Shown here: in pieces, positions 1-64,000 of the stretch
Position numbering within the stretch: the first letter of the stretch is position 1
Layout of the letters: every line of letters begins with the position of its first letter
Source: Nitrosopumilus sp.
Lineage (GTDB): Archaea; Thermoproteota; Nitrososphaeria; Nitrososphaerales; Nitrosopumilaceae
Length of the DNA: 64,000 bases
Assembly: GCA_965219345.1 (NCBI GenBank)
Contig: OZ244732.1
Coordinates: forward strand, 1,472,001 to 1,536,000
Reading direction: 5' to 3'
Program-made: the position numbers and the translations under genes
Notes under the pieces: model-generated
The model's input: only the letters and a program-made list of their open reading frames with translations
Databases searched by the model: none
Told to the model about the DNA's origin: nothing

Positions 1-332
1 TTGTCACCTACAGTTCCTCCAATTGCCAAAGGGTCTGCTACTGTAATTTTTGACATGTCTATTTCTTTATCTTTTATCAAATCATATCGTTGAACAGTTT
101 TGATTTCAAGAACATCGTCTCTTTCTTGAAGAAAATCTAATTCCTCTGGTGCTAGTCTTGAATAGCAATAAGGCTTGTGACCTGTTTCGTCCCTCCACAA
201 AAAGAGTTTCTGTGATTTTGGTTCATAGAATTTTAAAACAGCAGATTTTGAAATGTTTTCATATGTAGCTGATACCAACATCGATGGTGGCATTGATTCA
301 ATTTTTTCAGTCTCTGTTGCATTTACTTGCAT
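1..332 (-). CDS. polB: Family B DNA polymerase (PolB1), N-terminal part; runs off the window edge
   Basis: Hand translation from ATG at 332: MQVNATETEKIESMPPSMLVSATY...AVLKFYEPKSQKLFLWRDETGHKPYCYS...KITVADPLAIGG, recognised as the thaumarchaeal/crenarchaeal PolB1 N-terminus; not in the ORF track. Confidence 0.8.
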   Translation of the reverse strand, partial: MQVNATETEKIESMPPSMLVSATYENISKSAVLKFYEPKSQKLFLWRDETGHKPYCYSRLAPEELDFLQERDDVLEIKTVQRYDLIKDKEIDMSKITVADPLAIGGTVGD

Positions 333-336
333 TTTC

Positions 337-864
337 TCACACAGAACTTTCGTACTTGCTGGCTAGTTCTTTTGCCCATTTTGCTATTTTGTTTTTATCT
401 AGTTGAATCACTTCTACATTTGCCTCTTTTATCAAGTCAAAATCAGTTTCTGGATAAGAGTCAAGACAAACAAATTTTCTAATTCCGACTGTTATCGCCA
501 TTTTAGTACATTCTAGGCATGGAACGAATGTTGTATACAGTATTACTCCATCTGATCCTGCCTCAATTCCTAAAATTGCGCAATGCATTATTGCATTTGC
601 TTCTGCATGATTACAAAGACATCTGCCAAGTGACGCCCCTGATTCTATTTTTCCTTCCATTCTAAGTTGACACCGCTTACAACCCCCTTCAAAACAATTT
701 TTGATTCCAGGAGGAGTCCCATTATATCCTGTTGCTAACTGTCTATGATTTCTAACAATTACCGCACCAACTTGTCTTGTCATGCAGTTTGATCGCAGCT
801 TTGCCAACTCTGCTTGCAGCATAAAGTATTCGTCCCAATTTGGTCTATCAAAAGAACTATTCAC
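337..864 (-). CDS. dCMP deaminase family protein
   Basis: RPNWDEYFM, RSNC..RQVGAVIV, GYNG, HAEANAI and PCLEC zinc-deaminase motifs. Confidence 0.92.
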   Translation of the reverse strand: MNSSFDRPNWDEYFMLQAELAKLRSNCMTRQVGAVIVRNHRQLATGYNGTPPGIKNCFEGGCKRCQLRMEGKIESGASLGRCLCNHAEANAIMHCAILGIEAGSDGVILYTTFVPCLECTKMAITVGIRKFVCLDSYPETDFDLIKEANVEVIQLDKNKIAKWAKELASKYESSV

Positions 865-1004
865 ATAAATCCTGTTTGTCTGCTCAATATATGGTTCGCG
901 TTAGTTGGATTTTTGTTATTTCATGGATGTTGATAATTGAGTAATGGATAGCATTTTGCTATACAAAAGCATAAAATCAATAAATTCTGATTTTTCTTTG
1001 TAGA

Positions 1005-2513
1005 ATGACTCAATACATTGAAAAAAAATATGTTCAAAAAAACTCTATAGAAAAACGAGATTATCAGGTAAATCTTGCAAATCAGGCAATTGATGAAAAT
1101 TGTATTGTGGTCTTACCTACTGGTCTTGGAAAGACTGCTATCGCACTAAATGTAATTGCAGAATATCTGTCAAAAGGAACAGGCGAAGCATTGTTTTTGG
1201 CTCCAACCAGAGTTTTGGTAAATCAACATTATGAATTCCTTAAAGCGAATCTCACTTTAGATGATATTTCATTAATTACAGGTGAAGATCCTATTCAAAA
1301 ACGAACTAAACTTTGGAGTAATAGTGTAATTTGTGCAACTCCTGAAATTACCAAAAATGATTTGGATAGACAAATTGTATCTCCAGAACAATTCAATCTT
1401 GTAGTCTTTGATGAAGTGCATAGAACTGTTGGTGATTATGCTTATTCGGGAATTGCAGAACGATTTGAGAATTATTCTGCTAGACTCATTGGAATGACTG
1501 CAACTCTTCCAAGTGAAAAAGAAAAAGCAACTGAGATTCTAACAAGGCTTAGAATTTCGAGTATAGCCGAAAGAACAGAAGATAGCCCTGACGTAAAACC
1601 CTACATCCAAGAAACCAATACTGAATGGATTAACGTAGAACTTCCACCGGAATTAAAATCGATTCAGACATTATTGAAGTTAGCATTAGATAAAAGATAT
1701 GATTTACTAAGAAAAAATGGCATTCGTCTGGCCGAACAAAAATCTCTTTCTGCCCTGCTTAGAATCAGGATGTTCGTATTAAATCGGAATAGACGTTCTG
1801 CAAAACCTCTCTTCACAGCTATTAGAATTCATTATGCATTAAACATACTTGAAGCTCACGGAATTACTCCATTTCTAAAATTTTGTGAACGTGCACGGAA
1901 AAAAAAGGGTGCAGGAGTCAAAGAACTTTTTGAGATTGATCCTAATTTTACCAGGGCAGTACATCTTGCCAAAGAAGCTCAATCACGAGGAATTGAACAT
2001 TCAAAGATTCCCAAACTAAAAGAAATTCTTGAATCTGTTCCCGGTAAAGCTTTGATTTTTACGAGTTATCGAGACTCTGTTGACTTAATTTTCAATAAAC
2101 TAACAGAGATGGGTGTTTCTACAGGAATTCTAATTGGCAAAGCTGGCGAAACTGGACTAAAACAAAAAGAGCAGATTGAAGCTGTGCAAAAATTTAGGGA
2201 TGGTGTTTTTCAAGTACTAGTTGCGACACGTGTTGGCGAAGAAGGATTAGATATTGCTGAAGTAAACCAAGTAATTTTTTATGACAATGTACCAAGCTCC
2301 ATTCGATTTATACAAAGAAGGGGAAGAACTGGACGAAAAGACACTGGTAAATTGGTCGTACTTATTGCCAAAAATACTATTGATGAGAGATACTATTGGA
2401 TAGGAAAAAGAAAGATGTCATCTGCTAAATCAATGGGTGAAAATATGGCCAAAGTTTTGGAGAAAAATCAAGGAATTGAATCCGAAAAAACAGGACTAGA
2501 TGCTTTTCTTTAA
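1005..2513 (+). CDS. Hef/FANCM-like SF2 helicase (helicase domains only)
   Basis: LPTGLGKT Walker A, DEVH, TAT, EEGLDI, IQRRGRTGR motifs. Confidence 0.9.
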   Translation: MTQYIEKKYVQKNSIEKRDYQVNLANQAIDENCIVVLPTGLGKTAIALNVIAEYLSKGTGEALFLAPTRVLVNQHYEFLKANLTLDDISLITGEDPIQKRTKLWSNSVICATPEITKNDLDRQIVSPEQFNLVVFDEVHRTVGDYAYSGIAERFENYSARLIGMTATLPSEKEKATEILTRLRISSIAERTEDSPDVKPYIQETNTEWINVELPPELKSIQTLLKLALDKRYDLLRKNGIRLAEQKSLSALLRIRMFVLNRNRRSAKPLFTAIRIHYALNILEAHGITPFLKFCERARKKKGAGVKELFEIDPNFTRAVHLAKEAQSRGIEHSKIPKLKEILESVPGKALIFTSYRDSVDLIFNKLTEMGVSTGILIGKAGETGLKQKEQIEAVQKFRDGVFQVLVATRVGEEGLDIAEVNQVIFYDNVPSSIRFIQRRGRTGRKDTGKLVVLIAKNTIDERYYWIGKRKMSSAKSMGENMAKVLEKNQGIESEKTGLDAFL

Positions 2514-2520
2514 AATAAAA

Positions 2521-2799
2521 TTATCCTAATCTTTTGATGATGTGATACCCAAATTCTGATTTAACTGGTTCTGAAACTTCGCCAACTCCTAGCTTAAATG
2601 CAACTTCTTCAAATGGCTTTACCATCATGCCTTTTGTAAAATAGCCTAAATTCCCATCTTTTTTTGCACTACCTGAATCAATTGACAACTCTTTTGCCAA
2701 TTTTCCAAATTTTTCACCTTTTTGGAGCCTCTCTATAATGACAAGTGATTCACTTTGTTTTGTAACAAGAATATGAGAGCATTTAATCTTGACAGGCAA
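2521..2799 (-). CDS. Parvulin-type peptidyl-prolyl isomerase
   Basis: [43 protein letters not shown]. Confidence 0.93.
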
Positions 2800-2845
2800 T
2801 ATAGTTTAAGATTTTTTTCTGTTTCTTAATTGTTTTCTTTGAATT

Positions 2846-3127
2846 TTATTCACTGAATATCCGTTCTCTAATCTCTGGTATGTGTTTGTATATGATGTCT
2901 CTGACTTTGATTTGGTCTTCTGCAGTTGGCATTTCTTTTTGTGCACTAAGAATTGCACCGCTCATACCAAGTGCCATTCCTATAACAATCCCAAATACAA
3001 ATTCTTTAGGATTCTCCACTTTGAATGTCTCTTTGCTTTCTTTAATTTCTTCTAGATAAGATGGAATTGTTGCTACATCTCCATTGATAGTTTGAATTAT
3101 TATCTCCTCTAATTGTCCTTCACCCAT
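2846..3127 (-). CDS. Conserved hypothetical protein
   Basis: ORF 2846..3181; more plausible start at MGEGQLEE (3127), which reduces overlap with the divergent gene. Confidence 0.6.
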   Translation of the reverse strand: MGEGQLEEIIIQTINGDVATIPSYLEEIKESKETFKVENPKEFVFGIVIGMALGMSGAILSAQKEMPTAEDQIKVRDIIYKHIPEIRERIFSE

Positions 3128-3598
3128 GTGCGCCTTTCTGAGATAATTCTTAATAAATTTGTGCCTAAGATTTTTAATCAAGACTTTATGAGTAGATACA
3201 TGTTCATGTTCTTCACAGCAAATGAGGCAAATGAGGCATTACCTGATGTGATAAAAAAATTCGTGTATTCTCTGGCTAAAAAAAATGAAGTAACAAAACT
3301 AGAACAACAATTACAAATGAGTCTATCTACTAATTCTTTTGAAGAATATGTAACTTTAAAACAAAAACTAAATTCTGCAATAACTGAATTCTATAAATCA
3401 GTTGAAATCTTAGAAAATACTGGAGTAGTAGTTAAAAGCATTGAGCAAGGCTTGCTTGATTTTCCTTCAAAGAGATTCAATGAGGAAGTTTGGCTATGCT
3501 GGAAATATGGGGAGACTGAAATAAAGTTCTGGCATGAAAAAGATTCTGGTTTTATGGGCCGAAAGCCCATAGAAGTAAGTGATGAATCATTAGTTTAA
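3113..3598 (+). CDS. DUF2203-like protein (true start probably ~3200)
   Basis: FT..EANE.LP and GLLDFPS...EVWLCWKYGE..I.FWH...GF.GRKPI. Confidence 0.8.
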   Translation: MSFTHVRLSEIILNKFVPKIFNQDFMSRYMFMFFTANEANEALPDVIKKFVYSLAKKNEVTKLEQQLQMSLSTNSFEEYVTLKQKLNSAITEFYKSVEILENTGVVVKSIEQGLLDFPSKRFNEEVWLCWKYGETEIKFWHEKDSGFMGRKPIEVSDESLV

Positions 3599-3823
3599 TT
3601 TTTCAACAAAGTTTTTGACATCCAGAGTCTTGAGTGGTTTTGAAGAATCCCATAGAAATGAGCATAAAGTGAAGACATTGTCTATCATTTCTATCGAGTT
3701 TGTGCATATTGAAAAATCTGAATTAGGCCCTAAATGCTGAAAAGATATAGCAGAGTCAGACATTATCATTTTTTTATCTTTTTGCATAACTATCCTTCCT
3801 TTTGATGGAAGTTTACCAATGAT

Positions 3824-4072
3824 ATGGGTAGTTATTATTGGGTTCGGAATCAATATTATATCCAAGATCAATCAGATGTGCATAGTTTGGACCTTCAAAG
3901 ATTCTACAATATATCATGTTATACATATGGATTTGATAAAGACTACAATCAAGATCTCATAATAGATGGATGGTTACCTCTCAATAGATCTTCCAGCTGT
4001 GAATATGAATTTGATCGTCTTCTTTATGGTTTTTCAAATATTTTTGAGAATTATCTAATAACTGATATGTAA
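3824..4072 (+). pseudogene. C-terminal remnant of a DUF4344-like putative metallopeptidase
   Basis: DVHSLDLQRFYNISCYTYG...LP.NRSSSCEYEF motif present without its N-terminus. Confidence 0.55.
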
Positions 4073-4149
4073 TCTATCGACACTTTCCAAGTAGAATTAT
4101 CTACTGCAAACTTACCAGTTCCTTAATGGAACTTCATTAATAATCAATA

Positions 4150-4595
4150 CCGCTTCATCTCAAGCTCAATTACAAATCTTTACTGGTGGTTTATCTGATG
4201 AGATTCGAGCAGATGAACCCATTGAATTTAAATTATTTGTAGATGATGAAAATGCAGAATCCGTATCAGGCGCATCTCTTAAAATAATTCCTAATGATGA
4301 TGTATTGATAACTCCAGATATTATTCAAACAAGTTCTGATGGTCGCGCAACTATTAGTTTAACTGCATTTGAGGGACCACTGGTTTCTTTTGATATTATT
4401 GCAACTGCTGAAGGATATGCAGAAGGTAAGGGTGCATTTACTGTAAATGTTGATGCTCCAGAAAGAATATTTGGTGCTATTAATTTAGAATTGCCTGAAT
4501 GGATAATCTATATTGTAATTGGTGTAATTTTGATGGTCGGAGTTGTGATACTTGTGTTCTTAAGGAAATCAAAAGCTGATTTAGAAGAAGAATAG
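4150..4595 (+). pseudogene. C-terminal remnant of a membrane-anchored surface protein
   Basis: Ig-like beta stretch, C-terminal TM helix (LPEWIIYIVIGVILMVGVVILVFL) and basic tail; no proper 5' end. Confidence 0.5.
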
Positions 4596-4617
4596 GAAGA
4601 GGAAGAGATTTAATTTT

Positions 4618-4827
4618 CTATTTTTTATCTACTCTTTTCTTGTCTCTACAAATCCCACAAAGATAATTTCTCTTAAATCTCTCTAATTCTGTTTTGAATT
4701 CTTCCGTTTGAGAATATTTTTCTCCCGCCTTCAACCCTCCTGGTACTTTTTTACCGCAACAAGTACAATTAATTTCGACATTAAATTTTACCTTCTTTTC
4801 GTTTTCTAAAATTTTGCCAATTATCAT
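4618..4827 (-). CDS. Small Zn-finger protein
   Basis: CTCCG...CGICRD cysteine pairs, 69 aa. Confidence 0.65.
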   Translation of the reverse strand: MIIGKILENEKKVKFNVEINCTCCGKKVPGGLKAGEKYSQTEEFKTELERFKRNYLCGICRDKKRVDKK

Positions 4828-4898
4828 AGGTACGTTTCATTTAGTTCTGATATAAACAATGGCCTGAAGCCAAAACTCATGAATATTATACTAAAAAA

Positions 4899-5798
4899 TT
4901 GATACTCTTTTTGATGCTCTCAGTTTGGTTTCGGGTGATTCGAGTAAGATTTCTTCTTGCGTCTGTAATTGCAGTTTCTGTTGGTTTGGCACTTAATTGG
5001 CAGCAAAATTTCTCAATAGATCCACTTGATGCAATTTTGATATTTGCTGGAGTGATGGCACTTCATGCAAGTGTAGATCTACTAAATGATTTCTGGGATT
5101 TCAAAAGAGGAATTGACACAAAAACTATTCGAACTAAGATGAGTGGCGGAACTGGTGTATTGCCAGAAGGATTACTCAAACCGTCTTCTGTGTATCGTGC
5201 AGGAATTGGATTCTTAATAATCGGCTCACTAATTGGAATCTATTTTGTAGTCACAGATGGTATTATTGTTGGAATAATTCTGGGATTTGCAATTTTATCT
5301 ATCTATTTTTATTCAACAAAAATTGTTGACTCTGGTTTAGGTGAATTTTTTGTTGCGGTAAAAGGTTCCATGATTGTAGTAGGTGCTTATTTTATTCAAT
5401 CGGGAGAAATCACTATGGAATCAATTCTTGCCGGAATTGTTGTTGGAGTTTTATCTTCACTGGTACTTTTTATTGCTTCATTTCCTGATCATGATGCTGA
5501 CAAGTCAAAAGGTCGAAAATCTTTGGTTATTTCAGTTGGAAAAGAAAAAGCTACAAAACTTTTTTGGATTTTCCCACTGGTGTCGTATTTTGCAATAATA
5601 ATTGGTGTGTCTGCAAACTTATTTCCTCTGTTGTCTTTGATTACTCTTCTCAGCATTCCATTGATGATAAGATCTGGATTAGGGTTAAGGAAAAATTTTG
5701 ACTCCATTGAGAATTTAGTTCCATTCATGTCTTCAACTTTGATGTTCAGTAGAGTTACTGGAGCTTTATTTGTTGTTAGTTTTTTGATTGTACTGTAA
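4899..5798 (+). CDS. menA: UbiA/MenA-family prenyltransferase
   Basis: NDFWDFKRGID and FPDHDADKSKGRKSL aspartate-rich motifs, multiple TM helices. Confidence 0.85.
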   Translation: MILFLMLSVWFRVIRVRFLLASVIAVSVGLALNWQQNFSIDPLDAILIFAGVMALHASVDLLNDFWDFKRGIDTKTIRTKMSGGTGVLPEGLLKPSSVYRAGIGFLIIGSLIGIYFVVTDGIIVGIILGFAILSIYFYSTKIVDSGLGEFFVAVKGSMIVVGAYFIQSGEITMESILAGIVVGVLSSLVLFIASFPDHDADKSKGRKSLVISVGKEKATKLFWIFPLVSYFAIIIGVSANLFPLLSLITLLSIPLMIRSGLGLRKNFDSIENLVPFMSSTLMFSRVTGALFVVSFLIVL

Positions 5799-5824
5799 GA
5801 CTTTAAACATAAATTTAGCAATTT

Positions 5825-6937
5825 ATGAGAATTTGTATGATTTCTGGCTTTGCAACTTCTGAAGGAACCAAAAAATTTGCTCAAAACTCAGGTGTAAATC
5901 AAGCCAATTTCAAAGAATTTGAAAAACTTACTCTCTCCAATGTGGGAATTGGGACCTATCTTGGTGATCCGGATACTAAAACCGATGAATTAGTAACAAA
6001 TGCTGTAAAACAATCCATTCTTTCTGGAATCAATGTTATAGACACTGCAATAAATTATAGATCTCAAAAAGCAGAACGTTCTGTTGGAAAAGCCATTTCA
6101 GAATTAGTTCAAGAAGAAAAAATTTCACGTGATCAATTATTTCTTAGTACTAAAAACGGATATGTAACAAATGATGCCGATGTTCAGTTAGGTTTTTGGG
6201 AATACGTCAAAGAAGAATATTCTCAAAAAGGCATCATCAAAGAAGGTGATGTTACCTCTGGGTATCATTGCATGACTCCTACTTACCTTTCTGATCAACT
6301 AGATCGTAGTTTGAAAAACTTGGGGTTAGATTGTGTTGATTTGATGTATCTTCATAATGCAGTAGAAGGACAAATCAAAGACGTTTCCAAGGAACAGTTC
6401 TTAACGAATCTGAAATCTGTTTTTGAATTATATGAACAAAAACGTGATGAAGGAAAAATTAAATTTTATGGAATGGCAACTTGGGAATGTTTTAGAGTTC
6501 CAAATGACAATCCTCAATATTTATCCCTTGAGGACACAGTTAACATGGCCAAAAAAATTGGAGGAGACGATCATGGGTTCAGATTTATTCAATTACCCTT
6601 TAACATGAATTATGATCAAGCACTGCTTGGAAAAACACAATTACTTGCAAACAAAAATGTTTCTGTATTGGAAACAGCTGTAACATTAGGAATCGGTGTG
6701 TTTACTAGCGTTCCATTTATGCAAGGACGTTTGTTAGCACCGGGTGTAATGCCTGAATTCAATGAATTAAAACCTTCTTTGCGTGCTTTGCAGTTTATCC
6801 GTTCATCTCCCGGAGTGTTATCGCCTTTGGTTGGACAGAAGTCTTCTGAACACGTCACTGAAAATCTGGAGATCATGAAAATTCCTCCTATACCTGAAGA
6901 TGAATTTCTAGCACTAGTCAAGAAACTAACTTCTTGA
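5825..6937 (+). CDS. Aldo/keto reductase
   Basis: GIGTY, IDTAINY, STKNG, LDRSLKNLGLDCVDLMYLHN, IQLPFN. Confidence 0.9.
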   Translation: MRICMISGFATSEGTKKFAQNSGVNQANFKEFEKLTLSNVGIGTYLGDPDTKTDELVTNAVKQSILSGINVIDTAINYRSQKAERSVGKAISELVQEEKISRDQLFLSTKNGYVTNDADVQLGFWEYVKEEYSQKGIIKEGDVTSGYHCMTPTYLSDQLDRSLKNLGLDCVDLMYLHNAVEGQIKDVSKEQFLTNLKSVFELYEQKRDEGKIKFYGMATWECFRVPNDNPQYLSLEDTVNMAKKIGGDDHGFRFIQLPFNMNYDQALLGKTQLLANKNVSVLETAVTLGIGVFTSVPFMQGRLLAPGVMPEFNELKPSLRALQFIRSSPGVLSPLVGQKSSEHVTENLEIMKIPPIPEDEFLALVKKLTS

Positions 6938-7004
6938 AGATTTTATTCTCAAATTAAAAACTTTGTAGAACGATTAAATGAGAGATTCATAGGATGGGAA
7001 TTAA

Positions 7005-7370
7005 ATGCCTAGTAAAATTTACGATTATACCAAAGTCTGTGATTCTGTTTTAGCAATTGATTCTAAAATTAGATTTGCAGGTGTAATTAATGAGCGTGGT
7101 AGATTAGTCGCAGGTGGTATGAGAGCAAATGTTGAACCATTGGAAAGTGAAAAAGATGACGAAATGATTTTCATGGAACTTGCATTACGTGTTAAAATGA
7201 GACAAGAATTTGACAAACAACTTGGTTGTGTAAATTTTGCTATGGCCTCACGCGAACGTGTGCTTGCAATCAGTGTGCCTCTAGGTGAGGATGTTTTGTA
7301 TATCGTATCTGAACCTGATACTGATTATAGCGTTATTCCAAAAAAAATTCTTGAAATAATCAATCCTTAG
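7005..7370 (+). CDS. Thaumarchaeal roadblock-like (DUF6659-type) protein
   Basis: IRFAGVINERGRLVAGG...MELALRVKMRQEFDKQLG pattern. Confidence 0.7.
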   Translation: MPSKIYDYTKVCDSVLAIDSKIRFAGVINERGRLVAGGMRANVEPLESEKDDEMIFMELALRVKMRQEFDKQLGCVNFAMASRERVLAISVPLGEDVLYIVSEPDTDYSVIPKKILEIINP

Positions 7371-7414
7371 ACTTTATTCTTAATCTATAAATAGAATTCA
7401 CATATGAAAAATTT

Positions 7415-7561
7415 GTGCCAGTTGATCCAGTTTGTGGAATTGAGCTTGATGAAGATATAGCATTACTTCATGAACATGGTGGGAAAAAATTCTATTTCTG
7501 CTGTAACGGATGTAGGAAAATTTTTGTCAAAAAACCTCGTAAATACAAAAATAATGTTTAG
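7415..7561 (+). CDS. YHS/TRASH-domain small metal-binding protein
   Basis: Hand translation: MPVDPVCGIELDEDIALLHEHGGKKFYFCCNGCRKIFVKKPRKYKNNV; below the ORF-track cut-off. Confidence 0.8.
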   Translation: MPVDPVCGIELDEDIALLHEHGGKKFYFCCNGCRKIFVKKPRKYKNNV

Positions 7562-8514
7562 ATGGGAAAGGCTCCACACATTCTACAAAATTTTGAATTT
7601 TCGACTTTATGTTTACAATACGGGCAAGTATTCTCCGCTTTACTATCAACAGGAGAACCAAATAATTTCTTAAAAATTTCATAATAATGCATGGATTCTC
7701 TGCTTCTGATGATCACTTCATCCTCTTTCTCAGTGATTAGTTTTTTTTCAACAAATACTTCTTCGTTAATTATCGAATTAAACAAATTTGTCAGTCCGGC
7801 GGTTCCTGCACCCTCTTCCATCGGTGATTTTTCTCTCCATGCAACTTGGTGTGGAATATATTTTTCAAATGTCTTTCGTAGAATCCATTTACCTTGTCTT
7901 TTCTCCTTTTCATCTCTAACTTTCAGATTTGCTGGAATTTTTTCAGCCAGTTTTAGAACTGATTTATTTAGAAAAGGTGATTCAATGCTTATTCCCAACG
8001 CTTTACCAATTTTTTGTGTTGGGAAATGCATTATTGAGCAAATTCTCTTGATCTCTTCTTCTAATTCCTCTTTTGGCTTGTTTATTAGAAAATTATATCC
8101 TGCAAATAACTCGTCTGCCCCATCCCCTGTGATGATTGATTTTTCACCATTATCCTTTGCCCATTTTATTGCCAAATACATCACAACATTATTACGAATT
8201 TCAATATCGTTGAAATTCCTTAAAATCTTAATCGTATCCTCTATTGCTTCAAGAATTATAGCAGTTTTGACGTTGTAAATTGATAAAGGTAATTGCATTT
8301 CTTTTGAAACCATTTGACAATAAGTTAGATCTGTTGAAACAAAATCTTCAGTAATAATTGCAACGGTATTTGGTTTTCTTTGTTTTAGAAAATATGCAAT
8401 GATAGAACTATCTAACCCTCCAGATAATGAAATCAAATTTGATTCACAAGAATTGCAGGATTCTTCTAAAATTTTGTAAAGGTTTTTGGAAGCTTTATCC
8501 AATGAGAAATACAT
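7558..8514 (-). CDS. Asparagine synthase-related protein (synthetase domain with C-terminal Zn ribbon)
   Basis: SLSGGLDSS, TGDGADELFAGY, GKWILRK, WREKSPM, CPYC...CRMC; start position uncertain. Confidence 0.85.
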   Translation of the reverse strand: MYFSLDKASKNLYKILEESCNSCESNLISLSGGLDSSIIAYFLKQRKPNTVAIITEDFVSTDLTYCQMVSKEMQLPLSIYNVKTAIILEAIEDTIKILRNFNDIEIRNNVVMYLAIKWAKDNGEKSIITGDGADELFAGYNFLINKPKEELEEEIKRICSIMHFPTQKIGKALGISIESPFLNKSVLKLAEKIPANLKVRDEKEKRQGKWILRKTFEKYIPHQVAWREKSPMEEGAGTAGLTNLFNSIINEEVFVEKKLITEKEDEVIIRSRESMHYYEIFKKLFGSPVDSKAENTCPYCKHKVENSKFCRMCGAFPI

Positions 8515-8612
8515 GTGCTGGAAATTAAAATAGCTATGCCTAATGATCTTCCTTTGAATAATTATGCCTTTTATTGCAAACTTTAAATCCTTTATAGAAT
8601 TCTTGAGAATTA

Positions 8613-9029
8613 ATGCTATTACCTGCTGAAATCGAATCAAAAACTCTAATCCCTGCATTGAGAGCAATTCTTGCAAAAAAACTTGCAGAGGATCATAACA
8701 TTAGAGAAGACGAAATTTCTAAAATGCTTGGAGTTACTCAAGCTGCAGTTAGCAATTATATTCGTGGAACAAGAGGTGATCCCTCTTTGATTGCAAAACT
8801 TTTAGCAGAAAAACAAGTTGCAATTATGATAGATGAATTAAGTGATAGCCTTTCATCAGACATGGCATACACTCCATCTAATCTTTCAAAATTCATTGGG
8901 CTTTGTAATTATATCAAATCTAGCTTGTTGATATGTGAGATACATCACAATCTAGAATCAAACATAGATGAACAAGTATGCAAAGAATGTGAAAATATGC
9001 TTCTTAAAGGTCCTGGTAGTATTTACTAG
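8613..9029 (+). CDS. HTH transcriptional regulator with C-terminal Cys/His motif
   Basis: EISKMLGVTQAAVSNYIRGTRG helix-turn-helix; ICEIHH...CKEC. Confidence 0.8.
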   Translation: MLLPAEIESKTLIPALRAILAKKLAEDHNIREDEISKMLGVTQAAVSNYIRGTRGDPSLIAKLLAEKQVAIMIDELSDSLSSDMAYTPSNLSKFIGLCNYIKSSLLICEIHHNLESNIDEQVCKECENMLLKGPGSIY

Positions 9030-9340
9030 ATTTTATTTAAAATAATCTCAACAGTTGATGTCATACTGCCAATACCTGCAGCTGATTCTGTATCTACAGT
9101 AATTTTTTTAACTTTAGAATTTCCTTTCATCATTTTTTCTGTAATTATGTTTGCAACTGCCACTGCATTTGGGATTGAATTTCCCTTTGCTTTAAGAATA
9201 ACTTGATTTTTACTTCCTAGTACAGATAAAACGTCGACAGCCAGTAACATTACTGGATCATTTCCAATATTTATGATGGCATCGTCAGACTTTTTGGTCT
9301 GCTCCTGACCATACTGTTCATTTAACTCGTCCATGAGCAT
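9026..9340 (-). CDS. Alba-family DNA/RNA-binding protein
   Basis: IGNDPVM...VILKAKGNSIPNAVAVANII...STVEIIL. Confidence 0.8.
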   Translation of the reverse strand: MLMDELNEQYGQEQTKKSDDAIINIGNDPVMLLAVDVLSVLGSKNQVILKAKGNSIPNAVAVANIITEKMMKGNSKVKKITVDTESAAGIGSMTSTVEIILNKI

Positions 9341-9391
9341 TACTTAGCAATCAGCAATTTTTTGTTCTTTTAAGTTTTATCGACCATTGAT

Positions 9392-9883
9392 TCATTTTTC
9401 AAAATAATCAATTGGTATATTCTGGAAATCTCCATTTGGAAGTACTCTTCTGATCGTAATTGGTATTACTCTTTGTTCGAGTTCTTCCATTGAAATATCC
9501 AGCGAAATTCTTGCAGTTTTTGGAATTGGAATAAATGGTGGTGCTCCTAGAGACAACTGCAATGCTCTTGCGCCCATAATTCTTGCCTTTTCAAATCTTG
9601 TCAATGTTGGTGGCCCAATTGTGATTTTATTTTTTTCGCAAGGAATCTCTGCTGGGTCATGATCTTCTACCCTCTCAATAACTTCTCTATTTTCAATTTC
9701 TTTGATTTTGCTTTCAAGACTTTCTTGTTGTTTTTCAGTTAACGGCTCAACTAGATCTTTTCTATCAATTAATTTTCGATAAGTTTCTAGTGCCTTGTTT
9801 AATCCAGCATTTTCTTCTACTTCTGAATCAACAACTTCAGTTTCTGGAACTTCAACCAATTCAGTTTCTTTAGCTTTAGACAA
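9392..9883 (-). CDS. rpoK: DNA-directed RNA polymerase subunit K (Rpo6)
   Basis: LTRFEKARIMGARALQLSLGAPP...IPITIRRVLP. Confidence 0.95.
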   Translation of the reverse strand: MSKAKETELVEVPETEVVDSEVEENAGLNKALETYRKLIDRKDLVEPLTEKQQESLESKIKEIENREVIERVEDHDPAEIPCEKNKITIGPPTLTRFEKARIMGARALQLSLGAPPFIPIPKTARISLDISMEELEQRVIPITIRRVLPNGDFQNIPIDYFEK

Positions 9884-10058
9884 GTAACGGAATTTTCTTA
9901 AAACGTTATTTAACTGCTCGTTTCAATAATTTTCATTTATTAAAATTATATATTTTATGCCTAGATTTACATGCTCTTCAAAGAATTAACCTCTTTACAC
10001 TATTCAATATACGGGTTCGGTTCAAATTACTGTAAACTCGAGACATGATTAAATTTTT

Positions 10059-10301
10059 ATGCCCTCTATTAAAAATGACTACATGACAAAATGCCATTAC
10101 TGTACAGCTATATTAAACAAAAGAACATCAGGTTCTGAAACGTATTGTATTGATTGTGCAAAATCTAGATTTGGTTACATAAACAAAATCAAGAGATCTG
10201 GTTTTAGACATTCGACAAACACCCAGACAGAAAGTGTGTTATTAGAAGAAATTTCAGAAAAAATTCAGGGTAAAAAATCATGGACTTTGAAAGAAAGTTG
10301 A
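10059..10301 (+). CDS. Small hypothetical protein with CxxC pairs
   Basis: CHYC...CIDC; first ORF of the accessory region. Confidence 0.45.
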   Translation: MPSIKNDYMTKCHYCTAILNKRTSGSETYCIDCAKSRFGYINKIKRSGFRHSTNTQTESVLLEEISEKIQGKKSWTLKES

Positions 10302-10462
10302 GTTGTCAAAAGAATTTTAAATTTTAGGTTTTAGGCTTTGGTCACATCGGAGATTGGATTATAATCTTCTCCATGTTAACTGTCAGTACTTTTGATGAGA
10401 CTGATGAGTTAACAAAACACTAAAACAAAAACTAAAAAACAGGCAGAAACCCATTCTTTGAC

Positions 10463-10699
10463 ATGAGAAAAAACCCACACCCAACATATGCCAAGATAGT
10501 CAGGGCGGTAAAATCAAGGAAGCTAAAAGAGCCGTTTTATCCAAATGACCTGGTAAAGGCGTGCCGCATTTCTGCAAGTGCCGCATCAAGGTATCCTTCC
10601 AGATACCGAAGGGGCAATCCGCAGAAAAAGCCAGTCTACTTTGTAAGGTCCAATGACGGCCGGTACAGGCTGGCCAGGCCATTCAAGTATGGCATGTGA
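10463..10699 (+). CDS. Small basic hypothetical protein, possibly winged-helix DNA binding
   Basis: 78 aa Arg/Lys-rich ORF: F.PNDLVKACRISASAASRY...FVRSNDGRYRL. Confidence 0.55.
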   Translation: MRKNPHPTYAKIVRAVKSRKLKEPFYPNDLVKACRISASAASRYPSRYRRGNPQKKPVYFVRSNDGRYRLARPFKYGM

Positions 10700-10756
10700 T
10701 GCCGTTTTTGCGTCCTAAACCCGGGACATTTGGGTTAGTGTTGCGCTGTACATCTT

Positions 10757-10852
10757 GGGGTTTTCAGTGCCGTTACATTCGGGGTTTTCAGTGCCGTTAC
10801 ATTCGGGGTTTTCAGTGCCGTTACATTCGGGGTTTTCAGTGCCGTTACACTC
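10757..10852. repeat. Four tandem copies of a 24 bp unit GGGGTTTTCAGTGCCGTTACATTC
   Basis: Units start at 10757, 10781, 10805 and 10829 (last has one mismatch); no spacers. Confidence 0.95.
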
Positions 10853-10879
10853 GGGGTCTGGTGTCACGTATGGAGATAG

Positions 10880-11289
10880 GCATTTTATGAAATTAGAGAC
10901 GATAGTGATTCCCAACTTGTTGACACAACTCAGTTTGAAGTCCGGATATTGGCAAGTCGGGAATCTTATCTGAATATGAACAGCTTTGCCAGTAATCTTA
11001 TCTTTGGTTTTCTCCATGCACTCATCAATAAAGGATTCTACAATATCCATTCCAGTTCCGGTTGTTCCACTAATTGCACAAATGGTACCAGGCCGTGTGC
11101 GGTAATAGTGCCATGCAGTAAATCATGCTCCTTTAGGCACATACAGTTAAAATGATAATCTTTCTGATCCATGTCTTTTAATTTTTCATTCTCTTTTTGG
11201 CGTGGAATCGTTGTTTGATTTCTTGATGCCTTATGACAATCAAGTAGAATTTCTAAACTGATCTGCTTGTCATTCAATAATGAAGGCAA
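10880..11289 (-). pseudogene. Fragmented ORF, possibly the C-terminus of a virus/plasmid primase-helicase
   Basis: DIVESFIDECMEKTKDKITGKAVH resembles the C-terminal region of D5/P4-type proteins; split across frames. Confidence 0.25.
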
Positions 11290-11310
11290 TTATTTCTTAT
11301 TCATAAATAC

Positions 11311-11603
11311 GGTTCCGGCAAATTCTGGTGATTTACACCATAAATCATCAGACATGGTTCTTCTCCGAAGTTTACTGCAACCGCATCATACCAACGTTCA
11401 GAAAATAAATCATCAGACATGGTTCTTCCCCGAACCGCTCTTTGAAATCCTGGGATAACCAGTACCTGTAACTTTCTCGAAATATCCATCACAACCCTGC
11501 TGTGATAACTCCCTTTGAGCCATCACATAAACTTGGCACAAAACTGCAAAGTGCAATTCAGAGAAGATCCATATTTCACTCATCACCAGAATTTGCCAGA
11601 TCC
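11311..11603. mobile_element. IS6-like terminal repeat / MITE-like element
   Basis: Starts GGTTCCGGCAAATTCTGGTGAT and ends ATCACCAGAATTTGCCAGATCC (inverted, 2 mismatches); 11311-11503 is also an inverted homologue of ~30189-30321. Confidence 0.7.
11340..11434. repeat. Repeat-spacer-repeat unit 1: 30 bp duplication flanking a 35 bp insert
   Basis: ATAAATCATCAGACATGGTTCTTC(T/C)CCGAA at 11340-11369 and 11405-11434; insert 11370-11404 is absent from the paralogous copy at ~30260-30293. Confidence 0.8.
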
Positions 11604-11611
11604 TCCTAAAA

Positions 11612-12997
11612 TTGAACACTCATTTTGACCGCTATTCTTTTATCCGGCTATGTAATCGTAGATTATTGAATTTTAGCAATAAACTGACAATTCCAGTCAT
11701 TGTGGTTGCAGCATTGGTTCTGTTGGGGCTGGCAGCTTTGTCCATGGTGGTCATGCCGTACTCTGCAACTGACAGCCCGCAGACTGAGCCTGCGGCAACT
11801 CTATACGACCCCGCTGTTTCAGTTTCAGACATCAAGACAAATTCTGGCAACATGACAGAACATGCTGCAATTCCCAAAGACATTGTCACGGGCAACAACG
11901 ACTTTGCAGTAGACTTTTACAGGCAGATATCAGACAACGACAACAACATCTTCTTCTCACCTACAAGCATGTACATGGCATTCTCCATGCTATACGAGGG
12001 AGCGCGTGAAAATACGGCACAGCAGATTCAGCAGGTCTTCGGATTTGATCCCAACGAGGCCCTGCGTCACAACGCCACTGCGCACATAATGGCATCTGTC
12101 AATCAGGACGACCCGCATGTAACGCTTAACCTGGCAAATGCCATCTGGATTGCCGACTGGTTTGCCCCGTACGACTCATACACTGACATAATACGCAACA
12201 CATACCTTGCAAGTGCGGAAAAGGTCGATTTTATGGATAAGAATGACGGCATAAAGAGGATAAACAAATGGGCATCAGAGAACACTCAGGGCAAGATTGA
12301 CAAAGTAATCATAAAAAAAGATGTCAACAAGGACACCGCAATGGTGATCAACAGCGCCATATACTTCAAGGGAACGTGGCTGACGCAGTTTCCTGCAGAG
12401 GACACAAAGAAATCCGACTTTTACGGTAACGGTGCTGAGAGTACAAGCACAGACTTTATGAACGTGCATAACATGTTTGACTATTCCAGCATGGATGGTG
12501 TCCAGGTGCTCAGGATGCCGTACGACGGGGGCCGACTCTCGATGCTGATCCTGCTGCCGCACGACGCAGACGGGATACGGCAGCTTGAAGAGACTCTATC
12601 AGCAGGGCAGATAGAGCGATGGATGGCAGGCCTGAGAAACCAGGAAGTCACAGTGTCGGTTCCAAAGTTTGAGACCCGTGTAAATTATAAACTGAATGAG
12701 TTACTCATTGCCATGGGCATGGAAGACGCCTTTAACCCACGCAGTGCCAACCTGACTGGCATAGCAAAGGTGGAACCGGACAGAAATCTGTACGTTGACA
12801 AGGCATCTCAGGACGCATACGTAAAGGTAAACGAGGAGGGAACAGAGGCCGCAGCTGTGACTACCATAGTGGTTATAGCAGAGAGTCTGCCACCCCCACC
12901 ACCAAGATTTATCGCAGATCATCCATTCATCTTTATCATACAGGACGATGAGAACGGCACCATCCTGTTCATGGGAAGGGTGTCAGACCCGTCATAG
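11612..12997 (+). CDS. Serpin (serine protease inhibitor) with N-terminal signal/TM segment
   Basis: NIFFSPTS, AIYFKGTW, VPKF, VNEEGTEAAAVT hinge, F.ADHPFIFII, LFMGRV.DP; exact start uncertain. Confidence 0.95.
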   Translation: MNTHFDRYSFIRLCNRRLLNFSNKLTIPVIVVAALVLLGLAALSMVVMPYSATDSPQTEPAATLYDPAVSVSDIKTNSGNMTEHAAIPKDIVTGNNDFAVDFYRQISDNDNNIFFSPTSMYMAFSMLYEGARENTAQQIQQVFGFDPNEALRHNATAHIMASVNQDDPHVTLNLANAIWIADWFAPYDSYTDIIRNTYLASAEKVDFMDKNDGIKRINKWASENTQGKIDKVIIKKDVNKDTAMVINSAIYFKGTWLTQFPAEDTKKSDFYGNGAESTSTDFMNVHNMFDYSSMDGVQVLRMPYDGGRLSMLILLPHDADGIRQLEETLSAGQIERWMAGLRNQEVTVSVPKFETRVNYKLNELLIAMGMEDAFNPRSANLTGIAKVEPDRNLYVDKASQDAYVKVNEEGTEAAAVTTIVVIAESLPPPPPRFIADHPFIFIIQDDENGTILFMGRVSDPS

Positions 12998-13299
12998 GCG
13001 GGCCCATCCATTAGTTAGTGGCTCGTGTAAGTACATGCACAATTTGGATTGTGGTGCATATTCTCTACTACTCCATTGGCTTTGTACCATTCAATCTGTT
13101 CAGTCTGTGATTGACAGGCCGCCATTTTTGTGGATCTAGGTAATCCTTGTATCTTCATAGGATCTGGTTCTCCCTGAAAAATGTCGGGAGCTTTAATTTT
13201 GAGACTTTTGTATCTATTTCTAACTCGGGTTCTCCCATACGAAATCGTCTCTTATCTACTGCGGGCCATTCTCAGTGTGCTTTGCTGAATCAGGACATC

Positions 13300-14413
13300 T
13301 CTGATTTGTCTTGCATCTTCTTATACTTTCTTTGCGTCAGCTCATGATTCTGTGTGCGGTATTTTCCATGTTTGTTAGCATGTACCAGATTATCTCAAGC
13401 ATCTGCCTTGCAGCAGCTGCTATCCTTGCCTTTTGTTTTCCTCTCCTTTTTGCAATTCTCAAGTAAAATGATTCCATCCTTGGATCAAATCGTATCGTAG
13501 TATTTGCAGCCTCTACCTTGCATTGCGCAACCATGCAGAACCCCGTTTTGTTATTCCGCCTCCTTTTTGTGTCTTCCCCACTGTCCCTGTGCGATGGTGC
13601 AAGTCCCGCATATGAGACGAGTTTCTCTGCTGTTGCAAATCTGTTAATGTCAGCTATCTCTGAGATTATTGTCAGTGCCGTGACATAGCTTATTCCAGGG
13701 ATTGTCATGACTAACCTTGTTCTTTCATCCTCGTTGCTAATTGTAGCAATTTTTGTCTCAAATGTGCCAATCTGTTTTTGATTCATATTGATATTTTCAA
13801 GATATGCATCCATTGCCATCCTGTCAACTTCGGTCAGATTGATTTCATGCAGCCATCCGTTCCTTTCTGTGAGAAGGTCTTTATTGTCGGTTGGGTGTAA
13901 TCGTATTTTGCAAGTATTGCATAAATCATGTTTTTGTGTTTTGAGACACTTTGTACACGATTCAGTCTTGTTCTTACCAGACCGCAGATCCCGGTAGTAT
14001 TTTTCTGGCACAAATGACTCATACACCATCATGTCCGATCTTAGCAGGTCCGCCAATACGTCTGAATCAAGCTTGTCGTTTTTGAGTTTTGCCTGTGCTA
14101 TTATCTTGGTCTTTGCAGGGTGTGCAAGAACGGTGTCAATGCCGTTATCCTCTAATGTGTCATGCAGTCTAATCCAATAGTTGGCAGTTGATTCACACGC
14201 AGCCTGTATGTCTTTACCATATGTCTTTTTGATGTGTTTGATAAAACCCATCATTCCATGTGTGGTGTTCTCAAAGCTTGACTGTTCTAGCTTTTTTCTA
14301 GTATCTTTTTTTATTGTTGCAACGCAGTTTTTCTTATGAACGTCAATTCCTATGCTGATCATGTTATCACCTCCTTTCTGATCAAATTGCCTGATAAAGC
14401 GGAATGCTCCCAT
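13300..14413 (-). pseudogene. IS110-family transposase/recombinase, frameshifted
   Basis: IGIDVHKK, ACESTANYW, KNDKLDS, TIPGIS..TALTIISEI, LVSYAGLAPS; the correct middle part (RTRLNRVQ...KNMIYAILAKY) lies in another frame. Confidence 0.88.
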
Positions 14414-14728
14414 TCACCATCATCATCTGTGTGTGGTATTTTGTTTTCCGCTCACTTTGAGTCAGTCTGTCAAACGCCCTTGTACATGACAGTAACCCTT
14501 CGACTCTCAGGCCCAATAGTAACAATACATCACAGGATATAGAAAAGATTTCGCATAACGTCTGTCAACTTGATGAGGTTTGACCGGGATTTTTCTCGGT
14601 GTCAACTTGCCACAAATAAAATAAAATTGTATCTTGTATTTCAACATCAGTCATTGTGCTTTTAACCAATGGTACTCAAATGATACTATTCTTAGATAGT
14701 CTTCAAGTATCGTGGTTTTGGGAATAGT

Positions 14729-15145
14729 GTGTCCAAAGCAGAATCGGGAATCATTGCACTTTGTGGAGATTCACCACGTATGAGAATGATTGAATTTTTC
14801 ATGCAATTCCCAAAAAATGAATTTACTGTGCCTGAATTAATTGAGGGAATTGGTATGAGTAAAACTACTGCGTTCAAAGAAGTTTACAAACTAAAACACA
14901 ATGATATGGTTAAACAGTCAGGAAACATTGGAAAATCCCCCACATACAAAATCAATCTAAACAGTCCAATAGTGTACTCTATGCAAAAATTAGTTAGTCA
15001 CAGAAGTAAAAAAATTGCAGACTCACAACCGCTGAGAACACACAGAGTCTTACTTAGACAACGCATAGAATCATTGTACAACAGAGAGTTAATGTTGAAA
15101 AATGAACTCAAAATAGTACGTACCAGAATTAAAGATAGAACATAA
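14729..15145 (+). CDS. Winged-helix DNA-binding protein with C-terminal coiled coil
   Basis: GDSPRMRMIEFF...FTVPELIEGIGMSKTTAFK...L...IGKSPTYKINLNSP. Confidence 0.7.
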   Translation: MSKAESGIIALCGDSPRMRMIEFFMQFPKNEFTVPELIEGIGMSKTTAFKEVYKLKHNDMVKQSGNIGKSPTYKINLNSPIVYSMQKLVSHRSKKIADSQPLRTHRVLLRQRIESLYNRELMLKNELKIVRTRIKDRT

Positions 15146-15419
15146 ACACATGCACAAAGACAAAATACTCGAAATATATCATGATGAGTGCCTGAATCCC
15201 CACGAGAGTGGGAGAACCTTGGAATCATGATATGCGGACACCGAAATTATAATCTTGGTAACGAGCAATATGACAAAGGGTTCTGTGTAATCTTCGGTAC
15301 TTGAGAAATATGGATCTTCTAAGGATTCATTCAGTAGTCTTGTTTAGTGAGGCATTTTGTATGATCGTCTTCCATTTGTTCTTACCGTCTACTTCAATTA
15401 GTGAGGCTTGAGCAGGGGT

Positions 15420-15563
15420 CTTGCCTTTCTTTAACTCAATTTTATTTTTGGATTCTGTTGCAACCCCAACACTATCGTATCCACGATATTCCATTCTTTT
15501 TAATCCCTTTACAATGATGGGCGCGGCAATCTTCTTTCCGTAGTAACCAATAATTGAACACAT
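15420..15563 (-). pseudogene. glmS: 5' fragment (~48 codons) of glucosamine--fructose-6-phosphate aminotransferase
   Basis: MCSIIGYYG...[17 protein letters not shown]...KKGK, then similarity stops. Confidence 0.85.
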
Positions 15564-15801
15564 AGCTATCCTCCTTGATATTTTGGGGTTATTTACTGAT
15601 AAGCCTATTTTTTTGATTCTTCTGTTGAAGAACCTTGCATGGGGACTGAGCTGCCGTACCGCGTCTTGGCCTGCAACTGCTGCCACAGGGCCCGTGTGAT
15701 TCCTTGTGTTGTTTTGCTGATGATTTCCATGAGTCCTGTCAGCTGGAATTTTATATATATGAGCATTAACTACCATTTTTTGTGAGCATCAACAGAATAA
15801 C

Positions 15802-15814
15802 GGGGGGGGGGGGG
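15802..15814. repeat. G13 homopolymer just upstream of the giant gene
   Basis: c-ggggggggggggg-tgtgtg, ending 20 bp before ATG 15834. Confidence 0.9.
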
Positions 15815-15815
15815 T

Positions 15816-18800
15816 GTGTGTGAAAATAAAGAGATGGAGAGAATTTCCTTTGTTATTTTAATTTCCACGCTGATGTTGGCCTCTTTGTCCATTGTTCCGG
15901 CACATGCGGCGGAGCACCCGACAATCATCGCAGCTTCTGTGACCTCGGCTACCAGCATAGTCCTGACGTACAGCGAGAACGTTGACGTCAACGCCACGGA
16001 CGGCGCAGGATTTGGCCTCTCTGACGGGGGAAAAGTGACGGCAAACACCGATCCCGCGGGTTCGGGCAACACCATAACCCTTACGGTCTCCGGCATTACC
16101 AACACATCCGATACTCCGGATGTGACTTATATCGAATCTGATGGCACCGTGGCAGACGGCGCATCAAACCCGGCAGCGAGCCAGATCTTTACCGGCACAG
16201 TAGATGATGCGCCGCCAACCGTGTCCTCCATTGCAACTTCCAGTGCATCGACAATTGATATCGTACTGTCCGAGAACGTCACAGTAAACGGTGCGGCACC
16301 AGGAGACTTTGTGCTGTCTGGCACCATATCCACAGACCCGACCGTGACTGGAATCACGGCCGCTGCAGACACGGTCACCCTTTCCCTTAACGATACGCTT
16401 GATGGCGATGATGTCATCAGACTGGCATACACCAGAACCATGAGCAGCATAGATGACATTTCTCTCACGTCCTTTGTCGACTCTTTCTCAGTGAAGGCAA
16501 TAGAAGACGAAGATCCGCGAAGCCTGGCCTTCTCTGGTGACGGATATAAGATATTTATTTTGGATGGTATTGCCGATGCCGTACACGAGTACACGCTAAC
16601 CGCCCCATTTGACATATCCAATGCCGCCCCTGTCAGCTCTTTCTCAGTGGCATCAGAAGACGAAGATCCGCGAGGCCTGGCCTTCTCTGGCGACGGAACA
16701 AAGATGTTTGTCGTGGGTACTTTTGACGATGGTGATGTACACGAGTACGCGCTAGCCGTCCCCTTTAACATATCCGATGCCACCTCTGCCAATTCCTTCT
16801 CAACGAGATCACAAGACTCATACCCGCGAAGCCTGGCCTTCTCTGGCGACGGAACAAAGATGTTTGTCGTAGATAGTATTGGTAAGGACGTAAACGAGTA
16901 CACGCTAACCGCCCCATTTGACATATCCAATGCCACCTTTGTCGACTCTTTCTCACTGGTGCCATCAAACGTAACATTCCCACAGGGTTTGACCTTCTCT
17001 AATGACGGAACAAGGATGTTTGTTGTAGATAGTAATAGTAACGATGTACACGAGTACGCGCTAACCGCCCCCTTTGACGTATCGACCGCCACCTTTGTCG
17101 ACTCTTTCTCACTGGTGCCATCAAACATAGCATTCCCACAGGGTTTGACCTTCTCTAATGACGGAACAAGGATGTTTGTTACGGATTTTGATACCTCTGA
17201 CGTATACGAGTACGCGTTATCAAAGCCATTTACGCTATTCCCGCAGCCAAACTCCCTTGACAGCTTTGTGACAACCCTGGTCACAAACAACATTGTTCCG
17301 CCAACAATCACCGCGGCTGCCGTGACTTCCCTTACCGAGATAGTCCTGACGTACAGCGAGAACGTTGACGTCACAACCACAAACGGCGAAGGATTCACCC
17401 TATCTGTCGGAACGGTGACGGCAAACACCGATCCCGCGGGTTCGGACGACACCATAACCCTTACCGTCTCTGGCATCACAACATCCGATGCTCCAGTTAT
17501 AACTTACATCGCTCCACCTGGCACCGTGGTTGACGCGGAATCAAACCCGGCAGCAGACCAGACCTTTACCGGTACAACCGATGACGCGCCGCCAATCGTG
17601 TTCTCCATTGCAACTTCCAACATGTCGGCAATTGACATCGTGCTGTCCGAAGACGTCACAGTCAGCTCCGTGGCACCGGAAGACTTTGTGCTGTCCAGCA
17701 CCATATCCACAGACCCTACCGTGACCGGAATCACGGCCCTTAACGACACGGTCACCCTTTCCCTTAACGACACGCTTGCCCATAATGATGTCATCAGCCT
17801 GGCATACAACAAAGCCACGGGCAGCATAGATGACATTCTTGCTCCTCCGTCCTTTGTCGGCTCTTTCTCGGTGGCTTCACAAGACAACACTCCGACAGGC
17901 CTGGCCTTCTCTGATGACGGAACAAAGATGTTTGTCGTAGGTCTTACCGGCACTGACATAAACGAGTACGCGCTAACCGCCCCATTTGACATATCCAATG
18001 CCGACTTTGTCGACTCTTTCTCAGTAGGCTCACAAGAGGCATTCCCGGCAGACCTGGCCTTCTCTGCTAACGGAACAAAGATGTTTGTCATAGGTCTTGC
18101 CGGCAATGACATAAACAAGTACACGCTAACCGCCCCATTTGACGTATCCACTGCCTCCTTTGTCGACTCTTTCCAAGTATCTCAAACGGATATATCCCCG
18201 CGGAGCCTGGCCTTCTCCAACGACGGAACAAAGATGTTTGTTCTGGATATTTTCGGCGGTGACAGTTACGTAAACGAGTACACGCTAAATGGCCCCTTTG
18301 ACGTATCCACTTCCTCCTTTGTCGACTCTTTCTCAGTGGCATCACACGCACCATCCCCGCAGGGTCTGGCTTTCTCTGATGACGGAACCAAGATGTTTGT
18401 TTCGTCTTCTGACAACGATGCCGTAATCAAGTACGCATTAACCGCCCCCTTTGACGTGTCCACTGCCTCCTTTGTCGACTCTTTCTCCGTGTCATCACAG
18501 GGATTCGCCCTGACAGCCCTGGCCTTCTCTGATGACGGAACAAGGATGTTTGTTCTGGAAAATGACAGCAATGCCGTATACGAGTACGCGCTGTCAGAGC
18601 CATTTACGCTATTCCCGCAGCCAAACTCGCTTGCCAGCTTTGCGGCAATGTCGGTCACAAACAACATTGTACCGCTAGACACCGTTCCACCAACAATCAC
18701 CGCGGCTGCCGTGACCTCCCTTACCGAGATAGTCCTGACGTACAGCGAGGACATAGACGTCACAACCACAAACGGCGCGGGATTCACCCTATCTGTCGGA

Positions 18801-21800
18801 ACGGTGTCGGCAACCTCTGATCCCGCGGGTTCGGACGACACCATAACCCTTACCGTCTCTGGCATCACAACATCCGATACTCCAAACGTGACTTACACCG
18901 CATCCGACGGCTCCGTAGCAGACAGCGCATTAAACCAGGCAGCGAGCCAGACCTTTACCGGCACAACCGATAACGCGCCGCCAACCGTGCTCTCCATTGT
19001 AACTAACGACACATCAACAATTAACATCGTGCTGTCCGAAAACGTCACAATAAACGGTGCGGCACCGGAAGACTTTGCGCTGTCCAGCACCATATCCACA
19101 GACCCGGCCGTGACCGGAATCACCGCTGTTACAAACAACACGGTAGCCCTTGCCCTTGACGATACGCTTGACAGCAATGATGTCATCCTACTGGCATACA
19201 CCAAGACCACGGGCAGCATAGATGACATCCCTCTTCCGCCCCTTGACGGCTCCTTCCCAGTAGATATGCAAGACTCGGAATCAACTGGCCTGGCCTTCTC
19301 TAATGACGGAACAAGGATGTTTGTAGTGAGTACTGGTAGTGATAGCGATAACGATGCCGTACACCAGTACACACTAACCGCCGCCTTTGACGTGTCCACT
19401 GCTACCTTTGTCGACTCTTTCTCAGTAGGTTCACAAGACACATTCCCGTCAGGCCTGGCCTTCTCTGGTGACGGAACAAAGATGTTTGTTGTGGGTAGTT
19501 TCGACAATAACATAAACGAGTACACACTAACCACCGCCTTTGACGTGTCCACTGCCACCTCTGCCAACTCCTTCTCAGTATCCTCACAAGACATACTCCC
19601 GCTAGACATGGCCTTCTCTGCTGACGGAACAAAGATGTTTGTCTTGGGCGATGCTGGCGATGACATAAACGAGTACACGCTATCCGCCCCCTTTGACGTA
19701 TCGAATGTCGCCGGCACATCGGATGTCACCTTTGTCGACTCTTTCCCAGTGGCATCACAAGACAGATCCACGCAGGGCCTAACCTTCTCTGCTGACGGAA
19801 CGAGGATGTTTGTAGTGGGTAGTATCAACGGTGCCGTATACGGGTACGCACTAACCGCCGCCTTTGACGTGTCCACCGCCACCTTTGTCGACTCTTTCTC
19901 AGTGACATCACAAGACAGATTCCCGCGGGGCCTGGCCTTCTCTGCTGACGGAACGAGGATATTTGTCTTGGGTAGTGACAGCAAGAACGTACACCAGTAC
20001 GCGCTATCTGAACCATTTACGCTATTCCAACAGCCAAACTCCCTTGCCAGCTTTGCGGCAATGTCAGTCACAAACAACATTCCATCAGACACCACCCCGC
20101 CAACAATCACCGCAGCTGCCGTGACCTCCCTTACCGAGATAACCCTGACGTACAGCGAGAACATAGACGTCACAACCACAAACGGCGAAGGATTTACCCT
20201 ATCTGTCGGACAAGTGACGGCAAATACTGATCCCGACAATTCGGACGACACCATAACCCTTACCATCTCCGGCATCACCGCATCCGATGCTCCAGACGTG
20301 ATTTACACCGAGTCTGATGGCTCCGTGACAGACGGCGCATCAAACCCTGCAGCGAGCCAGACCTTTACCGGCACCACCCCGCTGCCGGATACTATTCCAC
20401 CAACAATCACCGCAGCTGCCGTGACCTCCCTTACCGAGATACTCCTGACGTACAGCGAGAACATAGACGTCACAACCACAAACGGCGAAGGATTCATCCT
20501 ATTTGTCGAAGGAACGGTGTCGGCAAACTCTGATCCCGACAATTCGGGCAACACCATAACACTTACCGTCTCCGGCATCACCGCATCCGATGCTCCAAAC
20601 GTGATTTACACCGAATCTGATGGCTCCGTGACAGACGGCGCATCAAACCCGGCAGCGAGCCAGACCTTTACCGGCACCACCCCGCTGCCGGACACCGTTC
20701 CACCAACAATCACCGCAGCTGCCGTGACCTCGGCTACCAGCATAACCCTGACGTACAGCGAGAACATAGACGTCACAACCACAAACGGCCAAGGATTCTC
20801 CCTCTCCGTCGGACAGGTGACGACAAACACCGATCCCGCCGGTTCGGCAGACACCATAACCCTTACGGTCTCCGGCATCCCCTCTACCTCTCATAGACCG
20901 GATGTGACTTACGCCGCATCTGATGGCACCGTGACAGACAGCGCGTCAAACCCGGCAGCAAGCCAGACCTTTACCGGCACAGTAGATGATGCGCCGCCAA
21001 CCGTGTCTTCCATCGAAACTTCCAGCACATCAACAAATGCAATTGATGTCGTGCTGTCCGAAGACGTTACAGTCAACTCTGTAGAATCCAGGGACTTTGT
21101 ACTGTCTGGCACCATATCCACAAACCCGGCCTTGACCGCAGTCACGGTAGCTGCCGACACGCTCACCCTTCACCTTAACGCTGCGCTTGCTCATGATGAT
21201 GTCATCAATCTGGCATACACCAAAACCACGGGCAGCATAGATGACATTGCTCTCCCGTCCTTTGTCGACTCTTTCCCAGTGGCTTCACGGGATACATTCC
21301 CGTCAGGCCTGGCCTTCTCCAACGACGGAACAAAGATGTTTGTCGCAGGTGATAGCACCGATTCCGTACACCAGCACGTGCTGTCCGCCCCCTTTGACGT
21401 ATCCACTTCCAACTTTGTCCGCTCTTTCTCAATAAACGCACAAAGCACATCCCCGCAGGGTCTGGCCTTCTCCAACGACGGAACAAAGATGTTTGTCACA
21501 GATAGTTTCAAAAGTACCGTAAACGAGTACACGCTGTCCGCCCCCTTTAACATATCCAATGCCACCTTTGTCCAATCTACCTCCCTGGCTCTAAATGCTT
21601 TACAGCCACACGGTCTGGCCTTCTCTACTAACGGAACACTGATGTTTGTCGCAAGTGATTTCAACGATAGCGTATACAATTACTTGCTGTCCACCCCCTT
21701 TGATCTGTCGTCTTACATCCCTATCGACTCTTTCTCAGTGGCATCACAAGATGTAGATCCACGGCACCTGGCCTTCTCCAACGACGGAACAAAGATGTTT

Positions 21801-24800
21801 GTCACAGGTGATGCTAGCGATAGCGTACACGAGTACACACTATCCCGCCCCTTTGACACACTCACTGCCGACTTTGACAGCTCCTTCTCCGTGTTCTCAC
21901 AGGATACATCCCCGACAGGCCTGGCCTTCTCCAATGACGGAATAAGGATGTTTGTCGTGGGTGATTTCGGCAATGACATAAACGAGTACATACTGCCAAA
22001 GCCATTTGCGCTATTCCCACAGCCAAACTCCCTTGCCAGCTTTGCGGCAACCTTGGTCACAAACAACGTTGCACCGACACCGCCACCCGATGACATTGAT
22101 CCCTCGATAGATACCACCCTGCCAACAATCACCGCAGCTGCCGTGACCTCCCTTACCGAGATACTCCTGACGTACAGCGAGGACATAGACGTCACAACCA
22201 CGGACGGCGAAGGATTCGCCCTTTCCACCGGAACGGTGCATGCAAACACCGATCCCGCCGGTACGGCAGACACCATAACACTTACCGTCTCCGGCATTAC
22301 CGCATCCGATGCTCCAGACGTGATTTACACCGAGTCTGATGGCAACGTGGAAGATACCGCGTCAAACGAGGCAGCGAGCCAGACCTTTACCGGCACCACC
22401 CAGCTGCCGGACACTATTCCACCAACAATCACCGCAGCTTCCGTGACCTCGGCTACCAGCATAACCCTGACGTACAGCGAGAACATAGACGTCACAACCA
22501 CAAACGGCGCGGGATTCTCCCTTTCCACCGGGCAAGTGTCGGCAAACACCGATCCCGCCGGTTCGGACGACACCATAACCCTTACCGTCTCTGGCATCAC
22601 AACATCCGATGCTCCAGCTATAACTTACATCGCTCCACCTGGCACCGTGGTTGACGCGGAATCAAACCCGGCAGCAGACCAGACCTTTACCGGCACAACC
22701 GATGACGCGCCTCCAACCGTGTCCTCCATTGCAACTGCCAGCACATCAACAATTAACATCGTGCTGTCCGAAAACGTCACAATAAACGGTGCGGCACCGG
22801 AAGACTTTGTGCTGTCCAGCACCATATCCACAGACCCGGCCGTGACCGGAATCACCGCTGTTACAAACAACACGGTAGCCCTTGCCCTTGACGATACGCT
22901 TGACAGCAATGATGCCATCCTCCTGGCATACACCAAGACCACGGGCAGCATAGATGACATCCCTCTTCCGCCCCTTCTCAGCTCCTTCCCAGTAGGTATA
23001 CAAGGCTCGGGATCAAACGGCATGGCCTTCTCTAATGACGGAACAAGGATGTTTGTAGTGAGTAGTGGTAGTGGTAGCGATAACGATGCCGTACACCAGT
23101 ACACACTAACCGCCCCCTTTGACGTATCCACTGCCACCTTTGTCGACTCTTTCTCAGTGGCATCACAAGACACAGTACCGCAAGGCCTGGCCTTCTCTGG
23201 TGACGGAACAAAGATGTTTGTTGTGGGTGGTTTCGACAATAACATAAACGAGTACACACTATCCGCCGCCTTTGACGTGTCCACTGCCACCTCTGCCAAC
23301 TCCTTCTCAGTGGCATCACAAGACACAGCCCCGCTAGACATGGCCTTCTCTGCTGACGGAACAAAGATGTTTGTCTTGGGCGGTGCTGGCGATGCCGTAT
23401 ACGAGTACACGCTAACCGCCCCCTTTGACGTATCGAATGTCGCCGGCACATCAGATGTCACCTTTGTCGACTCTTTCCCAGTGGCATCAGAAGACACAGC
23501 CCCGACAGGCCTGGCCTTCTCTGGTAACGGAACTAGGATGTTCGTTGTAGGTAATTTTAACGATGCCGTATACGAGTACGCACTAACCGCCCCCTTTGAC
23601 GTGTCCACTGCCACCTCTGCCAACTCCTTCTCAGTATCCTCACAGGACCAATCCCCGACAGGCCTGGCCCTCTCTGCTGACGGAACGAGGATATTTGTCT
23701 TGGGTGATAACAGCGAGAACGTACACCAGTACGCGCTATCTGAACCATTTACGTTATTCCTACAGCCAAACTCCCTTGCCAGCTTTGCGGCAATGTCAGT
23801 CACAAACAACATTGCATCACCACCCGCTGAAATTGATCCCTCGATAGATACCACCCCACCAACAATCATCGCAGCTGCCGTGACCTCCCTTACCGAGATA
23901 CTCCTGACGTACAGCGAGGACATAGACGTCACAACCACGGACGGCACGGGATTCGCCCTCTCCGTCGGAACGGTGCATGCAAACACCGATCCCGCCGGTT
24001 CGAACGACACCATAACCCTTACCGTCTCCGGCATCGCCGCATCCTATACTCCAGCTATAAGTTATACCACATCTGATGGCACCGTGACAGATACCGCGTC
24101 AAACCAGGCAGCAAACCAGGTCTTTGCCGGCACCACCCCGCTACCCGATACCACCCCACCAACAATCACCGCAGCTGCCGTGACCTCGGCTACCAGCATA
24201 GTCCTGACGTACAGCGAGAACATAGACGTCACAACTACAGACGGCGAAGGATTCGCCCTCTCTGATGGAGGAACGGTGTCGGCAAACTCTGATCCCGCCA
24301 GTACGGACGACACCATAACCCTTACCGTCTCTGGCATCACAGCATCCGATGCTCCAAACGTGATTTACACCGAGTCTGATGGCTCCGTGACAGACAGCGC
24401 ATCAAACCCGGCAGCGAACCAGACCTTTACCGGCACCACCCCGCTGCCGGACACCGTTCCACCGGAAATCACCGCAGCTGCCGTGACCTCGGCTATCAGC
24501 ATAGTCCTGACGTACAGCGAGAACATAGACGTCAGCACCACAAACGGCCAAGGATTCTCCCTCTCCGTCGGACAGGTGACGACAAACACCGATCCCGCCG
24601 GTTCGGCAGACACCATAACCCTTACGGTCTCCGGCATCCCCTCTACCTCTCATAGACCGGATGTGACTTACGCCGCATCTGATGGCACCGTGACAGACAG
24701 CGCGTCAAACCCGGCAGCAAGCCAGACCTTTACCGGCACAACCGATGACGCGCCGCCAACGGTATCTTCCATCGAAACTTCCAGCACATCAACAAATGCA

Positions 24801-27800
24801 ATTGACGTCGTGCTGTCCGAAAACGTTACAATAAACGGTGCGACACCGGAAGACTTTGCGCTGTCCGGCACCCTATCCACATACCAGCGCGTGACCGGAA
24901 TCACGGCCCTTGCCGACACGGTAACCCTTACCCTCAATGATACGCTTGACAGTGATGATGTCATCAGCCTGGCATACACCAAAGGCACTGGCAGCATAGA
25001 TGACATTTCTCTCACGTCCTTTGTTGATTCTTTCTCAACAGTTTTCCAAGATATATCCCCACAGGGTTTGGCATTCTCTGGTGACGGAACAAAGATGTTT
25101 GTCGCAGGTGGTGATACCGATACCGTATACGAGTACGCACTAGCTGTCCCCTTTGACGTGTCCACTGTCCGCTACAATGGCAACTCCTTCTCAGTGGCTT
25201 CACAGGACACATCCCCACAGGGTTTGGCCTTCTCTAATGACGGTACCAGGATGTTTGTCGCAGGTAATTTCGGCAATGACGTAAACGAGTACACGCTAAC
25301 CGCCCCCTTTGACGTGTCCACTGTCACCTTTGTCGACTCTTTCTCAGTGGCTTCACAAGACGAATCCCCACAGGGTTTGGCCTTCTCCAATGACGGTACT
25401 AGGATGTTTGTCGCAGGTCGCGTTAGCAATGCCGTATACGAGTACGCGCTGACCGCCCCCTTTGACGTGTCCACTGCCAGCTATGGCAGCTCCTTCCCAG
25501 TAGGTTCACAGGACACATCCCCACAGGGCCTGGCCTTCTCCAACGACGGAACAAGGATGTTTGTCGCAGGTGATATTGGCAATGACGTAAACGAGTACAC
25601 ACTAACCTCCCCCTTTGACGTATCCACTGCCACCTTTGTCGACTTTTTCTCACTGGCGACATCAAGCGCATCATCCCCGCAGGGTTTGGCCTTCTCCAAT
25701 GACGGTACCAGGATGTTTGTTGCGGATTTTGATACCTTTGGCGTACACGAGTACGCGCTGTCAAAGCCATTTGCGCTATTCCCACAGCCAAACTCGCTTG
25801 CCAGCTTTGCGGCAACCTTGGTCACAAACAACATTGCATCACCACCCGCTGAAATTGATCCCTCGATAGATACCACCCCACCAACAATCACCGCAGCTGC
25901 CGTGACCTCCCTTACCGAGATACTCCTGACATACAGCGAGAACATAGACGTCACAACCACGGACGGCACGGGATTCGCCCTTTCCACCGGAACGGTGCAT
26001 GCAAACACCGATCCCGCCAGTACGGCAGACACCATAACCCTTACCGTCTCCGGCATCGCCGCATCCGATACTCCAGCTATAAGTTATACCACATCTGATG
26101 GCACCGTGACAGATACCGCGTCAAACCAGGCAGCAAACCAGGTCTTTGCCGGCACCACGGCGCTGCCGGACACCATTCCGCCAACAATCACCGCAGCTGC
26201 CGTGACCTCCCTTACCGAGATACTCCTGACGTACAGCGAGAACATAGACGTCACAACCACGGACGGCGCAGGATTCACCCTCTCTGACGGAGGAACGGTG
26301 TCGGCAAACTCTGATCCCGCCAGTACGGACGACACCATAACCCTTACCGTCTCTGGTATCACCACAGCATCCGATGCTCCAAACGTGATTTACACCGAGT
26401 CTGATGGCTCCGTGACAGATACCGCGTCAAACCCGGCAGCAAACCAGACCTTTACCGGCACCACCCCGCTGCCGGACACTGTTCCACCGGAGATCACCGC
26501 AGCTGCCGTGACCTCGGCTACCAGCATAGTCCTGACGTACAGCGAGAACATAGACGTCACAACCACAGACGGCGCAGGATTCACCCTCTCTGACGGACAA
26601 GTGACGGCAAACACCGATCCCGCCGGTTCGGACGACACCATAACGCTTGCCGTCTCCGGCATCACAGCATTCGATGCTCCAAACGTGATTTACACCGAGT
26701 CTGATGGCTCCGTGACAGATACCGCGTCAAACCAGGCCGAAGACCAGACCTTTGCCGGCACCACGGCGCCGCCGGACACTATTCCACCAACAATCACCGC
26801 AGCTGCCGTGACCTCCCTTACCGAGATACTCCTGACATACAGCGAGAACATTGACGTCAGCACCACGAACGGCGCAGGATTCGCCCTCTCTGACGGAGGA
26901 ACAGTGTCGGCAAACACCGATCCCGACAATTCGGGCAACACCATAATCCTTACCGTCTCTGGCATCACCACAGCTGATACTCCAGCCATAACCTACACCG
27001 CTCCACCTGGCACCGTGGTTGACAACGCGTCAAACCCGGCAGCAGACCAGACCTTTGCCGGCACCACCCCGCTACCCGATACTATTCCACCAAGAATCAC
27101 CGCAGCTGCCGTGACCTCCCTTACCGAGATACTCCTGACGTACAGCGAGAACATTGACGTCACAGCCACGAACGGCGCAGGATTCGCCCTCTCTGACGGA
27201 GGAACAGTGTCGGCAAACACCGATCCCGACAATTCGGGCAACACCATAATCCTTACCGTCTCTGGCATCACCACAGCTGATACTCCAGCCATAACCTACA
27301 CCGCTCCACCTGGCACCGTGGTTGACAACGCGTCAAACCCGGCAGCAGACCAGACCTTTGCCGGCACCACCCCGCTACCCGATACTATTCCACCAAGAAT
27401 CACCGCAGCTGCCGTGACCTCCCTTACCGAGATACTCCTGACATACAGCGAGAACATAGACGTCACAGCCACGAACGGCGAAGGATTCGCCCTCTCTGAC
27501 GGAGGAACAGTGTCGGCAAACACCGATCCCGCCGGTACGGGCAACACCATAATCCTTACCGTCTCTGGTATCACCACAGCATCCGATGCTCCAAACGTGA
27601 TTTACACCGAGTCTGACGGCACCGTGACAGATACCGCGTCAAACCCTGCAGCGAGCCAGACCTTTGCCGGCACCACCCCGCTACCCGATACTATTCCACC
27701 AACAATCACCGCAGCTGCCGTGACCTCCCTTACCGAGATAGTCCTGACGTACAGCGAGAACATAGACGTCACAGCCACAAACGGCCAAGGATTCGCCCTC

Positions 27801-30056
27801 TCTGACGAAGGAACGGTGTCGGCAAACACCGATCCCGACAATTCGGGCAACACCATAATCCTTACCGTCTCCGGCATTACCGACACATCCGATGCTCCAA
27901 ACGTGATTTACACCGAGTCTGACGGCACCGTGACAGATACCGCATCAAACCCTGCAGCGAGCCAGACCTTTACCGGCACCACCCCGCTGCCGGACACTAT
28001 TCCACCAACAATCACTGCGGCTTCTATGACCTCGGCTACCAACATGACCCTGACATACAGCGAGAACATAGACGTCACAACCACGAACGGCGCAGGATTC
28101 GCCCTCTCTGACGGAGGAACAGTGTCGGCAAACACCGATCCCGACAATTCGGGCAACACCATAATCCTTACCGTCTCCGGCATTACCGACACATCCGATA
28201 CTCCAGCCATCACCTATACCGCTCCACCTGGCACCGTGGTTGACAACGCGTCAAACCAGGCAGCAAACCAGACCTTTACCGGTACAACCGATAACGCGCC
28301 GCCAACCGTATCCTCCATTGCAACTGCCGGCACATCAACAATTGATATCGTGCTGTCCGAAGACGTCACAATAAACGGTGCGGCACCCGAAGACTTTGCG
28401 CTGTCCGGCACCATATCCACGGACCCAGTCGTAACCGGAATCACCGCCATTGCCGCCGCTGCTGCCAACACGGTCACCCTTGCCCTTGACGATACGCTTG
28501 ATCATGACGATGTCATCCTCCTGGCATACACCAAGACCACGGGCAGCATAGATGACATTCCTGCCGCTTCTGTCATCCTTGACACCTCCTTCTCCGTGTC
28601 CTCACAGAGCGACTTCCCGACAGGCCTAACCTTCTCTGCCAACGGAACAAAGATGTTTGTTCTAAGTGATGGTGACGATGCCGTATACGAGTACGCGCTA
28701 ACCGCCCCCTTCGACGTGTCTTCCGCCACCTTTACCAGATCTGACGTGTCTTCCGCCACCTTTACCAACTCTTCCTCAATGCCACAGGACACACTCCCGA
28801 CAGGCCTAACCTTCTCTGCCAACGGAACAAGGATGTTTGTCGTAGGTGATAGTCAAAACGTAATCGAGTACACGCTAACCGCCCCCTTTGACCTGTCTGC
28901 TGCTGTCACCTTTGCCAGCTTCTTCTCAGTGGCATCGCAAGTACAATCCCCGACAGGCCTAACCTTCTCTGCCAACGGAACAAAGATGTTTGTCGTGGAT
29001 GACAATGACGATGCCGTATACGAGTACACATTAACCGCCCCCTTTGACGTATCCACTGCCGTCCCTGCCGGCTCCTTCTCCATATCCTCACAGGACACAT
29101 TGCCATTTGGCATAACCTTCTCCGATGACGGTACCAGGATGTTTGTCGTAGGTAATTCTAACGGCAAGGTAAACGAGTACGCATTAACCACCGCCTTTGC
29201 CGTATCCACTGCCTCCTTTGCCGGCTCTTTTTCAACAGTTCCACAAGAGACGTTCCCATATGACCTGGCCTTCTCCGGTGACGGTACCACGATGTTCGTC
29301 GTAGGCATTAATAGCGATGCCGTATACCAGTACGCGCTGCCCGAACCGTTTACGCTATTCCCACAGCCAAACTCGCTTGCCAGCTTTGCGGCAGCCCCAG
29401 TCACAAACAACAACATTGCACCGCCCGTTGCGGATGATACGGAGGAACCAGAACCTGAACCGGAAAGAAAGCCCGAAAAGAGTGGTAGAGGCGGTGGTGG
29501 CGGCGGCCGTACCGGCGTCAGTCCAGCCGGAGGAGGAGAACCCCTGTCCAACATTGAGCTTTACGGCGTTTCATGGAACTGTGAGACGGGCCTAATCAGA
29601 ATAATAACCGGTGATGACTCGCCTACGCTGTCGGTATCCGTCAGAACCTCCATTGGCGGCCTGGCCGAGGCCAGCCTGTCCGATGAAAGAATACCCGGCA
29701 GCAAGGTATTCACATCCCATATGGGGCCTTCCGAGACATACCTTGGCATACTGCTGGTGGACATAGCGGGACGGGACAGCAACATTAGAAACGAAAGCAT
29801 CAGCATAAAACAGTGCGTTGGCGAGAAGACATATGATGGTGATGGTGATGGTGATGGTGATGGTGATGGTGACGCATCCGATACGCCAAAAAAGTCCCAG
29901 TCCAGTAGTAGCAGCAGCAGCGCATCCAAAGGCGACATGGAATGCAAGCCGGGCTTTACGCTGGTCAAGAACCTGAGAGATGATCTTGCCTGCCTCCTTG
30001 ACCGCTCGGTACAGCCGCTGATGGAGCGCGGCTGGGTAGAATCAATAGTCGGATAA
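15816..30056 (+). CDS. Giant (4,746 aa) secreted repetitive surface protein/adhesin: ~100 aa SwmB/Ig-like repeats and seven beta-propeller-like modules
   Basis: Signal peptide (ISFVILISTLMLASLSIVPAHA); PTITAAAVTS..I.LTYSENIDV repeats; P.GLAFS.DGTKMFV....VYEYTLTAPFDVST blades; C-terminal ECKPG...ACL...LMERGW motif; probable start ATG 15834. Confidence 0.9.
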   Translation: MCENKEMERISFVILISTLMLASLSIVPAHAAEHPTIIAASVTSATSIVLTYSENVDVNATDGAGFGLSDGGKVTANTDPAGSGNTITLTVSGITNTSDTPDVTYIESDGTVADGASNPAASQIFTGTVDDAPPTVSSIATSSASTIDIVLSENVTVNGAAPGDFVLSGTISTDPTVTGITAAADTVTLSLNDTLDGDDVIRLAYTRTMSSIDDISLTSFVDSFSVKAIEDEDPRSLAFSGDGYKIFILDGIADAVHEYTLTAPFDISNAAPVSSFSVASEDEDPRGLAFSGDGTKMFVVGTFDDGDVHEYALAVPFNISDATSANSFSTRSQDSYPRSLAFSGDGTKMFVVDSIGKDVNEYTLTAPFDISNATFVDSFSLVPSNVTFPQGLTFSNDGTRMFVVDSNSNDVHEYALTAPFDVSTATFVDSFSLVPSNIAFPQGLTFSNDGTRMFVTDFDTSDVYEYALSKPFTLFPQPNSLDSFVTTLVTNNIVPPTITAAAVTSLTEIVLTYSENVDVTTTNGEGFTLSVGTVTANTDPAGSDDTITLTVSGITTSDAPVITYIAPPGTVVDAESNPAADQTFTGTTDDAPPIVFSIATSNMSAIDIVLSEDVTVSSVAPEDFVLSSTISTDPTVTGITALNDTVTLSLNDTLAHNDVISLAYNKATGSIDDILAPPSFVGSFSVASQDNTPTGLAFSDDGTKMFVVGLTGTDINEYALTAPFDISNADFVDSFSVGSQEAFPADLAFSANGTKMFVIGLAGNDINKYTLTAPFDVSTASFVDSFQVSQTDISPRSLAFSNDGTKMFVLDIFGGDSYVNEYTLNGPFDVSTSSFVDSFSVASHAPSPQGLAFSDDGTKMFVSSSDNDAVIKYALTAPFDVSTASFVDSFSVSSQGFALTALAFSDDGTRMFVLENDSNAVYEYALSEPFTLFPQPNSLASFAAMSVTNNIVPLDTVPPTITAAAVTSLTEIVLTYSEDIDVTTTNGAGFTLSVGTVSATSDPAGSDDTITLTVSGITTSDTPNVTYTASDGSVADSALNQAASQTFTGTTDNAPPTVLSIVTNDTSTINIVLSENVTINGAAPEDFALSSTISTDPAVTGITAVTNNTVALALDDTLDSNDVILLAYTKTTGSIDDIPLPPLDGSFPVDMQDSESTGLAFSNDGTRMFVVSTGSDSDNDAVHQYTLTAAFDVSTATFVDSFSVGSQDTFPSGLAFSGDGTKMFVVGSFDNNINEYTLTTAFDVSTATSANSFSVSSQDILPLDMAFSADGTKMFVLGDAGDDINEYTLSAPFDVSNVAGTSDVTFVDSFPVASQDRSTQGLTFSADGTRMFVVGSINGAVYGYALTAAFDVSTATFVDSFSVTSQDRFPRGLAFSADGTRIFVLGSDSKNVHQYALSEPFTLFQQPNSLASFAAMSVTNNIPSDTTPPTITAAAVTSLTEITLTYSENIDVTTTNGEGFTLSVGQVTANTDPDNSDDTITLTISGITASDAPDVIYTESDGSVTDGASNPAASQTFTGTTPLPDTIPPTITAAAVTSLTEILLTYSENIDVTTTNGEGFILFVEGTVSANSDPDNSGNTITLTVSGITASDAPNVIYTESDGSVTDGASNPAASQTFTGTTPLPDTVPPTITAAAVTSATSITLTYSENIDVTTTNGQGFSLSVGQVTTNTDPAGSADTITLTVSGIPSTSHRPDVTYAASDGTVTDSASNPAASQTFTGTVDDAPPTVSSIETSSTSTNAIDVVLSEDVTVNSVESRDFVLSGTISTNPALTAVTVAADTLTLHLNAALAHDDVINLAYTKTTGSIDDIALPSFVDSFPVASRDTFPSGLAFSNDGTKMFVAGDSTDSVHQHVLSAPFDVSTSNFVRSFSINAQSTSPQGLAFSNDGTKMFVTDSFKSTVNEYTLSAPFNISNATFVQSTSLALNALQPHGLAFSTNGTLMFVASDFNDSVYNYLLSTPFDLSSYIPIDSFSVASQDVDPRHLAFSNDGTKMFVTGDASDSVHEYTLSRPFDTLTADFDSSFSVFSQDTSPTGLAFSNDGIRMFVVGDFGNDINEYILPKPFALFPQPNSLASFAATLVTNNVAPTPPPDDIDPSIDTTLPTITAAAVTSLTEILLTYSEDIDVTTTDGEGFALSTGTVHANTDPAGTADTITLTVSGITASDAPDVIYTESDGNVEDTASNEAASQTFTGTTQLPDTIPPTITAASVTSATSITLTYSENIDVTTTNGAGFSLSTGQVSANTDPAGSDDTITLTVSGITTSDAPAITYIAPPGTVVDAESNPAADQTFTGTTDDAPPTVSSIATASTSTINIVLSENVTINGAAPEDFVLSSTISTDPAVTGITAVTNNTVALALDDTLDSNDAILLAYTKTTGSIDDIPLPPLLSSFPVGIQGSGSNGMAFSNDGTRMFVVSSGSGSDNDAVHQYTLTAPFDVSTATFVDSFSVASQDTVPQGLAFSGDGTKMFVVGGFDNNINEYTLSAAFDVSTATSANSFSVASQDTAPLDMAFSADGTKMFVLGGAGDAVYEYTLTAPFDVSNVAGTSDVTFVDSFPVASEDTAPTGLAFSGNGTRMFVVGNFNDAVYEYALTAPFDVSTATSANSFSVSSQDQSPTGLALSADGTRIFVLGDNSENVHQYALSEPFTLFLQPNSLASFAAMSVTNNIASPPAEIDPSIDTTPPTIIAAAVTSLTEILLTYSEDIDVTTTDGTGFALSVGTVHANTDPAGSNDTITLTVSGIAASYTPAISYTTSDGTVTDTASNQAANQVFAGTTPLPDTTPPTITAAAVTSATSIVLTYSENIDVTTTDGEGFALSDGGTVSANSDPASTDDTITLTVSGITASDAPNVIYTESDGSVTDSASNPAANQTFTGTTPLPDTVPPEITAAAVTSAISIVLTYSENIDVSTTNGQGFSLSVGQVTTNTDPAGSADTITLTVSGIPSTSHRPDVTYAASDGTVTDSASNPAASQTFTGTTDDAPPTVSSIETSSTSTNAIDVVLSENVTINGATPEDFALSGTLSTYQRVTGITALADTVTLTLNDTLDSDDVISLAYTKGTGSIDDISLTSFVDSFSTVFQDISPQGLAFSGDGTKMFVAGGDTDTVYEYALAVPFDVSTVRYNGNSFSVASQDTSPQGLAFSNDGTRMFVAGNFGNDVNEYTLTAPFDVSTVTFVDSFSVASQDESPQGLAFSNDGTRMFVAGRVSNAVYEYALTAPFDVSTASYGSSFPVGSQDTSPQGLAFSNDGTRMFVAGDIGNDVNEYTLTSPFDVSTATFVDFFSLATSSASSPQGLAFSNDGTRMFVADFDTFGVHEYALSKPFALFPQPNSLASFAATLVTNNIASPPAEIDPSIDTTPPTITAAAVTSLTEILLTYSENIDVTTTDGTGFALSTGTVHANTDPASTADTITLTVSGIAASDTPAISYTTSDGTVTDTASNQAANQVFAGTTALPDTIPPTITAAAVTSLTEILLTYSENIDVTTTDGAGFTLSDGGTVSANSDPASTDDTITLTVSGITTASDAPNVIYTESDGSVTDTASNPAANQTFTGTTPLPDTVPPEITAAAVTSATSIVLTYSENIDVTTTDGAGFTLSDGQVTANTDPAGSDDTITLAVSGITAFDAPNVIYTESDGSVTDTASNQAEDQTFAGTTAPPDTIPPTITAAAVTSLTEILLTYSENIDVSTTNGAGFALSDGGTVSANTDPDNSGNTIILTVSGITTADTPAITYTAPPGTVVDNASNPAADQTFAGTTPLPDTIPPRITAAAVTSLTEILLTYSENIDVTATNGAGFALSDGGTVSANTDPDNSGNTIILTVSGITTADTPAITYTAPPGTVVDNASNPAADQTFAGTTPLPDTIPPRITAAAVTSLTEILLTYSENIDVTATNGEGFALSDGGTVSANTDPAGTGNTIILTVSGITTASDAPNVIYTESDGTVTDTASNPAASQTFAGTTPLPDTIPPTITAAAVTSLTEIVLTYSENIDVTATNGQGFALSDEGTVSANTDPDNSGNTIILTVSGITDTSDAPNVIYTESDGTVTDTASNPAASQTFTGTTPLPDTIPPTITAASMTSATNMTLTYSENIDVTTTNGAGFALSDGGTVSANTDPDNSGNTIILTVSGITDTSDTPAITYTAPPGTVVDNASNQAANQTFTGTTDNAPPTVSSIATAGTSTIDIVLSEDVTINGAAPEDFALSGTISTDPVVTGITAIAAAAANTVTLALDDTLDHDDVILLAYTKTTGSIDDIPAASVILDTSFSVSSQSDFPTGLTFSANGTKMFVLSDGDDAVYEYALTAPFDVSSATFTRSDVSSATFTNSSSMPQDTLPTGLTFSANGTRMFVVGDSQNVIEYTLTAPFDLSAAVTFASFFSVASQVQSPTGLTFSANGTKMFVVDDNDDAVYEYTLTAPFDVSTAVPAGSFSISSQDTLPFGITFSDDGTRMFVVGNSNGKVNEYALTTAFAVSTASFAGSFSTVPQETFPYDLAFSGDGTTMFVVGINSDAVYQYALPEPFTLFPQPNSLASFAAAPVTNNNIAPPVADDTEEPEPEPERKPEKSGRGGGGGGRTGVSPAGGGEPLSNIELYGVSWNCETGLIRIITGDDSPTLSVSVRTSIGGLAEASLSDERIPGSKVFTSHMGPSETYLGILLVDIAGRDSNIRNESISIKQCVGEKTYDGDGDGDGDGDGDASDTPKKSQSSSSSSSASKGDMECKPGFTLVKNLRDDLACLLDRSVQPLMERGWVESIVG
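29835..29870 (+). repeat. (GATGGT)6 in-frame microsatellite encoding (DG)6
   Basis: Read directly from the sequence. Confidence 0.9.
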
Positions 30057-30149
30057 CACGTGTGTACGGTAGTGAGGCAAAGCCGCAATCGCGCTTGCCT
30101 GTATGGTTACGTCACGCATGACCCTGTCTTTGGTCTAGTAGTCTCATCG

Positions 30150-30321
30150 GGTTCTGGTAAAAAACGGTGATCAAGATCACCAAAAATTAACAGCAGGGTT
30201 ATGACAGATAATTTCAAGAAAATTACCATGTACTAATTATCCTAGGATTTCAAAGAGCGATTCGGAGAGAGGATCCATATCTGATGATTTATGGTGCAGA
30301 TCACCAGAATTTACTAGAATC
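30150..30321. mobile_element. IS6-like terminal repeat / MITE-like element
   Basis: Starts GGTTCTGGTAAAAAACGGTGATC, ends GATCACCAGAATTTACTAGAATC; contains GATCACCAAAAATTAACAGCAGGGT, nearly identical to the TIR sequence at 38443. Confidence 0.7.
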
Positions 30322-30535
30322 GGTGTTGCCGTTGTTGCAGAAATTATTCTTGTATCTGACATTTTTGTCCTGATTGAGAAGATGGTTTTTTCTTAAAAAG
30401 TCAAAATAATTGAGAATTAGTGTTATGTTGCGTTAGTGGAGCTTGACTCATAATTTTTACACTAGAAAGTTGGCGTGAGTTTTCGACAAATCAAAATAGA
30501 TGTAAAGATAGGGTGGTAGATAAAAAGTTAGGTGA

Positions 30536-31509
30536 TTATCGATCATTCACCACCAGTACATAATCAGGCAATAATGAGAAAGTATCTTCATCTCTATTGT
30601 TGTATCTCCATGCCATCTCCTTGATGTACAACAGAAACTTTTCAGAACTGACACCGTGATGCTTTGCCATTCTCTCTTTTGCAAAACTCCAAAAATCCTC
30701 AGTTCCGTTGATGCAGACATCGCCTTTTCCAAACATCCTACCGTGATCAGCTGACAAATGACGATAACCATGGAACATCAACGAATCATGATCTTTCCAC
30801 CTGTCTGTATACGCAATGCCTCCTTTCCTTACTTTCTTGACGGTTCCGGCAAGAAGTGTACTGACTTTCACATCTGTGACAATCTCAACGTGAACCTTTC
30901 CCTTTCTCTCCAAAATTCCAAATACAATTGTCCTGTTTTTGGCACCGCGTCCGCGATTTCCCTTTCCTTTGCCTCCAAAATACGCCTCATCAGCCTCAAT
31001 TTTGCCCTTTGGTTTCCTGTCTGACCTTGCAAGATGGCATGATATGGAGTGGTGCATACAGTCAAATGCATTTAGTGCGGTAGGATGACTGACATCTGCT
31101 TCCCTTGCTGCACGCAGGATGAAAACCAGGTAACGAAATCTGTCCTCTTCGTAGGATGACTGACATCTGCTTCCCTTGCTGCACGTCTTGCACTAATCCT
31201 AGGATCAAAGAGTTTGGTTAGAATCAACCATTTTGTAAAACCAATATTGATTGTATCCAACCATGTTCCGCCAAACGGCCTGTAATCTATTTTACAATCT
31301 TTGCACCTTAACTTTCCTCTTAATATGATGTAATACTTTTTGGAACCGCATGAGGTACGATGAACTGTATTTTTCTTTTGGAATTCCTTACAGGGAAATT
31401 CCAATGCGGCTGATTTGTTGTAAGTTATTTTGGATAGTTCAATCAGGTTGATTGTTTTTCCTAATAATTGTGTGAAATCAGTTGGCGGTAACAGGTTTAC
31501 AATCACCAA
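30536..31509 (-). pseudogene. IS1595-family (ISXO2-like) transposase split by a 71 bp repeat-spacer insertion
   Basis: Zn finger (RCKDC), EADEAYFGGK.KG.RGRGA, VFGILER, YTD, NG.E.FWS.AK, WRYN; 5' boundary uncertain. Confidence 0.88.
31080..31185. repeat. Repeat-spacer-repeat unit 2: 35 bp duplication flanking a 36 bp insert
   Basis: GTAGGATGACTGACATCTGCTTCCCTTGCTGCACG at 31080-31114 and 31151-31185. Confidence 0.95.
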
Positions 31510-31521
31510 AAAGAAAAAAAA

Positions 31522-32055
31522 TTAATTGAATGACCGGAGCTCGGATTTGAGCGAGTCTACGTCATAGGATGATTTCACATAGCTGTTTGCTGCAATCCCA
31601 TCCTTGATTTTGTAGACACCAGACTCAATTCCAGTGAGGTAGTAATTGTCCTTGTAGATACTATCAGTATCCTTTGACAAAAAGACAATGACCTCGTCTC
31701 TTTTATTCAATTCTGTGTCGTGCATCGACTCTTGGCTGATGTTGTTGTAGGTTCCACCATCTACAACAAACTCCATGGTTTTAGAGTATTGGCCTTTGAG
31801 TGATTCACTTTGGTGTAGTTCCCATACAGTATACACTGAGGGAAACGCCACGTTTCCACTAACCTCCCATTCAACATATGACCTGCTGTCTCCGAGGGTT
31901 CCATGTGCTACCAATATGCTTCGATCTACCAGATCTTCGTTACCGTAAACGGGGGAGTATGCTTCGGTAACTATGCTCATGGGTATGATTCCTCCAAAAT
32001 ACGCTCCTGGAATAACTAGAATGGTAGCCAGCGGTATCAATATCTTTTTGTTCAT
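31522..32055 (-). CDS. Secreted or membrane-anchored hypothetical protein
   Basis: N-terminal hydrophobic segment (KKILIPLATILVIPG), then a soluble beta-rich domain. Confidence 0.7.
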   Translation of the reverse strand: MNKKILIPLATILVIPGAYFGGIIPMSIVTEAYSPVYGNEDLVDRSILVAHGTLGDSRSYVEWEVSGNVAFPSVYTVWELHQSESLKGQYSKTMEFVVDGGTYNNISQESMHDTELNKRDEVIVFLSKDTDSIYKDNYYLTGIESGVYKIKDGIAANSYVKSSYDVDSLKSELRSFN

Positions 32056-32175
32056 ATCAATACTTGTTTGCCAGGCTCCATTGCTTGTTGAATTAAAAAT
32101 CCACTAATATTTTTTTCATTTTCTGGAACCCGGCAGATTTTGACAGTACGGGTCAGGCAGGCTCGTAAATTCTCT

Positions 32176-33407
32176 TCAGTCGGGAGGGCATCTCGCAATA
32201 ATGCCACTTATATCAATGCCACACTTGGCCGCCACGTTTTCCAAATGCACCCTGTCGTAGGGCGTCCAATGGCACAGCGTTCCGTCGTGACTGCCGCACC
32301 AATCAATGAAATCGAGCATCATTTTGCGTTACCCGTCTCGACTTTTGGCCAGAAACGGTACATATTTTCCGTCTTGCATAGTTCCTATGAGGAAATCGCC
32401 ATCGGGATCTCCCGCGATGCCTTCAAGATCTATAAACGTGGGATTCTCCGGCAACGGGATATCGCACAGTTTGACTTCTTTGCCGCTTGACAACGCTGCC
32501 GCACACGACACATGACGTGCCGTTATGCCATTTGGCAGTGTTTCCAATCTGGTCAAGTCGTCTATGGTCTGCACCCCGATGTCTGCCAACATCTGACGCT
32601 TTACTGGACCTATCCCGTTAACCAGTGATATGTCGCCTGACTTGATCGCCATCTGGTCGACATATTGACTCCATGGACGCGGTGTGTGTCCGTAAATAGG
32701 TTCAGGCATAACGGCACCGTTCGCTAAATCATGGACTTTATTGATGAATTCCTGCATCTGATCCGCATATTGATCGTAAGGACACTCTCTTTCGTCTCCA
32801 TTGCCATTCACGATGACAAAATCGGGGGCATAGCCTTGTATGATTCCCAGCATGTGAGTACGCCGCCCCCTGCCAGACGTGCTGCGGTTTGATGATGTTG
32901 CTGCTATTATACGGCCTCCGTTACGGGTATAAGGTTGTCATCCTGCCAGACGTGCTGCGGTTTGATGATGTTGCTGCTCTTCATTTCATATGGAACGTAC
33001 GAATGCTTCCAGAACAGCGACTGTTTCTCGACGCGCACGAGCAAGTCGGGGATGCCACACACGCTGCCTCCGAAGAGGCACACACCACGCAGTTGTTTCA
33101 CCCCCTTCTGCATGTCTTCAAGTCCAGCTAGGAATGATTCAGTACGCGTTTTGACAGTCTTGGTTTCCATGACCAGCCCTTCAGACATTTCCATAGTGAC
33201 AGTCTCTTCATGTTCGAGGCCGCGTATCACAAGAGTCTGGTCTTCGTCTTGGTGCACTGGATCTACATGATGGTTACACCATACGGCAAACGGAGAAACC
33301 CTACACAGTCCTATTTCAGACGCTATGGCACGCACGCCGTCTGCCATACATCGTTCGAATATCTGTTCGGCATTTTCAGTTTTTCGTCTTCGCTTCCAAA
33401 ATGGCAT
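32176..33407 (-). pseudogene. TM0106-like RecB/Cas4-type nuclease with HhH and RNase H-like domains, disrupted
   Basis: SPFAVWC, GIPDLL...YEMKSS (PD-(D/E)xK), VNGIGPVKRQML (HhH), FIDLEG, and HWTPYD after an in-frame stop at 32329; 73 bp insertion plus a second frameshift. Confidence 0.8.
32869..32978. repeat. Repeat-spacer-repeat unit 3: 37 bp duplication flanking a 36 bp insert
   Basis: CCTGCCAGACGTGCTGCGGTTTGATGATGTTGCTGCT at 32869-32905 and 32942-32978. Confidence 0.95.
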
Positions 33408-33789
33408 ATACTGACAGACTGAATGCGTTTAAAAAGTCATGATGGCGTGCAGATCTGATAAATTGTCGGGCATGGTTGTGTTAATGAGGATGGTATTCTT
33501 GGCACTGTTCAAAATTGTAGATCACAGTGGAATCCCAGGCTCTGGTAAATCTAGGTGATCTACAGTTCTTGTTGGTCAAAAGTGAGCTTTTTAGATCTTC
33601 TCCCGATTCAGACTCGCACAGTCCAGGCCAATGCAGTCTGGCTGTTCAAAAGTGATCCACCCTTTGACCTGCTGTTCAAAAGTGATCCGCATACCCTGCT
33701 GTTAAATTTTTGTGATCACTTTTATCTTTCATAACATTAGGATCTTGCCATTTAACACGAAATCCAATAGAATTGCCAATGGCAACTAG

Positions 33790-34212
33790 CTAGTTTATTC
33801 CAGAATGCATGTCTTCCGGTTTCACCATCTTCGATAGTGTAAGTGCGATCCCTAAGGTGTCTCGTGGAAACCAAATACCTGTATGAGACGGATAATCTTC
33901 CTCCTGTAAGTCTTCAATCCGAAGTTCATTGTCATGTTCAGAATTTATGGTTTTTTTAGCATCCCCCACATTAAGAACTGCAAACCGTCCGTTTGTTGTT
34001 GTACTGTGATGTCTGCCAAACTCTTCTCTTACTTTCTTCATACCTCTTTCCAAATCTGGCATACCAAAATATTCAATCCAGTTAGATGATAAAAAATTTT
34101 CATCATCACGAAACTCAAAGGCAGCTGGCATTGGAAGATTATTTCCATTAAGTCTAGTGGCTGAACAATATCTTGCCACATGGCTGTCACTACAAAGGGG
34201 CTTGGTCATCAC
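33790..34212 (-). CDS. Hypothetical protein, candidate ART/RES-like toxin
   Basis: VARY...PAAF...LSSNW...SHTGI pattern; overlaps the upstream gene by ATGA; function is inference. Confidence 0.6.
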   Translation of the reverse strand: MMTKPLCSDSHVARYCSATRLNGNNLPMPAAFEFRDDENFLSSNWIEYFGMPDLERGMKKVREEFGRHHSTTTNGRFAVLNVGDAKKTINSEHDNELRIEDLQEEDYPSHTGIWFPRDTLGIALTLSKMVKPEDMHSGIN

Positions 34213-34937
34213 ATAATCAATTTATCTACAAATTCTTTGATATGATACATTATTTTATGTGAAGGTAATACTCCGCTGATTTTTCGCTGTGGTGATGTTG
34301 GATCCTGTTGACTAAACACAACTGCAAACATGATGTCACCAGATGTTAGAAAATTCATTGCCAAGGTACCATAGTCTGGTATCTCCCAAACTGCCTGCAA
34401 GAGTCCATTTGGGTTTATTCCAATATCTGGATTCGGAAGTTGGGATTCAGATATTATGAACCGGGCAAAATTTTGTAGCGAGCTAGATACAATCGATTTT
34501 TCTTCTTGTTCTTTCTCAATTATTTCGTGCAAAAATGTCAATCGCCTTGCAATGGCATTAGATCTGAATATTTTAATTTCACTAATGACATCTTTTACTT
34601 TTGTTGTATGCTCAATCGGTACATACAGTAAGGAAGGCTTTCCTGCATGTGCTTCATAACTAGATAATATACCTTCATCATGTTGGAATGAAATGAATGT
34701 GTTCAATCTTTCCTCCATGTTTGCAGTAATCGCCATCAACAGGTCATCTGTTTTTTTCATTTCTTTTATTTTATCATCATCGAGAATAACAAATCTGTCC
34801 GAGGTTGGTCCCCCAAATACCTTAGACCTTTCGTATTCTTGTTTTTGAGGTGTTACCAGATTGTATAGCTGTTCAAGCACTTTCAACCGTAGGATGTCTG
34901 ACCCAAAACCTGATGACTTGTAAATGATTGTAGACAT
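34209..34937 (-). CDS. Hypothetical protein (middle gene of the cargo operon)
   Basis: 242 aa ORF; C-terminal P.PDIGINPNGLLQAVW motif; tightly coupled to neighbours. Confidence 0.65.
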   Translation of the reverse strand: MSTIIYKSSGFGSDILRLKVLEQLYNLVTPQKQEYERSKVFGGPTSDRFVILDDDKIKEMKKTDDLLMAITANMEERLNTFISFQHDEGILSSYEAHAGKPSLLYVPIEHTTKVKDVISEIKIFRSNAIARRLTFLHEIIEKEQEEKSIVSSSLQNFARFIISESQLPNPDIGINPNGLLQAVWEIPDYGTLAMNFLTSGDIMFAVVFSQQDPTSPQRKISGVLPSHKIMYHIKEFVDKLIM

Positions 34938-34940
34938 GTA

Positions 34941-35588
34941 TTATGTACTCTCCAATATCTCATTCAACTTGGACTCAATAATATTTTTGGCACGACCCCA
35001 TCCAGTCAGCACGTGTTCCATACTCTCTACAGAGTCAAACGGACCATCATGATGAAGATTGCAATCTATGACCACCGATGGTGTTTTCTTATCACCACGA
35101 CGCATTGTTTTCCACCTAAAGTTGAGATTCAGTGTAGCTTTATCGGTTTTTATAATAAATCGAGGTATCATCTCAATATTGTTGTCTAGTTGTTCAGATT
35201 TTAGAAACTTTTGAGTCATCCATTGCAGCGGTTCGTTATTTTCAATTGACACAACACAATTGAGGCCTATGGCCTGATATGATACATGGGGAAGCTTTTT
35301 GATGTATGATGCAGCGAGACGGTGAATCTCGTCTTCGTGTTCATCCGTAAATGGCACATTGTAATTTTTACTAATATCAAGTATTTGTTGATCTACTAAC
35401 CACTTGATTCCATTGTCATATTGTATCATTGATACGGCCGGAGTACTAATTGTTTCAACTGTTTCCCATTTGCTATCTACTATGTTGTTGTTTGCCAGAA
35501 AGTCTCTGTTCAGTATGGAGGGGTTGTGAAATTTGGCGATAACGACAACGGTGACTGAGTGCAGCCAGAAAGATACTTCGCTAGACAT
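34941..35588 (-). CDS. Hypothetical protein resembling TIGR04255-like family
   Basis: SVTVVVIAKFHNPSIL..FL, LPHVSYQAIGLN, IDCNLHHD pattern; family call is tentative. Confidence 0.6.
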   Translation of the reverse strand: MSSEVSFWLHSVTVVVIAKFHNPSILNRDFLANNNIVDSKWETVETISTPAVSMIQYDNGIKWLVDQQILDISKNYNVPFTDEHEDEIHRLAASYIKKLPHVSYQAIGLNCVVSIENNEPLQWMTQKFLKSEQLDNNIEMIPRFIIKTDKATLNLNFRWKTMRRGDKKTPSVVIDCNLHHDGPFDSVESMEHVLTGWGRAKNIIESKLNEILEST

Positions 35589-35709
35589 GGGGTATCACAC
35601 GTTTTACAGTATAATTTTGTCTAGTGCAAAAAGAGTAGCATTGCCGAACCAACCTATTCACAACATTGACCGTAATTAATTAAAAGGTATCGGCATTATG
35701 CTCTAGTCC

Positions 35710-36777
35710 TCTATTGTACGGAAATTATGTCGCGCGCCAAGAGTCCGGCGTACTGCCCAAGAGTATTTTACACTACACAAGTCCAGGCATCCCATGCCAA
35801 TACGCCTGACCGACAAGGCCATCCGATACGCCGTCAGGCAGCTGGAGAAGGGCAAAGACACCAAGACGGTCGCAGAAGAGATCAACGTCACCCAGAGGCA
35901 TGTGCAGCGGCTGTGGGCCGAATTCAACAGGACCGGTTCGATCCACGTCCAGCAGCCTGCAGGACGGCCGGCAGATCTCCCACCGCCCGACGAGGAAACC
36001 AATATGGTATTAGACGTTCACGGACGCAAGCCGGAGGGTGTGCTACGGACAGCCAAGAGGCTTCGGAAGGAGGGACACGATATAAGCTACTCCCGCGTAT
36101 ACCAGATAATGAAGTCCAACGGCCTGGTCATCGACTCCCCGGCAAAGTCGAGGAAGCGCAAGTGGGTCAGGTACGAGCGCCTGTACTCGAATGCCATGTG
36201 GCATACTGACTGGCATGTGATGAAGGATCCGCGCATGAAGGATCTGAACCTGATCACGTATCTTGATGATGCCTCCAGGTGCGTTACGGGCGCGGCATTG
36301 TTCAAGGAGGCCACCTCAGAGAACGCGGTGGCGGTGCTCCGGCAGGCAGTCGGCAGGTTCGACGTGCCGGCGACCATCCTGTCCGACAACGGCTCGTGCT
36401 TCGTCGGCAGGGGCGGCCGCAAGAGGCAGACAGGCACCTGGACTCCGACCCTCTTTGAGAACGAGCTGCTGGACCACAACATAGGGCTGATCAATTCAAG
36501 ACCGTATCACCCGCAGACCAACGGAAAACTGGAGAGGTTCCACAGGAGCATCGAGGAGGAAATATGGCACTATGACGGGCTGGACGACTATGTCGAGTAC
36601 TACAACACGGACAGGCTGCACTTTTCACTGGACATCGACAACTACGAGACGCCGCTGATGGCGTTCCGCAACAAGAGGGCTACCGACGAGATAAGACAGC
36701 AGAATTCCAGATGGATGGAGGCAGATATCAATGACTGACGACCCAGACAGGGGGCGACATGATTTTCATATATTACA
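35710..36777 (+). mobile_element. IS481-family element nested in the cargo transposon
   Basis: Imperfect 24 bp inverted ends TCTATTGTACGGAAATTATGTCGC / GCGACATGATTTTCATATATTACA; visibly higher GC; no clear TSD. Confidence 0.75.
35794..36738 (+). CDS. IS481-family DDE integrase-type transposase
   Basis: N-terminal HTH, WHTDWH, YLDDASR, LSDNGSCF, YHPQTNGKLERFHRS, YNTDRLH. Confidence 0.92.
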   Translation: MPIRLTDKAIRYAVRQLEKGKDTKTVAEEINVTQRHVQRLWAEFNRTGSIHVQQPAGRPADLPPPDEETNMVLDVHGRKPEGVLRTAKRLRKEGHDISYSRVYQIMKSNGLVIDSPAKSRKRKWVRYERLYSNAMWHTDWHVMKDPRMKDLNLITYLDDASRCVTGAALFKEATSENAVAVLRQAVGRFDVPATILSDNGSCFVGRGGRKRQTGTWTPTLFENELLDHNIGLINSRPYHPQTNGKLERFHRSIEEEIWHYDGLDDYVEYYNTDRLHFSLDIDNYETPLMAFRNKRATDEIRQQNSRWMEADIND

Positions 36778-36830
36778 CTCTGCCCTCGGCGGCAAAAAGG
36801 TCTTAAACTTCCCATAGCCTGATCCAGTAA

Positions 36831-38444
36831 TTGGGCAAGACCATGACAAGGTACTATCCACAGAGTACCGGCATAGAATCCTCAAAGCCAAAGTCGTGCT
36901 ACTGCGGGCACGGCGACGACTTTAGGACGATATCCAGGGCAGACAAGAACGACACGCGCTACATGTGCAACAAGTGCAAGAAGAGTTACATTGTCAGGAA
37001 TCCAGAAACGGACAGACAGCAGATCAAAAAGATGGGCAGCATCTTGGACAACATCATACTCGGGATGAGTTCAAGGCAGACGTGCCTCAAGATGTTTATA
37101 GACTGGGGCCACGTCATAAAGCACCCCACCATACTCAGTTGGTCAAAGAACCACGTCCAGTACGCAAAGATGTTCACAGACGACATACTCTGCTGCCTAG
37201 AGTATGGGAGCGTGTGGGGGATAGACGAGACGGCAATGGACATACGCGGGTGGTGGCATGAGGCAGACCCCGAGATCCTCTCCCAGATGAGGACAATCGA
37301 GGAGAAGGCAAGGGAGTACGGGCTTCTAAAGGATCCCGAATTCAAGAAGGAATGGGAGAGGCTGCGCGCAAGGTCAGAAAGGTCAAAGAGGAGTGCAAAA
37401 AAGAAATGGCTTACGGCAGTCGTCGACCTGAAGACGAGACTGGTCATACACTACATCATCACCGACAAGCGTCCAGACAACAAGGACATCTACCGCCTCG
37501 TCAAGATGGCCACCGTCGTGGCAGGCATGCCCACAAACATCATAACTGACTGCTACTTGGCATACAAGCCCGCAATCCGAAGGCTTACCGGGGACATTGA
37601 AAAGCAGGGCGGGAAGCTGAACCACATACTGGTGCGCGCAAAAAACCAGAGCGAACTCCACTTTAAGCCGAAAAAACCCACAAACGGCGTTCCCAACCAC
37701 AACAACAGAATCGAGAGCGCATGGTCGACCATAAAGAGGAATATGGACATAATGTCCGGGTACGGGGAGTACCATTCTGACCACGTTATCAGCTACAACA
37801 TCATAAACCACAACTTCATCAAGCCGCATTCCTCCCTGAGAAAGTTCAGGACAGTCAGGCAGGGGCAGGCAAACATGGTAAACATGACTCCGGCCATGGA
37901 GGGGGGATACCCAAAGTGGTTTGCCAACTTTAACGAGTTGCTCACAGAATCGTGGGGGTATGACAAGTCGTTTATCTTCAAGCTCGGTCCGAGGATGCTG
38001 GACAGGCTCCGCGTCGGCATACGGGGTAGGAAGACGGTGGCCATAGCCGTCAAGAAGCGGACTGCAAAAAGCATGGTTGCAAAGATAGACAGGAAGCTTC
38101 AGACAGAGTGTGGGTTTGAATACGTACCGGAGAGAAAGGAGTGGAGGCGCGAGATACCGTCTATTATGAACATGAACAGGAGGCGCGAGGACAATATGGG
38201 TGCGGTAATGCCGATGCAGACATTTGAGGTGTGCAACAGGTGCGGACTGGCAGCACTTACCACGCAGACCGTGGTTGAACTCATCGGATACAGAAAATCC
38301 AATGGCAGGATAATCACGCAGCCAAACTGCCATAGGTGCAGAAACAAACTCTCAAGGAACCCCAAGCGCCGCACTGGGCAGAACCGCAAAAAAATGACTG
38401 AAAAGTCAGTCCTTTTGGGCATTCAGAAGAGGCTTGACTGTTGA
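36831..38444 (+). CDS. IS6/IS240-like DDE transposase, unusually long (537 aa)
   Basis: N-terminal Zn finger, WGIDET, WLTAVVD.KTR, IITDCYLAY, NNRIESAWSTIK, HNFIKPHSSL, C-terminal CNRC..CHRC; stop codon falls in the right TIR. Confidence 0.85.
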   Translation: MGKTMTRYYPQSTGIESSKPKSCYCGHGDDFRTISRADKNDTRYMCNKCKKSYIVRNPETDRQQIKKMGSILDNIILGMSSRQTCLKMFIDWGHVIKHPTILSWSKNHVQYAKMFTDDILCCLEYGSVWGIDETAMDIRGWWHEADPEILSQMRTIEEKAREYGLLKDPEFKKEWERLRARSERSKRSAKKKWLTAVVDLKTRLVIHYIITDKRPDNKDIYRLVKMATVVAGMPTNIITDCYLAYKPAIRRLTGDIEKQGGKLNHILVRAKNQSELHFKPKKPTNGVPNHNNRIESAWSTIKRNMDIMSGYGEYHSDHVISYNIINHNFIKPHSSLRKFRTVRQGQANMVNMTPAMEGGYPKWFANFNELLTESWGYDKSFIFKLGPRMLDRLRVGIRGRKTVAIAVKKRTAKSMVAKIDRKLQTECGFEYVPERKEWRREIPSIMNMNRRREDNMGAVMPMQTFEVCNRCGLAALTTQTVVELIGYRKSNGRIITQPNCHRCRNKLSRNPKRRTGQNRKKMTEKSVLLGIQKRLDC

Positions 38445-38755
38445 TCACAAAAATTTAACAGCAGGGTCTGCGGATCACTTTTGAACGGCAAGTCAGAAGG
38501 CAGATCACTTTTGAACAGCCAGACTGCATTGGCCTGGGCTGTGCGAGTCTGAATCGGGAGAAGATCTAAAAAGCTCACTTTTGACCAACAAGAACTGTAG
38601 ATCACCTAGATTTACCAGAGCCGAATCCCATAATCAATACGAGTCAGATCACCAAAAATGGACAGTGCCGGGTTGAATTAGATCTGATCCACAATTTTGA
38701 GCAGAGCCGACAGCAAGTATTCCTCCAAGTGCCACGTATCATCGTCCAAGTTTTC

Positions 38756-38865
38756 CTGGATCTACGCGTCCAACTGCATCGCTTGTTCTAGTTCCTATAC
38801 TGGGCCCAAGCCTTGGATATGGAAACCAGCTGGATCTACGCGTCCAACTGCATCGCTTGTTCTAG
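38756..38865. repeat. Repeat-spacer-repeat unit 4: 36 bp duplication flanking a 38 bp insert
   Basis: CTGGATCTACGCGTCCAACTGCATCGCTTGTTCTAG at 38756-38791 and 38830-38865. Confidence 0.95.
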
Positions 38866-38964
38866 CCCTTTAAAAACAACGGCCTGCAATGTAAAACGTG
38901 GTTACTTTAAACGACGATACCGTGGCATATTACGTTATATAACCTAATCATTTTAAAGTACAGA

Positions 38965-39351
38965 TTGAGTACGCAGTCAGTCTCACGAAAACAACTAATT
39001 TTAGAAATTCAAGGAAAATCTAAAATTCCTTGTGATCTCAAACGTCATTTATCTCCAAGAACTGTTGGAACTATAATGAGATCTTTGCCATTAGAAGGGC
39101 ATGCTCATCTTTTCGGACAAAGTACTTTGTATTTTGAAACTAGTATTGATTCTGGAATTGAAAGAGCAAGAACCGAATTCAAAAAAGGTGATGTTTCATT
39201 CTTGCCTTCATCAGGAAGCATCTGTTTTTTTATCAATGATGTAAAATCTGGAAAAACTATGACGCCTATTGGAAAATTGAGTGGTAATATTGATGCGTTA
39301 AAGGATGTTAAATCTGGTGATGTATTTCGTATCTATGAAGAAACTGCTTGA
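38965..39351 (+). CDS. Cyclophilin-like fold protein
   Basis: SPRTVGTIMRSLP...LYFET...KKGDVSFLP..GSICFF...PIGK. Confidence 0.75.
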   Translation: MSTQSVSRKQLILEIQGKSKIPCDLKRHLSPRTVGTIMRSLPLEGHAHLFGQSTLYFETSIDSGIERARTEFKKGDVSFLPSSGSICFFINDVKSGKTMTPIGKLSGNIDALKDVKSGDVFRIYEETA

Positions 39352-39644
39352 TACAAATGATGTCCTGAATAACCACCAACTCGTTTAACAGTACCTTTCT
39401 TTGCAGATTCTCTTAAAAATGCATTTGCAGCAGAAATTTTAATTCCTGTCTGTCTTGCAAGATCTTGAATTGTGATAACTTTGGAGTTTTGAATAATTTT
39501 CATCGCTTGCTGTTCGTTTATTGTGACTACGATCTCTGCTTTCTTTGGTCCGCCTTCTCCTTTGCCTTTCTTTGATTTCTTTGAATCTTTAGCTTTTTCT
39601 GGCTTGTCTTTTTTCGCAGCAGTTGGTTTCTTTGCTCCACCCAT
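39333..39644 (-). CDS. rps25e: Ribosomal protein eS25
   Basis: Lys-rich N-terminus; KVITIQDLARQTGIKISAANAFL winged helix. Confidence 0.85.
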   Translation of the reverse strand: MGGAKKPTAAKKDKPEKAKDSKKSKKGKGEGGPKKAEIVVTINEQQAMKIIQNSKVITIQDLARQTGIKISAANAFLRESAKKGTVKRVGGYSGHHLYQAVSS

Positions 39645-39756
39645 AATTTGAGAAAAAAATATTCCTCTTATAAACGATGAATAGTATCCTTTTGAACCGT
39701 TATTTATCAGAAATTCAAAAAATTCAAGTTATTTTCAAATATAAATAACATCTTGC

Positions 39757-39981
39757 TTGTCTAATGATATGGGAGTTGTGTCAAAAGGCGCAAAATGCAA
39801 TGTTGAAGGATGTGATCAAGATGGTGCTCGTTCTCTTAATACTGCCAAAGTTGAACGTGCAGGACTTCGTGTCAATTCCACAGGCAAAAAAACAGTTCTT
39901 TGTAAAGAACACTACAAAGAATGGAAAAAAGAATCAAAAGATGACCGAGATCTTGAACGTGCTAGATATGACAAGTTTTAG
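39757..39981 (+). CDS. Small conserved Cys/His protein
   Basis: MGVVSKGAKCNVEGC...LCKEHYKEWKKE...LERAR. Confidence 0.7.
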   Translation: MSNDMGVVSKGAKCNVEGCDQDGARSLNTAKVERAGLRVNSTGKKTVLCKEHYKEWKKESKDDRDLERARYDKF

Positions 39982-41072
39982 TTTTTCCTTTTTGATTTTG
40001 TAACATTGTTTGCTGTATTATTGAAATAATCATCACTCAACTTATCATATAACTTGCCTAATTTTTTGTAAAGTCGTTTTGGTTTTCTTGTTTTTTGGTT
40101 ACTTATAACATATAATGCAAGAATCGGAAATGCAATTGTTACATCGGCATAAACTGTTGCCATTCCGTGATGTGCATCTTGAACCTTGCCCCAACTCTTT
40201 CCTTCTTGCAGTGTTGCACCAGACAGTCCTCCAGTGTCTGGTCGCGCATCTGTAATCTGAATAATATAATCTTGTCCTCCATCGTTTCGTCTTAGAATTT
40301 GGTCCAATAGAGGACCTGTTTGTTGAGCTGTGTTCTTTGGAACCCCTCCTCCTAATTCTAAAATACCTGACTTCTTTGAACCATAAAGAATTGCTGCTTG
40401 TTCAAGAATCTCTCTAACAAAGTCTAGATTGTATGTCTTATCTCGTAACCTGTGAACTGCCAAATTCAACGCTAGTGATGAATCTTTTATTGTGGAAATG
40501 TATACTGGAACGTCATAATCGTATGCTGTTGTAATGAAACTCTTTTCAGGATGTTTTGCATTTTCTTTACTCATCTTTCCCATTAAATTACAAAATTCCG
40601 CAGTTGTGAATGATTTTTCTGGAAAGTCACCTCCAAACATTTTCTGAATTACTTGATCCTCTGCTTCCAATGTTTCATAAAATTTGATATACACATTTCT
40701 TATTCTAACAATTTCATTTTCATACAATTTCATATCATCCGCATTAGAATCTCCTTGTTTAACAGGCAAGCCCCACGCAAAATGATCTTCGTGATAGACG
40801 TTAGCTCCTGTTGTAATAATCCAATCAACAAATCCCCGCTCGATTAATGTTTTAATGATTCCTCCAAACCCAACAGGTGTCAATGCACCAGAAACTGTGA
40901 GACAAATTGTTGCATTTTCTTTGATCATCTTTGCATAAAGTTTAGCGGCCTCCCCAAGACTTCTTCCATTAAATCCTGAACTTGCAAACACATTGACTAA
41001 ATCTTCGATAGTCATCTCTGGGTGTAATTTTATGTGAGGAATATCGTTGCCATGAAATTTGTGTGGATCCAC
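39978..41072 (-). CDS. dys: Deoxyhypusine synthase
   Basis: SGALTP.G, TTGANVYH, GGGVPKN, DTGGLSGATLQEGKSWGK. Confidence 0.9.
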   Translation of the reverse strand: MDPHKFHGNDIPHIKLHPEMTIEDLVNVFASSGFNGRSLGEAAKLYAKMIKENATICLTVSGALTPVGFGGIIKTLIERGFVDWIITTGANVYHEDHFAWGLPVKQGDSNADDMKLYENEIVRIRNVYIKFYETLEAEDQVIQKMFGGDFPEKSFTTAEFCNLMGKMSKENAKHPEKSFITTAYDYDVPVYISTIKDSSLALNLAVHRLRDKTYNLDFVREILEQAAILYGSKKSGILELGGGVPKNTAQQTGPLLDQILRRNDGGQDYIIQITDARPDTGGLSGATLQEGKSWGKVQDAHHGMATVYADVTIAFPILALYVISNQKTRKPKRLYKKLGKLYDKLSDDYFNNTANNVTKSKRKN

Positions 41073-41192
41073 TTTTACAAATTAATTTTTTGCTGTAAAT
41101 AATACTTACTAAAGGATTCTTTGTGTGGAATGTATAATTGTGAATTTTTAAGCAAATATGACTTAATTAGGAATAATCTGAAATAATATCAA

Positions 41193-41528
41193 ATGAATAT
41201 AGTTGATTTACATGATCCACAGCGAGTAAACAGAACCCCTGATGATGTTGAGACTTTACTCTTCTCTGGAAATTTTATCCAAGATGGTTTTACAGTTTCT
41301 AAAGTGGAATTACGCCTTTACAATGAAAGAACGGATGAAAAATTGGGTGACTATTCTTTGATAACCTCTTTTGTTGAGACTGACAAAGGTTCTGTTGAAA
41401 TGATTTATGATGAAGGATTCCGTGGAGAAGAACCTCTCTCAAGGGCAGCTGAATTTGTGACTTCAAATTTAGGAATATCTGGCTTGATTTTACGCTCAAT
41501 AATTTCTTTACGTCAGAAAACAACATAA
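41193..41528 (+). CDS. Conserved hypothetical protein
   Basis: 111 aa ORF with host-like composition between housekeeping genes. Confidence 0.7.
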   Translation: MNIVDLHDPQRVNRTPDDVETLLFSGNFIQDGFTVSKVELRLYNERTDEKLGDYSLITSFVETDKGSVEMIYDEGFRGEEPLSRAAEFVTSNLGISGLILRSIISLRQKTT

Positions 41529-41592
41529 AAAAAATTCAATATTTTACATTTTTAGTAAACATTTAATTCAATTGTGTCTTCTGTTTGAAATT

Positions 41593-43452
41593 ATGCGTAT
41601 ATTGCAACTGCATTGTGATAGTATTGAGTACACTCCAACAAAAAAGGAGATCCAATCAGCCGAAGATATTGAAAGCCCTGAAACTAAAAGATTTGAGGAA
41701 ATCGTGGTTGCATTTGTTGCAATGGAAGACGGTGATGATTCTTCAGTAGCACAAAATGCAATATCTCAAATAAAAAATTCTATGGAGAAAATTGGTTGTA
41801 AGAAATTATTGTTATACCCATACGCTCATCTTAGCTCTAATCTTGCAAAACCATCTGTTGCCATTACATTACTAAGAGAGATGGAAGATAACGCATCTGA
41901 TCTTGAAGTGTCTCATTCTCCGTTTGGCTGGACAAAATCTTACAACGTACAAGTAAAAGGACATCCACTAGCTGAAAGCTCTAAAGTAATCACAAAAGAT
42001 TCAAAAGATAATAAAGAAATTACATCTGATGCTCTAAAAGGTGAGTCCAAAATCTGTTCTTATTGGAAGATAATGTCTCCTGATGGAACAATGACTAACA
42101 TTGCTGATTTTGATTTCTCAAATCACAAAAAATTAGAAATTTTGGCAAAATATGAATCTGTAAAACAATGTCATGTAGATGAACCTCCTCCACATGTTGC
42201 GTTAATGAAGAAGATGACCATTGCAGATTACGAACCAGCTTCCGATTCTGGTAACTTGAGATTCTATCCTAATGGCCGTCTGATGAAATCTTTGATTGAA
42301 TCTTATGTAACTGATAAAGTAAAGGAATATGGCGGCTATGAAGTTGAAACCCCAATCATGTACGATTCAGATCATCCAAGCATGGTTAGCTACTTTAACA
42401 GATTTCCGGCAAGACAATACAATATTGATTCAGATGGAAAAAAACTCTTTTTGAGATTTGCTGCTTGCTTTGGCCAATTTTTAATGGCAAATCAGTATCA
42501 ATTGTCATACAAGACCTTACCATTCAAACTCTACGAGTTAACAAGGTATAGCTTTAGACGAGAACAATCAGGTGAACTTGTTGGCTTGAGAAGACTCAGA
42601 GCGTTTACAATGCCTGACTGTCATGCGTTCTGTCAAGATATGAATCAAGCAGTTGATGAGATTAAGATACGATTTGATCTATCTCAAAGTGTTCTTCAAG
42701 AATTGGGTATTGATGAGTCTGACTATGAGATGGCAATTAGATTCACCGAAGACTTTTACAATGAAAATAAATCTGTAATCGAGGAACTAGTCAAGAAACA
42801 TAGTAAGCCAGTACTAGTTGAAATGTGGAAGGAGAAATTCTTTTACTTTGTTCTAAAATGGGAGTTTAACTTTATTGATAATATGGGAAAGGCGTCTGCT
42901 CTCTCTACAGATCAGATTGATGTAGAAAATGCTAGTAGATATGGAATTGAATTTGTTGACGAGAATAATAGTACACAACATCCTATAATCTTGCATAACT
43001 CTCCCAGTGGGGCAATTGAAAGAATTCTTTATGCATTATTAGAAAAAGCTGCAAAAGACTCGAAAGAAGGAAGAAAGCCACAATATCCATTGTGGTTAGC
43101 ACCAACACAGGTTAGAGTAATCCCACTAAAAGAAGAGTTCAATGACTTTTGTGAAACCTTGACTGATAAAATTTCTAGTAATAACGTTCGCGTAGATATT
43201 GATGATAGAAATGAAAGCATTGGAAAAAGAATACGTGAAGCAGAAAAGGAATGGATTAGATACATTTTGGTTATTGGTGATAAAGAAGTAAATTCTGAAA
43301 AACTTAGCATTAGAGACAGACAGACAGGCGACGTCAGGGAGATACCATTTAATGATTTCTTAGATGAAATCAATAAGCAAACTCAAGGAAAACCTTTTAC
43401 TGGTTTGAATTTATCAAAACATCTCTCAAAGAGACCCCCATTGATGGTGTAA
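41593..43452 (+). CDS. thrS: Threonine--tRNA ligase (archaeal type with N-terminal editing domain)
   Basis: MRILQLHCD, YPYAHLSS, SPFGW, LRFAACFG, FRREQSGE, PLWLAPTQVR. Confidence 0.97.
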   Translation: MRILQLHCDSIEYTPTKKEIQSAEDIESPETKRFEEIVVAFVAMEDGDDSSVAQNAISQIKNSMEKIGCKKLLLYPYAHLSSNLAKPSVAITLLREMEDNASDLEVSHSPFGWTKSYNVQVKGHPLAESSKVITKDSKDNKEITSDALKGESKICSYWKIMSPDGTMTNIADFDFSNHKKLEILAKYESVKQCHVDEPPPHVALMKKMTIADYEPASDSGNLRFYPNGRLMKSLIESYVTDKVKEYGGYEVETPIMYDSDHPSMVSYFNRFPARQYNIDSDGKKLFLRFAACFGQFLMANQYQLSYKTLPFKLYELTRYSFRREQSGELVGLRRLRAFTMPDCHAFCQDMNQAVDEIKIRFDLSQSVLQELGIDESDYEMAIRFTEDFYNENKSVIEELVKKHSKPVLVEMWKEKFFYFVLKWEFNFIDNMGKASALSTDQIDVENASRYGIEFVDENNSTQHPIILHNSPSGAIERILYALLEKAAKDSKEGRKPQYPLWLAPTQVRVIPLKEEFNDFCETLTDKISSNNVRVDIDDRNESIGKRIREAEKEWIRYILVIGDKEVNSEKLSIRDRQTGDVREIPFNDFLDEINKQTQGKPFTGLNLSKHLSKRPPLMV

Positions 43453-43455
43453 AAA

Positions 43456-44331
43456 ATGAGCTATCTTGATTTGTACCTAGACAATACTCCATTGATTACA
43501 TCTTCTGATGATAATTCTGAACCTGCAGCAACTATACTTGGCATACCTTTTGATGCTACTCACTCCTACAAACCTGGATGTAGATTTGGACCTGGCGCAA
43601 TTCGTGATGCGTTTAACAATATTGAGATCTTTCATCCTGAACTCCAAGTAGATTTAGAGACTGTAAATATTGAAGATTTAGGAAACACTAGACATACCGT
43701 AGTTGCATCTGAAATGATTGATATGGTAAAAAAAATTACCACTGAACTCTTAGCAAAACAAAGACAACTATTCATTTTAGGCGGAGAACACTCTATCACT
43801 TATGGCACATACACTAGTTTTCCAAAAGATACTGGTTATGTTGTATTTGATGCCCATTATGATTTACGAGATGAATTTGCAGACATTAAACTAAGTCATG
43901 CATCTTATCTCCGAAGAATAGTTGAAGAAAGAGGCCCTGAAAATATTTTACATGTTGGAGCTAGGGCATTTGTAAAAGAAGAGCTGGCATTCTTGAAAGA
44001 AAATAATATCAAAACAATTTCTGACAAAGAAATTCGAGAAGGCAAAGGACCACAACTATTACAAGACTATGTATCTACTTTTGATTCAATTTATTCTAGT
44101 TTTGATCTTGATGTACTGGATCCTGCATTTGCACCTGGTGTAGGAAACCCTGAAGCTGTTGGCATTACATCTAGAGAGCTGTTTGACCTGATCTCTTCTT
44201 TCAAAGAGACTAGGGTAACTGGCGTAGATATTATGGAACTTAACCCATACCATGATAACGGATCTACTGCATCTCTTGCAGCTAAGATAATGTCGACCAT
44301 GATAGCCATGAATTTATCACAAAATCAGTAA
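43456..44331 (+). CDS. speB: Agmatinase
   Basis: GGEHSIT, DAHYD, FDLDVLDPAFAPGVGNPE. Confidence 0.92.
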   Translation: MSYLDLYLDNTPLITSSDDNSEPAATILGIPFDATHSYKPGCRFGPGAIRDAFNNIEIFHPELQVDLETVNIEDLGNTRHTVVASEMIDMVKKITTELLAKQRQLFILGGEHSITYGTYTSFPKDTGYVVFDAHYDLRDEFADIKLSHASYLRRIVEERGPENILHVGARAFVKEELAFLKENNIKTISDKEIREGKGPQLLQDYVSTFDSIYSSFDLDVLDPAFAPGVGNPEAVGITSRELFDLISSFKETRVTGVDIMELNPYHDNGSTASLAAKIMSTMIAMNLSQNQ

Positions 44332-44426
44332 TATTATGTTAATAATTGCCCAAAATGTGTTATTATTGTTCTAATACCTCAAAAAGCACTTTTAAGCAAA
44401 TTTATTCTTAAATTTTTGGGCATAGG

Positions 44427-44830
44427 ATGAAAAAATATGGTGTGTACTTTTAGCACTTGGATTACTACTGTTAGTGCCACTTGGCATTCAATATCAATCT
44501 GAAACAGAAGACAAAATTTCTGATGTAGAATTTACGATCGCCGATATTAATGAAGACCAATTAAGCAAGGTTGGAGTCCCATTTATTGAAAATCAAGGTC
44601 AAGGGGACGAGAAAATCAAATTCTATGCAAAAACTTTTGCAGGAGATGTTTTGGTTACAAAGATGATTTGGTCTATTCAATTCCTACTGAAACAACTGAT
44701 GGCGAATCTGCTACATATGCAATAAAAGAAAAGTTTCTTGGAGAACCACTTGATCCACAAGCTTTAGAAAAATCAATTACCAAAATGAATTATTTCTATG
44801 CTGAAGAAGAGTTTACAAATAACAGTGCCT
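44427..44830 (+). pseudogene. Degraded secreted-protein gene
   Basis: Signal-like start with frameshifts; split over ORFs 44474..44725 and 44668..; truncated where the minus-strand surface gene ends. Confidence 0.4.
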
Positions 44831-44949
44831 GTCTGTCATTTATTTTAAATATTGTTACAAAGTCAGGACCACTTACAGTAAAGCTCAAGGTATCGCCATT
44901 CTCATCAGATGCAAATATGCTTTGAGAGTAAGAGCCGCCAGCAGGTAGT

Positions 44950-46249
44950 CAGTAGTCGGAAATGTCCCCATAAAACCAGCCAACAGATGCTCTCTGATGC
45001 GTTAACATTTTTCGATCATACAGATCTATTATCTACAGTGCCCTTACCCACCTTAGTGTTAGTGCAAAAAGGTGGGCAGGTACACCGTAACAAGATTGGA
45101 GAAAGGATACTTAATACCTTGTCAGCAATACTAGAGTCTTCATCCATAGGATTCTCTACTAGGAAGAATGCTCAATATGGGGTAAGCGAGTTTGTAGCCA
45201 TACTGATGAAGATGTCTGAATCCAACATAGCTTCCGAGGAAGCAATCAGGCTTCTCAAGCACGCAGAAAAGAAGATGCCATCACCCAAGTGGTTTCGCAA
45301 CAGGATAAACTCGCTGGGATCAGGCAGTGCAGACAAACTCTGCAGGGACATGCTCACACGCACCGCAAGACTTGCCAAGAATACATGCCGATACAAGGGA
45401 GGCGTACTAGTAGCAATAGACAAGCACCTGATACCAAGGCATGACAAGGACAACATGTCACATTTGACAAGATCCAAACCAAAGGGCGGTACAAGTAAGT
45501 TCGAGTGTTACGCAACAATGCATGTGGTAGCAGAACGGGTTCCTGCCATTTTGGAGTGCATGCAGGTAACGCGCAGCGTGGATGATGCCGATTTTGTGCG
45601 TAAATTCGTACAAAAACTCAAGGGTTACAGGATACGGGCCCGGCTGCTGCTGATGGACCGCGAGTTCTACTCTACTGAAATAATCAATCTTGTATCAGAA
45701 CATAGATGCAAGTTCCTGATGCCTGCAGTCAAGAACGCGGGGATAAAGAGGATGATACGGGAGCACCACGATAAATCACGCAAGGCAGTCTCACAGTACG
45801 CCATCAGAAACGCAGCAGGTCAGTCTGCCACATTTACATTGATAATCACGCCATCAAAAAAGATAGACGATCCTGATGCTGACATCACGGAAAGATACAA
45901 TGTCTTTGCCACCAACCTTTCCCCAGCCAAGGCATTAGAAGAGATTGAGACGCTTCCAGATGAGTACAAGAGTAGGTGGGGAATAGAGACAGGATACAAG
46001 CAGGTCGAGCAGGTGCGTCCGAGGACAACAAGCCGCAATGCGTCATTTAGGGGAATCATGTTTCACGTCTCGATGTTCATGTACAATGCATGGGCAGTGG
46101 AGCAGTACCGAACAGATTCAAATTATGATCGGGTAACCCTGGCACTTGTCGCATATGCTACGGCAATGGCTGCGTTGGAATTATGCAGGATGGCGGGTCA
46201 ACCGTATGATGTCGGAGGATCTGCCTAAGAGGCATATTTCCGACTACTG
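44950..46249 (+). mobile_element. ISH3-like (IS4 superfamily) insertion sequence, 1,300 bp
   Basis: Perfect 14 bp TIRs CAGTAGTCGGAAAT / ATTTCCGACTACTG; 5 bp TSD GTAGT at 44945-44949 and 46250-46254. Confidence 0.93.
44987..46228 (+). CDS. ISH3-like DDE transposase
   Basis: VAIDKHLIP, LLMDREFYS, YKSRWGIETGYK; start must lie inside the TIR, so the ORF-track start 44909 is too far upstream. Confidence 0.88.
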   Translation: MLSDALTFFDHTDLLSTVPLPTLVLVQKGGQVHRNKIGERILNTLSAILESSSIGFSTRKNAQYGVSEFVAILMKMSESNIASEEAIRLLKHAEKKMPSPKWFRNRINSLGSGSADKLCRDMLTRTARLAKNTCRYKGGVLVAIDKHLIPRHDKDNMSHLTRSKPKGGTSKFECYATMHVVAERVPAILECMQVTRSVDDADFVRKFVQKLKGYRIRARLLLMDREFYSTEIINLVSEHRCKFLMPAVKNAGIKRMIREHHDKSRKAVSQYAIRNAAGQSATFTLIITPSKKIDDPDADITERYNVFATNLSPAKALEEIETLPDEYKSRWGIETGYKQVEQVRPRTTSRNASFRGIMFHVSMFMYNAWAVEQYRTDSNYDRVTLALVAYATAMAALELCRMAGQPYDVGGSA

Positions 46250-47409
46250 GTAGTGTAAGATCATTTATTGGTTGAATTGCAGGAGATCGTACTCCAATGA
46301 GAGTAGTTGTTGTGGAATGGTTAGAATACTCTCCTATTCCTTGCGAGTTTCTTGCCTGAATTCTGTATGTGTATTGTGTGTTGTCTGTTACTGTACTGTC
46401 TGTGTAGGTATTTGTGGTGTGATCGCCATAACTATTCTCCAGTGTTACAAATGAGCCAGCTCCAGTCTGCCTTTGAATGATATAGTGTATGATGTCACTG
46501 CCGCCATCAAATGGCGGACTCCATGAGAGGACAACTGATGAGGATGTGCCAGTTGCTAGAACGTCAGTTATTGTGCTTGGTATGCTCAAATCATAGATTG
46601 CAAAATTATCAATCACCACATCTTCTGTGTTTCCATTTTCTTGGGCAGTAAACCTTACACTAAAGTCATCGTCTCTCCATGCAGAAATATCATATGTCTG
46701 AGTATGCCAGTTGCCATCAAAGTCACGCCCACTATCCCACAATTCTATCTGGTTCCAAGTAGTTCCATCATACACCTCAACTAGGACATAGTCATGTGGA
46801 GGTCGATTTCTTTCAGTGCCATCAAGAGAATTATCAAGCCACCTATCAAATTCCAGTCTTGGGTTGGCAAAACCAGATATGTCAAACTCGTTAAATGTCA
46901 TGATACACGCCACATCACAATCCCTGGAGCGTACTACATTTCCTTCTCGTCCATCAAATTCAGAACCAGATACTATCTGCCATGTGTCATAGTCATGTGT
47001 GTCAGGTGGAATCTGTGCATCTGCAATTATGCTCCAAAAGCCCAATCCGTTATCAAACGAATCTGAAACTCCAGAACCAGTAGCTGTGATGCTTTGCACA
47101 TCTATGTGTATGGTACCTGTGGTGGTATGGCCGTCTCTTCCATCAGTTGCGGTATATGTAAAAGAGTCAAACCCAATGCTACGAGGAGTATACCTTATCT
47201 GGCTTGAGGTAGGAGTGATGTTGGGTAAAGCGTTTGTATCTAGTATTCCCAAAGATGGATAACTGCCAATACTAAATGAAATGTGATCAAGGTCAGCGTC
47301 AGTTGTAGTTATAGGTATTATGATTGGCGGGCCATTTACTGTAACGTTATGATTGGTAAGTAATAATGGCGGTGTGTTTGGTACTGCAAGGAAACCACAG
47401 TCTGCCCTA

Positions 47410-47518
47410 GTTGCAGCCCCTGCACCAAAGGTTCCAGGTGCACATTCGGCTCTAGATTTATGACAGATATGGGAGGTCTAAGGTTGCAGCCCCTGCACCA
47501 AAGGTTCCAGGTGCACAT
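47410..47518. repeat. Repeat-spacer-repeat unit 5: 36 bp duplication flanking a 37 bp insert
   Basis: GTTGCAGCCCCTGCACCAAAGGTTCCAGGTGCACAT at 47410-47445 and 47483-47518. Confidence 0.95.
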
Positions 47519-48221
47519 ACATCAATGGAGTAGCCTTCACGTACATTCTCAAGTGTAGTGGTGCCTGTTGGCACATCCATCCAAGTGTTGCCGTCTTTGT
47601 ATTGAGCCTCAGTAATGCGAGTACTAGGTATTGTGGAATATTGGGTAACGGGAGAGATTGTTCCTTCTGCACCAAAGTCAATATTTAGTACTCTGTCTGC
47701 TTCAAAATTCAGAGGAGATGGCGGGATTAGTCCTAGTGCTCTGCGGTCTCCATAGTACAAATTCCATGTTCCTGAATTATTTTTCTCTATTGCAAATCTT
47801 TTCTCTATTCCTATTGTATCGCCATGCGGATCTGTAATATCCTCAATGTAGATACGCTCATCCTCTTCAAAAGCTCTGGAATATGCATAGTATGCAGATT
47901 CAATTGTGACACATCTACCCTGACTATCAGGTGGATCAATCCAGCCTACAGTTATGCCGTTTTCAATCCATTGTTCTTGTACATTGCTCTGTTCTAGATG
48001 TACCCAGCCGGTAACTACTGCGCCCATCTCCTCACAGGCCTGCTCATCGATATACAAGTCTGGAATCTCAATGTTGTATCGCAATCCCTGGAATTCTGAG
48101 CCAAACGTAATTCCAGTAGTTGTTGTTGCATAACAGTGAGGATCACTACATTGTGCTGATGCGTCATAAACTGTAATTGCTGCAAATGCAACTAGCACCA
48201 CAATGAGCAATAATGGCATAA

Positions 48222-49292
48222 TCACTGCCGCTCAAATATATCTAGAAATATATCCTCGTATGTCTCCAGTGGAACACCTTTCCCCCCTACATTTAGCTCC
48301 AATGTATTGGTAAATAGTGTAACAGATTTAACATTTGGATTAGATGGTGATTCTACAAGTGTTACGTAGGTTCCGCCATGCCTTTCCTCAACTAACACTT
48401 GTGTACTGGCTCCGTTTTTAGTTATTCTATCTATTGTGCTTTGTAACATAGGAACTTCCTTGTATGGAGTTGTCCTGACAAAGATTTCAATTAAAGCAAT
48501 GTCTGATATTTCATATGTCATCATATCAGGAGTGATGGTTACCGTATTTGGAAAATAACTAATGTAAAGGCTCCCACTCTCTCCACTAGCACCGCCAAAC
48601 CATCCAGGTTGGGTAACTGTGATCCACTTTAGTTCAAAGCCTGCGGGTATTGTAGATGGCATCCACTGTCTATAGTCAATTGTATTGACATGCGTTGAAT
48701 TTGATGTAATGACATTTGCAAGTAATGTGTGTGGTGTGATTGTTCCCTCAGATAGGGATGCTGCATTATTTTGCAGTATTTGTGGAATGTCATAGAGGTC
48801 ACCTGAAAATGTCTCAGATACTGCTCTGGGTGCAGGACGTCTTAGTGTTTGTGGATCATAATATCCGTACTCTTCTCCCGAAAACTCTACATCAGAAGTT
48901 ATTGGAAACTTTACAAATTCTTTTGCTGGGTTGTTTGCTGTAGTTGCAGTAGCTAGTGTTGCTGTATCAGTCGGTGTTGCTGTATCAGTCGGTGTTTCAT
49001 GCACATCTGTATTAGAATCTGTGTCTTTTTTATCATCTATGAGTTTATCATTTGTAAACTCTGTCTTGATTATACTCCAGTCCATTCTCTCTGCTGTCTT
49101 TTCTGTAACACATGCTACTGTTCTGCTATTGCCTCGATCTACCAAGATACGATTCTCTCTGCACTGTATATCTTCAGGTAAGATGCCTAATTCTAGCTGT
49201 TTTTTTGGGGAGATATATTCAGAGTATGATGGAATAATTAATGGAGCAATACCAATTAATAATAACACAAATATGAATACAATCTTTCTCAT
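48222..49292 (-). CDS. Secreted protein with thaumarchaeal SPxxQ...C...ACV N-terminal motif
   Basis: Signal peptide; SPKKQLELGILPEDIQCRE...ACVTEKTAERMDW; Thr-rich linker; overlaps the next gene by 4 bp. Confidence 0.75.
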   Translation of the reverse strand: MRKIVFIFVLLLIGIAPLIIPSYSEYISPKKQLELGILPEDIQCRENRILVDRGNSRTVACVTEKTAERMDWSIIKTEFTNDKLIDDKKDTDSNTDVHETPTDTATPTDTATLATATTANNPAKEFVKFPITSDVEFSGEEYGYYDPQTLRRPAPRAVSETFSGDLYDIPQILQNNAASLSEGTITPHTLLANVITSNSTHVNTIDYRQWMPSTIPAGFELKWITVTQPGWFGGASGESGSLYISYFPNTVTITPDMMTYEISDIALIEIFVRTTPYKEVPMLQSTIDRITKNGASTQVLVEERHGGTYVTLVESPSNPNVKSVTLFTNTLELNVGGKGVPLETYEDIFLDIFERQ

Positions 49293-49354
49293 ATGCGATC
49301 AGAGATTTTCATATATTAAAAATATGGCGACCAATTATCTATTAAATCTACATT

Positions 49355-49401
49355 GGTTCTGATGCAAAATAGCGATCTGATCACCAAAATATGCCAGAAC
49401 C
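49355..49401. mobile_element. 47 bp mini-element made of IS6-like ends
   Basis: GGTTCTG...GATCACCAAAATATGCCAGAACC; right half matches the end motif at 11582-11603 and 30299-30321. Confidence 0.55.
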
Positions 49402-49436
49402 GATTATATTGTAGATAAAATGACAAAGAATCACTA

Positions 49437-49808
49437 ATGGGATTCATTGACTTGTTCCGCAAAAAGAAAAAACTAGAATCAACACCTGAACCAGCTAAGG
49501 AAGAACCAGCTAAGGAAGAACCAGCTAAGGAAGAACCAGCTAAGGAAGAACCAGCTAAGGAAGAACCAGCTAAGGAAGAACCAGCTAAGGAAGAACCAGC
49601 TAAGGAAGAACCAGCTAAGGAAGAACCAGCTAAGGAAGAACCAGCTAAGGAAGAACCAGCTAAGGAAGAACCAGCTAAGGAAGAACCAGCTAAGGAAGAA
49701 CCAGCTAAGGAAGAACCAGCTAAGGAAGAACCAGCTAAGGAAGAACCAGCTAAGGAAGAACCAGCTAAGGAAGAACCAGCTAAGGAAGAACCAGCTAAGG
49801 AAGAATAA
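49437..49808 (+). CDS. Short protein made of 21 EPAKE repeats
   Basis: MGFIDLFRKKKK leader followed by in-frame repeats. Confidence 0.6.
   Translation: MGFIDLFRKKKKLESTPEPAKEEPAKEEPAKEEPAKEEPAKEEPAKEEPAKEEPAKEEPAKEEPAKEEPAKEEPAKEEPAKEEPAKEEPAKEEPAKEEPAKEEPAKEEPAKEEPAKEEPAKEE
49488..49802 (+). repeat. 21 perfect tandem copies of GAACCAGCTAAGGAA
   Basis: Read directly: 315 bp. Confidence 0.97.
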
Positions 49809-50017
49809 AACCAATAAATTAAACTATCTTTTTGTTTATCTGTGACAGTGCACCAAAACCGAATAAACAGTTTAAGACATTTTTGATCTCTAAATTGTGA
49901 ATATAATCATCTAAAAATCAATGTTAAATAATATGAGCCAACTTATCCCAATACTCTCCAATACGTCATAATTGATGCCAAGCAAACAAATGCAAGATAG
50001 TTCTCTGAACGCCTTTC

Positions 50018-51113
50018 ATGTCTGATTCTGGTTCCGTGAAATCCGTTTTTCAACCGCGTAAGGAATCTCTCTGCAACAGATCCTGTCTTGCCTACAGGAG
50101 ATGGTTGTGTTTAGGATTTTTGCAAGGCCCAGAATATCCATTGTTATTGTCAACAGAACTACAAGAAAAACTAGCAGAATATAACAAATCAAAGATTCCT
50201 TCTGAAACTGTACGAATAAGAATAGGATTGCATGCTGGAAATTGTTTTGTAATAGAAGATATTGTAGGCAACAAAAACATCTGGGGACCTGGAATTATTT
50301 TATGCAGACGTGTAATGGACTTTGGAGATGATGGTCACATCTTAATGACTCCTAGATTAGCTGAAGACCTAAGAGAGTTATCTGATGACTATGCTAGTAT
50401 CATCAAACCAGTACATGACTTTACCATTAAACATGGAATGACATTATTAATTTATTCAGCATATGATGGTAAAACATTTGGAAATCCAAAACATCCAACC
50501 AAAGGTGAAGCACAAAAAAGCAAGTGGGGCAAAGAAATTCTCAGACTTTAACATACTACTTTGTATTCCCAAATCAAAGCTCATCTTACAGTAAGACCCA
50601 AAAACAATGTTAGTCCATCACAAACGATTTTATGAAACTGAAAACATTTCTGATGAACCAATTAAAGATGTCCTACACGGAATAGCAACTGATGTTGAAA
50701 AATATTCTCTAGATGATCTTAAAGTATACACATATGATGAAAACAATCGAGAAATGAAAATCTCTAGTATTAGCATGAATAAACCTGACATCAAAGAGTT
50801 TACCACAGGATTTATTGAACCCATTGTCAAAGGAGAGAAAGCTCGTGGGTATACAATATAATGTGAAACTGAAGAACCTGAAAGATATTATGAAAATGCG
50901 TTTTTGATTGATTGTGGCAAGTTTGAGTTGGGTCTGACATACCCAAAAAGTGATTCAATCAAAAAACCAATTCTATCTAATGTCAATTAAGAAACTGATG
51001 CAAAAACAGAATCCAATGTTGAACCAGTGATTACGGAAGATGGTGATAATATCAAAGTAATATGGAATTTAGAGTCAGTTTTGAAAGGACAGACATTTAG
51101 AATTGATTGGTAA
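50018..51113 (+). pseudogene. Class III adenylate/guanylate cyclase, degraded
   Basis: LPTGDG (out of frame), IRIGLHAG, NIWGPGIILCRRVMD; frameshifts and stops; the first catalytic strand is missing. Confidence 0.8.
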
Positions 51114-51202
51114 TGTCAAGCCTAGTTTTGTAAATTTTGACTTGATTTTACCTCATTTTTGTTCCTGTTCCCTTTATTAGCTAGTGATGTTGGGATTATC
51201 AC

Positions 51203-51775
51203 GTGTTAAATAATCTGCGTGAAACGCTTGCACCTACACTTGAAAAGATAGGAAAAGGATTTGCATCTACAGGACTATCTCCAAACTTTTGGACTTGTGT
51301 TGGTCTTGCGTTTGCACTGATATCTGCAGTAGTGTATGGTTTAGGAATTGAATTTGGATTAATAATTGGAGGAATTCTGTTACTTGTTTCAGGATTCTTT
51401 GATATGGTTGATGGGCAGGTGGCTAGAGTTACTGGCAAGACCTCGAAAAAAGGGTCTTACTTTGACTCTATGTTTGATAAAATTGCCGAAGTTGCAATAT
51501 TTTTAGGAATATTGGTTGGTGGATATGCTGAACCTTATCTAGTTTTGCTTGCAATAACCCTATCATTACTAGTTAGCTATGCAAGAGCAAAGTCTGATGC
51601 TCTTAACATAAAACTTCAGGGAGTAGGTATTGGTGAAAGAGCAGAAAGACTTTTGGTGATTGCAATAATTGGAATAATTGGTTACATGGAGATTGCAGTA
51701 ATGATTGTGATAGTAATTGCTGGAATTACTTTAATTCAAAGAATGGTTGTAACTGCAAAAAACATTAACGAATAA
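51203..51775 (+). CDS. CDP-alcohol phosphatidyltransferase (archaetidylinositol phosphate synthase-like)
   Basis: DMVDGQVAR...SKKGSYFDSMFD signature. Confidence 0.92.
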   Translation: MLNNLRETLAPTLEKIGKGFASTGLSPNFWTCVGLAFALISAVVYGLGIEFGLIIGGILLLVSGFFDMVDGQVARVTGKTSKKGSYFDSMFDKIAEVAIFLGILVGGYAEPYLVLLAITLSLLVSYARAKSDALNIKLQGVGIGERAERLLVIAIIGIIGYMEIAVMIVIVIAGITLIQRMVVTAKNINE

Positions 51776-51777
51776 TA

Positions 51778-52065
51778 CTATCGTAGTTTTCCGCGTTTTC
51801 TTCTATTATCTGCAGATCTGATTTTGAGAATCTTAAAGTGAATTGCACATGAAATACAATACCATTTCAAAACTGTTGGTGATGCAATGTATGCGCCTTG
51901 TGCACGTAGCTCTTTTGCTAATGTATGCTCCACTAGATTTAGTCTTGCTGTGACTTTTTTTGCCTTATCTTTTGGTACAGTTTGTCCACAGTTGGTACAT
52001 TGAACTGTTCCAGATGATCCTTTTCCTCCTTTTGTTCGTCCTCTACTTGCGCGCTTTAGTGGCAT
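51778..52065 (-). CDS. rps26e: Ribosomal protein eS26
   Basis: MPLKRASRGR...VQCTNCG..VPKDKA...YCISCAIH. Confidence 0.95.
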   Translation of the reverse strand: MPLKRASRGRTKGGKGSSGTVQCTNCGQTVPKDKAKKVTARLNLVEHTLAKELRAQGAYIASPTVLKWYCISCAIHFKILKIRSADNRRKRGKLR

Positions 52066-52185
52066 GAGCACAAATTAATTTGCCTACTTATATTCTTGCA
52101 GATAATTCAACAAAATTGATAAATTTACGCCTAAAACATGGATGAAAACTACTTTATGTTTTAATTCTAGATCGAATAATTTCTA

Positions 52186-52302
52186 ATGATTGTAATGCGT
52201 GGCCTCTGTCAAGTTTGCTTTACTTCAGGCGTTGAACTGGTAATACTAAAAGGAAAGATCCTCTGTCAGAACTGTTTTGATAAAATTAATGCAAAAAACT
52301 AA
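52186..52302 (+). CDS. 38 aa Zn-finger microprotein
   Basis: Hand translation: MIVMRGLCQVCFTSGVELVILKGKILCQNCFDKINAKN (two CxxC). Confidence 0.55.
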   Translation: MIVMRGLCQVCFTSGVELVILKGKILCQNCFDKINAKN

Positions 52303-52328
52303 ATCTGTTGTCATAGTAATGAATAGAA

Positions 52329-53198
52329 ATGAAGTTAGCTGTTTTTGCTCATTGTGCAATTGATACAATTACAATTAATAATCGTAATTATGAACAAATT
52401 GGCGGATCTGCTTGTTATTGTGGAATTACAGCAAGACAATTCAAATTTGATGTAGACTTGTTTACAAAATTTGGCCCTGATTTCCCAAAACAATATCTCA
52501 TTGAACAGAAAATAAATTTTATAAATTCTGAATCAGAAAAAAACACTACCAAATTTATTATTTCCATTAACGGTTCAGATAGAACTCTTAAACTTGAAAA
52601 TGAATGTGATTCGATAGATTATTCCAGTGTTAATGCTGATGGACATATTGTAAGTCCAGTATATCATGAAATTTCTGATGATACATTTAAAAAAATTAAG
52701 AATGACTCTAACTTTGTTTTCGTTGATCCTCAAGGTTTTTTGAGACAAAAAGATTCTCAAAATAATATTATTTTGACAAACAATAATCTTGACTTATCAA
52801 ATATCAATGCAATAAAGATTAATCCTGATGAAAGTCAACAAGTTGTTAATGGCTCTCATGATGAAATGATGTTGGCCCTACAGAAAAAAGGAATTGAATA
52901 TGTACTATTAACAAATAAAACGGATGTGTCTCTTTTGGTTAAAGGTAAAATTTATTCTATTACTCTTCCAAACAAGATAATTCATGACACCACTGGAATT
53001 GGTGATATTTTTTGTTCAACATTTTGTTGTACCATGCTCAAAGAAAAGGACTTTTTGTGGGCACTTTGCTTTGCAGGTGGTGCTGCTCAGGCCGCCCTTG
53101 ATTCAAAGAATGTTGGTTTACAAAAAATTCCTAAAAAGGGGACAATTCAGACAAATGCATCTTACTTTTACAATCTAGTAAAATTCAGAGACTTGTAG
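52329..53198 (+). CDS. PfkB-family carbohydrate kinase
   Basis: GGSACY, DPQGFLR, DTTGIGDIF. Confidence 0.88.
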   Translation: MKLAVFAHCAIDTITINNRNYEQIGGSACYCGITARQFKFDVDLFTKFGPDFPKQYLIEQKINFINSESEKNTTKFIISINGSDRTLKLENECDSIDYSSVNADGHIVSPVYHEISDDTFKKIKNDSNFVFVDPQGFLRQKDSQNNIILTNNNLDLSNINAIKINPDESQQVVNGSHDEMMLALQKKGIEYVLLTNKTDVSLLVKGKIYSITLPNKIIHDTTGIGDIFCSTFCCTMLKEKDFLWALCFAGGAAQAALDSKNVGLQKIPKKGTIQTNASYFYNLVKFRDL

Positions 53199-53253
53199 TC
53201 CATTTTGAACACAAATTCCTTTAACATCTCTTCTAATTTTAACAGATTACAAC

Positions 53254-53529
53254 ATGATTGGAATAGGATTAGCATTAACAATGTTAATTGTTGGTTCGAT
53301 TATTGATTTTCGAAAAAGAGAAATTCACGATTATTATTGGATAGGGTTTGGAAGTGTAGGATTCCTACTTTTGTTTATAGATCCTGATCTTGTTTCTAAT
53401 CTACTGACAATTGGATTTGCATTAATTATAGCACCATTTGTAATATTGATGTGGAGAATAGGCTTGGGTGGATTTATCATTCAATTATTCTATGGAGATA
53501 TAATTCTAGGCAGATTTTTAGGCGTGTAA
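53254..53529 (+). pseudogene. A24 prepilin peptidase with internal deletion
   Basis: SIIDFRKREI.D first Asp motif present; the GGAD motif is missing and WRIGL joins directly to a C-terminal GDII segment. Confidence 0.6.
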
Positions 53530-53599
53530 TTTTGAAGAATTAAGATTAGTCTTTTCCAAGACAATATTTTTTTATTATACTGAATAGTTTGTTTCTTCT

Positions 53600-54598
53600 G
53601 TGCAAATAGGCATTTACGGTTCTGGAACTACGGACACTGCAGCAAAGACAATTAAAAAAATTCTAAATGAATCTGGAATCACATCATTCACAATATCAAA
53701 ATCCAAGAATAAACAAGCTGATTGCATTATTGTTTTGGGTGGAGACAAAGGAGTTAGAAATTATTTTCATAGTACTTTTGATACTGTTACTCCTGTATTG
53801 GGAATTAGTGAAGGTGAAGCAAGTGGATTTCTAGCTCAAATAGATCTTAGAGAATTTTCCACTTATGTTAACGTCTTGAAAAAACAAAAATATACTATTG
53901 AAGAGGTTCCCAGACTTGGTGTAAAAATTGACGGCAAAAACGTCTATCCTGTACTTAATGACGTTGCAGTGTTTTCTTCAAAGAGTGCTATGTTGATGGA
54001 GCATACGTTGAGTGTTAATGGAGAAGAAGTTTGGCACGATAATAGTGATGGAATAATTGTATCTACACCCATTGGCTCATCTGCATATTCAATGTCAGCT
54101 GGCGGTCCTGTATTATTCCAAGATTCAGCTGTGTTTGAGATAATTTCTGTAAACTCTCTAGATGTAACTCGCAGACCAATTATTGTATCCAATGACAGTT
54201 CAATTGAGATTACTGATATCTATGCAAGACTGCATTGTGAAGTTGTTCTTGATGGTTCGGATAGATACAAGGTAAACAAAACTGTTGAATGTACCCAATT
54301 TTTTCCTCATGCAAAAATCATTCGACTCAAAAAAGACTCTACTGCAATTTCTGCTCTTGCAAAGAAAGTACATCTTGCTGAAGAGTTGCTTAGCATGCCT
54401 CCCAGCTCCAAATTACTTCTAAAGACATTAGAATATGAAGGAGCGTTGACACAAAAAGATCTGGCAAACAAAACATTACTCCCACCAAGAACTGTTAGGT
54501 TGGCCCTAAGTCATCTTTTGAAAAAGGGATATGTCAAAAAGAAAGTCTCAATCAGAGATGCCAGGCAGAAAATCTATGAAATATCAAAGATAAAATAA
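53600..54598 (+). CDS. NAD kinase-family protein with C-terminal MarR-like HTH
   Basis: VLGGD, LNDV, DGIIVSTPIGSSAYSMSAGGP; LTQKDLANKTLLPPRTVRLAL. Confidence 0.88.
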   Translation: MQIGIYGSGTTDTAAKTIKKILNESGITSFTISKSKNKQADCIIVLGGDKGVRNYFHSTFDTVTPVLGISEGEASGFLAQIDLREFSTYVNVLKKQKYTIEEVPRLGVKIDGKNVYPVLNDVAVFSSKSAMLMEHTLSVNGEEVWHDNSDGIIVSTPIGSSAYSMSAGGPVLFQDSAVFEIISVNSLDVTRRPIIVSNDSSIEITDIYARLHCEVVLDGSDRYKVNKTVECTQFFPHAKIIRLKKDSTAISALAKKVHLAEELLSMPPSSKLLLKTLEYEGALTQKDLANKTLLPPRTVRLALSHLLKKGYVKKKVSIRDARQKIYEISKIK

Positions 54599-56200
54599 TT
54601 ATTTTTCAGATGCTGCTTTGATAAATGCCGCAAAAGATTCTTCAGGAAATCCAGGCCTACTGTTAAATTCTGGATGAAATTGAACGCCTAGATAGAATTT
54701 ATGTGATGGAATTTCAAGCATTTCCATTCTTTTACCTCCATCACTTTCAGCTGAAAATACTAGTCCATTTTTTTCAAATTCAGGAATGTACTCTTTATTG
54801 ATTTCATACCTGTGTCTATGGCGTTTACTAATGGTCATTGTATTGTAGATTTTTTGTGCATTTGTGTTTTCTTTAATTGTTATCTCATTTGCACCTAATC
54901 TGAGAGAACCCCCCATATCTGAAACATTCTTTTGTTCAGGAAGTAAATCAACTACAGGATTTTTTGCATCAGCCTTAATTTCAGCCGAGTTTGCGTCTTC
55001 CAAATTCAAAACATTCCTTCCAAACGCAATTGCAGCTAACTGGAATCCGAAACATATTCCAAGATATGGTATATTTTTCTCACGTGCATAATTTGCAGTT
55101 TGAATAATTCCTTCAGAACCTCTAATACCAAATCCACCTGGAACTAAAATTCCATCAAAGTTTGATAGTATGTTATAGTCTGATATTGATTCGGAATCTA
55201 TCCAGTCAATATCTACTGATTTTCCTATTTGTGCTCCTGCATGCTTCAACGCATGATTTACACTCACATAGCTGTCTGCAAGTGTAACGTATTTTCCAAC
55301 CATAGCAATCTTTACTTTCTGGTCTTCGTGGTTGACCATGTTCTTTGCAATCTTGCTCCATTTGTCCCAATTAGCTGAAGCATTTACCATTCCAACCTTT
55401 CCAAACTTTGTAAACATTGAATCCATAATTCCTTGTTCATACAACATCTGTGGTACTTCGAAGATTGATTTTGTATCGTGACAAGATAAAACATCTTTTG
55501 TTGTTACATTTGTAAACATTCCAATCTTTTTCTTTGTTCTTTCTTCTAATGGTAGTGTGCATCTAACTGCCAAAAAGTCTGGTTGAATTCCTATCCTTCT
55601 TAATTCTTGGACGCTGTGTTGTGTTGGTTTTGTTTTCTGTTCACCTACTACATCCAGTGATGGAGCTAATGTCACATGAACAAAGATTACACCTTGTGGT
55701 CCCTCTTCTACTCTCATCTGTCTTAGTGCCTCTAAAAATGGTAATGATTCTATATCCCCTACTGTTCCGCCACACTCTACTATCAAAAAGTCTAGTTTTT
55801 CATCTTCTGAGATACTTCTAATTCTTTTTTTAATCTCATCTGTTACATGTGGAATTATCTGAACACACACTCCCAAATATTTTCCCTTTCTTTCTGCTTC
55901 AATTACTGAAGAATATACCTGAGCAGTTGTAATGTTGTGGCTTTTTGGAATATCTTGGTTTAGGAACCTTTCATAGTTTCCAATATCCATGTCGCATTCG
56001 CCTCCATCTTCTGTTACAAAGACTTCGCCATGTGCAACTGGATTCATTGTTCCTGCATCATAGTTTAGATAAGGATCTATCTTTACGCAAGAGACTTTTT
56101 GATCTGCTAATTGTAATAATTTTGCAATCGAGGAAGTTGTTACGCCTTTTCCAAGGCCAGACATCACACCACCTGTGACAAAAATATACTTCGTCTGCAC
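54599..56200 (-). CDS. pyrG: CTP synthase
   Basis: TGGVMSGLGKG, KIDPYLN, KTKPTQHSV, LGICFG, RHRHRYE, QFHPEF. Confidence 0.98.
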   Translation of the reverse strand: MQTKYIFVTGGVMSGLGKGVTTSSIAKLLQLADQKVSCVKIDPYLNYDAGTMNPVAHGEVFVTEDGGECDMDIGNYERFLNQDIPKSHNITTAQVYSSVIEAERKGKYLGVCVQIIPHVTDEIKKRIRSISEDEKLDFLIVECGGTVGDIESLPFLEALRQMRVEEGPQGVIFVHVTLAPSLDVVGEQKTKPTQHSVQELRRIGIQPDFLAVRCTLPLEERTKKKIGMFTNVTTKDVLSCHDTKSIFEVPQMLYEQGIMDSMFTKFGKVGMVNASANWDKWSKIAKNMVNHEDQKVKIAMVGKYVTLADSYVSVNHALKHAGAQIGKSVDIDWIDSESISDYNILSNFDGILVPGGFGIRGSEGIIQTANYAREKNIPYLGICFGFQLAAIAFGRNVLNLEDANSAEIKADAKNPVVDLLPEQKNVSDMGGSLRLGANEITIKENTNAQKIYNTMTISKRHRHRYEINKEYIPEFEKNGLVFSAESDGGKRMEMLEIPSHKFYLGVQFHPEFNSRPGFPEESFAAFIKAASEK

Positions 56201-56479
56201 ATTAATGAAACAAGTATCTGTCTTTTGTATGTTTTGACTAAAATAACACGCAGAAAGAGCAGTTTACAGGCTTGATTAGTTTATGTATTGATAATTGCGA
56301 TCTTTACAATTGTAAAAAAATTTCTTGTTTTTTTAACGAGTTTTAGATATTTTTGGGACTAGTTTTTTATTTTTGTTCATGTAGCATCTTTGAGAACTTC
56401 TAGACGGCGGCCATAAATAAAATAACACTTCCCTTCCAACACTACTGAGCAGATGGCCCCATCTCTGACGTTTTATTTG

Positions 56480-57280
56480 TTAGAGTATAGTTTGTTTTTT
56501 AAGACTTTTTGTAAAAAACGTAATCTTTGTCTCTAGTTTATTCTGTGGGGTTTTTTCAATTAATTTCAAATATGCACTTCCAACAATTACTGCATCTGCA
56601 CCTGCTTTGATGTATCTTTTCACATCTTTGGGAGTTGAGATTCCAAATCCTACACCGACAGGAGTTTTTCCTTTGGTTTGTCTTTTAACATCTTTGATTG
56701 CTTTTATTGTGTAATTTTTAATTCCCGTTTTGACTCCTGTTGTTCCATAAACTGCAACAAGATACAAAAATCCTGTTGATACTTTGGAAATCTTTTGTAT
56801 TCTTGTTTTTGAAGTGTTTGGAGATATTAGAAATATTGTGTCTGCATTCTTTTTTGCTGCTTTTAGATACTCTTTTGATTCCTCAATTGACATATCAGGA
56901 AGAATGAGTCCATCTATCCCTGCTTTTTTTGCTTCTGAGATGAATTTTGGGTATCCTTTGCGATATAGAATGTTAGTGTATGTCATTAGTACTAGTGGAA
57001 TGTCAGTTTCTTTTCTAATTTTTTTTACAATGTCAAAAAATTTGGAAATCTTGGTACCTTTTTTCAGTGATATGGTACTAGCATTCTGAATTACAGGTCC
57101 ATCAGCTATAGGATCTGAAAATGGAAAACCTAATTCTATAATGTCAACTCCTCCCTTTATCAGGCCTCTTACAGCCATGATTGTAGCTTTTTCATTTGGA
57201 AATCCTACCATAATATATGATATCAATGCCTTTTGATTTTTTGCCTTTAGTTCTTTAAATTTTTGTTTAATTTTTGACAT
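56480..57280 (-). CDS. trpA: Tryptophan synthase alpha chain
   Basis: [32 protein letters not shown]. Confidence 0.97.
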
Positions 57281-58454
57281 TTTCCTTCAAATATTTTTGT
57301 ACTTCTTCAACGTCTTTGTCTCCTCTTCCAGAAAGTGTTACAACTATTGATTCTGATTTCTTTCCTTTTCGTGCTACTTTGATTGCCTCTGCTATTGCAT
57401 GAGCTGATTCAAGTGCTGGTATGATTCCTTCTGTTCTTGTTAGTAATAGAAATGCATCAATTACTTCTCTATCAGTAGCTGAATGATATTTTATTCGTTT
57501 GTTATCTTTATAGTAAGCATGTTCTGGACCAACACCTGGATAGTCCAATCCAGCTGAAATACTGTGTGTTTCTGTAATTTGTCCTTCCTTATCTTGAAGT
57601 AAATATGTCATCATGCCATGTAGAACTCCTTTAGTTCCAGCTGACAAAGTTGCTGAATGTAATTTTGATTTTAATCCTTGACCTGCAGCTTCTACTCCAA
57701 TCATCTCTGCATTAGAATCAACTAAGGGGAAGAATGTTCCAATTGCGTTTGATCCTCCACCAACACATGCTATCAAACTATCTGGTGTTCTGTTAATTTT
57801 CTTCATCTGTGATATGATTTCATTTCCAATTACACTTTGAAAATCTCTGACCATCACTGGATAAGGATGTGGACCTACAGCAGATCCTAGTAGATAGTAT
57901 GTTGATTCAACATTGGTAATCCAATCACGAATTGCTTCATTAATTGCATCTTTCAGTGTCTTAGAACCTGAATTAACGGGATACACTTTGCAACCAAGCA
58001 TGTCCATTCGAAAAACGTTGAGCTTTTGACGAATTGTATCCTTATACCCCATGTATACTTCGGCTTTCATACCTAAAGCAGCGCATGCCATTGCAGTGGC
58101 AACCCCATGTTGTCCTGCACCTGTTTCCGCAATGATTCTTTTTTTCTTCATCTTCTTTGCAAGAAGTGCTTGACCTAGTGTGTTGTTGATTTTGTGAGCT
58201 CCACCATGGAGTAAATCTTCTCGTTTGAGATAGATCTTAGCTCCGCCCAGTTTTTCTGACAAATTTTTTGCATAGTATAGAGGAGTTGGTCGTCCAGCAT
58301 ACACTTTGAGATAGTAATCTAGTTCTTTTTTGAAAGTTTTATCGTCTTTAAACTTTAGATAGTTCTCTTCTAACTCTTCAATTGCAGGAACTAGAGTTTC
58401 TGGAATGTATTTGCCACCAAATTCCCCAAATCTTCCATTCTTAGGATATTTCAA
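57267..58454 (-). CDS. trpB: Tryptophan synthase beta chain
   Basis: [37 protein letters not shown]. Confidence 0.98.
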
Positions 58455-59230
58455 TATGCTTTCACCAATTTCCTCACTTGTTCTTCAATATTATCGCTTT
58501 TCATAATGCTTGAACCTACCAAGAAAGCATCTGCTCCAGACTTTTTTAGATATTGGATGTCTTCAATGGTCTCAATTCCACTTTCTGATAGAATAGGCCT
58601 TGATTTTTCATGTCCCTCTAGAACTAATTCAGTAGTTTTCAGATCAATTTCTAATGTATCCAAATTTCTATTGTTAACTCCGATAAGATCAGCTTTAGTC
58701 TGTAATGCATTTTCAAATTCTTGTTTTGTATGAACTTCAAGAAGAATTTTTAGCTCTTTTTTATAAGCATATTCTATAAACTCATCAATTTCCTTGAGAA
58801 ATCCTTGATCAAACAATGACTGTATCAATAATATGTAATCTGCACCAATCTTTTCTGCAGCATCTATCTGAATATTCTCTATCATGATATCTTTCATGAG
58901 TAATGGAACATCCACTGCTTCTCTGACCTTCATGAAATATTCTGGTGAGCCATGGAATAGATTTGGTTGTGTCAGTACTGAAAGAGCTTTTGAGCCTCCA
59001 TTTACCATCTGTTTTGCTATGCTTGCTGGGTTTGTGAGGGTTCTAATCTTTCCTAGGGAAGGAGATGCAAATTTTATCTCAGTAAGTAGTGTTGGGTGAG
59101 GATTATTCTTAATAATTTGAATTAGGTCTTTGTTTGATTTTTGTAGATTTGCATCTATGTCATATGTTCCATCATCAATTGCAGTTTGAGAATTAGTTAC
59201 CAATCTTTTTAGAATATTTTCTGCCATCAT
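58451..59230 (-). CDS. trpC: Indole-3-glycerol phosphate synthase
   Basis: [31 protein letters not shown]. Confidence 0.95.
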
Positions 59231-60267
59231 ATCATCTCCTTTAGTTTTGAAATGTCTCCAGTGTCTGCAACAAAGTTTTCCAAAGTCTTGAATGCATTTC
59301 CGTCTTTAATTGTATTCATAGCTAGCTCTACTCCTTCCTCAAAGTTATTTGCAATGTTTGCAACAATTAATCCTCCTGCTGCATTTAGTGCAGTGGTCTC
59401 AATCATTGCTTGATTAGCTGTATTATTTAGAACACCAACAAATGATTTTATTGCATCTTCTTTTGTACTAATCTGAATGTCATTCAGTGATGATTTGTGC
59501 AATCCTGCCACTTCAGGATCAATTGCATTCATCAATACTTTGTCATCTCTCAAAATACATACACGATTAGTTGCACTAGTGGAGAATTCATCCATCCCAT
59601 CATCAGAACGTACTGTCATTATATTTTCTGCACCTTTTCTTTTTAGAATTGCAGGTAATCTATCAAGATATTCATTAGAAAATACACCAACTAGTTGATT
59701 TTTTACTCCAGCAGGATTTGATAGTGGTCCTAGAAGATTGAATGCTGTTCTTTTACCTAATTGTTTTCTAGCTGGACTGACATGTTTCATTGCTGGATGA
59801 AACTTTTGTGCAAACATGAAACAAATGTTATGTTTCTCTAGAGTTTGTACAATCTTTGATGGTTCTTGATTGAGATCATATCCAAAGTACTCAAAAATAT
59901 CCGCACTTCCAGAAACTCCTGATGTGGAACGATTCCCATGCTTCGCAACCACTCCTCCAGCAGCAGCTATGACAAAGGATGCGGTAGTGGATATGTTGAA
60001 GGTTTGAAGCTTATCCCATCCAGTCCCACACATATCAATGATGGTTCCAGCGTTTTTAGGCTCAATTTTTAGAGATAATTCCTGCATCTTATCTAGCATT
60101 CCAAGTAGTTCATCATCTGTCTCTCCCTTGTCTGCTAGATTGGATAGAAAGTCTGCGTTCTCTTGGAGATTTGTATTTCCTGAAAGAATGTCTATCATGA
60201 CATGATTCATCTCATCATAAGTAAGGTCTGTCTTCTCTTGTAATTTTTGAATTAAATTTGAGATCAT
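59227..60267 (-). CDS. trpD: Anthranilate phosphoribosyltransferase
   Basis: TFNIST, AKHGNRS.SG.SGSAD, FHPAMK, RTAFNLLGPL.NP; GTGGD motif reads GTGWD. Confidence 0.95.
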   Translation of the reverse strand: MISNLIQKLQEKTDLTYDEMNHVMIDILSGNTNLQENADFLSNLADKGETDDELLGMLDKMQELSLKIEPKNAGTIIDMCGTGWDKLQTFNISTTASFVIAAAGGVVAKHGNRSTSGVSGSADIFEYFGYDLNQEPSKIVQTLEKHNICFMFAQKFHPAMKHVSPARKQLGKRTAFNLLGPLSNPAGVKNQLVGVFSNEYLDRLPAILKRKGAENIMTVRSDDGMDEFSTSATNRVCILRDDKVLMNAIDPEVAGLHKSSLNDIQISTKEDAIKSFVGVLNNTANQAMIETTALNAAGGLIVANIANNFEEGVELAMNTIKDGNAFKTLENFVADTGDISKLKEMI

Positions 60268-60854
60268 TTTTCTTTCACCTGTTTTATGAAGTTCTCTAGA
60301 ATTTTCTTGCCTTGTTCTGTCATAATTGATTCTGGATGAAATTGTACTCCTTCAATCAGATATTCTTTGTGTCTTATTGCCATAACTTCTCCATCATCTG
60401 CAGCTGTAGCTATTACTTCTAGTATGTCTGGAATTATTGTCTTATCTCCAACCAAACTGTGATATCTAGTTGCTTTAAATGGATTATTCACTCCCTTGAA
60501 CAGTTCTGAATTAGTATGATTAACGGGACTAGTCTTTCCATGCCTTACACATCCTGCATTTGTAACCTTTCCACCAAATGCATGAATAATTCCTTGATGT
60601 CCAAGACAGACTCCCAGTATTGGAGTGGTTGGTCCCATGTTAGTAATCACATCGGAACATACTCCAAAGTACTTTTTCTCTTCTGGAGTTCCTGGACCCG
60701 GTGAAATTACTACTGCATCATAGTTATTCTGTTTAATCTCATCTAATGTTATTTTGTCATTTCTAATAACATCCGATTCAACTCCTAACTCTCCAAGGTA
60801 TTGAGCAATGTTATACACGAACGAATCATAGTTGTCGATGATTAGAAATTTCAT
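60264..60854 (-). CDS. trpG: Anthranilate synthase component II
   Basis: IDNYDSF, SPGPG, GVCLGHQ, RYHSL, QFHPES. Confidence 0.95.
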   Translation of the reverse strand: MKFLIIDNYDSFVYNIAQYLGELGVESDVIRNDKITLDEIKQNNYDAVVISPGPGTPEEKKYFGVCSDVITNMGPTTPILGVCLGHQGIIHAFGGKVTNAGCVRHGKTSPVNHTNSELFKGVNNPFKATRYHSLVGDKTIIPDILEVIATAADDGEVMAIRHKEYLIEGVQFHPESIMTEQGKKILENFIKQVKEK

Positions 60855-62200
60855 TTTGTTGCCTCCTTTAATGCTTGGAGCATTGCACCTGCCTTGAACT
60901 CTATCTCTTTGAATTCATGTTCTGGAATGGAATCCGCAACTATTCCAGCTCCTGATTGTATGAATCCCTTGTTCCCATCAATGAAGATACTTCGAATTGC
61001 TATGGCAAAATCACAGCATCCATTAAATGAGAAATATCCAACTGCTCCGGCATATGGTCCTCTTGCTCCAGTCTCCAATTCATCAATGATCTCCATGGCC
61101 CCAACTTTGGGGGCTCCTGAGACTGTCCCCGCTGGAAATACTGCTTTGAAAGCGTCAAACATGTCGTTATTAGGCGCTAATTCACCTACAACATGCGTAA
61201 CGATATGCTGAACATGAGAAAATCGCTTTATCTGCATTAGCGATTCTGGATGAACTGTTCCATACTTACATACCCGACCAATATCATTTCGTCCCAAATC
61301 AACTAGCATTGTATGTTCGGCTAGTTCTTTTTCGTCATGGAGTAATTCGTCAGCTAGCTGTTTGTTCTTTTCTTCATTGTCTGTGATTTTTCTGGTTCCA
61401 GCAATAGGAAAAGTCTCTACTTTATCATCAGTTATTCTCACTAACATTTCAGGAGATGCCCCAATGATTGTTTTGGAACCTTGTTTTAGATGATACATGT
61501 ATGGCGATGGATTTAGTTTTCGTAATGTTTTGTATAAAGTTAGATTATCTCCATTATTATCAAATTCAAACTTTCTAGATAGAACAACTTGGAATATATC
61601 TCCATCATGGATTAATTTTTTTGCCTTGTTTACAATGTCTGAGAATTTTTCCTTGTCTATGTTTGGTGTTACTTCAGAAGAATGGAAATCACCAAATGTG
61701 TTTCCACTCATCTTTAGTTTATCAAATCTATTTTCATCATGATAGAAATAGAATAGTTTTTTGTGTAGATTGTCATATAGAATACCATCATCGTAAATTC
61801 CAAACTCCATTAATGGTTGTGGTGAGTTGTGAGTATCAGGTATATCTTCAATTAGTCTAATTGCATCATAGTTTACAATCCCTACTGCTCCACCCAAATA
61901 TCGGTAACTTTGATCATCTGATCTTCCTAAGAGTTTCTTTAGTTGTTCAAATGGATCTGTAGTGGATATGGTTTCTGTTTTTCCATCTTGAATAATTTCT
62001 ACCTTATCTGAATAACCTTTGAGGATTATCTTTGGATTAAATCCCATTACTGATGTTTCAGCTAGTACTTCAGGACCTGTTAGTGATTCAAAGAGAAATG
62101 AATGAGAATAGTTTCTTGAAATTTTATTATAAATTTGAAATTGGTTTTCAGATAAATCTAGGGGTATTACTTTCGCTTGAGAGTTTCCAAATGTATCCAC
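60851..62200 (-). CDS. trpE: Anthranilate synthase component I
   Basis: GDIFQVVLS, NPSPYM, SPEML, PIAGT, EHTMLVDLGRND, PAGTVSGAPK. Confidence 0.95.
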   Translation of the reverse strand: MDTFGNSQAKVIPLDLSENQFQIYNKISRNYSHSFLFESLTGPEVLAETSVMGFNPKIILKGYSDKVEIIQDGKTETISTTDPFEQLKKLLGRSDDQSYRYLGGAVGIVNYDAIRLIEDIPDTHNSPQPLMEFGIYDDGILYDNLHKKLFYFYHDENRFDKLKMSGNTFGDFHSSEVTPNIDKEKFSDIVNKAKKLIHDGDIFQVVLSRKFEFDNNGDNLTLYKTLRKLNPSPYMYHLKQGSKTIIGASPEMLVRITDDKVETFPIAGTRKITDNEEKNKQLADELLHDEKELAEHTMLVDLGRNDIGRVCKYGTVHPESLMQIKRFSHVQHIVTHVVGELAPNNDMFDAFKAVFPAGTVSGAPKVGAMEIIDELETGARGPYAGAVGYFSFNGCCDFAIAIRSIFIDGNKGFIQSGAGIVADSIPEHEFKEIEFKAGAMLQALKEATK

Positions 62201-62351
62201 CCATAGACCAAATCCTAGAGGTTTATTATTTAAATTGAACAGATCGTTTTGATCGTTCGATCTTTGTCTAAAATGATTGGGCTTATAGGCATGAAACTAT
62301 TACGGTATAGTACGGTACCTTTATATCATATTTTGACGTAGTGGAATTACC

Positions 62352-62537
62352 ATGCAGGGAGAAAATCAAACAATCATGCAGGATATGCAGATTCTAAAGC
62401 ACAATGTCCTATCTTCAGTATCTAAAGTTGAATGCTATGTTTGTGGAAAGGGAGTAGAAGATGGTCATTCTATTACTGCAAAGACTTTACCTCATGGAAT
62501 AGTACTTTTTTGTGACGTTCATTATTCATTACAGTAA
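62352..62537 (+). CDS. Small Cys/His hypothetical protein
   Basis: CYVCG...FCDVH. Confidence 0.6.
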   Translation: MQGENQTIMQDMQILKHNVLSSVSKVECYVCGKGVEDGHSITAKTLPHGIVLFCDVHYSLQ

Positions 62538-62622
62538 ACTCCTAAATTAATCATGAAAAATAGATCTTAAACACATTAGAAAACAAAAAGAGTTTTGAAC
62601 CAATTTTTTCATACTGTATTGA

Positions 62623-63950
62623 TTGTCTGAAAACTCTGTTTTGAAAAAACTTTTTGAACCCAGTGACATTGTAATTTTGGTCTATTTTAGAATACTTTTT
62701 GGTGCTGTTATGCTTTGGGAAGTTTTTCGTTATTTTGATCATGGTTGGATTTCTAAATATTGGATAGATCCTGTGTTTAATTTTACATATTACGGGTTTG
62801 ACTGGTTAGAACCATGGCCTGGAGATGGAATGTATTTTCATTTCATTGTAATGGGGATTCTTTCGGTCTGTATTATGGTTGGATTCAAGTACCGAATCTC
62901 AACCATATTGTTTTTCTTTGCATTTTCATACATGTTTCTTTTAGAACAATCAAGATATCTCAATCACTTTTATTTGATTAGTCTTGTGAGCTTTATTCTA
63001 ATTTTTGTTCCTGCACACAAAGCATTTTCGATTGATTCTTGGTGGAATAAGAAACTCCGGACTGATTTTGTTCCTGCTTGGTCTCTGGCTTTTACGAATT
63101 ATAGTTGGCGTACCATATTTTTTTGGTGGTATTGCAAAAATTAATGAAGATTGGCTTAGTGGGAGGCCTTTAGACTCTTGGTTAGCAGAAAGAGCAGACA
63201 CATTTCCTATTCTTGGACAATTTTTCACAGAGACGTGGTTTGTTTACTTTTTTGCTTATAGTGGATTTTTACTTGATTTACTTGCTGTGCCATTTTTGCT
63301 GTAGAGACGCTCGAGAATCTTTGCATATGGAATTTTGGTAGCATTTCATGTTCTAAATGCACAACTATTCTCAATTGGAATATTCCCTTGGTTTATGATC
63401 TTTGCAACTTTGATCTTCTTTGAACCTAGCTGGCCACGAATTATCAAAAAATTCAAAGTAACAAAAAAACCTCAAACCAAAATCACATCTTTAACAAAAA
63501 ATCAGAAAATTGTTTTATCCTTGTTTTTGATTTTCATAATTTTTCAAATCGCAATGCTTCTAAGACACTATGCTTATCCTGGGAATGTGAGTTGGACTGA
63601 AGAAGGACATAATTTTTCCTGGCACATGAAGCTTCGTGATAAAGATACTTTACATATTGAATTTTTTGCAATATCTCCTAAAACTGGAAGTCTGGGATAT
63701 AGATCCTTATGATGATTTAACAGATAGGCAAGTCTCAAAAATGCCAACAAGACCAGATATGATTCTTTAGTATGGCCATTTTTTGGCAGAAAATTTTAGA
63801 GAAGATGGTTATGATGATATAGAAATTACTGTGGATGTCTTCTTCTCTCTTAATGGTAGAGATTTCCAAAGATTGATTGATCCTGATGTTAATCTTGCAA
63901 AAGAACCAGTTACAATTTTGCCAAAGTCATGGATAGTGCCATTAGATTGA
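62623..63950 (+). pseudogene. HTTM-domain / vitamin K-dependent gamma-carboxylase-like protein, fragmented
   Basis: YFRILFG, YLNHFYL, YFFGGIAKINEDWL.G, FSIGIFPW, WTEEGHNFSWHMKLR split over three or more frames with stops. Confidence 0.85.
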
Positions 63951-64000
63951 ATCAATTGATTTTGATTTTCCTACTATGTGCTAAAAGACTGGCGGATCTT

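Follow-up and report, generated by a model that had tools for sequence, protein, structure and literature searches.

Contig C1 of this Nitrosopumilus genome (G000) carries 39 isolated repeat/insert/repeat units, which represent about 37 independent events. These units are very probably the products of natural off-target spacer integration by the cell's own type I-G Cas4/1-Cas2. The set was obtained from 55 candidates on C1, from which 16 tandem-repeat rows were removed. Five of the units lie in the window, i.e. the whole 64,000-nucleotide stretch analyzed here. They had been described in the first-pass annotation; all five are seen in the sequence at the positions then given, and a repeat search recovered them:

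Unit 1, left target copy: 11340-11369, 30 bp, one mismatch relative to the right copy
Unit 1, insert: 11370-11404, 35 bp
Unit 1, right target copy: 11405-11434, 30 bp
Unit 2, left target copy: 31080-31114, 35 bp, in an IS1595-family transposase gene on the minus strand
Unit 2, insert: 31115-31150, 36 bp
Unit 2, right target copy: 31151-31185, 35 bp
Unit 3, left target copy: 32869-32905, 36-37 bp, in an uncharacterised gene on the minus strand
Unit 3, insert: 32906-32941, 36 bp
Unit 3, right target copy: 32942-32978, 37 bp
Unit 4, left target copy: 38756-38791, 36 bp, with a DDE transposase-like ORF on one side and a cyclophilin-like ORF on the other
Unit 4, insert: 38792-38829, 38 bp
Unit 4, right target copy: 38830-38865, 36 bp
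Unit 5, left target copy: 47410-47445, 36 bp, in a large fn3/Ig-domain protein gene on the minus strand
Unit 5, insert: 47446-47482, 37 bp, an exact copy of C1:249804-249840 (minus strand)
Unit 5, right target copy: 47483-47518, 36 bp

With one mismatch tolerated, the duplication of unit 3 is 40 nt long. At unit 2, the ORF at 30536-31057 matches PF12762. Deletion in silico of one target copy and the insert of unit 5 converts two frames of 439 and 257 aa into a single frame of 666 aa. Unit 1 occurs a second time, with an identical insert, within a repeated element at C1:1826944, and this is the only other match of its insert in the genome. The five units had been presented as one kind. This holds for units 2 to 5, but unit 1 falls in a different size class (30-bp duplication, 35-bp insert, period 65).

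The sharp genome-wide length peak expected in the first-pass annotation is present: the period is 71-75 bp in 23 of 40 isolated repeats, and the duplication is most often 36 bp. Within the set of 39 units the periods are bimodal, with 29 units at 70-76 bp and nine at 64-68 bp (one at 68, none at 69). These nine, which include unit 1 of the window, have duplications of 27-36 bp. The commonest duplication lengths on C1 are 36 bp (11 units) and 37 bp (9 units), and the inserts of the core units are 32-40 bp long, mostly 36-38. The units cannot be of chance origin, given that only 1e-5 exact direct repeats of at least 24 nt would be expected at a distance of 20-300 nt in the 1.87 Mb contig, and that repeated 14-mers spaced by 20-300 nt number 18,956 in the real contig and 8 in a shuffled one.

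The integrase had been supposed to be encoded elsewhere in the genome, and a Cas4/Cas1 fusion and a Cas2 are indeed encoded there. G000 has one complete type I-G locus, in which the genes for the Cas4g/Cas1g fusion (754 bits against NF049935, cut-off 560), Cas2 (profile score 65.7 bits), Csb2, Cas7g, Cas8g (Cas8g1) and Cas3g flank the sole CRISPR array, at C1:1641728-1653821. Work on fusions of this kind in type I-G (formerly I-U) systems reportedly deals with PAM selection and with acquisition into the array. The adaptation architecture, a Cas4-Cas1 fusion plus Cas2, is the same as in the system of Almendros et al. (2019, NAR). The array comprises 164 repeats, each of 36 nt, and both spacer length (35-40 nt) and period (71-76 bp) fall in these ranges for 150 of its 163 spacers. 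With 36-nt repeats and 35-40-nt spacers, the array period equals the unit period of 71-76 bp. The array dimensions, proposed earlier as a point of comparison, therefore match those of the units exactly, and 20 of the 29 core units have a duplication of 36-37 bp against the 36-nt array repeat. Type I-E repeats are 28-29 bp long. The units are not canonical CRISPR arrays, in which a single repeat, next to a leader, would be common to all; here the repeat differs from unit to unit and consists of sequence of the local gene. Matches to the array repeat with up to 6 mismatches number 164, every one within the array.

Uninterrupted counterparts of units 1, 2 and 3 contain a single copy of the segment, without the insert. 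For unit 1 these are the paralogues at C1:1823202-1823564 and C1:951376-951506. For unit 2, the flank alignments to the paralogue at C1:788936-789568 overlap by exactly 35 bp. For unit 3, the orthologue is in another species (G018, 87-89% identical), where the alignments also overlap by 35 bp and the insert is absent. No uninterrupted counterpart was found for units 4 and 5. On C1 as a whole, the flank alignments to paralogues overlap by the duplication length for the units at 1335276, 1503080, 243305, 404166, 919312 and 1483340.

The inserts share no common sequence, as had been noted for the window, except where copies were duplicated along with paralogous elements. Nor are they copied from neighbouring sequence; their sources are distant sites on the chromosome or DNA that this genome does not contain. 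Eight of the 37 independent inserts are copies of distant C1 loci, seven of them over the full length at 97-100% identity, whereas none of the 163 array spacers matches the cell's own genome. The insert of unit 5 is not foreign DNA; its exact source, C1:249804-249840, lies in a gene conserved in relatives, and when a 1.1 kb query containing the insert was used, the insert alone was matched in 11 of 24 genomes of the same genus. The inserts of units 2 and 4 have no match in the own genome, the phage collection or the viral contigs, and that of unit 3 has none in the own genome or the viral contigs. The GC content of the 29 remaining inserts (44.7%) is close to that of the array spacers (42.0%, P=0.14) and differs from that of random genomic 37-mers (35.9%, P=4e-7). 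The seven full-length chromosomal source sites have no clear motif, such as a shared PAM, beside them; TT stands beside one side in only 3 of the 7. This counts against the preferred reading.

A target preference is detectable. A motif search over 36 sites gave 5.75 bits, compared to 3.81 +/- 0.24 (maximum 4.30) in 40 controls. Of the 28 sites in G000, 9 have a duplicated segment that starts with GT at one end (background 9.4%, P=8e-4), as have 4 of 12 sites of a second genome, G055 (P=0.03). In two cases the same target was struck in two paralogous copies, with different inserts: at 404166 and 1448839, and at 1483340 and 1824847. A point against off-target spacer integration is that the likeness of the targets to the CRISPR repeat is only marginal, with a mean of 12.7 matches out of 36 compared to 11.8 in controls, a mean as high as that observed being attained in 21 of 2000 control sets.

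Genes split by units include those of a UDP-glucose dehydrogenase, an ABC permease and an IS1595 transposase. The two parts of the split Pfam domains overlap in profile positions at the unit (2-27 and 9-93 for PF00984, 1-85 and 66-174 for PF00528). Three units were propagated by copying of the repeated elements that host them. Multi-copy DNA makes up 11% of the contig and holds 13 of the 39 units, an approximately 3-fold enrichment; the other 26 are in single-copy sequence. The confinement to accessory or mobile DNA seen in the window thus fails genome-wide. Nor do the same counts support, as it stands, the idea of a system that inactivates foreign DNA, which was raised on the basis of the window: in spite of the enrichment, two thirds of the units are in single-copy sequence, metabolic genes included. 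It is therefore more economical to attribute the distribution to purifying selection combined with a weak target preference.

Similar units recur in other genomes. G055, which has Cas4g/Cas1g, contains 12 independent units with a period of 70-76 bp in 1.19 Mb, among them two loci with three repeats and two inserts. The type I-G genome G123 contributes 5 units over 396 kb. The cas4/cas1 gene itself is split by a unit in L051, a record from Caldilineaceae, and in another record (L015) a unit is located some 150 bp upstream of the array. Two genomes fit less easily. G017 retains Cas4/1 as a 43-residue fragment only, yet has 4 units with a period of 72-75 bp, and G002 has one unit and no Cas1 match. 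For these genomes, attribution to type I-G requires the assumption of an earlier system that was later lost.

The following sequence of events would account for the units. The integrase would be loaded with a spacer-sized DNA fragment of about 35-40 bp. In the normal reaction, the two 3' ends of the fragment would be joined to both strands at the edges of the first 36-bp CRISPR repeat. Off target, an identical pair of staggered attacks, 36 bp apart, would take place at a non-CRISPR site, and filling of the two single-stranded gaps would leave the 36-bp target duplicated on either side of the insert. Sites where the duplicated segment starts with 5'-GT at one end would be favoured, and a few sites would be struck repeatedly. 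The fragments may be supplied by the pool that feeds the array together with pieces of the cell's own chromosome. Self-derived inserts outside the array presumably give rise to no guide RNA and hence would not be removed by selection; insertions would persist where the broken gene is dispensable or is a mobile element. Cas4/1-Cas2 would be the catalyst, implicated by the matching dimensions and by its co-occurrence with the units, and we infer both the role of selection and the order in which the two attacks occur. The nine units with 27-36-bp duplications and periods of 64-68 bp count against this scheme, as they would not be expected from a strict 36-bp spacing.

The small class, including unit 1 (duplication 30-32 bp, insert 34-36 bp, period 64-67 bp), may instead derive from a lost CRISPR adaptation module with 30-nt repeats, a possibility to which we give somewhat less than an even chance. 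Such a module would explain why the periods fall into two groups. In G017 and G093, the arrays beside the genes of 318-338-aa Cas1 proteins are built of 30-nt repeats with periods of 64-69 bp, and a Cas1 fragment preserved in G000 (C1:1123019-1123234) shares 62% identity with these Cas1 proteins but only 29% with the Cas4/1 of G000 itself. However, no 30-nt-repeat array is left near this fragment, and in 396 kb of G017, which carries such a system, no unit has a period of about 65 bp. Moreover, two of the eight independent small-class events share their target with a 36-bp-class event in a paralogue, the two positions being 1-7 nt apart. This proximity suggests one enzyme with one site preference.

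That a process other than CRISPR adaptation made the units, be it a casposase, an uncharacterised transposase with a long target duplication or break repair capturing filler DNA, appears very unlikely. Other genomes of the genus do contain Cas1 homologues of the casposon type, with open frames of about 410-450 aa. In G000, PF01867 matches only the I-G cas1 and an 83-aa fragment; the casposase offered earlier as an alternative integrase was not found by this search, nor is it needed. Casposons are of kilobase size and are characterized by a Cas1-family casposase, a family B polymerase, terminal inverted repeats and a short target duplication; the inserts measure just 32-40 bp and G000 has no casposase-type Cas1. 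Insertion sequences and miniature inverted-repeat elements have a common sequence, terminal inverted repeats and a short target duplication (no more than 15 bp for casposons and insertion sequences). They are rejected, as the inserts are unrelated and the duplications are 30-38 bp long. More generally, the inserts lack mutual similarity and, on reading of the sequences, terminal inverted repeats. Capture of filler DNA predicts neither the 36-bp stagger nor an insert of 35-40 bp that matches the array. Tandem duplication by slippage was discarded because an unrelated 32-40-bp insert parts the copies and self-similarity does not exceed 0.48 at other shifts. Finally, there is next to no likelihood that the units are assembly or sequencing artefacts. 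The point in favour of an artefact is that short-read contigs from public runs break at the direct repeats and therefore do not bridge the units. Against an artefact, like units are present in four other genomes (G055, G123, G017 and G002) and in records including L051 and L015, three units were duplicated together with their repeated elements, period and insert length track the cell's own CRISPR array, and some inserts copy distant loci exactly. Off-target integration by the type I-G Cas4/1-Cas2 remains the preferred reading, in support of the interpretation given in the first-pass annotation.

In the literature searched, which covered few subscription journals, the phenomenon is unreported in Nitrosopumilus or in type I-G systems; the mechanism is known experimentally, but no natural case at such a scale was found. 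We know of no report of chromosomal off-target products of type I-G. The repeats of isolated arrays reportedly resemble the cognate CRISPR repeat. Unlike in the arrays of Shmakov et al. (2020), each repeat here is host gene sequence, and most units hold one insert. Our reading nonetheless shares with their proposal, as cited in PMC13142298 (Shmakov et al. 2020, CRISPR J), off-target spacer acquisition as one route by which isolated or orphan arrays originate away from cas genes. According to papers that cite Nivala, Shipman and Church (2018, Nat Microbiol), non-canonical integration and 'neo-CRISPR' arrays arise in E. coli over-expressing Cas1-Cas2. There too, a spacer-sized insert stands between repeat-length duplications of a non-CRISPR target, and repeated events can build a small array. 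The E. coli case is type I-E under artificial over-expression, whereas here about 37 natural events are found in one genome, attributed to the type I-G Cas4/1 fusion of an archaeon, and such events are shared across a clade, with identifiable uninterrupted sites and source loci. Off-target integration in vitro is also described for Cas1-Cas2 of Pyrococcus furiosus (PMC6698737) and of Thermotoga profunda without HU (PMC13769266). Cas1-Cas2 alone enters non-CRISPR DNA at slightly repeat-like sites, and fidelity depends on extra factors. Those are test-tube reactions on plasmids, while the products described here are fixed in chromosomes and their targets show only a weak 5'-GT preference.

Prior evidence for off-target integration thus comes, as far as these sources go, from over-expressed E. 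coli Cas1-Cas2 and the test tube, that from wild genomes being 'circumstantial' and from two other species according to papers citing Nivala et al. (2018). This genome and its relatives provide dozens of clean natural events whose uninterrupted sites can be identified and, in some cases, the precise origin of the insert too. They form a record, rare in nature, of the harm that an immune system does to its own genome. The cost of adaptation to the host, in broken genes and self-derived inserts, now becomes testable. So does the sampling by the integrase before self-targeting spacers are purged (own-chromosome DNA accounts for 8 of 37 off-array inserts and 0 of 163 array spacers), as do target recognition by Cas4/1-Cas2 without a leader and the birth of new CRISPR arrays by off-target integration. 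Other genomes can be searched for such events by a simple signature, namely isolated direct repeats whose periods peak at the sum of repeat and spacer length. We lean slightly towards the view that in this lineage the I-G adaptation module is a chronic, internal agent of insertional mutagenesis, from which new CRISPR arrays also arise. If so, it would have broken dozens of genes, including cas4/cas1 itself in a Caldilineaceae bacterium, and left a record of integrase sampling, about one fifth of it own DNA, that selection has not filtered. A sister species would have been caught converting two gene segments into arrays of three repeats and two spacers, and these genomes would serve as natural experiments that bear on what CRISPR adaptation costs and on how arrays originate de novo.

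Inspection of the sequence confirmed all five direct repeat-insert-repeat units that the first-pass annotation had claimed in the window. An independent repeat search recovered each of them as a two-copy family, with the following positions and start-to-start distances:

11340-11434: unit 1, 65 bp
31080-31185: unit 2, 71 bp
32869-32978: unit 3, 73 bp
38756-38865: unit 4, 74 bp
47410-47518: unit 5, 73 bp

A chance origin was rejected, since for exact direct repeats of at least 24 nt lying 20-300 nt apart the expected number in the main contig (C1, 1.87 Mb) is about 1e-5. The length peak anticipated at the scale of the genome (two contigs, 1.91 Mb in total, 36% GC) was also found. Scanning for direct repeats spaced by 20-300 bp gave 40 isolated units; the period is 71-75 bp in 23 of them, and the modal repeat length among the 40 is 36 bp. 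A more tolerant list (period 60-85 bp, repeat 24-46 bp, array excluded) contained 55 candidates. Sixteen were discarded as tandem repeats within coding sequence, and the 39 units kept have periods of 70-76 bp (core class, n=29), 64-68 bp (small class, n=9) and 81 bp (n=1). The units at 37490 and 243305 are copies of one event multiplied by element duplication, as are those at 1826944 and 1483340; the number of independent events is therefore about 37. Against an expectation of 1.3 units, the window contains five (Poisson P=0.012). Multi-copy DNA, which makes up 11% of the contig, carries 13 of the 39 units, a 3-fold enrichment (P=2e-4, duplicated events counted).

The genome contains a complete type I-G CRISPR-Cas system, with a single array:

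C1:1641728-1653821: CRISPR array, 164 repeats of 36 nt and 163 spacers
C1:1639572-1641257: Cas4g/Cas1g fusion, 561 aa, upstream of the array
with Cas4g/Cas1g, upstream of the array: Cas2
downstream of the array, other strand: Csb2, Cas7g, Cas8g1 and Cas3g

With a 36-nt repeat and 150 of the 163 spacers measuring 35-40 nt, the period of the array is 71-76 bp. The locus is neighboured by the archaeal markers ribosomal proteins S4e and L24P/L26e and RNase P subunit p29, and the closest Cas4/1 genes come from records with Nitrosopumilus in the title. The unit closest to the array lies 3 kb upstream of it, at C1:1638625.

Copies of the sites that lack the insert show that the units are insertions with duplication of the target. 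For six units, including window units 1 and 2, a paralogue elsewhere in the genome matches both flanks; there the two flank alignments share an overlap as long as the duplicated segment, and the insert is absent. An orthologue of the unit 3 gene in another species (genome G018) aligns at 87-89% identity, the two alignments overlapping by 35 bp. At the DNA level, no uninterrupted allele of unit 5 was found in the 24 same-genus genomes drawn: its flanks were missing, and the sole part of the 1.1 kb query that matched, in 11 of the 24, was the insert, which derives from a conserved gene. Deleting one copy and the insert in silico fuses the 439- and 257-aa frames at unit 5 into one of 666 aa, extends the 218-aa frame at unit 2 to 304 aa, and likewise fuses open frames at several units outside the window. 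No long frame was regained at unit 3 (202 and 173 aa gave 205 aa), where the gene has other lesions as well, among them a 10-bp difference from the orthologue in G018 next to the duplicated segment. Units in the genes for a UDP-glucose dehydrogenase and an ABC permease divide Pfam domains into two parts whose profile positions overlap. An FMN reductase, a Kazal-domain protein, a metallophosphoesterase, an IS1595 transposase and an fn3-domain protein were also struck. At C1:88227, a 75-bp unit lies in frame within a 4943-codon ORF, a giant repeat gene that remains unbroken. It is one of several such genes, which occupy C1:74-92 kb, 187-201 kb and 1012-1026 kb and resemble one in the window itself (15816-30056), where a 4746-codon ORF of 153-nt (51-aa) repeats has 52-56% GC in a genome of 36%.

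Public reads cover part of this region: 86-92% of the words sampled from window 30500-39500 were present in four runs of one study and 27% in a run of a second. The public contigs compared came from four runs, three belonging to the first study and one to the second; all are short-read contigs whose ends fall inside the direct repeats, as at 32898, 32949, 38836 and 47489. Since such contigs break inside repeats, they neither bridge the units nor display uninterrupted alleles; that none of the three contig joints listed skips a unit is to be read with this inability in mind. In contigs from three public runs, 44943 is followed directly by 46249; the 1305 bp omitted comprise most of a 439-aa ORF (44909-46228) and have about 10-fold higher depth. 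This stretch looks like a multi-copy mobile element missing here in part of the population. The window also contains two perfect tandem arrays, of a 15-nt unit at 49398-49880 (about 30 copies) and of a 24-nt unit at 10733-10876 (about 5 copies). Beside unit 1 lies a full-length serpin gene (11612-12997; PF00079, E=1e-117). Proteins of the serpin, Kazal and fn3 types hint at a host-associated life, and one might guess that many units have persisted through relaxed selection in a host-associated lineage.

Eight of the 37 independent inserts are copies of distant parts of the organism's own chromosome, seven of them over their full length and with 97-100% identity; the 163 array spacers include no match to their own genome. 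The GC content of the 29 non-self inserts is 44.7%, like that of the array spacers (42.0%) and unlike that of the genome (35.9%). The inserts thus behave like spacers unfiltered by selection. No match was found for the unit 2 and 4 inserts in the phage collection, nor any exact match of 30-31-nt parts of the unit 2, 3 and 4 inserts in viral contigs, and the inserts share nothing longer than 13 nt with the small second contig. The shared motif (PAM) envisaged beside the insert sources did not emerge, none being consistent over the seven chromosomal source sites. Three of these seven (C1:523291, 561910 and 575144) cluster within 52 kb and adjoin the maximum of the cumulative GC skew, which was computed to look for replication landmarks and is weak over C1 (maximum at ~580 kb, minimum at ~1540 kb). 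The cluster near 580 kb may be a hot spot generating spacer precursors.

Likeness of the targets to the CRISPR repeat was considered as an explanation of site choice and dropped, whole-length similarity being marginal. The duplicated segment tends to begin at one end with GT, with a C two bases upstream; the information of the target motif is 5.75 bits versus 3.81 +/- 0.24 in 40 controls. A GT start occurs at 9 of 28 sites in this genome and at 4 of 12 in G055, a relative that has Cas4g/Cas1g, against a background of ~10%. This 5'-GT end preference is the only target feature that survived testing. As the reverse complement of the repeat starts with GCTTCA, the GT end plausibly corresponds to the repeat-spacer junction. 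Two targets were struck independently in paralogous copies, with different inserts.

Of 121 genomes of the genus, 10 contain a Cas4g/Cas1g fusion that scores above cut-off. In 1.19 Mb examined of G055, 17 rows have a period of 70-76 bp; five of them were removed, four as copies of a single repeated element and one as a duplicate, which leaves 12 independent units. Three other genomes were each read over their first 396 kb, giving five units in G123 (type I-G), four in G017 (only a 43-residue Cas4/1 fragment) and one in G002 (no Cas1 match). An array was detected in 32 of 46 loci fetched around Cas4/1 genes, with a repeat of 36 nt in 29, 37 nt in 2 and 38 nt in 1. The following loci were noted in G055 and in two fetched records (L015 and L051):

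G055 C1:307648, 481088, 677192, 840946, 959069: five copies of a repeated element, 36-39-bp repeat, 33-36-bp insert
G055 C1:198815-198995 and C1:325797-325976: three copies of a 36-bp host segment
L015 (Nitrosopumilus sp. MAG) 4945-5054: isolated 37/36/37 unit, ~150 bp upstream of the first I-G array repeat
L051 (Caldilineaceae bacterium MAG) 3963-4071: 36/37/36 unit splitting a cas4/cas1 fusion gene

The five-copy element, which was kept out of the counts, reflects either an insertion spread with a mobile element or a native 24-codon duplication. The three-repeat loci, which belong to the 12 units, each hold two different inserts of 35-37 bp and are two-spacer mini-arrays on non-CRISPR sequence. 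The L015 unit occupies the presumed leader region of the array. When aligned to the Nitrosopumilus protein studied here, the halves of the L051 gene cover its residues 21-343 and 338-561, and it appears that in this bacterium the integrase put a spacer into its own gene.

Unit 1 (30/35/30) is one of the nine small-class units, and these might instead have been made by a second CRISPR system, since lost. Arrays with 30-nt repeats and the small-class period do exist in the genus, and the only Cas1 signal in the genome besides the I-G cas1 is a fragment of that type:

C1:1123019-1123234: Cas1 fragment, 83 aa, 62% identical to the G017 Cas1 adjoining 30-nt-repeat arrays

Its identity to the I-G Cas1 is 29%, and on this comparison it looks like a remnant of a lost second system. 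However, no remnant of a second array was found near the fragment, two small-class events coincide with 36-bp-class events at a shared target, and G017, which carries a 30-nt-repeat system, shows no small-class units in its first 396 kb. We regard a lost second system as a real possibility for the small class, somewhat short of probable.

For the units as a whole, the data support the interpretation of the first-pass annotation, Cas1-type integration outside any array. In the passages retrieved from the literature, off-target integration is described in E. coli over-expressing Cas1-Cas2, natural cases being circumstantial only, and in vitro for P. furiosus (PMC6698737) and T. profunda (PMC13769266); it is also proposed there as one origin of isolated arrays (PMC13142298). 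Our literature search found no report of such off-target units for Nitrosopumilus or type I-G. Judged from sequence, the mechanism forming the units would be of an already known kind, with a putative role for Cas4/1-Cas2. The value of the case lies in its natural scale and its recurrence across the clade, in inserts derived from the cell's own DNA, in the mini-arrays, and in the fact that cas1 itself was struck.

Follow-up and report, generated by a model that had tools for sequence, protein, structure and literature searches.

In the DNA analysed here, a stretch of 64,000 nucleotides from Nitrosopumilus sp. that we refer to as the window, an IS1595-like insertion sequence (IS) carries a transposase gene that is broken into two pieces. 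The break coincides with a compact structure, called unit 2 below, in which two copies of a direct repeat enclose a short insert. The genome consists of a 1.87-Mb chromosome (C1) and a 41.6-kb contig, with a GC content of 36%; positions prefixed C1 refer to the chromosome and those given as a plain range refer to the window. The element and its parts are the following:

30518..31509, minus strand: IS1595-like element, given as the region common to the paralogous copies (BLAST), so that its ends are approximate
30536..31057, minus strand: C-terminal transposase fragment of 173 aa, beginning at an internal ATG, with the DDE catalytic domain
31072..31509, minus strand: N-terminal fragment of the transposase, 145 aa, with an out-of-frame tail from the insert and the first repeat copy
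31080..31114, no strand: first copy of the direct repeat of unit 2, 35 nt, the duplicated IS target, present once in each paralogous IS copy
31115..31150, no strand: insert of unit 2, 36 nt, the length of a spacer
31151..31185, no strand: second copy of the direct repeat of unit 2, 35 nt

The C-terminal fragment matches the Pfam family DDE_Tnp_IS1595 (PF12762, E 3.9e-29, residues 17-153), which bears out the initial annotation in its reading of the interrupted gene as an IS1595-type transposase. The match of the N-terminal fragment to Zn_ribbon_IS1595 (PF12760) is sub-threshold (E 0.018, 15.5 bits, cut-off 25.4). As had been noted earlier, the two repeat copies are identical (35 of 35 positions), and the identity stops at both ends of the 35-mer; the repeat structure of unit 2 is far beyond chance. 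When 71 bp were taken out in a script, a single stop-free frame of 304 codons ran through the junction quoted in the initial annotation, in agreement with its claim that excision restores the frame. The same annotation had described the transposase as decayed in other respects as well. This stands for one residue, since an Arg replaces the first Cys of a CxxC motif when compared with paralog 789k, but not for the frame, in which there is no further stop or frameshift. At the termini of the IS, a short motif common to both ends, GGTGATT, was read by eye, and inverted repeats of 14 nt or longer were not reported.

Unit 2 is found in sequence data of more than one origin. Contigs from runs X1 and X4 span it, and a 151-nt contig from run X6, which belongs to a different study, corresponds to 31131-31281 with zero differences. 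The presence of the unit in contigs of runs from two studies makes an assembly artefact unlikely. Moreover, the genome holds about 36 such units, and similar ones occur in independently assembled relatives (see later in the text); an artefact of assembly or sequencing is thus hardly conceivable as the origin of the structure. A precise deletion of the added DNA would be possible through recombination between the 35-nt copies, and we saw no sign that it has occurred: no joint skipping the 71 nt is reported in the contigs of the public runs, in which rare variants are dropped, and the two joints that are listed bear letters of a paralogous IS copy.

The surroundings of the IS have several features of their own. 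Window positions 30000-49900 form an island with little synteny to relatives, except for 38932-44327. An open reading frame of 4,746 codons (15816-30056), with repeat modules of 153 and 300 nt, ends about 460 bp from the IS and probably encodes a giant surface protein. Two more transposase genes, at 36831-38444 and 44909-46228, are DDE_Tnp_IS240-like and DDE_Tnp_1, respectively. At 49488-49805, a 15-nt motif that is also present at C1:404930 is repeated perfectly 21 times in tandem, and at 10749-10857 a 24-nt motif is repeated 4.5 times in tandem.

Three further copies of the IS are present in the genome (C1:788685-789590, C1:1592745-1593504 and C1:1661988-1662898; 82-94% identity by BLAST), all of them frameshifted or truncated themselves. 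The initial annotation had anticipated that other copies would lack the insert, and in alignment all three indeed contain the 35-mer once and no insert. The same was found in relatives, where all five IS copies aligned on both sides (four in genome G009 and one in G015) have a single 35-mer without insert. In these cases, the two BLAST pieces of each copy have 35-37 nt of subject sequence in common, which indicates that the IS of the relatives carries the target once. A programmed-frameshift structure shared by all copies, the opposite outcome that had been considered, is absent from the eight comparable copies, so such a structure common to the family is excluded.

We scanned the chromosome for direct repeats that are isolated and exact, measure 24 nt or more and have a spacing of 30-400. 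The scan returned 56 isolated repeats, 31 of which have a spacing of 64-76; most of the remainder stem from repeat proteins, with periods of 150 or 300 nt. Curation led to 38 units, or 36 independent ones on the chromosome, because two of them each occur twice, in copies of a repeated element. Among these 36, 28 have the dimensions of a type I-G CRISPR system and 8 those of a system with a 30-nt repeat. In 20 units spaced by 70-76, the exact core reaches 33 nt or more, and in 9 of these it measures exactly 36 nt. Besides unit 2, the window contains four units, for which no strand applies:

11340..11434: 30 + 35 + 30 nt, with one mismatch; dimensions of a 30-nt-repeat CRISPR system
32869..32981: 37 + 36 + 37 nt
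38756..38865: 36 + 38 + 36 nt
47410..47518: 36 + 37 + 36 nt; the insert is an exact copy of C1:249804-249840

The repeats and inserts of the five window units are mutually unrelated. The unit at 47410..47518 disrupts the 666-codon frame of a protein with fibronectin-III domains. For the unit at 32869 an empty site exists in relative G018, again as two BLAST pieces, here overlapping by 35 nt. The unit at 11340 recurs in reverse orientation at C1:1826938, in the second copy of a repeated element, and another unit is duplicated with the same insert in two copies of a repeated element (C1:37490 and C1:243305). The occurrence of the same unit and insert in two copies of an element indicates that the integration predates the last duplication or transposition of its host. 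A full-length serpin gene (11612-12997; PF00079, E 1e-117) adjoins the unit at 11340..11434.

The dimensions of the larger class of units correspond to those of a CRISPR array of the same genome. This array lies at C1:1641728-1653821 and comprises 164 copies of a 36-nt repeat, 163 of them identical, together with 163 spacers; 150 of the spacers are 35-40 nt long and the others reach up to 53 nt. It is flanked on one side by a cas4g/cas1g fusion gene (561 aa, 754 bits) and cas2 (95 aa, PF09827, E 4e-18), and on the other by csb2, cas7g/csb1, cas8g1/csx17 and cas3g. All type I-G gene matches exceed the curated cut-offs and, as judged from these genes, the genome encodes a complete type I-G CRISPR-Cas system with intact adaptation genes. 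Unit 2, with its 35-nt duplication and 36-nt insert, is close to the 36-nt repeat and 35-40-nt spacers of the array. Among the 28 units spaced by 70 or more, the spacing averages 72.96 (SD 1.43), against an array period of 73.98 (SD 2.42), or 73.44 (SD 1.37) without the long tail. The GC content is 0.43 for inserts, 0.42 for array spacers and 0.36 for the genome. In the seven units for which the source of the insert was resolved, the duplication measures 35-37 nt in six and 37-38 nt in one, while insert lengths vary between 32 and 39 nt. A constant duplication with a variable insert is the behaviour of a CRISPR array, and in six of the seven resolved units there is no compensation between the two lengths.

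We therefore read unit 2 as the scar of an off-target (ectopic) spacer integration by Cas1-Cas2, a reading to which we give a probability of about 0.85. We infer the enzyme from what was observed directly: an insertion with a duplicated target and a broken frame, empty sites in other copies, matching dimensions, intact adaptation genes and a genome-wide family of similar units. In the course of events that we propose, the type I-G Cas4/Cas1 fusion together with Cas2, loaded with a 36-nt prespacer, would have hit the IS1595-like transposase gene instead of the leader-proximal repeat of the array. The two 3' ends of the spacer would have been joined one to each strand, at points separated by 35 bp, and repair of the gaps would then have copied the intervening 35 bp, giving the order repeat, insert, repeat. 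The 71 bp added in this way would have shifted the frame, severing a putative N-terminal DNA-binding part of the transposase from the DDE catalytic domain. Since unit 2 is flanked by IS sequence and not by CRISPR repeats, it is probably not processed into crRNA and would be a neutral scar.

The position of unit 2 between the two halves of the transposase raises another reading, according to which it serves the IS itself, as a programmed frameshift or a regulatory structure, or acts as a functional mini-CRISPR array. None of our results speaks for this, and two speak against it. The unit is missing from all eight comparable IS copies, and a comparison of its flanks with the type I-G repeat gave no more than 11-14 identical positions out of 36 in each of the registers tried, which is the background level (mean 10.8). 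We thus regard a function of this kind as very improbable.

The inserts give an indication of where the captured DNA comes from. Among the 36 units, seven inserts match another chromosomal site from end to end (six of them exactly, the seventh with one mismatch), and an eighth has a partial match. None of the 163 array spacers fully matches the host chromosome; only two partial matches, of 18-19 nt, were found. Ectopic units thus tolerate self sources while the canonical array does not. This contrast would be expected if self-directed spacers were lethal when placed in the array, and if ectopic spacers gave rise to no crRNA and thereby evaded such selection. No consistent PAM-like motif was found on either side of the seven self sources. 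Between ectopic inserts and array spacers there were only chance-level matches of 9-14 nt. For the insert of unit 2, no other match was found in its own genome, in genome_contigs or in viral_contigs; a 28-nt core was absent from metagenome_contigs, and 150 further genomes of the genus gave no match with 3 or fewer mismatches. Three of the seven insert sources (C1:523291, C1:561914 and C1:575144) lie within 52 kb, a region that may be a capture hot spot. A fourth source, at C1:1636412, is situated 3 kb upstream of cas4/cas1.

The smaller class comprises eight units with a spacing of 64-68 and a duplication of 27-36 nt (30-32 nt in five of the eight). Relatives have arrays in which a 30-nt repeat recurs with a period of 64-71, and next to these arrays lie genes for a Cas1 of about 332-338 aa. 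No 30-nt-repeat array was found in the present genome. A 77-aa Cas1 fragment is nevertheless encoded at C1:1123019-1123234, with 55-58% identity to the Cas1 of the 30-nt system and 24-29% to type I-G Cas1, and directly adjoining it is an orphan 30-nt repeat with one mismatch (C1:1123248-1123277). The simplest reading is that a second adaptation module, now decayed, left the eight units as its scars.

The duplicated targets show a preference of their own. A G occupies the fourth base inside the ends of the duplications in 36 of 72 half-sites, against a background of 18% (p = 7e-10), and A is preferred at the sixth and seventh bases; unit 2 has the fourth-base G at both ends. The same preference at both ends of the duplication fits an enzyme with two-fold symmetry. 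Likeness of the duplicated targets to the true repeat is not above background: the best identity averages 12.8 of 36 positions, against 10.8 for random 36-mers, and the units had more tries. The hairpin potential of the targets is not significantly raised either (mean -3.9 versus -3.2 kcal/mol, p = 0.09). The units are clustered, with 9 gaps below 5 kb where 3.2 are expected (P = 0.003). They lie in multi-copy DNA more often than randomly chosen sites do (15 of 38 compared with 50 of 400; p = 8e-5), probably because selection eliminates integrations into essential genes. In each of two repeated elements, two independent integrations with different inserts took place at overlapping positions, offset by 1-7 nt, while the other copies of these elements are empty; both look like integration hot spots. 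The hits are at C1:404166 and C1:1448836 in the first element and, in the second, at C1:1824847 and at C1:1826938/window 11340. An empty copy of the second element adjoins the IS (30145-30321).

Small duplications with filler DNA are known to arise from break repair. A local accident of replication or repair, in which a tandem duplication formed and filler DNA was captured at the break, is one alternative origin. Such accidents, however, give no reason for duplications of 35-38 nt with fillers of 32-40 nt at 28 unrelated sites, and they leave unexplained both the peak of 31 of 56 repeats at a spacing of 64-76 and the symmetric preference at the duplication ends. We consider this origin distinctly improbable.

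We also compared the presence of units with the CRISPR status of five related genomes, each scanned in part with the script used for the present genome:

G055: intact type I-G system with an identical 36-nt repeat in 131 copies; 800 of 2,388 kb scanned; 8 units at a spacing of 72-73, 7 of them independent
G007: no Cas1 and neither repeat; 800 of 1,885 kb scanned; 1 unit, with a mismatch
G002: no Cas1, 36-nt repeat not found; 400 of 2,217 kb scanned; 1 unit, with a mismatch
G018: no Cas1 and neither repeat; 400 of 1,893 kb scanned; no unit at a spacing of 64-76 and 1 at 80, with a mismatch
G017: only the 30-nt system, with 58 repeats; 400 of 1,939 kb scanned; all 4 units found belong to the 36-nt class, with the 30-nt class unrepresented

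In G007, three of the four raw candidates at a spacing of 72-75 were tandem coding repeats and were discarded. The present genome has 28 units in 1.87 Mb and G055 has 7 in 0.8 Mb, whereas the genomes lacking Cas genes together yielded 2-3 in 1.6 Mb. Moreover, the units of the Cas-less genomes all contain mismatches, whereas genomes with an intact type I-G system include perfect units. G017 ran against our prediction, since only units of the 30-nt class had been expected there; relics of type I-G, namely an orphan 36-nt repeat (C1:1535367-1535402 of that genome) and a Cas4 fragment (L184), were found afterwards. As the 400 kb scanned in G017 yielded no units of the 30-nt class, the proposed link between this class and the 30-nt system is drawn from the dimensions and from the relic in the present genome. 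Across the five related genomes, each part-scanned, the association of the units with type I-G holds.

These data bear on a further explanation, in which an undescribed process independent of CRISPR adds about 72 nt, as short DNA plus a target duplication, throughout the lineage, and the match to the array period is coincidental. The single units of G007 and G002, both without Cas genes, would agree with such a process, as would the absence of a PAM at the sources and of repeat likeness in the targets. It would have to account, however, for two size classes that each match one CRISPR type of the genus (36 + ~37 nt and 30 + ~35 nt), for resolved duplications that stay constant beside variable inserts, with no compensation in six of seven, and for units that are many times commoner, and in part perfect, where type I-G is intact. 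On this evidence we judge a CRISPR-independent process unlikely, and ectopic integration by Cas1-Cas2 remains the reading that we prefer.

Several known reactions resemble the one proposed here. As in transposon insertion, staggered strand joining followed by gap repair would duplicate the target. Target-site duplications of IS elements generally measure 2-14 bp; the duplications of 35-36 bp described here are much longer, and unlike transposons the inserts have no common sequence, ends or genes. With canonical type I-G acquisition in this genome, the units have in common a duplication of 36 nt, an insert of 35-40 nt and the same GC content, and the difference is that the target is not the leader-proximal repeat, so that the new 'repeat' consists of IS sequence.

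Integration outside arrays has been described in two experimental settings. In Escherichia coli, over-expressed type I-E Cas1-Cas2 gave non-canonical integration and thereby 'neo-CRISPR' units (Nivala, Shipman and Church 2018, Nat Microbiol; according to 10.1101/148544, PMC7054753 and PMC11788318). The evidence for natural cases in that study is circumstantial and limited to two other species, according to 10.1101/148544. The units reported here are like those neo-CRISPR units, as these sources describe them, in having a spacer-length insert within a repeat-length duplication, outside arrays, in a genome with a matching integrase. They differ from that description in being natural and fixed in a wild archaeon, with neither over-expression nor supplied oligonucleotides, and in pointing to a type I-G Cas4/Cas1 fusion; they also amount to dozens of events per genome, with many inserts derived from the host chromosome. 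For Cas1-Cas2 of Pyrococcus furiosus, off-target integration was obtained in vitro, according to PMC6698737. As in the reaction described there, non-CRISPR DNA appears to have been used and the spacing between the two joints to have been set by the enzyme. The off-target sites of P. furiosus shared features of the repeat, as reported in PMC6698737, whereas the targets in the present genome are background-like and follow a symmetric preference of their own.

The natural frequency and cost of off-target integration are poorly documented, and the phenomenon is known from over-expression and from test-tube reactions; our literature search found no natural case of comparable scale. With about 36 mapped integration events, ascribed to two integrase types, the present genome offers an unusually rich record of misfiring. 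The events suggest that the duplication length set by the integrase, which serves as a ruler, holds on non-CRISPR DNA, and they expose a target preference that can be tested. They also give an idea of the cost, since the integrase would have inactivated genes, namely the transposase by unit 2 and a surface protein by another unit. With 7-8 of 36 inserts coming from the host chromosome, against 0 of 163 array spacers, the units provide an unselected view of spacer capture. They could aid in the design and judging of CRISPR-based DNA recorders and in the detection of CRISPR systems that a lineage has lost. On balance, and with less assurance than for unit 2 itself, we favour a broader interpretation for sponge-type Nitrosopumilus, in which the CRISPR integrase would act as a recurrent natural mutagen, leaving dozens of fixed misfires per genome that break genes and mobile elements. 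These scars would constitute an uncensored record of captures, including PAM-less pieces of the host, and they would outlast the CRISPR systems themselves, so that the length of the duplication may be read as a fossil of lost types.

Follow-up and report, generated by a model that had tools for sequence, protein, structure and literature searches.

A predicted surface-protein gene with two lesions

The stretch of DNA analysed here (the window) comprises 64,000 nucleotides of the 1.87-Mb chromosome of Nitrosopumilus sp. (G000:C1:1472001-1536000), whose genome is represented by a metagenome-type assembly of two contigs. On its minus strand the window contains two fragments of what is predicted to be one gene for a secreted or surface protein. 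The N-terminal fragment (47458-48225, 255 codons) starts with a hydrophobic segment and has no Pfam match in its N-terminal domain, and the C-terminal fragment (46251-47444), delimited by tblastn of residues 238-641 of the homologue L014 onto positions 47444-46251, matches the Pfam domains fn3 (3.7e-12) and Big_9 (6.5e-06). At the junction of the two fragments lies a repeat-insert-repeat unit (hereafter unit 5), in which an exact 36-nt direct repeat (copy 1, 47410-47445; copy 2, 47483-47518) surrounds an insert of 37 nt (47446-47482). A search for the 36-mer allowing up to three mismatches returned two matches in the 64-kb window and none in each of 100 dinucleotide-preserving shuffles, and a preliminary description of this DNA had reported the same insert and the same copies.

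The C-terminal fragment lies one base out of frame with the N-terminal fragment. The latter now terminates at a stop codon 7 codons into the insert, and the former is part of a stop-free stretch of 439 codons which is in a different frame from the N-terminal open reading frame (ORF) and ends at 46158; on the minus strand, the sequence of copy 1 encodes the 12 residues directly following the junction. Scripted removal of 73 bases converted the minus-strand stop-free stretches of 257 and 439 codons into a single one of 666 codons, corresponding to an ORF of 664 codons when counted from a GTG start. This result and the translation across the junction agree with the earlier claim that excision of the insert plus one copy joins both ORFs in frame. 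The companion claim, that a surface-protein gene is interrupted by the insert and one copy, is also in line with our data, the product being predicted to be secreted from its hydrophobic N-terminus and its Big_9 and fn3 domains.

Downstream, at about 44950-46250 on the plus strand, an insertion sequence (IS) with terminal inverted repeats encodes a DDE transposase (PF01609, 6.4e-12); it has four other matches in the genome, two of them full-length with 99.8% identity and two partial with 100% identity. Homology of the interrupted gene to L014 stops at 46251, exactly at the end of the IS, and the 3' end of the gene is thus truncated at about 46250. The gene therefore carries two lesions, and unit 5 is not the sole one.

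Homologues of the interrupted gene

With the N-terminal fragment as query, a six-frame search detected homologues in 17 of 121 genomes of the genus, G000 being one of the 17. In most cases the match ends at residue 248, where copy 2 ends, and several homologues read on in open frames of approximately 700 to 1900 codons. L014, the best homologue, can be aligned to the joined frame as a single segment of 634 residues with 37% identity (E = 1e-123), and copy 1 and copy 2 both align to the same residues of L014 (238-249). In all eight homologues that were aligned, which come from relatives and show 30-44% identity, the sequence runs uninterrupted across the junction; each has a single copy of the block and lacks the insert. 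The preliminary description had concluded that the repeat is ancestral coding sequence and had predicted a single copy without insert in orthologues; the homologues support both statements, none of them having both copies and the insert. At the DNA level, a search of 41 relatives with positions 46900-48000 revealed no orthologue of the target gene, and only the 37-nt insert was matched.

The closest homologue of the N-terminal domain (L013 in G052, positions 1399-2247 of the minus strand, 44% identity) is an ORF of only 282 codons, which is followed by a separate open frame matching the C-terminal part. This gene thus seems to be split as well, at another place approximately 35 codons past the unit 5 junction.

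Origin of the insert

The preliminary description had proposed a search for the source of the insert, and an exact copy was found in the host's own genome. All 37 nt are identical to G000:C1:249804-249840, which lies inside an ORF of 698 codons matching PF00361 and PF00662 (Proton_antipo_M and Proton_antipo_N); the source gene is therefore predicted to encode a NuoL-like subunit of complex I. Translated in one of its frames, the insert yields the nuoL peptide, and the same stretch is conserved at 83-94% in 11 relatives. The nuoL-like sense lies on the plus strand of the window, and the insert is thus antisense inside the minus-strand target gene. At the source, the copied stretch is directly preceded by TTT when read in one orientation and by TTG when read in the opposite one, and the TTT-preceded orientation is on the same strand that best aligns the duplicated block of unit 5 to the repeat of the resident CRISPR array.

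The resident CRISPR-Cas system

The genome contains a single CRISPR array (C1:1641728-1653821) with 164 copies of a 36-nt repeat, which ends in AGC, and 163 spacers. Of these spacers, 37 are 36 nt long, 35 are 37 nt, 34 are 38 nt, 23 are 39 nt, 13 are 40 nt, 8 are 35 nt and 13 are longer, so that 106 of the 163 measure 36, 37 or 38 nt. Unit 5, with its 36-nt duplication and its 37-nt insert of spacer length, equals a repeat and a spacer of this system in size. An intact Cas4g/Cas1g fusion without stop codons (754 bits; cut-off 560) is encoded just upstream of the array, next to Cas2 (36.9 bits), and downstream of the array, on the other strand, there are genes for Cas3g, Cas8g/Csx17, Cas7g/Csb1 and Csb2. 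Judged from this gene content, the resident system can be classified as type I-G.

In a family search of the whole genome, this fusion was the only intact cas1, and one broken fragment was found in addition (C1:1123019-1123249, 69 bits, one TGA). Approximately 1 kb upstream of cas4/1 there is another repeat-insert-repeat unit (C1:1638625), whose copies differ by one mismatch and whose insert resembles C1:301522-301557, also with one mismatch; it is an older ectopic unit.

Related units across the genome

Outside the array and periodic arrays, the genome was surveyed for pairs of identical direct repeats which measure at least 30 nt and have a spacing of 30 to 300 nt. Of these doublets, 24 had a spacing of 70 to 79 nt, compared to zero to two in each other 5-nt bin below 130 nt. 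Four of the 24 were dropped as protein-coding tandem repeats (C1:698956, 1030798, 1030900 and 1168748). In the remaining 20 units all repeats are unrelated to each other, and so are all inserts. Their spacings are 70 nt (one unit), 71 (three), 72 (three), 73 (six), 74 (five), 75 (one) and 76 (one), which, given a duplication of 36 nt, corresponds to inserts of 34 to 40 nt. Together with three further units showing one mismatch between copies (C1:88235, 869602 and 1638625), the chromosome carries about 20 to 23 such units. Four of the 20 are located in the window, namely unit 5 at 47410 and three others, each with its own repeat and its own insert, at 31080-31185 (copy, insert and copy of 35, 36 and 35 nt), 32869-32978 (37, 36 and 37 nt) and 38756-38865 (36, 38 and 36 nt). 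The units are clustered, with five neighbouring pairs less than 5 kb apart versus 1.3 expected (P = 0.007).

Seven units, including three with one mismatch between copies, have insert ends which are fixed by a match elsewhere in the genome. In these the inserts vary from 34 to 39 nt, and the duplicated block measures 36 nt or is compatible with that length; for one of them (C1:123645) the exact repeat is 38 nt, and the 36-nt reading depends on ambiguous boundary bases. A block of fixed size combined with an insert of variable size indicates a ruler rather than compensating lengths. The mean GC content of the 20 inserts (42.6%) is close to that of the array spacers (42.0%), compared to 36% for the genome, and the inserts are not hairpins (mean folding z-score -0.37; one of 20 below -2). 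Taken together, the fixed block and the spacer-like inserts fit an integrase which measures a fixed distance and takes up spacer-like DNA.

A direct duplication around a short insert would also be produced by a small mobile element of the MITE type with an unusually long target-site duplication. This reading is hardly tenable, as the inserts of the 20 units are all different and none of them has terminal inverted repeats; the single pair of units with a common insert (C1:37507 and C1:243305) represents a duplicated locus. A transposable element in general was rejected as a candidate as well, because there are 20 different inserts in 20 units rather than the same element with defined ends at several sites.

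Unit 5 is the clearest gene break among the 23 units examined. Removal of the unit restores longer frames also at C1:426365 (138 and 192 codons joined to 261) and at C1:1503080 (218 extended to 304). Many units are found in stretches without long frames, and one unit of 75 nt lies in frame within an ORF of 3372 codons.

Some two-copy repeats resemble these units only in part. At 11340-11434 of the window there is a unit of 30, 35 and 30 nt with one mismatch between copies. As a paralogous gene at C1:1826944 shows the same structure, this unit probably represents a repeat of the protein or an old unit that was duplicated, and not a separate integration. Four other loci (C1:431953, 1251065, 1265409 and 1573079) contain two-copy repeats of 27 to 32 nt with a period of 64 to 67 nt and unrelated inserts of 34 to 39 nt, a geometry which differs from that of the 36-nt system.

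Target sites

According to the preliminary description, the duplicated block of unit 5 resembles a CRISPR repeat, and this resemblance might be the reason why the site was targeted. The alignment with the genome's CRISPR repeat, which had been proposed as a check, came out at chance level, with 15 identities over 36 positions, a value reached by 26% of random 36-mers. The 20 duplicated blocks taken together (best strand, offsets of up to 3) have on average 13.55 identities to the true repeat, which equals the null expectation (13.51 +/- 1.69). Self-complementarity is at chance as well: the fold of the unit 5 block has a z-score of -0.72, 25% of GC-matched random 36-mers fold as well, and the mean z-score of the set is -0.16. 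In addition, the pseudo-repeat of unit 5 is without the 7-bp stem predicted in the fold of the true repeat. The termini of the unit 5 block (7 + 7 nt) match the true repeat at 9 of 14 bases (P = 0.010; 0.006 when GC-matched), and the strand with this match is also that on which TTT precedes the insert at its source; over all 20 sites terminal similarity was not significant (8 + 8 nt; 6.25 versus 5.78 matches, P = 0.11). What stands of the earlier claim is thus a similarity of the termini, which faintly hints that the site may have been hit for its likeness to a CRISPR repeat, whereas overall identity and the noted dyads do not exceed chance. The off-target sites of Shmakov and colleagues reportedly resembled the cognate repeat, unlike the sites found here, whose overall similarity to the repeat is that of random sequence.

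The sites have an end motif of their own. In the 18 half-sites of the nine units with a duplication of exactly 36 nt, T is found at position +2 in 12, G at position +4 in 13, and A at position +6 and at position +7 in 10 each; for G at +4, P is 7e-7 relative to genome composition and 5e-6 relative to local composition, both before correction for about 72 tests. Unit 5 shows the full motif at the end reading GTTGCA and a partial one at its other end. The true repeat carries T at +4 on both strands, in contrast to the ectopic motif, and a simple model in which sites are chosen for their likeness to the repeat does not predict the motif.

These comparisons also bear on whether unit 5 might be a working mini-CRISPR or regulatory unit, transcribed within the mRNA of the broken gene and giving rise to an RNA antisense to nuoL. 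The insert is indeed antisense to nuoL on the strand of the target gene, and off-target units have been proposed as seeds of new arrays (Nivala et al. 2018, as presented in bioRxiv 10.1101/148544 and PMC6698737). We nevertheless consider this function very unlikely: the pseudo-repeat is no more similar to the true repeat than expected by chance and has no counterpart of its predicted stem, there are only two copies and no leader was seen, the unit resides in a gene that is also cut by an IS element, and a working guide directed against the cell's own nuoL should be harmful. A functional CRISPR array was rejected as a candidate on the same two features of the repeat, namely its 15 identities to the cognate repeat and the missing stem. 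As the pseudo-repeats are unlike the real repeat, unit 5 probably does not yield a processed guide RNA. This would account for the tolerance of a self-targeting insert at this site but not in the array.

Self-derived inserts

Matches to the own chromosome were found for 8 of 23 ectopic inserts, whereas the 163 array spacers had none (Fisher P = 1.6e-8). Five of the eight matches are exact and full-length, and the others comprise one of 36 nt with one mismatch, one of 39 nt, and one of 32 nt with one mismatch to a multi-copy family; the remaining 15 inserts are without a source in the genome. Searched against the own genome including the second contig of 41.6 kb, the 163 array spacers gave chance matches of 16 to 21 nt only. 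Such a contrast would be anticipated if selection removed self-targeting spacers only from the sites of their expression. In a heterologous assay of the type I-U/I-G system of Geobacter, approximately 30% of the unique spacers came from the host chromosome according to the available account (PMC6547450), a host-derived share which can be set beside the 8 of 23 ectopic inserts in our genome.

Several inserts copying the genome's own DNA, as well as an end motif that differs from the ends of the true repeat, are features which would also agree with insertion and duplication independent of Cas proteins, either by a replication or repair accident with templated filler or by an undescribed mechanism producing units of about 72 nt, the size of a CRISPR unit being coincidental. 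In contrast, such a process does not readily account for the block of 36 nt (or consistent with it) in seven units whose inserts vary between 34 and 39 nt, for insert lengths and a GC content matching those of the array spacers, for inserts which do not form hairpins, or for the 15 of 23 inserts for which the genome offers no template. We regard it as improbable.

The type I-G (I-U) Cas4/1 of Geobacter sulfurreducens, which acquires mainly 36-bp spacers, has been reported to use a TTN PAM (Almendros et al. 2019, as far as presented in PMC6547450). The TTT beside the nuoL-like source would fit this PAM by analogy; TTN is the PAM of Geobacter and may not be that of the system studied here. Directly upstream of the sources, TTN is found for only two of the eight self-derived inserts. 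A PAM-like bias of the insert ends (TT or CTT at the start, or AA or AAG at the end) was seen in 11 of 20 inserts compared to 5.0 expected (P = 0.005); this pattern was defined after looking at the data and is counted as a lead only.

Public reads and relatives

A metagenome-type assembly in two contigs leaves room for an artefact of assembly. Both junctions of unit 5 are present in Logan contigs of the public sequencing runs X1 and X4, which belong to one study and may be those the assembly was made from; short contigs link the insert to copy 1 on one side and to copy 2 on the other. The runs X5 and X6 cover too little of the region to be informative. In addition, an artefact is hard to reconcile with twenty units that share one geometry and differ in content, and we consider it extremely unlikely. 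A one-letter variant is present at the left junction in the Logan contigs. Contig depth is lower at the junction than in the flanks (34 versus 46-49 in X1; 83-90 versus 125-250 in X4), which weakly hints at a coexisting allele without the insertion, contig depths being poor measures for this purpose; in addition, a word of 31 letters cannot span a repeat of 36 nt.

Among the 121 genomes sampled from the genus, 10 were found to encode Cas4/1, one of them being G000. The relative G055, with a median DNA identity to G000 of about 82%, encodes a Cas4/1 that is 83% identical and has an identical 36-nt repeat. In the 1.2 of 2.39 Mb of its genome that were scanned, three unique candidate units and a dispersed repeat family were seen, a yield that does not clearly exceed background, and at the G055 homologue of the site of the unit at 31080 there is one copy and no insert (76-77% identity). 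Possession of the system is thus not enough to bring about the density of units observed in G000, and judging from this comparison the density is special to G000 or its close kin.

Cas4/Cas1 fusions with 50-57% identity are also encoded in Caldilineaceae and Dehalococcoidia assemblies (loci L036-L053), which suggests that the I-G adaptation module may have been transferred between archaea and bacteria of similar habitats.

Probable ectopic spacer integration

Unit 5 is very probably the scar of an ectopic full-site integration of a spacer of self DNA by the resident type I-G Cas4/Cas1 fusion together with Cas2. Direct observations on which this reading draws are the geometry of the unit and its match to the geometry of the array, the intact integrase genes, the self-derived insert, the continuity of the homologues and the broken frame; catalysis by Cas4/1-Cas2 and the order of the steps are what we infer from them. 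The complex would capture a 37-nt prespacer from the nuoL-like gene of the host, beside the TTT. Both 3' ends of the prespacer would then be joined to the two strands of a non-CRISPR site in the surface-protein gene, at attack points 36 bp apart, which is the distance normally measured across the CRISPR repeat. Repair of the two resulting single-stranded gaps would duplicate these 36 bp, and the 73 added bases would shift the frame, leading to the stop codon 7 codons into the insert. Arguments against integration by the resident complex include that the pseudo-repeats are overall unlike the true repeat, that the end motif differs, that few self-derived inserts are preceded by TTN, and that such units are sparse in G055.

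Events of this kind are known from the laboratory, and unit 5 and its sister units are a natural case of unusual density. In E. coli, off-target integration by Cas1-Cas2 with repeat-length duplication was described by Nivala, Shipman and Church (Nat Microbiol 2018), as far as their work is presented in PMC7054753, PMC6698737 and bioRxiv 10.1101/148544. Like the units found here, theirs consist of a spacer-length insert at a non-CRISPR site with a target duplication of repeat length, which was attributed to Cas1-Cas2. In contrast to our observations in a natural archaeal genome with a type I-G Cas4/Cas1 fusion, these experiments used the type I-E system of E. coli with over-produced Cas1-Cas2 and supplied oligonucleotides, and the approximately 20 units, the many self-derived inserts and the visibly broken target genes set our case apart from what is presented of that study; the natural evidence given there is circumstantial and comes from two other species (bioRxiv 10.1101/148544). 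Off-target acquisition is also one of three origins proposed for isolated arrays (Shmakov et al., CRISPR J 2020, as represented in PMC13142298), which, like the units described here, are de novo repeat-spacer-repeat units away from cas genes.

Off-target integration by Cas1-Cas2 of Pyrococcus furiosus was observed in an in vitro plasmid assay, and there, too, integration occurred at non-CRISPR DNA with a spacing set by the length of the repeat (PMC6698737). The P. furiosus sites share sequence features with the repeat and were used to read out the recognition by the integrase; in our units, by contrast, the common motif (T at +2, G at +4) differs from the ends of the resident repeat. The Geobacter I-U/I-G system is of the same subtype and likewise has a Cas4/Cas1 fusion, mainly 36-bp spacers and a repeat ending in AGC; that study scored acquisitions in the array only, and the available account does not mention ectopic sites (PMC6547450). 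At the level of listings and abstracts, a literature search returned no report of such units for Nitrosopumilus, for sponge symbionts or for type I-G systems.

Laboratory studies have documented off-target integration well, but little is known about how often it occurs in nature and at what cost. Unit 5 offers a clean natural case, in which a gene is broken by a misplaced spacer, the source gene is identified, and about twenty sister events are found in one genome; its interest lies in the number of these events, in the contrast between self-derived inserts and array spacers, and in the target motif. Such units make it possible to read the 36-bp ruler of the integrase, its choice of targets outside the array, and the share of self DNA before selection (8 of 23, as opposed to none of 163), which bears on self/non-self discrimination during CRISPR adaptation, on the cost of autoimmunity and on the birth of new arrays. 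Tentatively, the ectopic units could even be viewed as an uncensored natural log of the captures and sites of type I-G Cas4/1-Cas2. About one third of the captured DNA would then be self DNA, purged from the array and kept at inert sites; the integrase would have an intrinsic preference for T at +2 and G at +4, 36 bp apart; and ectopic integration might be an ongoing mutagenic force which creates pseudogenes, is still polymorphic in the population and seeds new arrays. We deem this broader view possible and put less trust in it than in its counterpart for unit 5.

Other repetitive sequences in the window

Two regions of the window (16000-30000 and 36000-38000) form blocks of 52-58% GC within the genome of 36% GC and contain a 24-nt motif 12 times at regular spacings; these blocks look like large repetitive protein genes. 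At 49437-49808, an exact 15-nt tandem repeat encodes approximately 22 copies of the peptide EPAKE.
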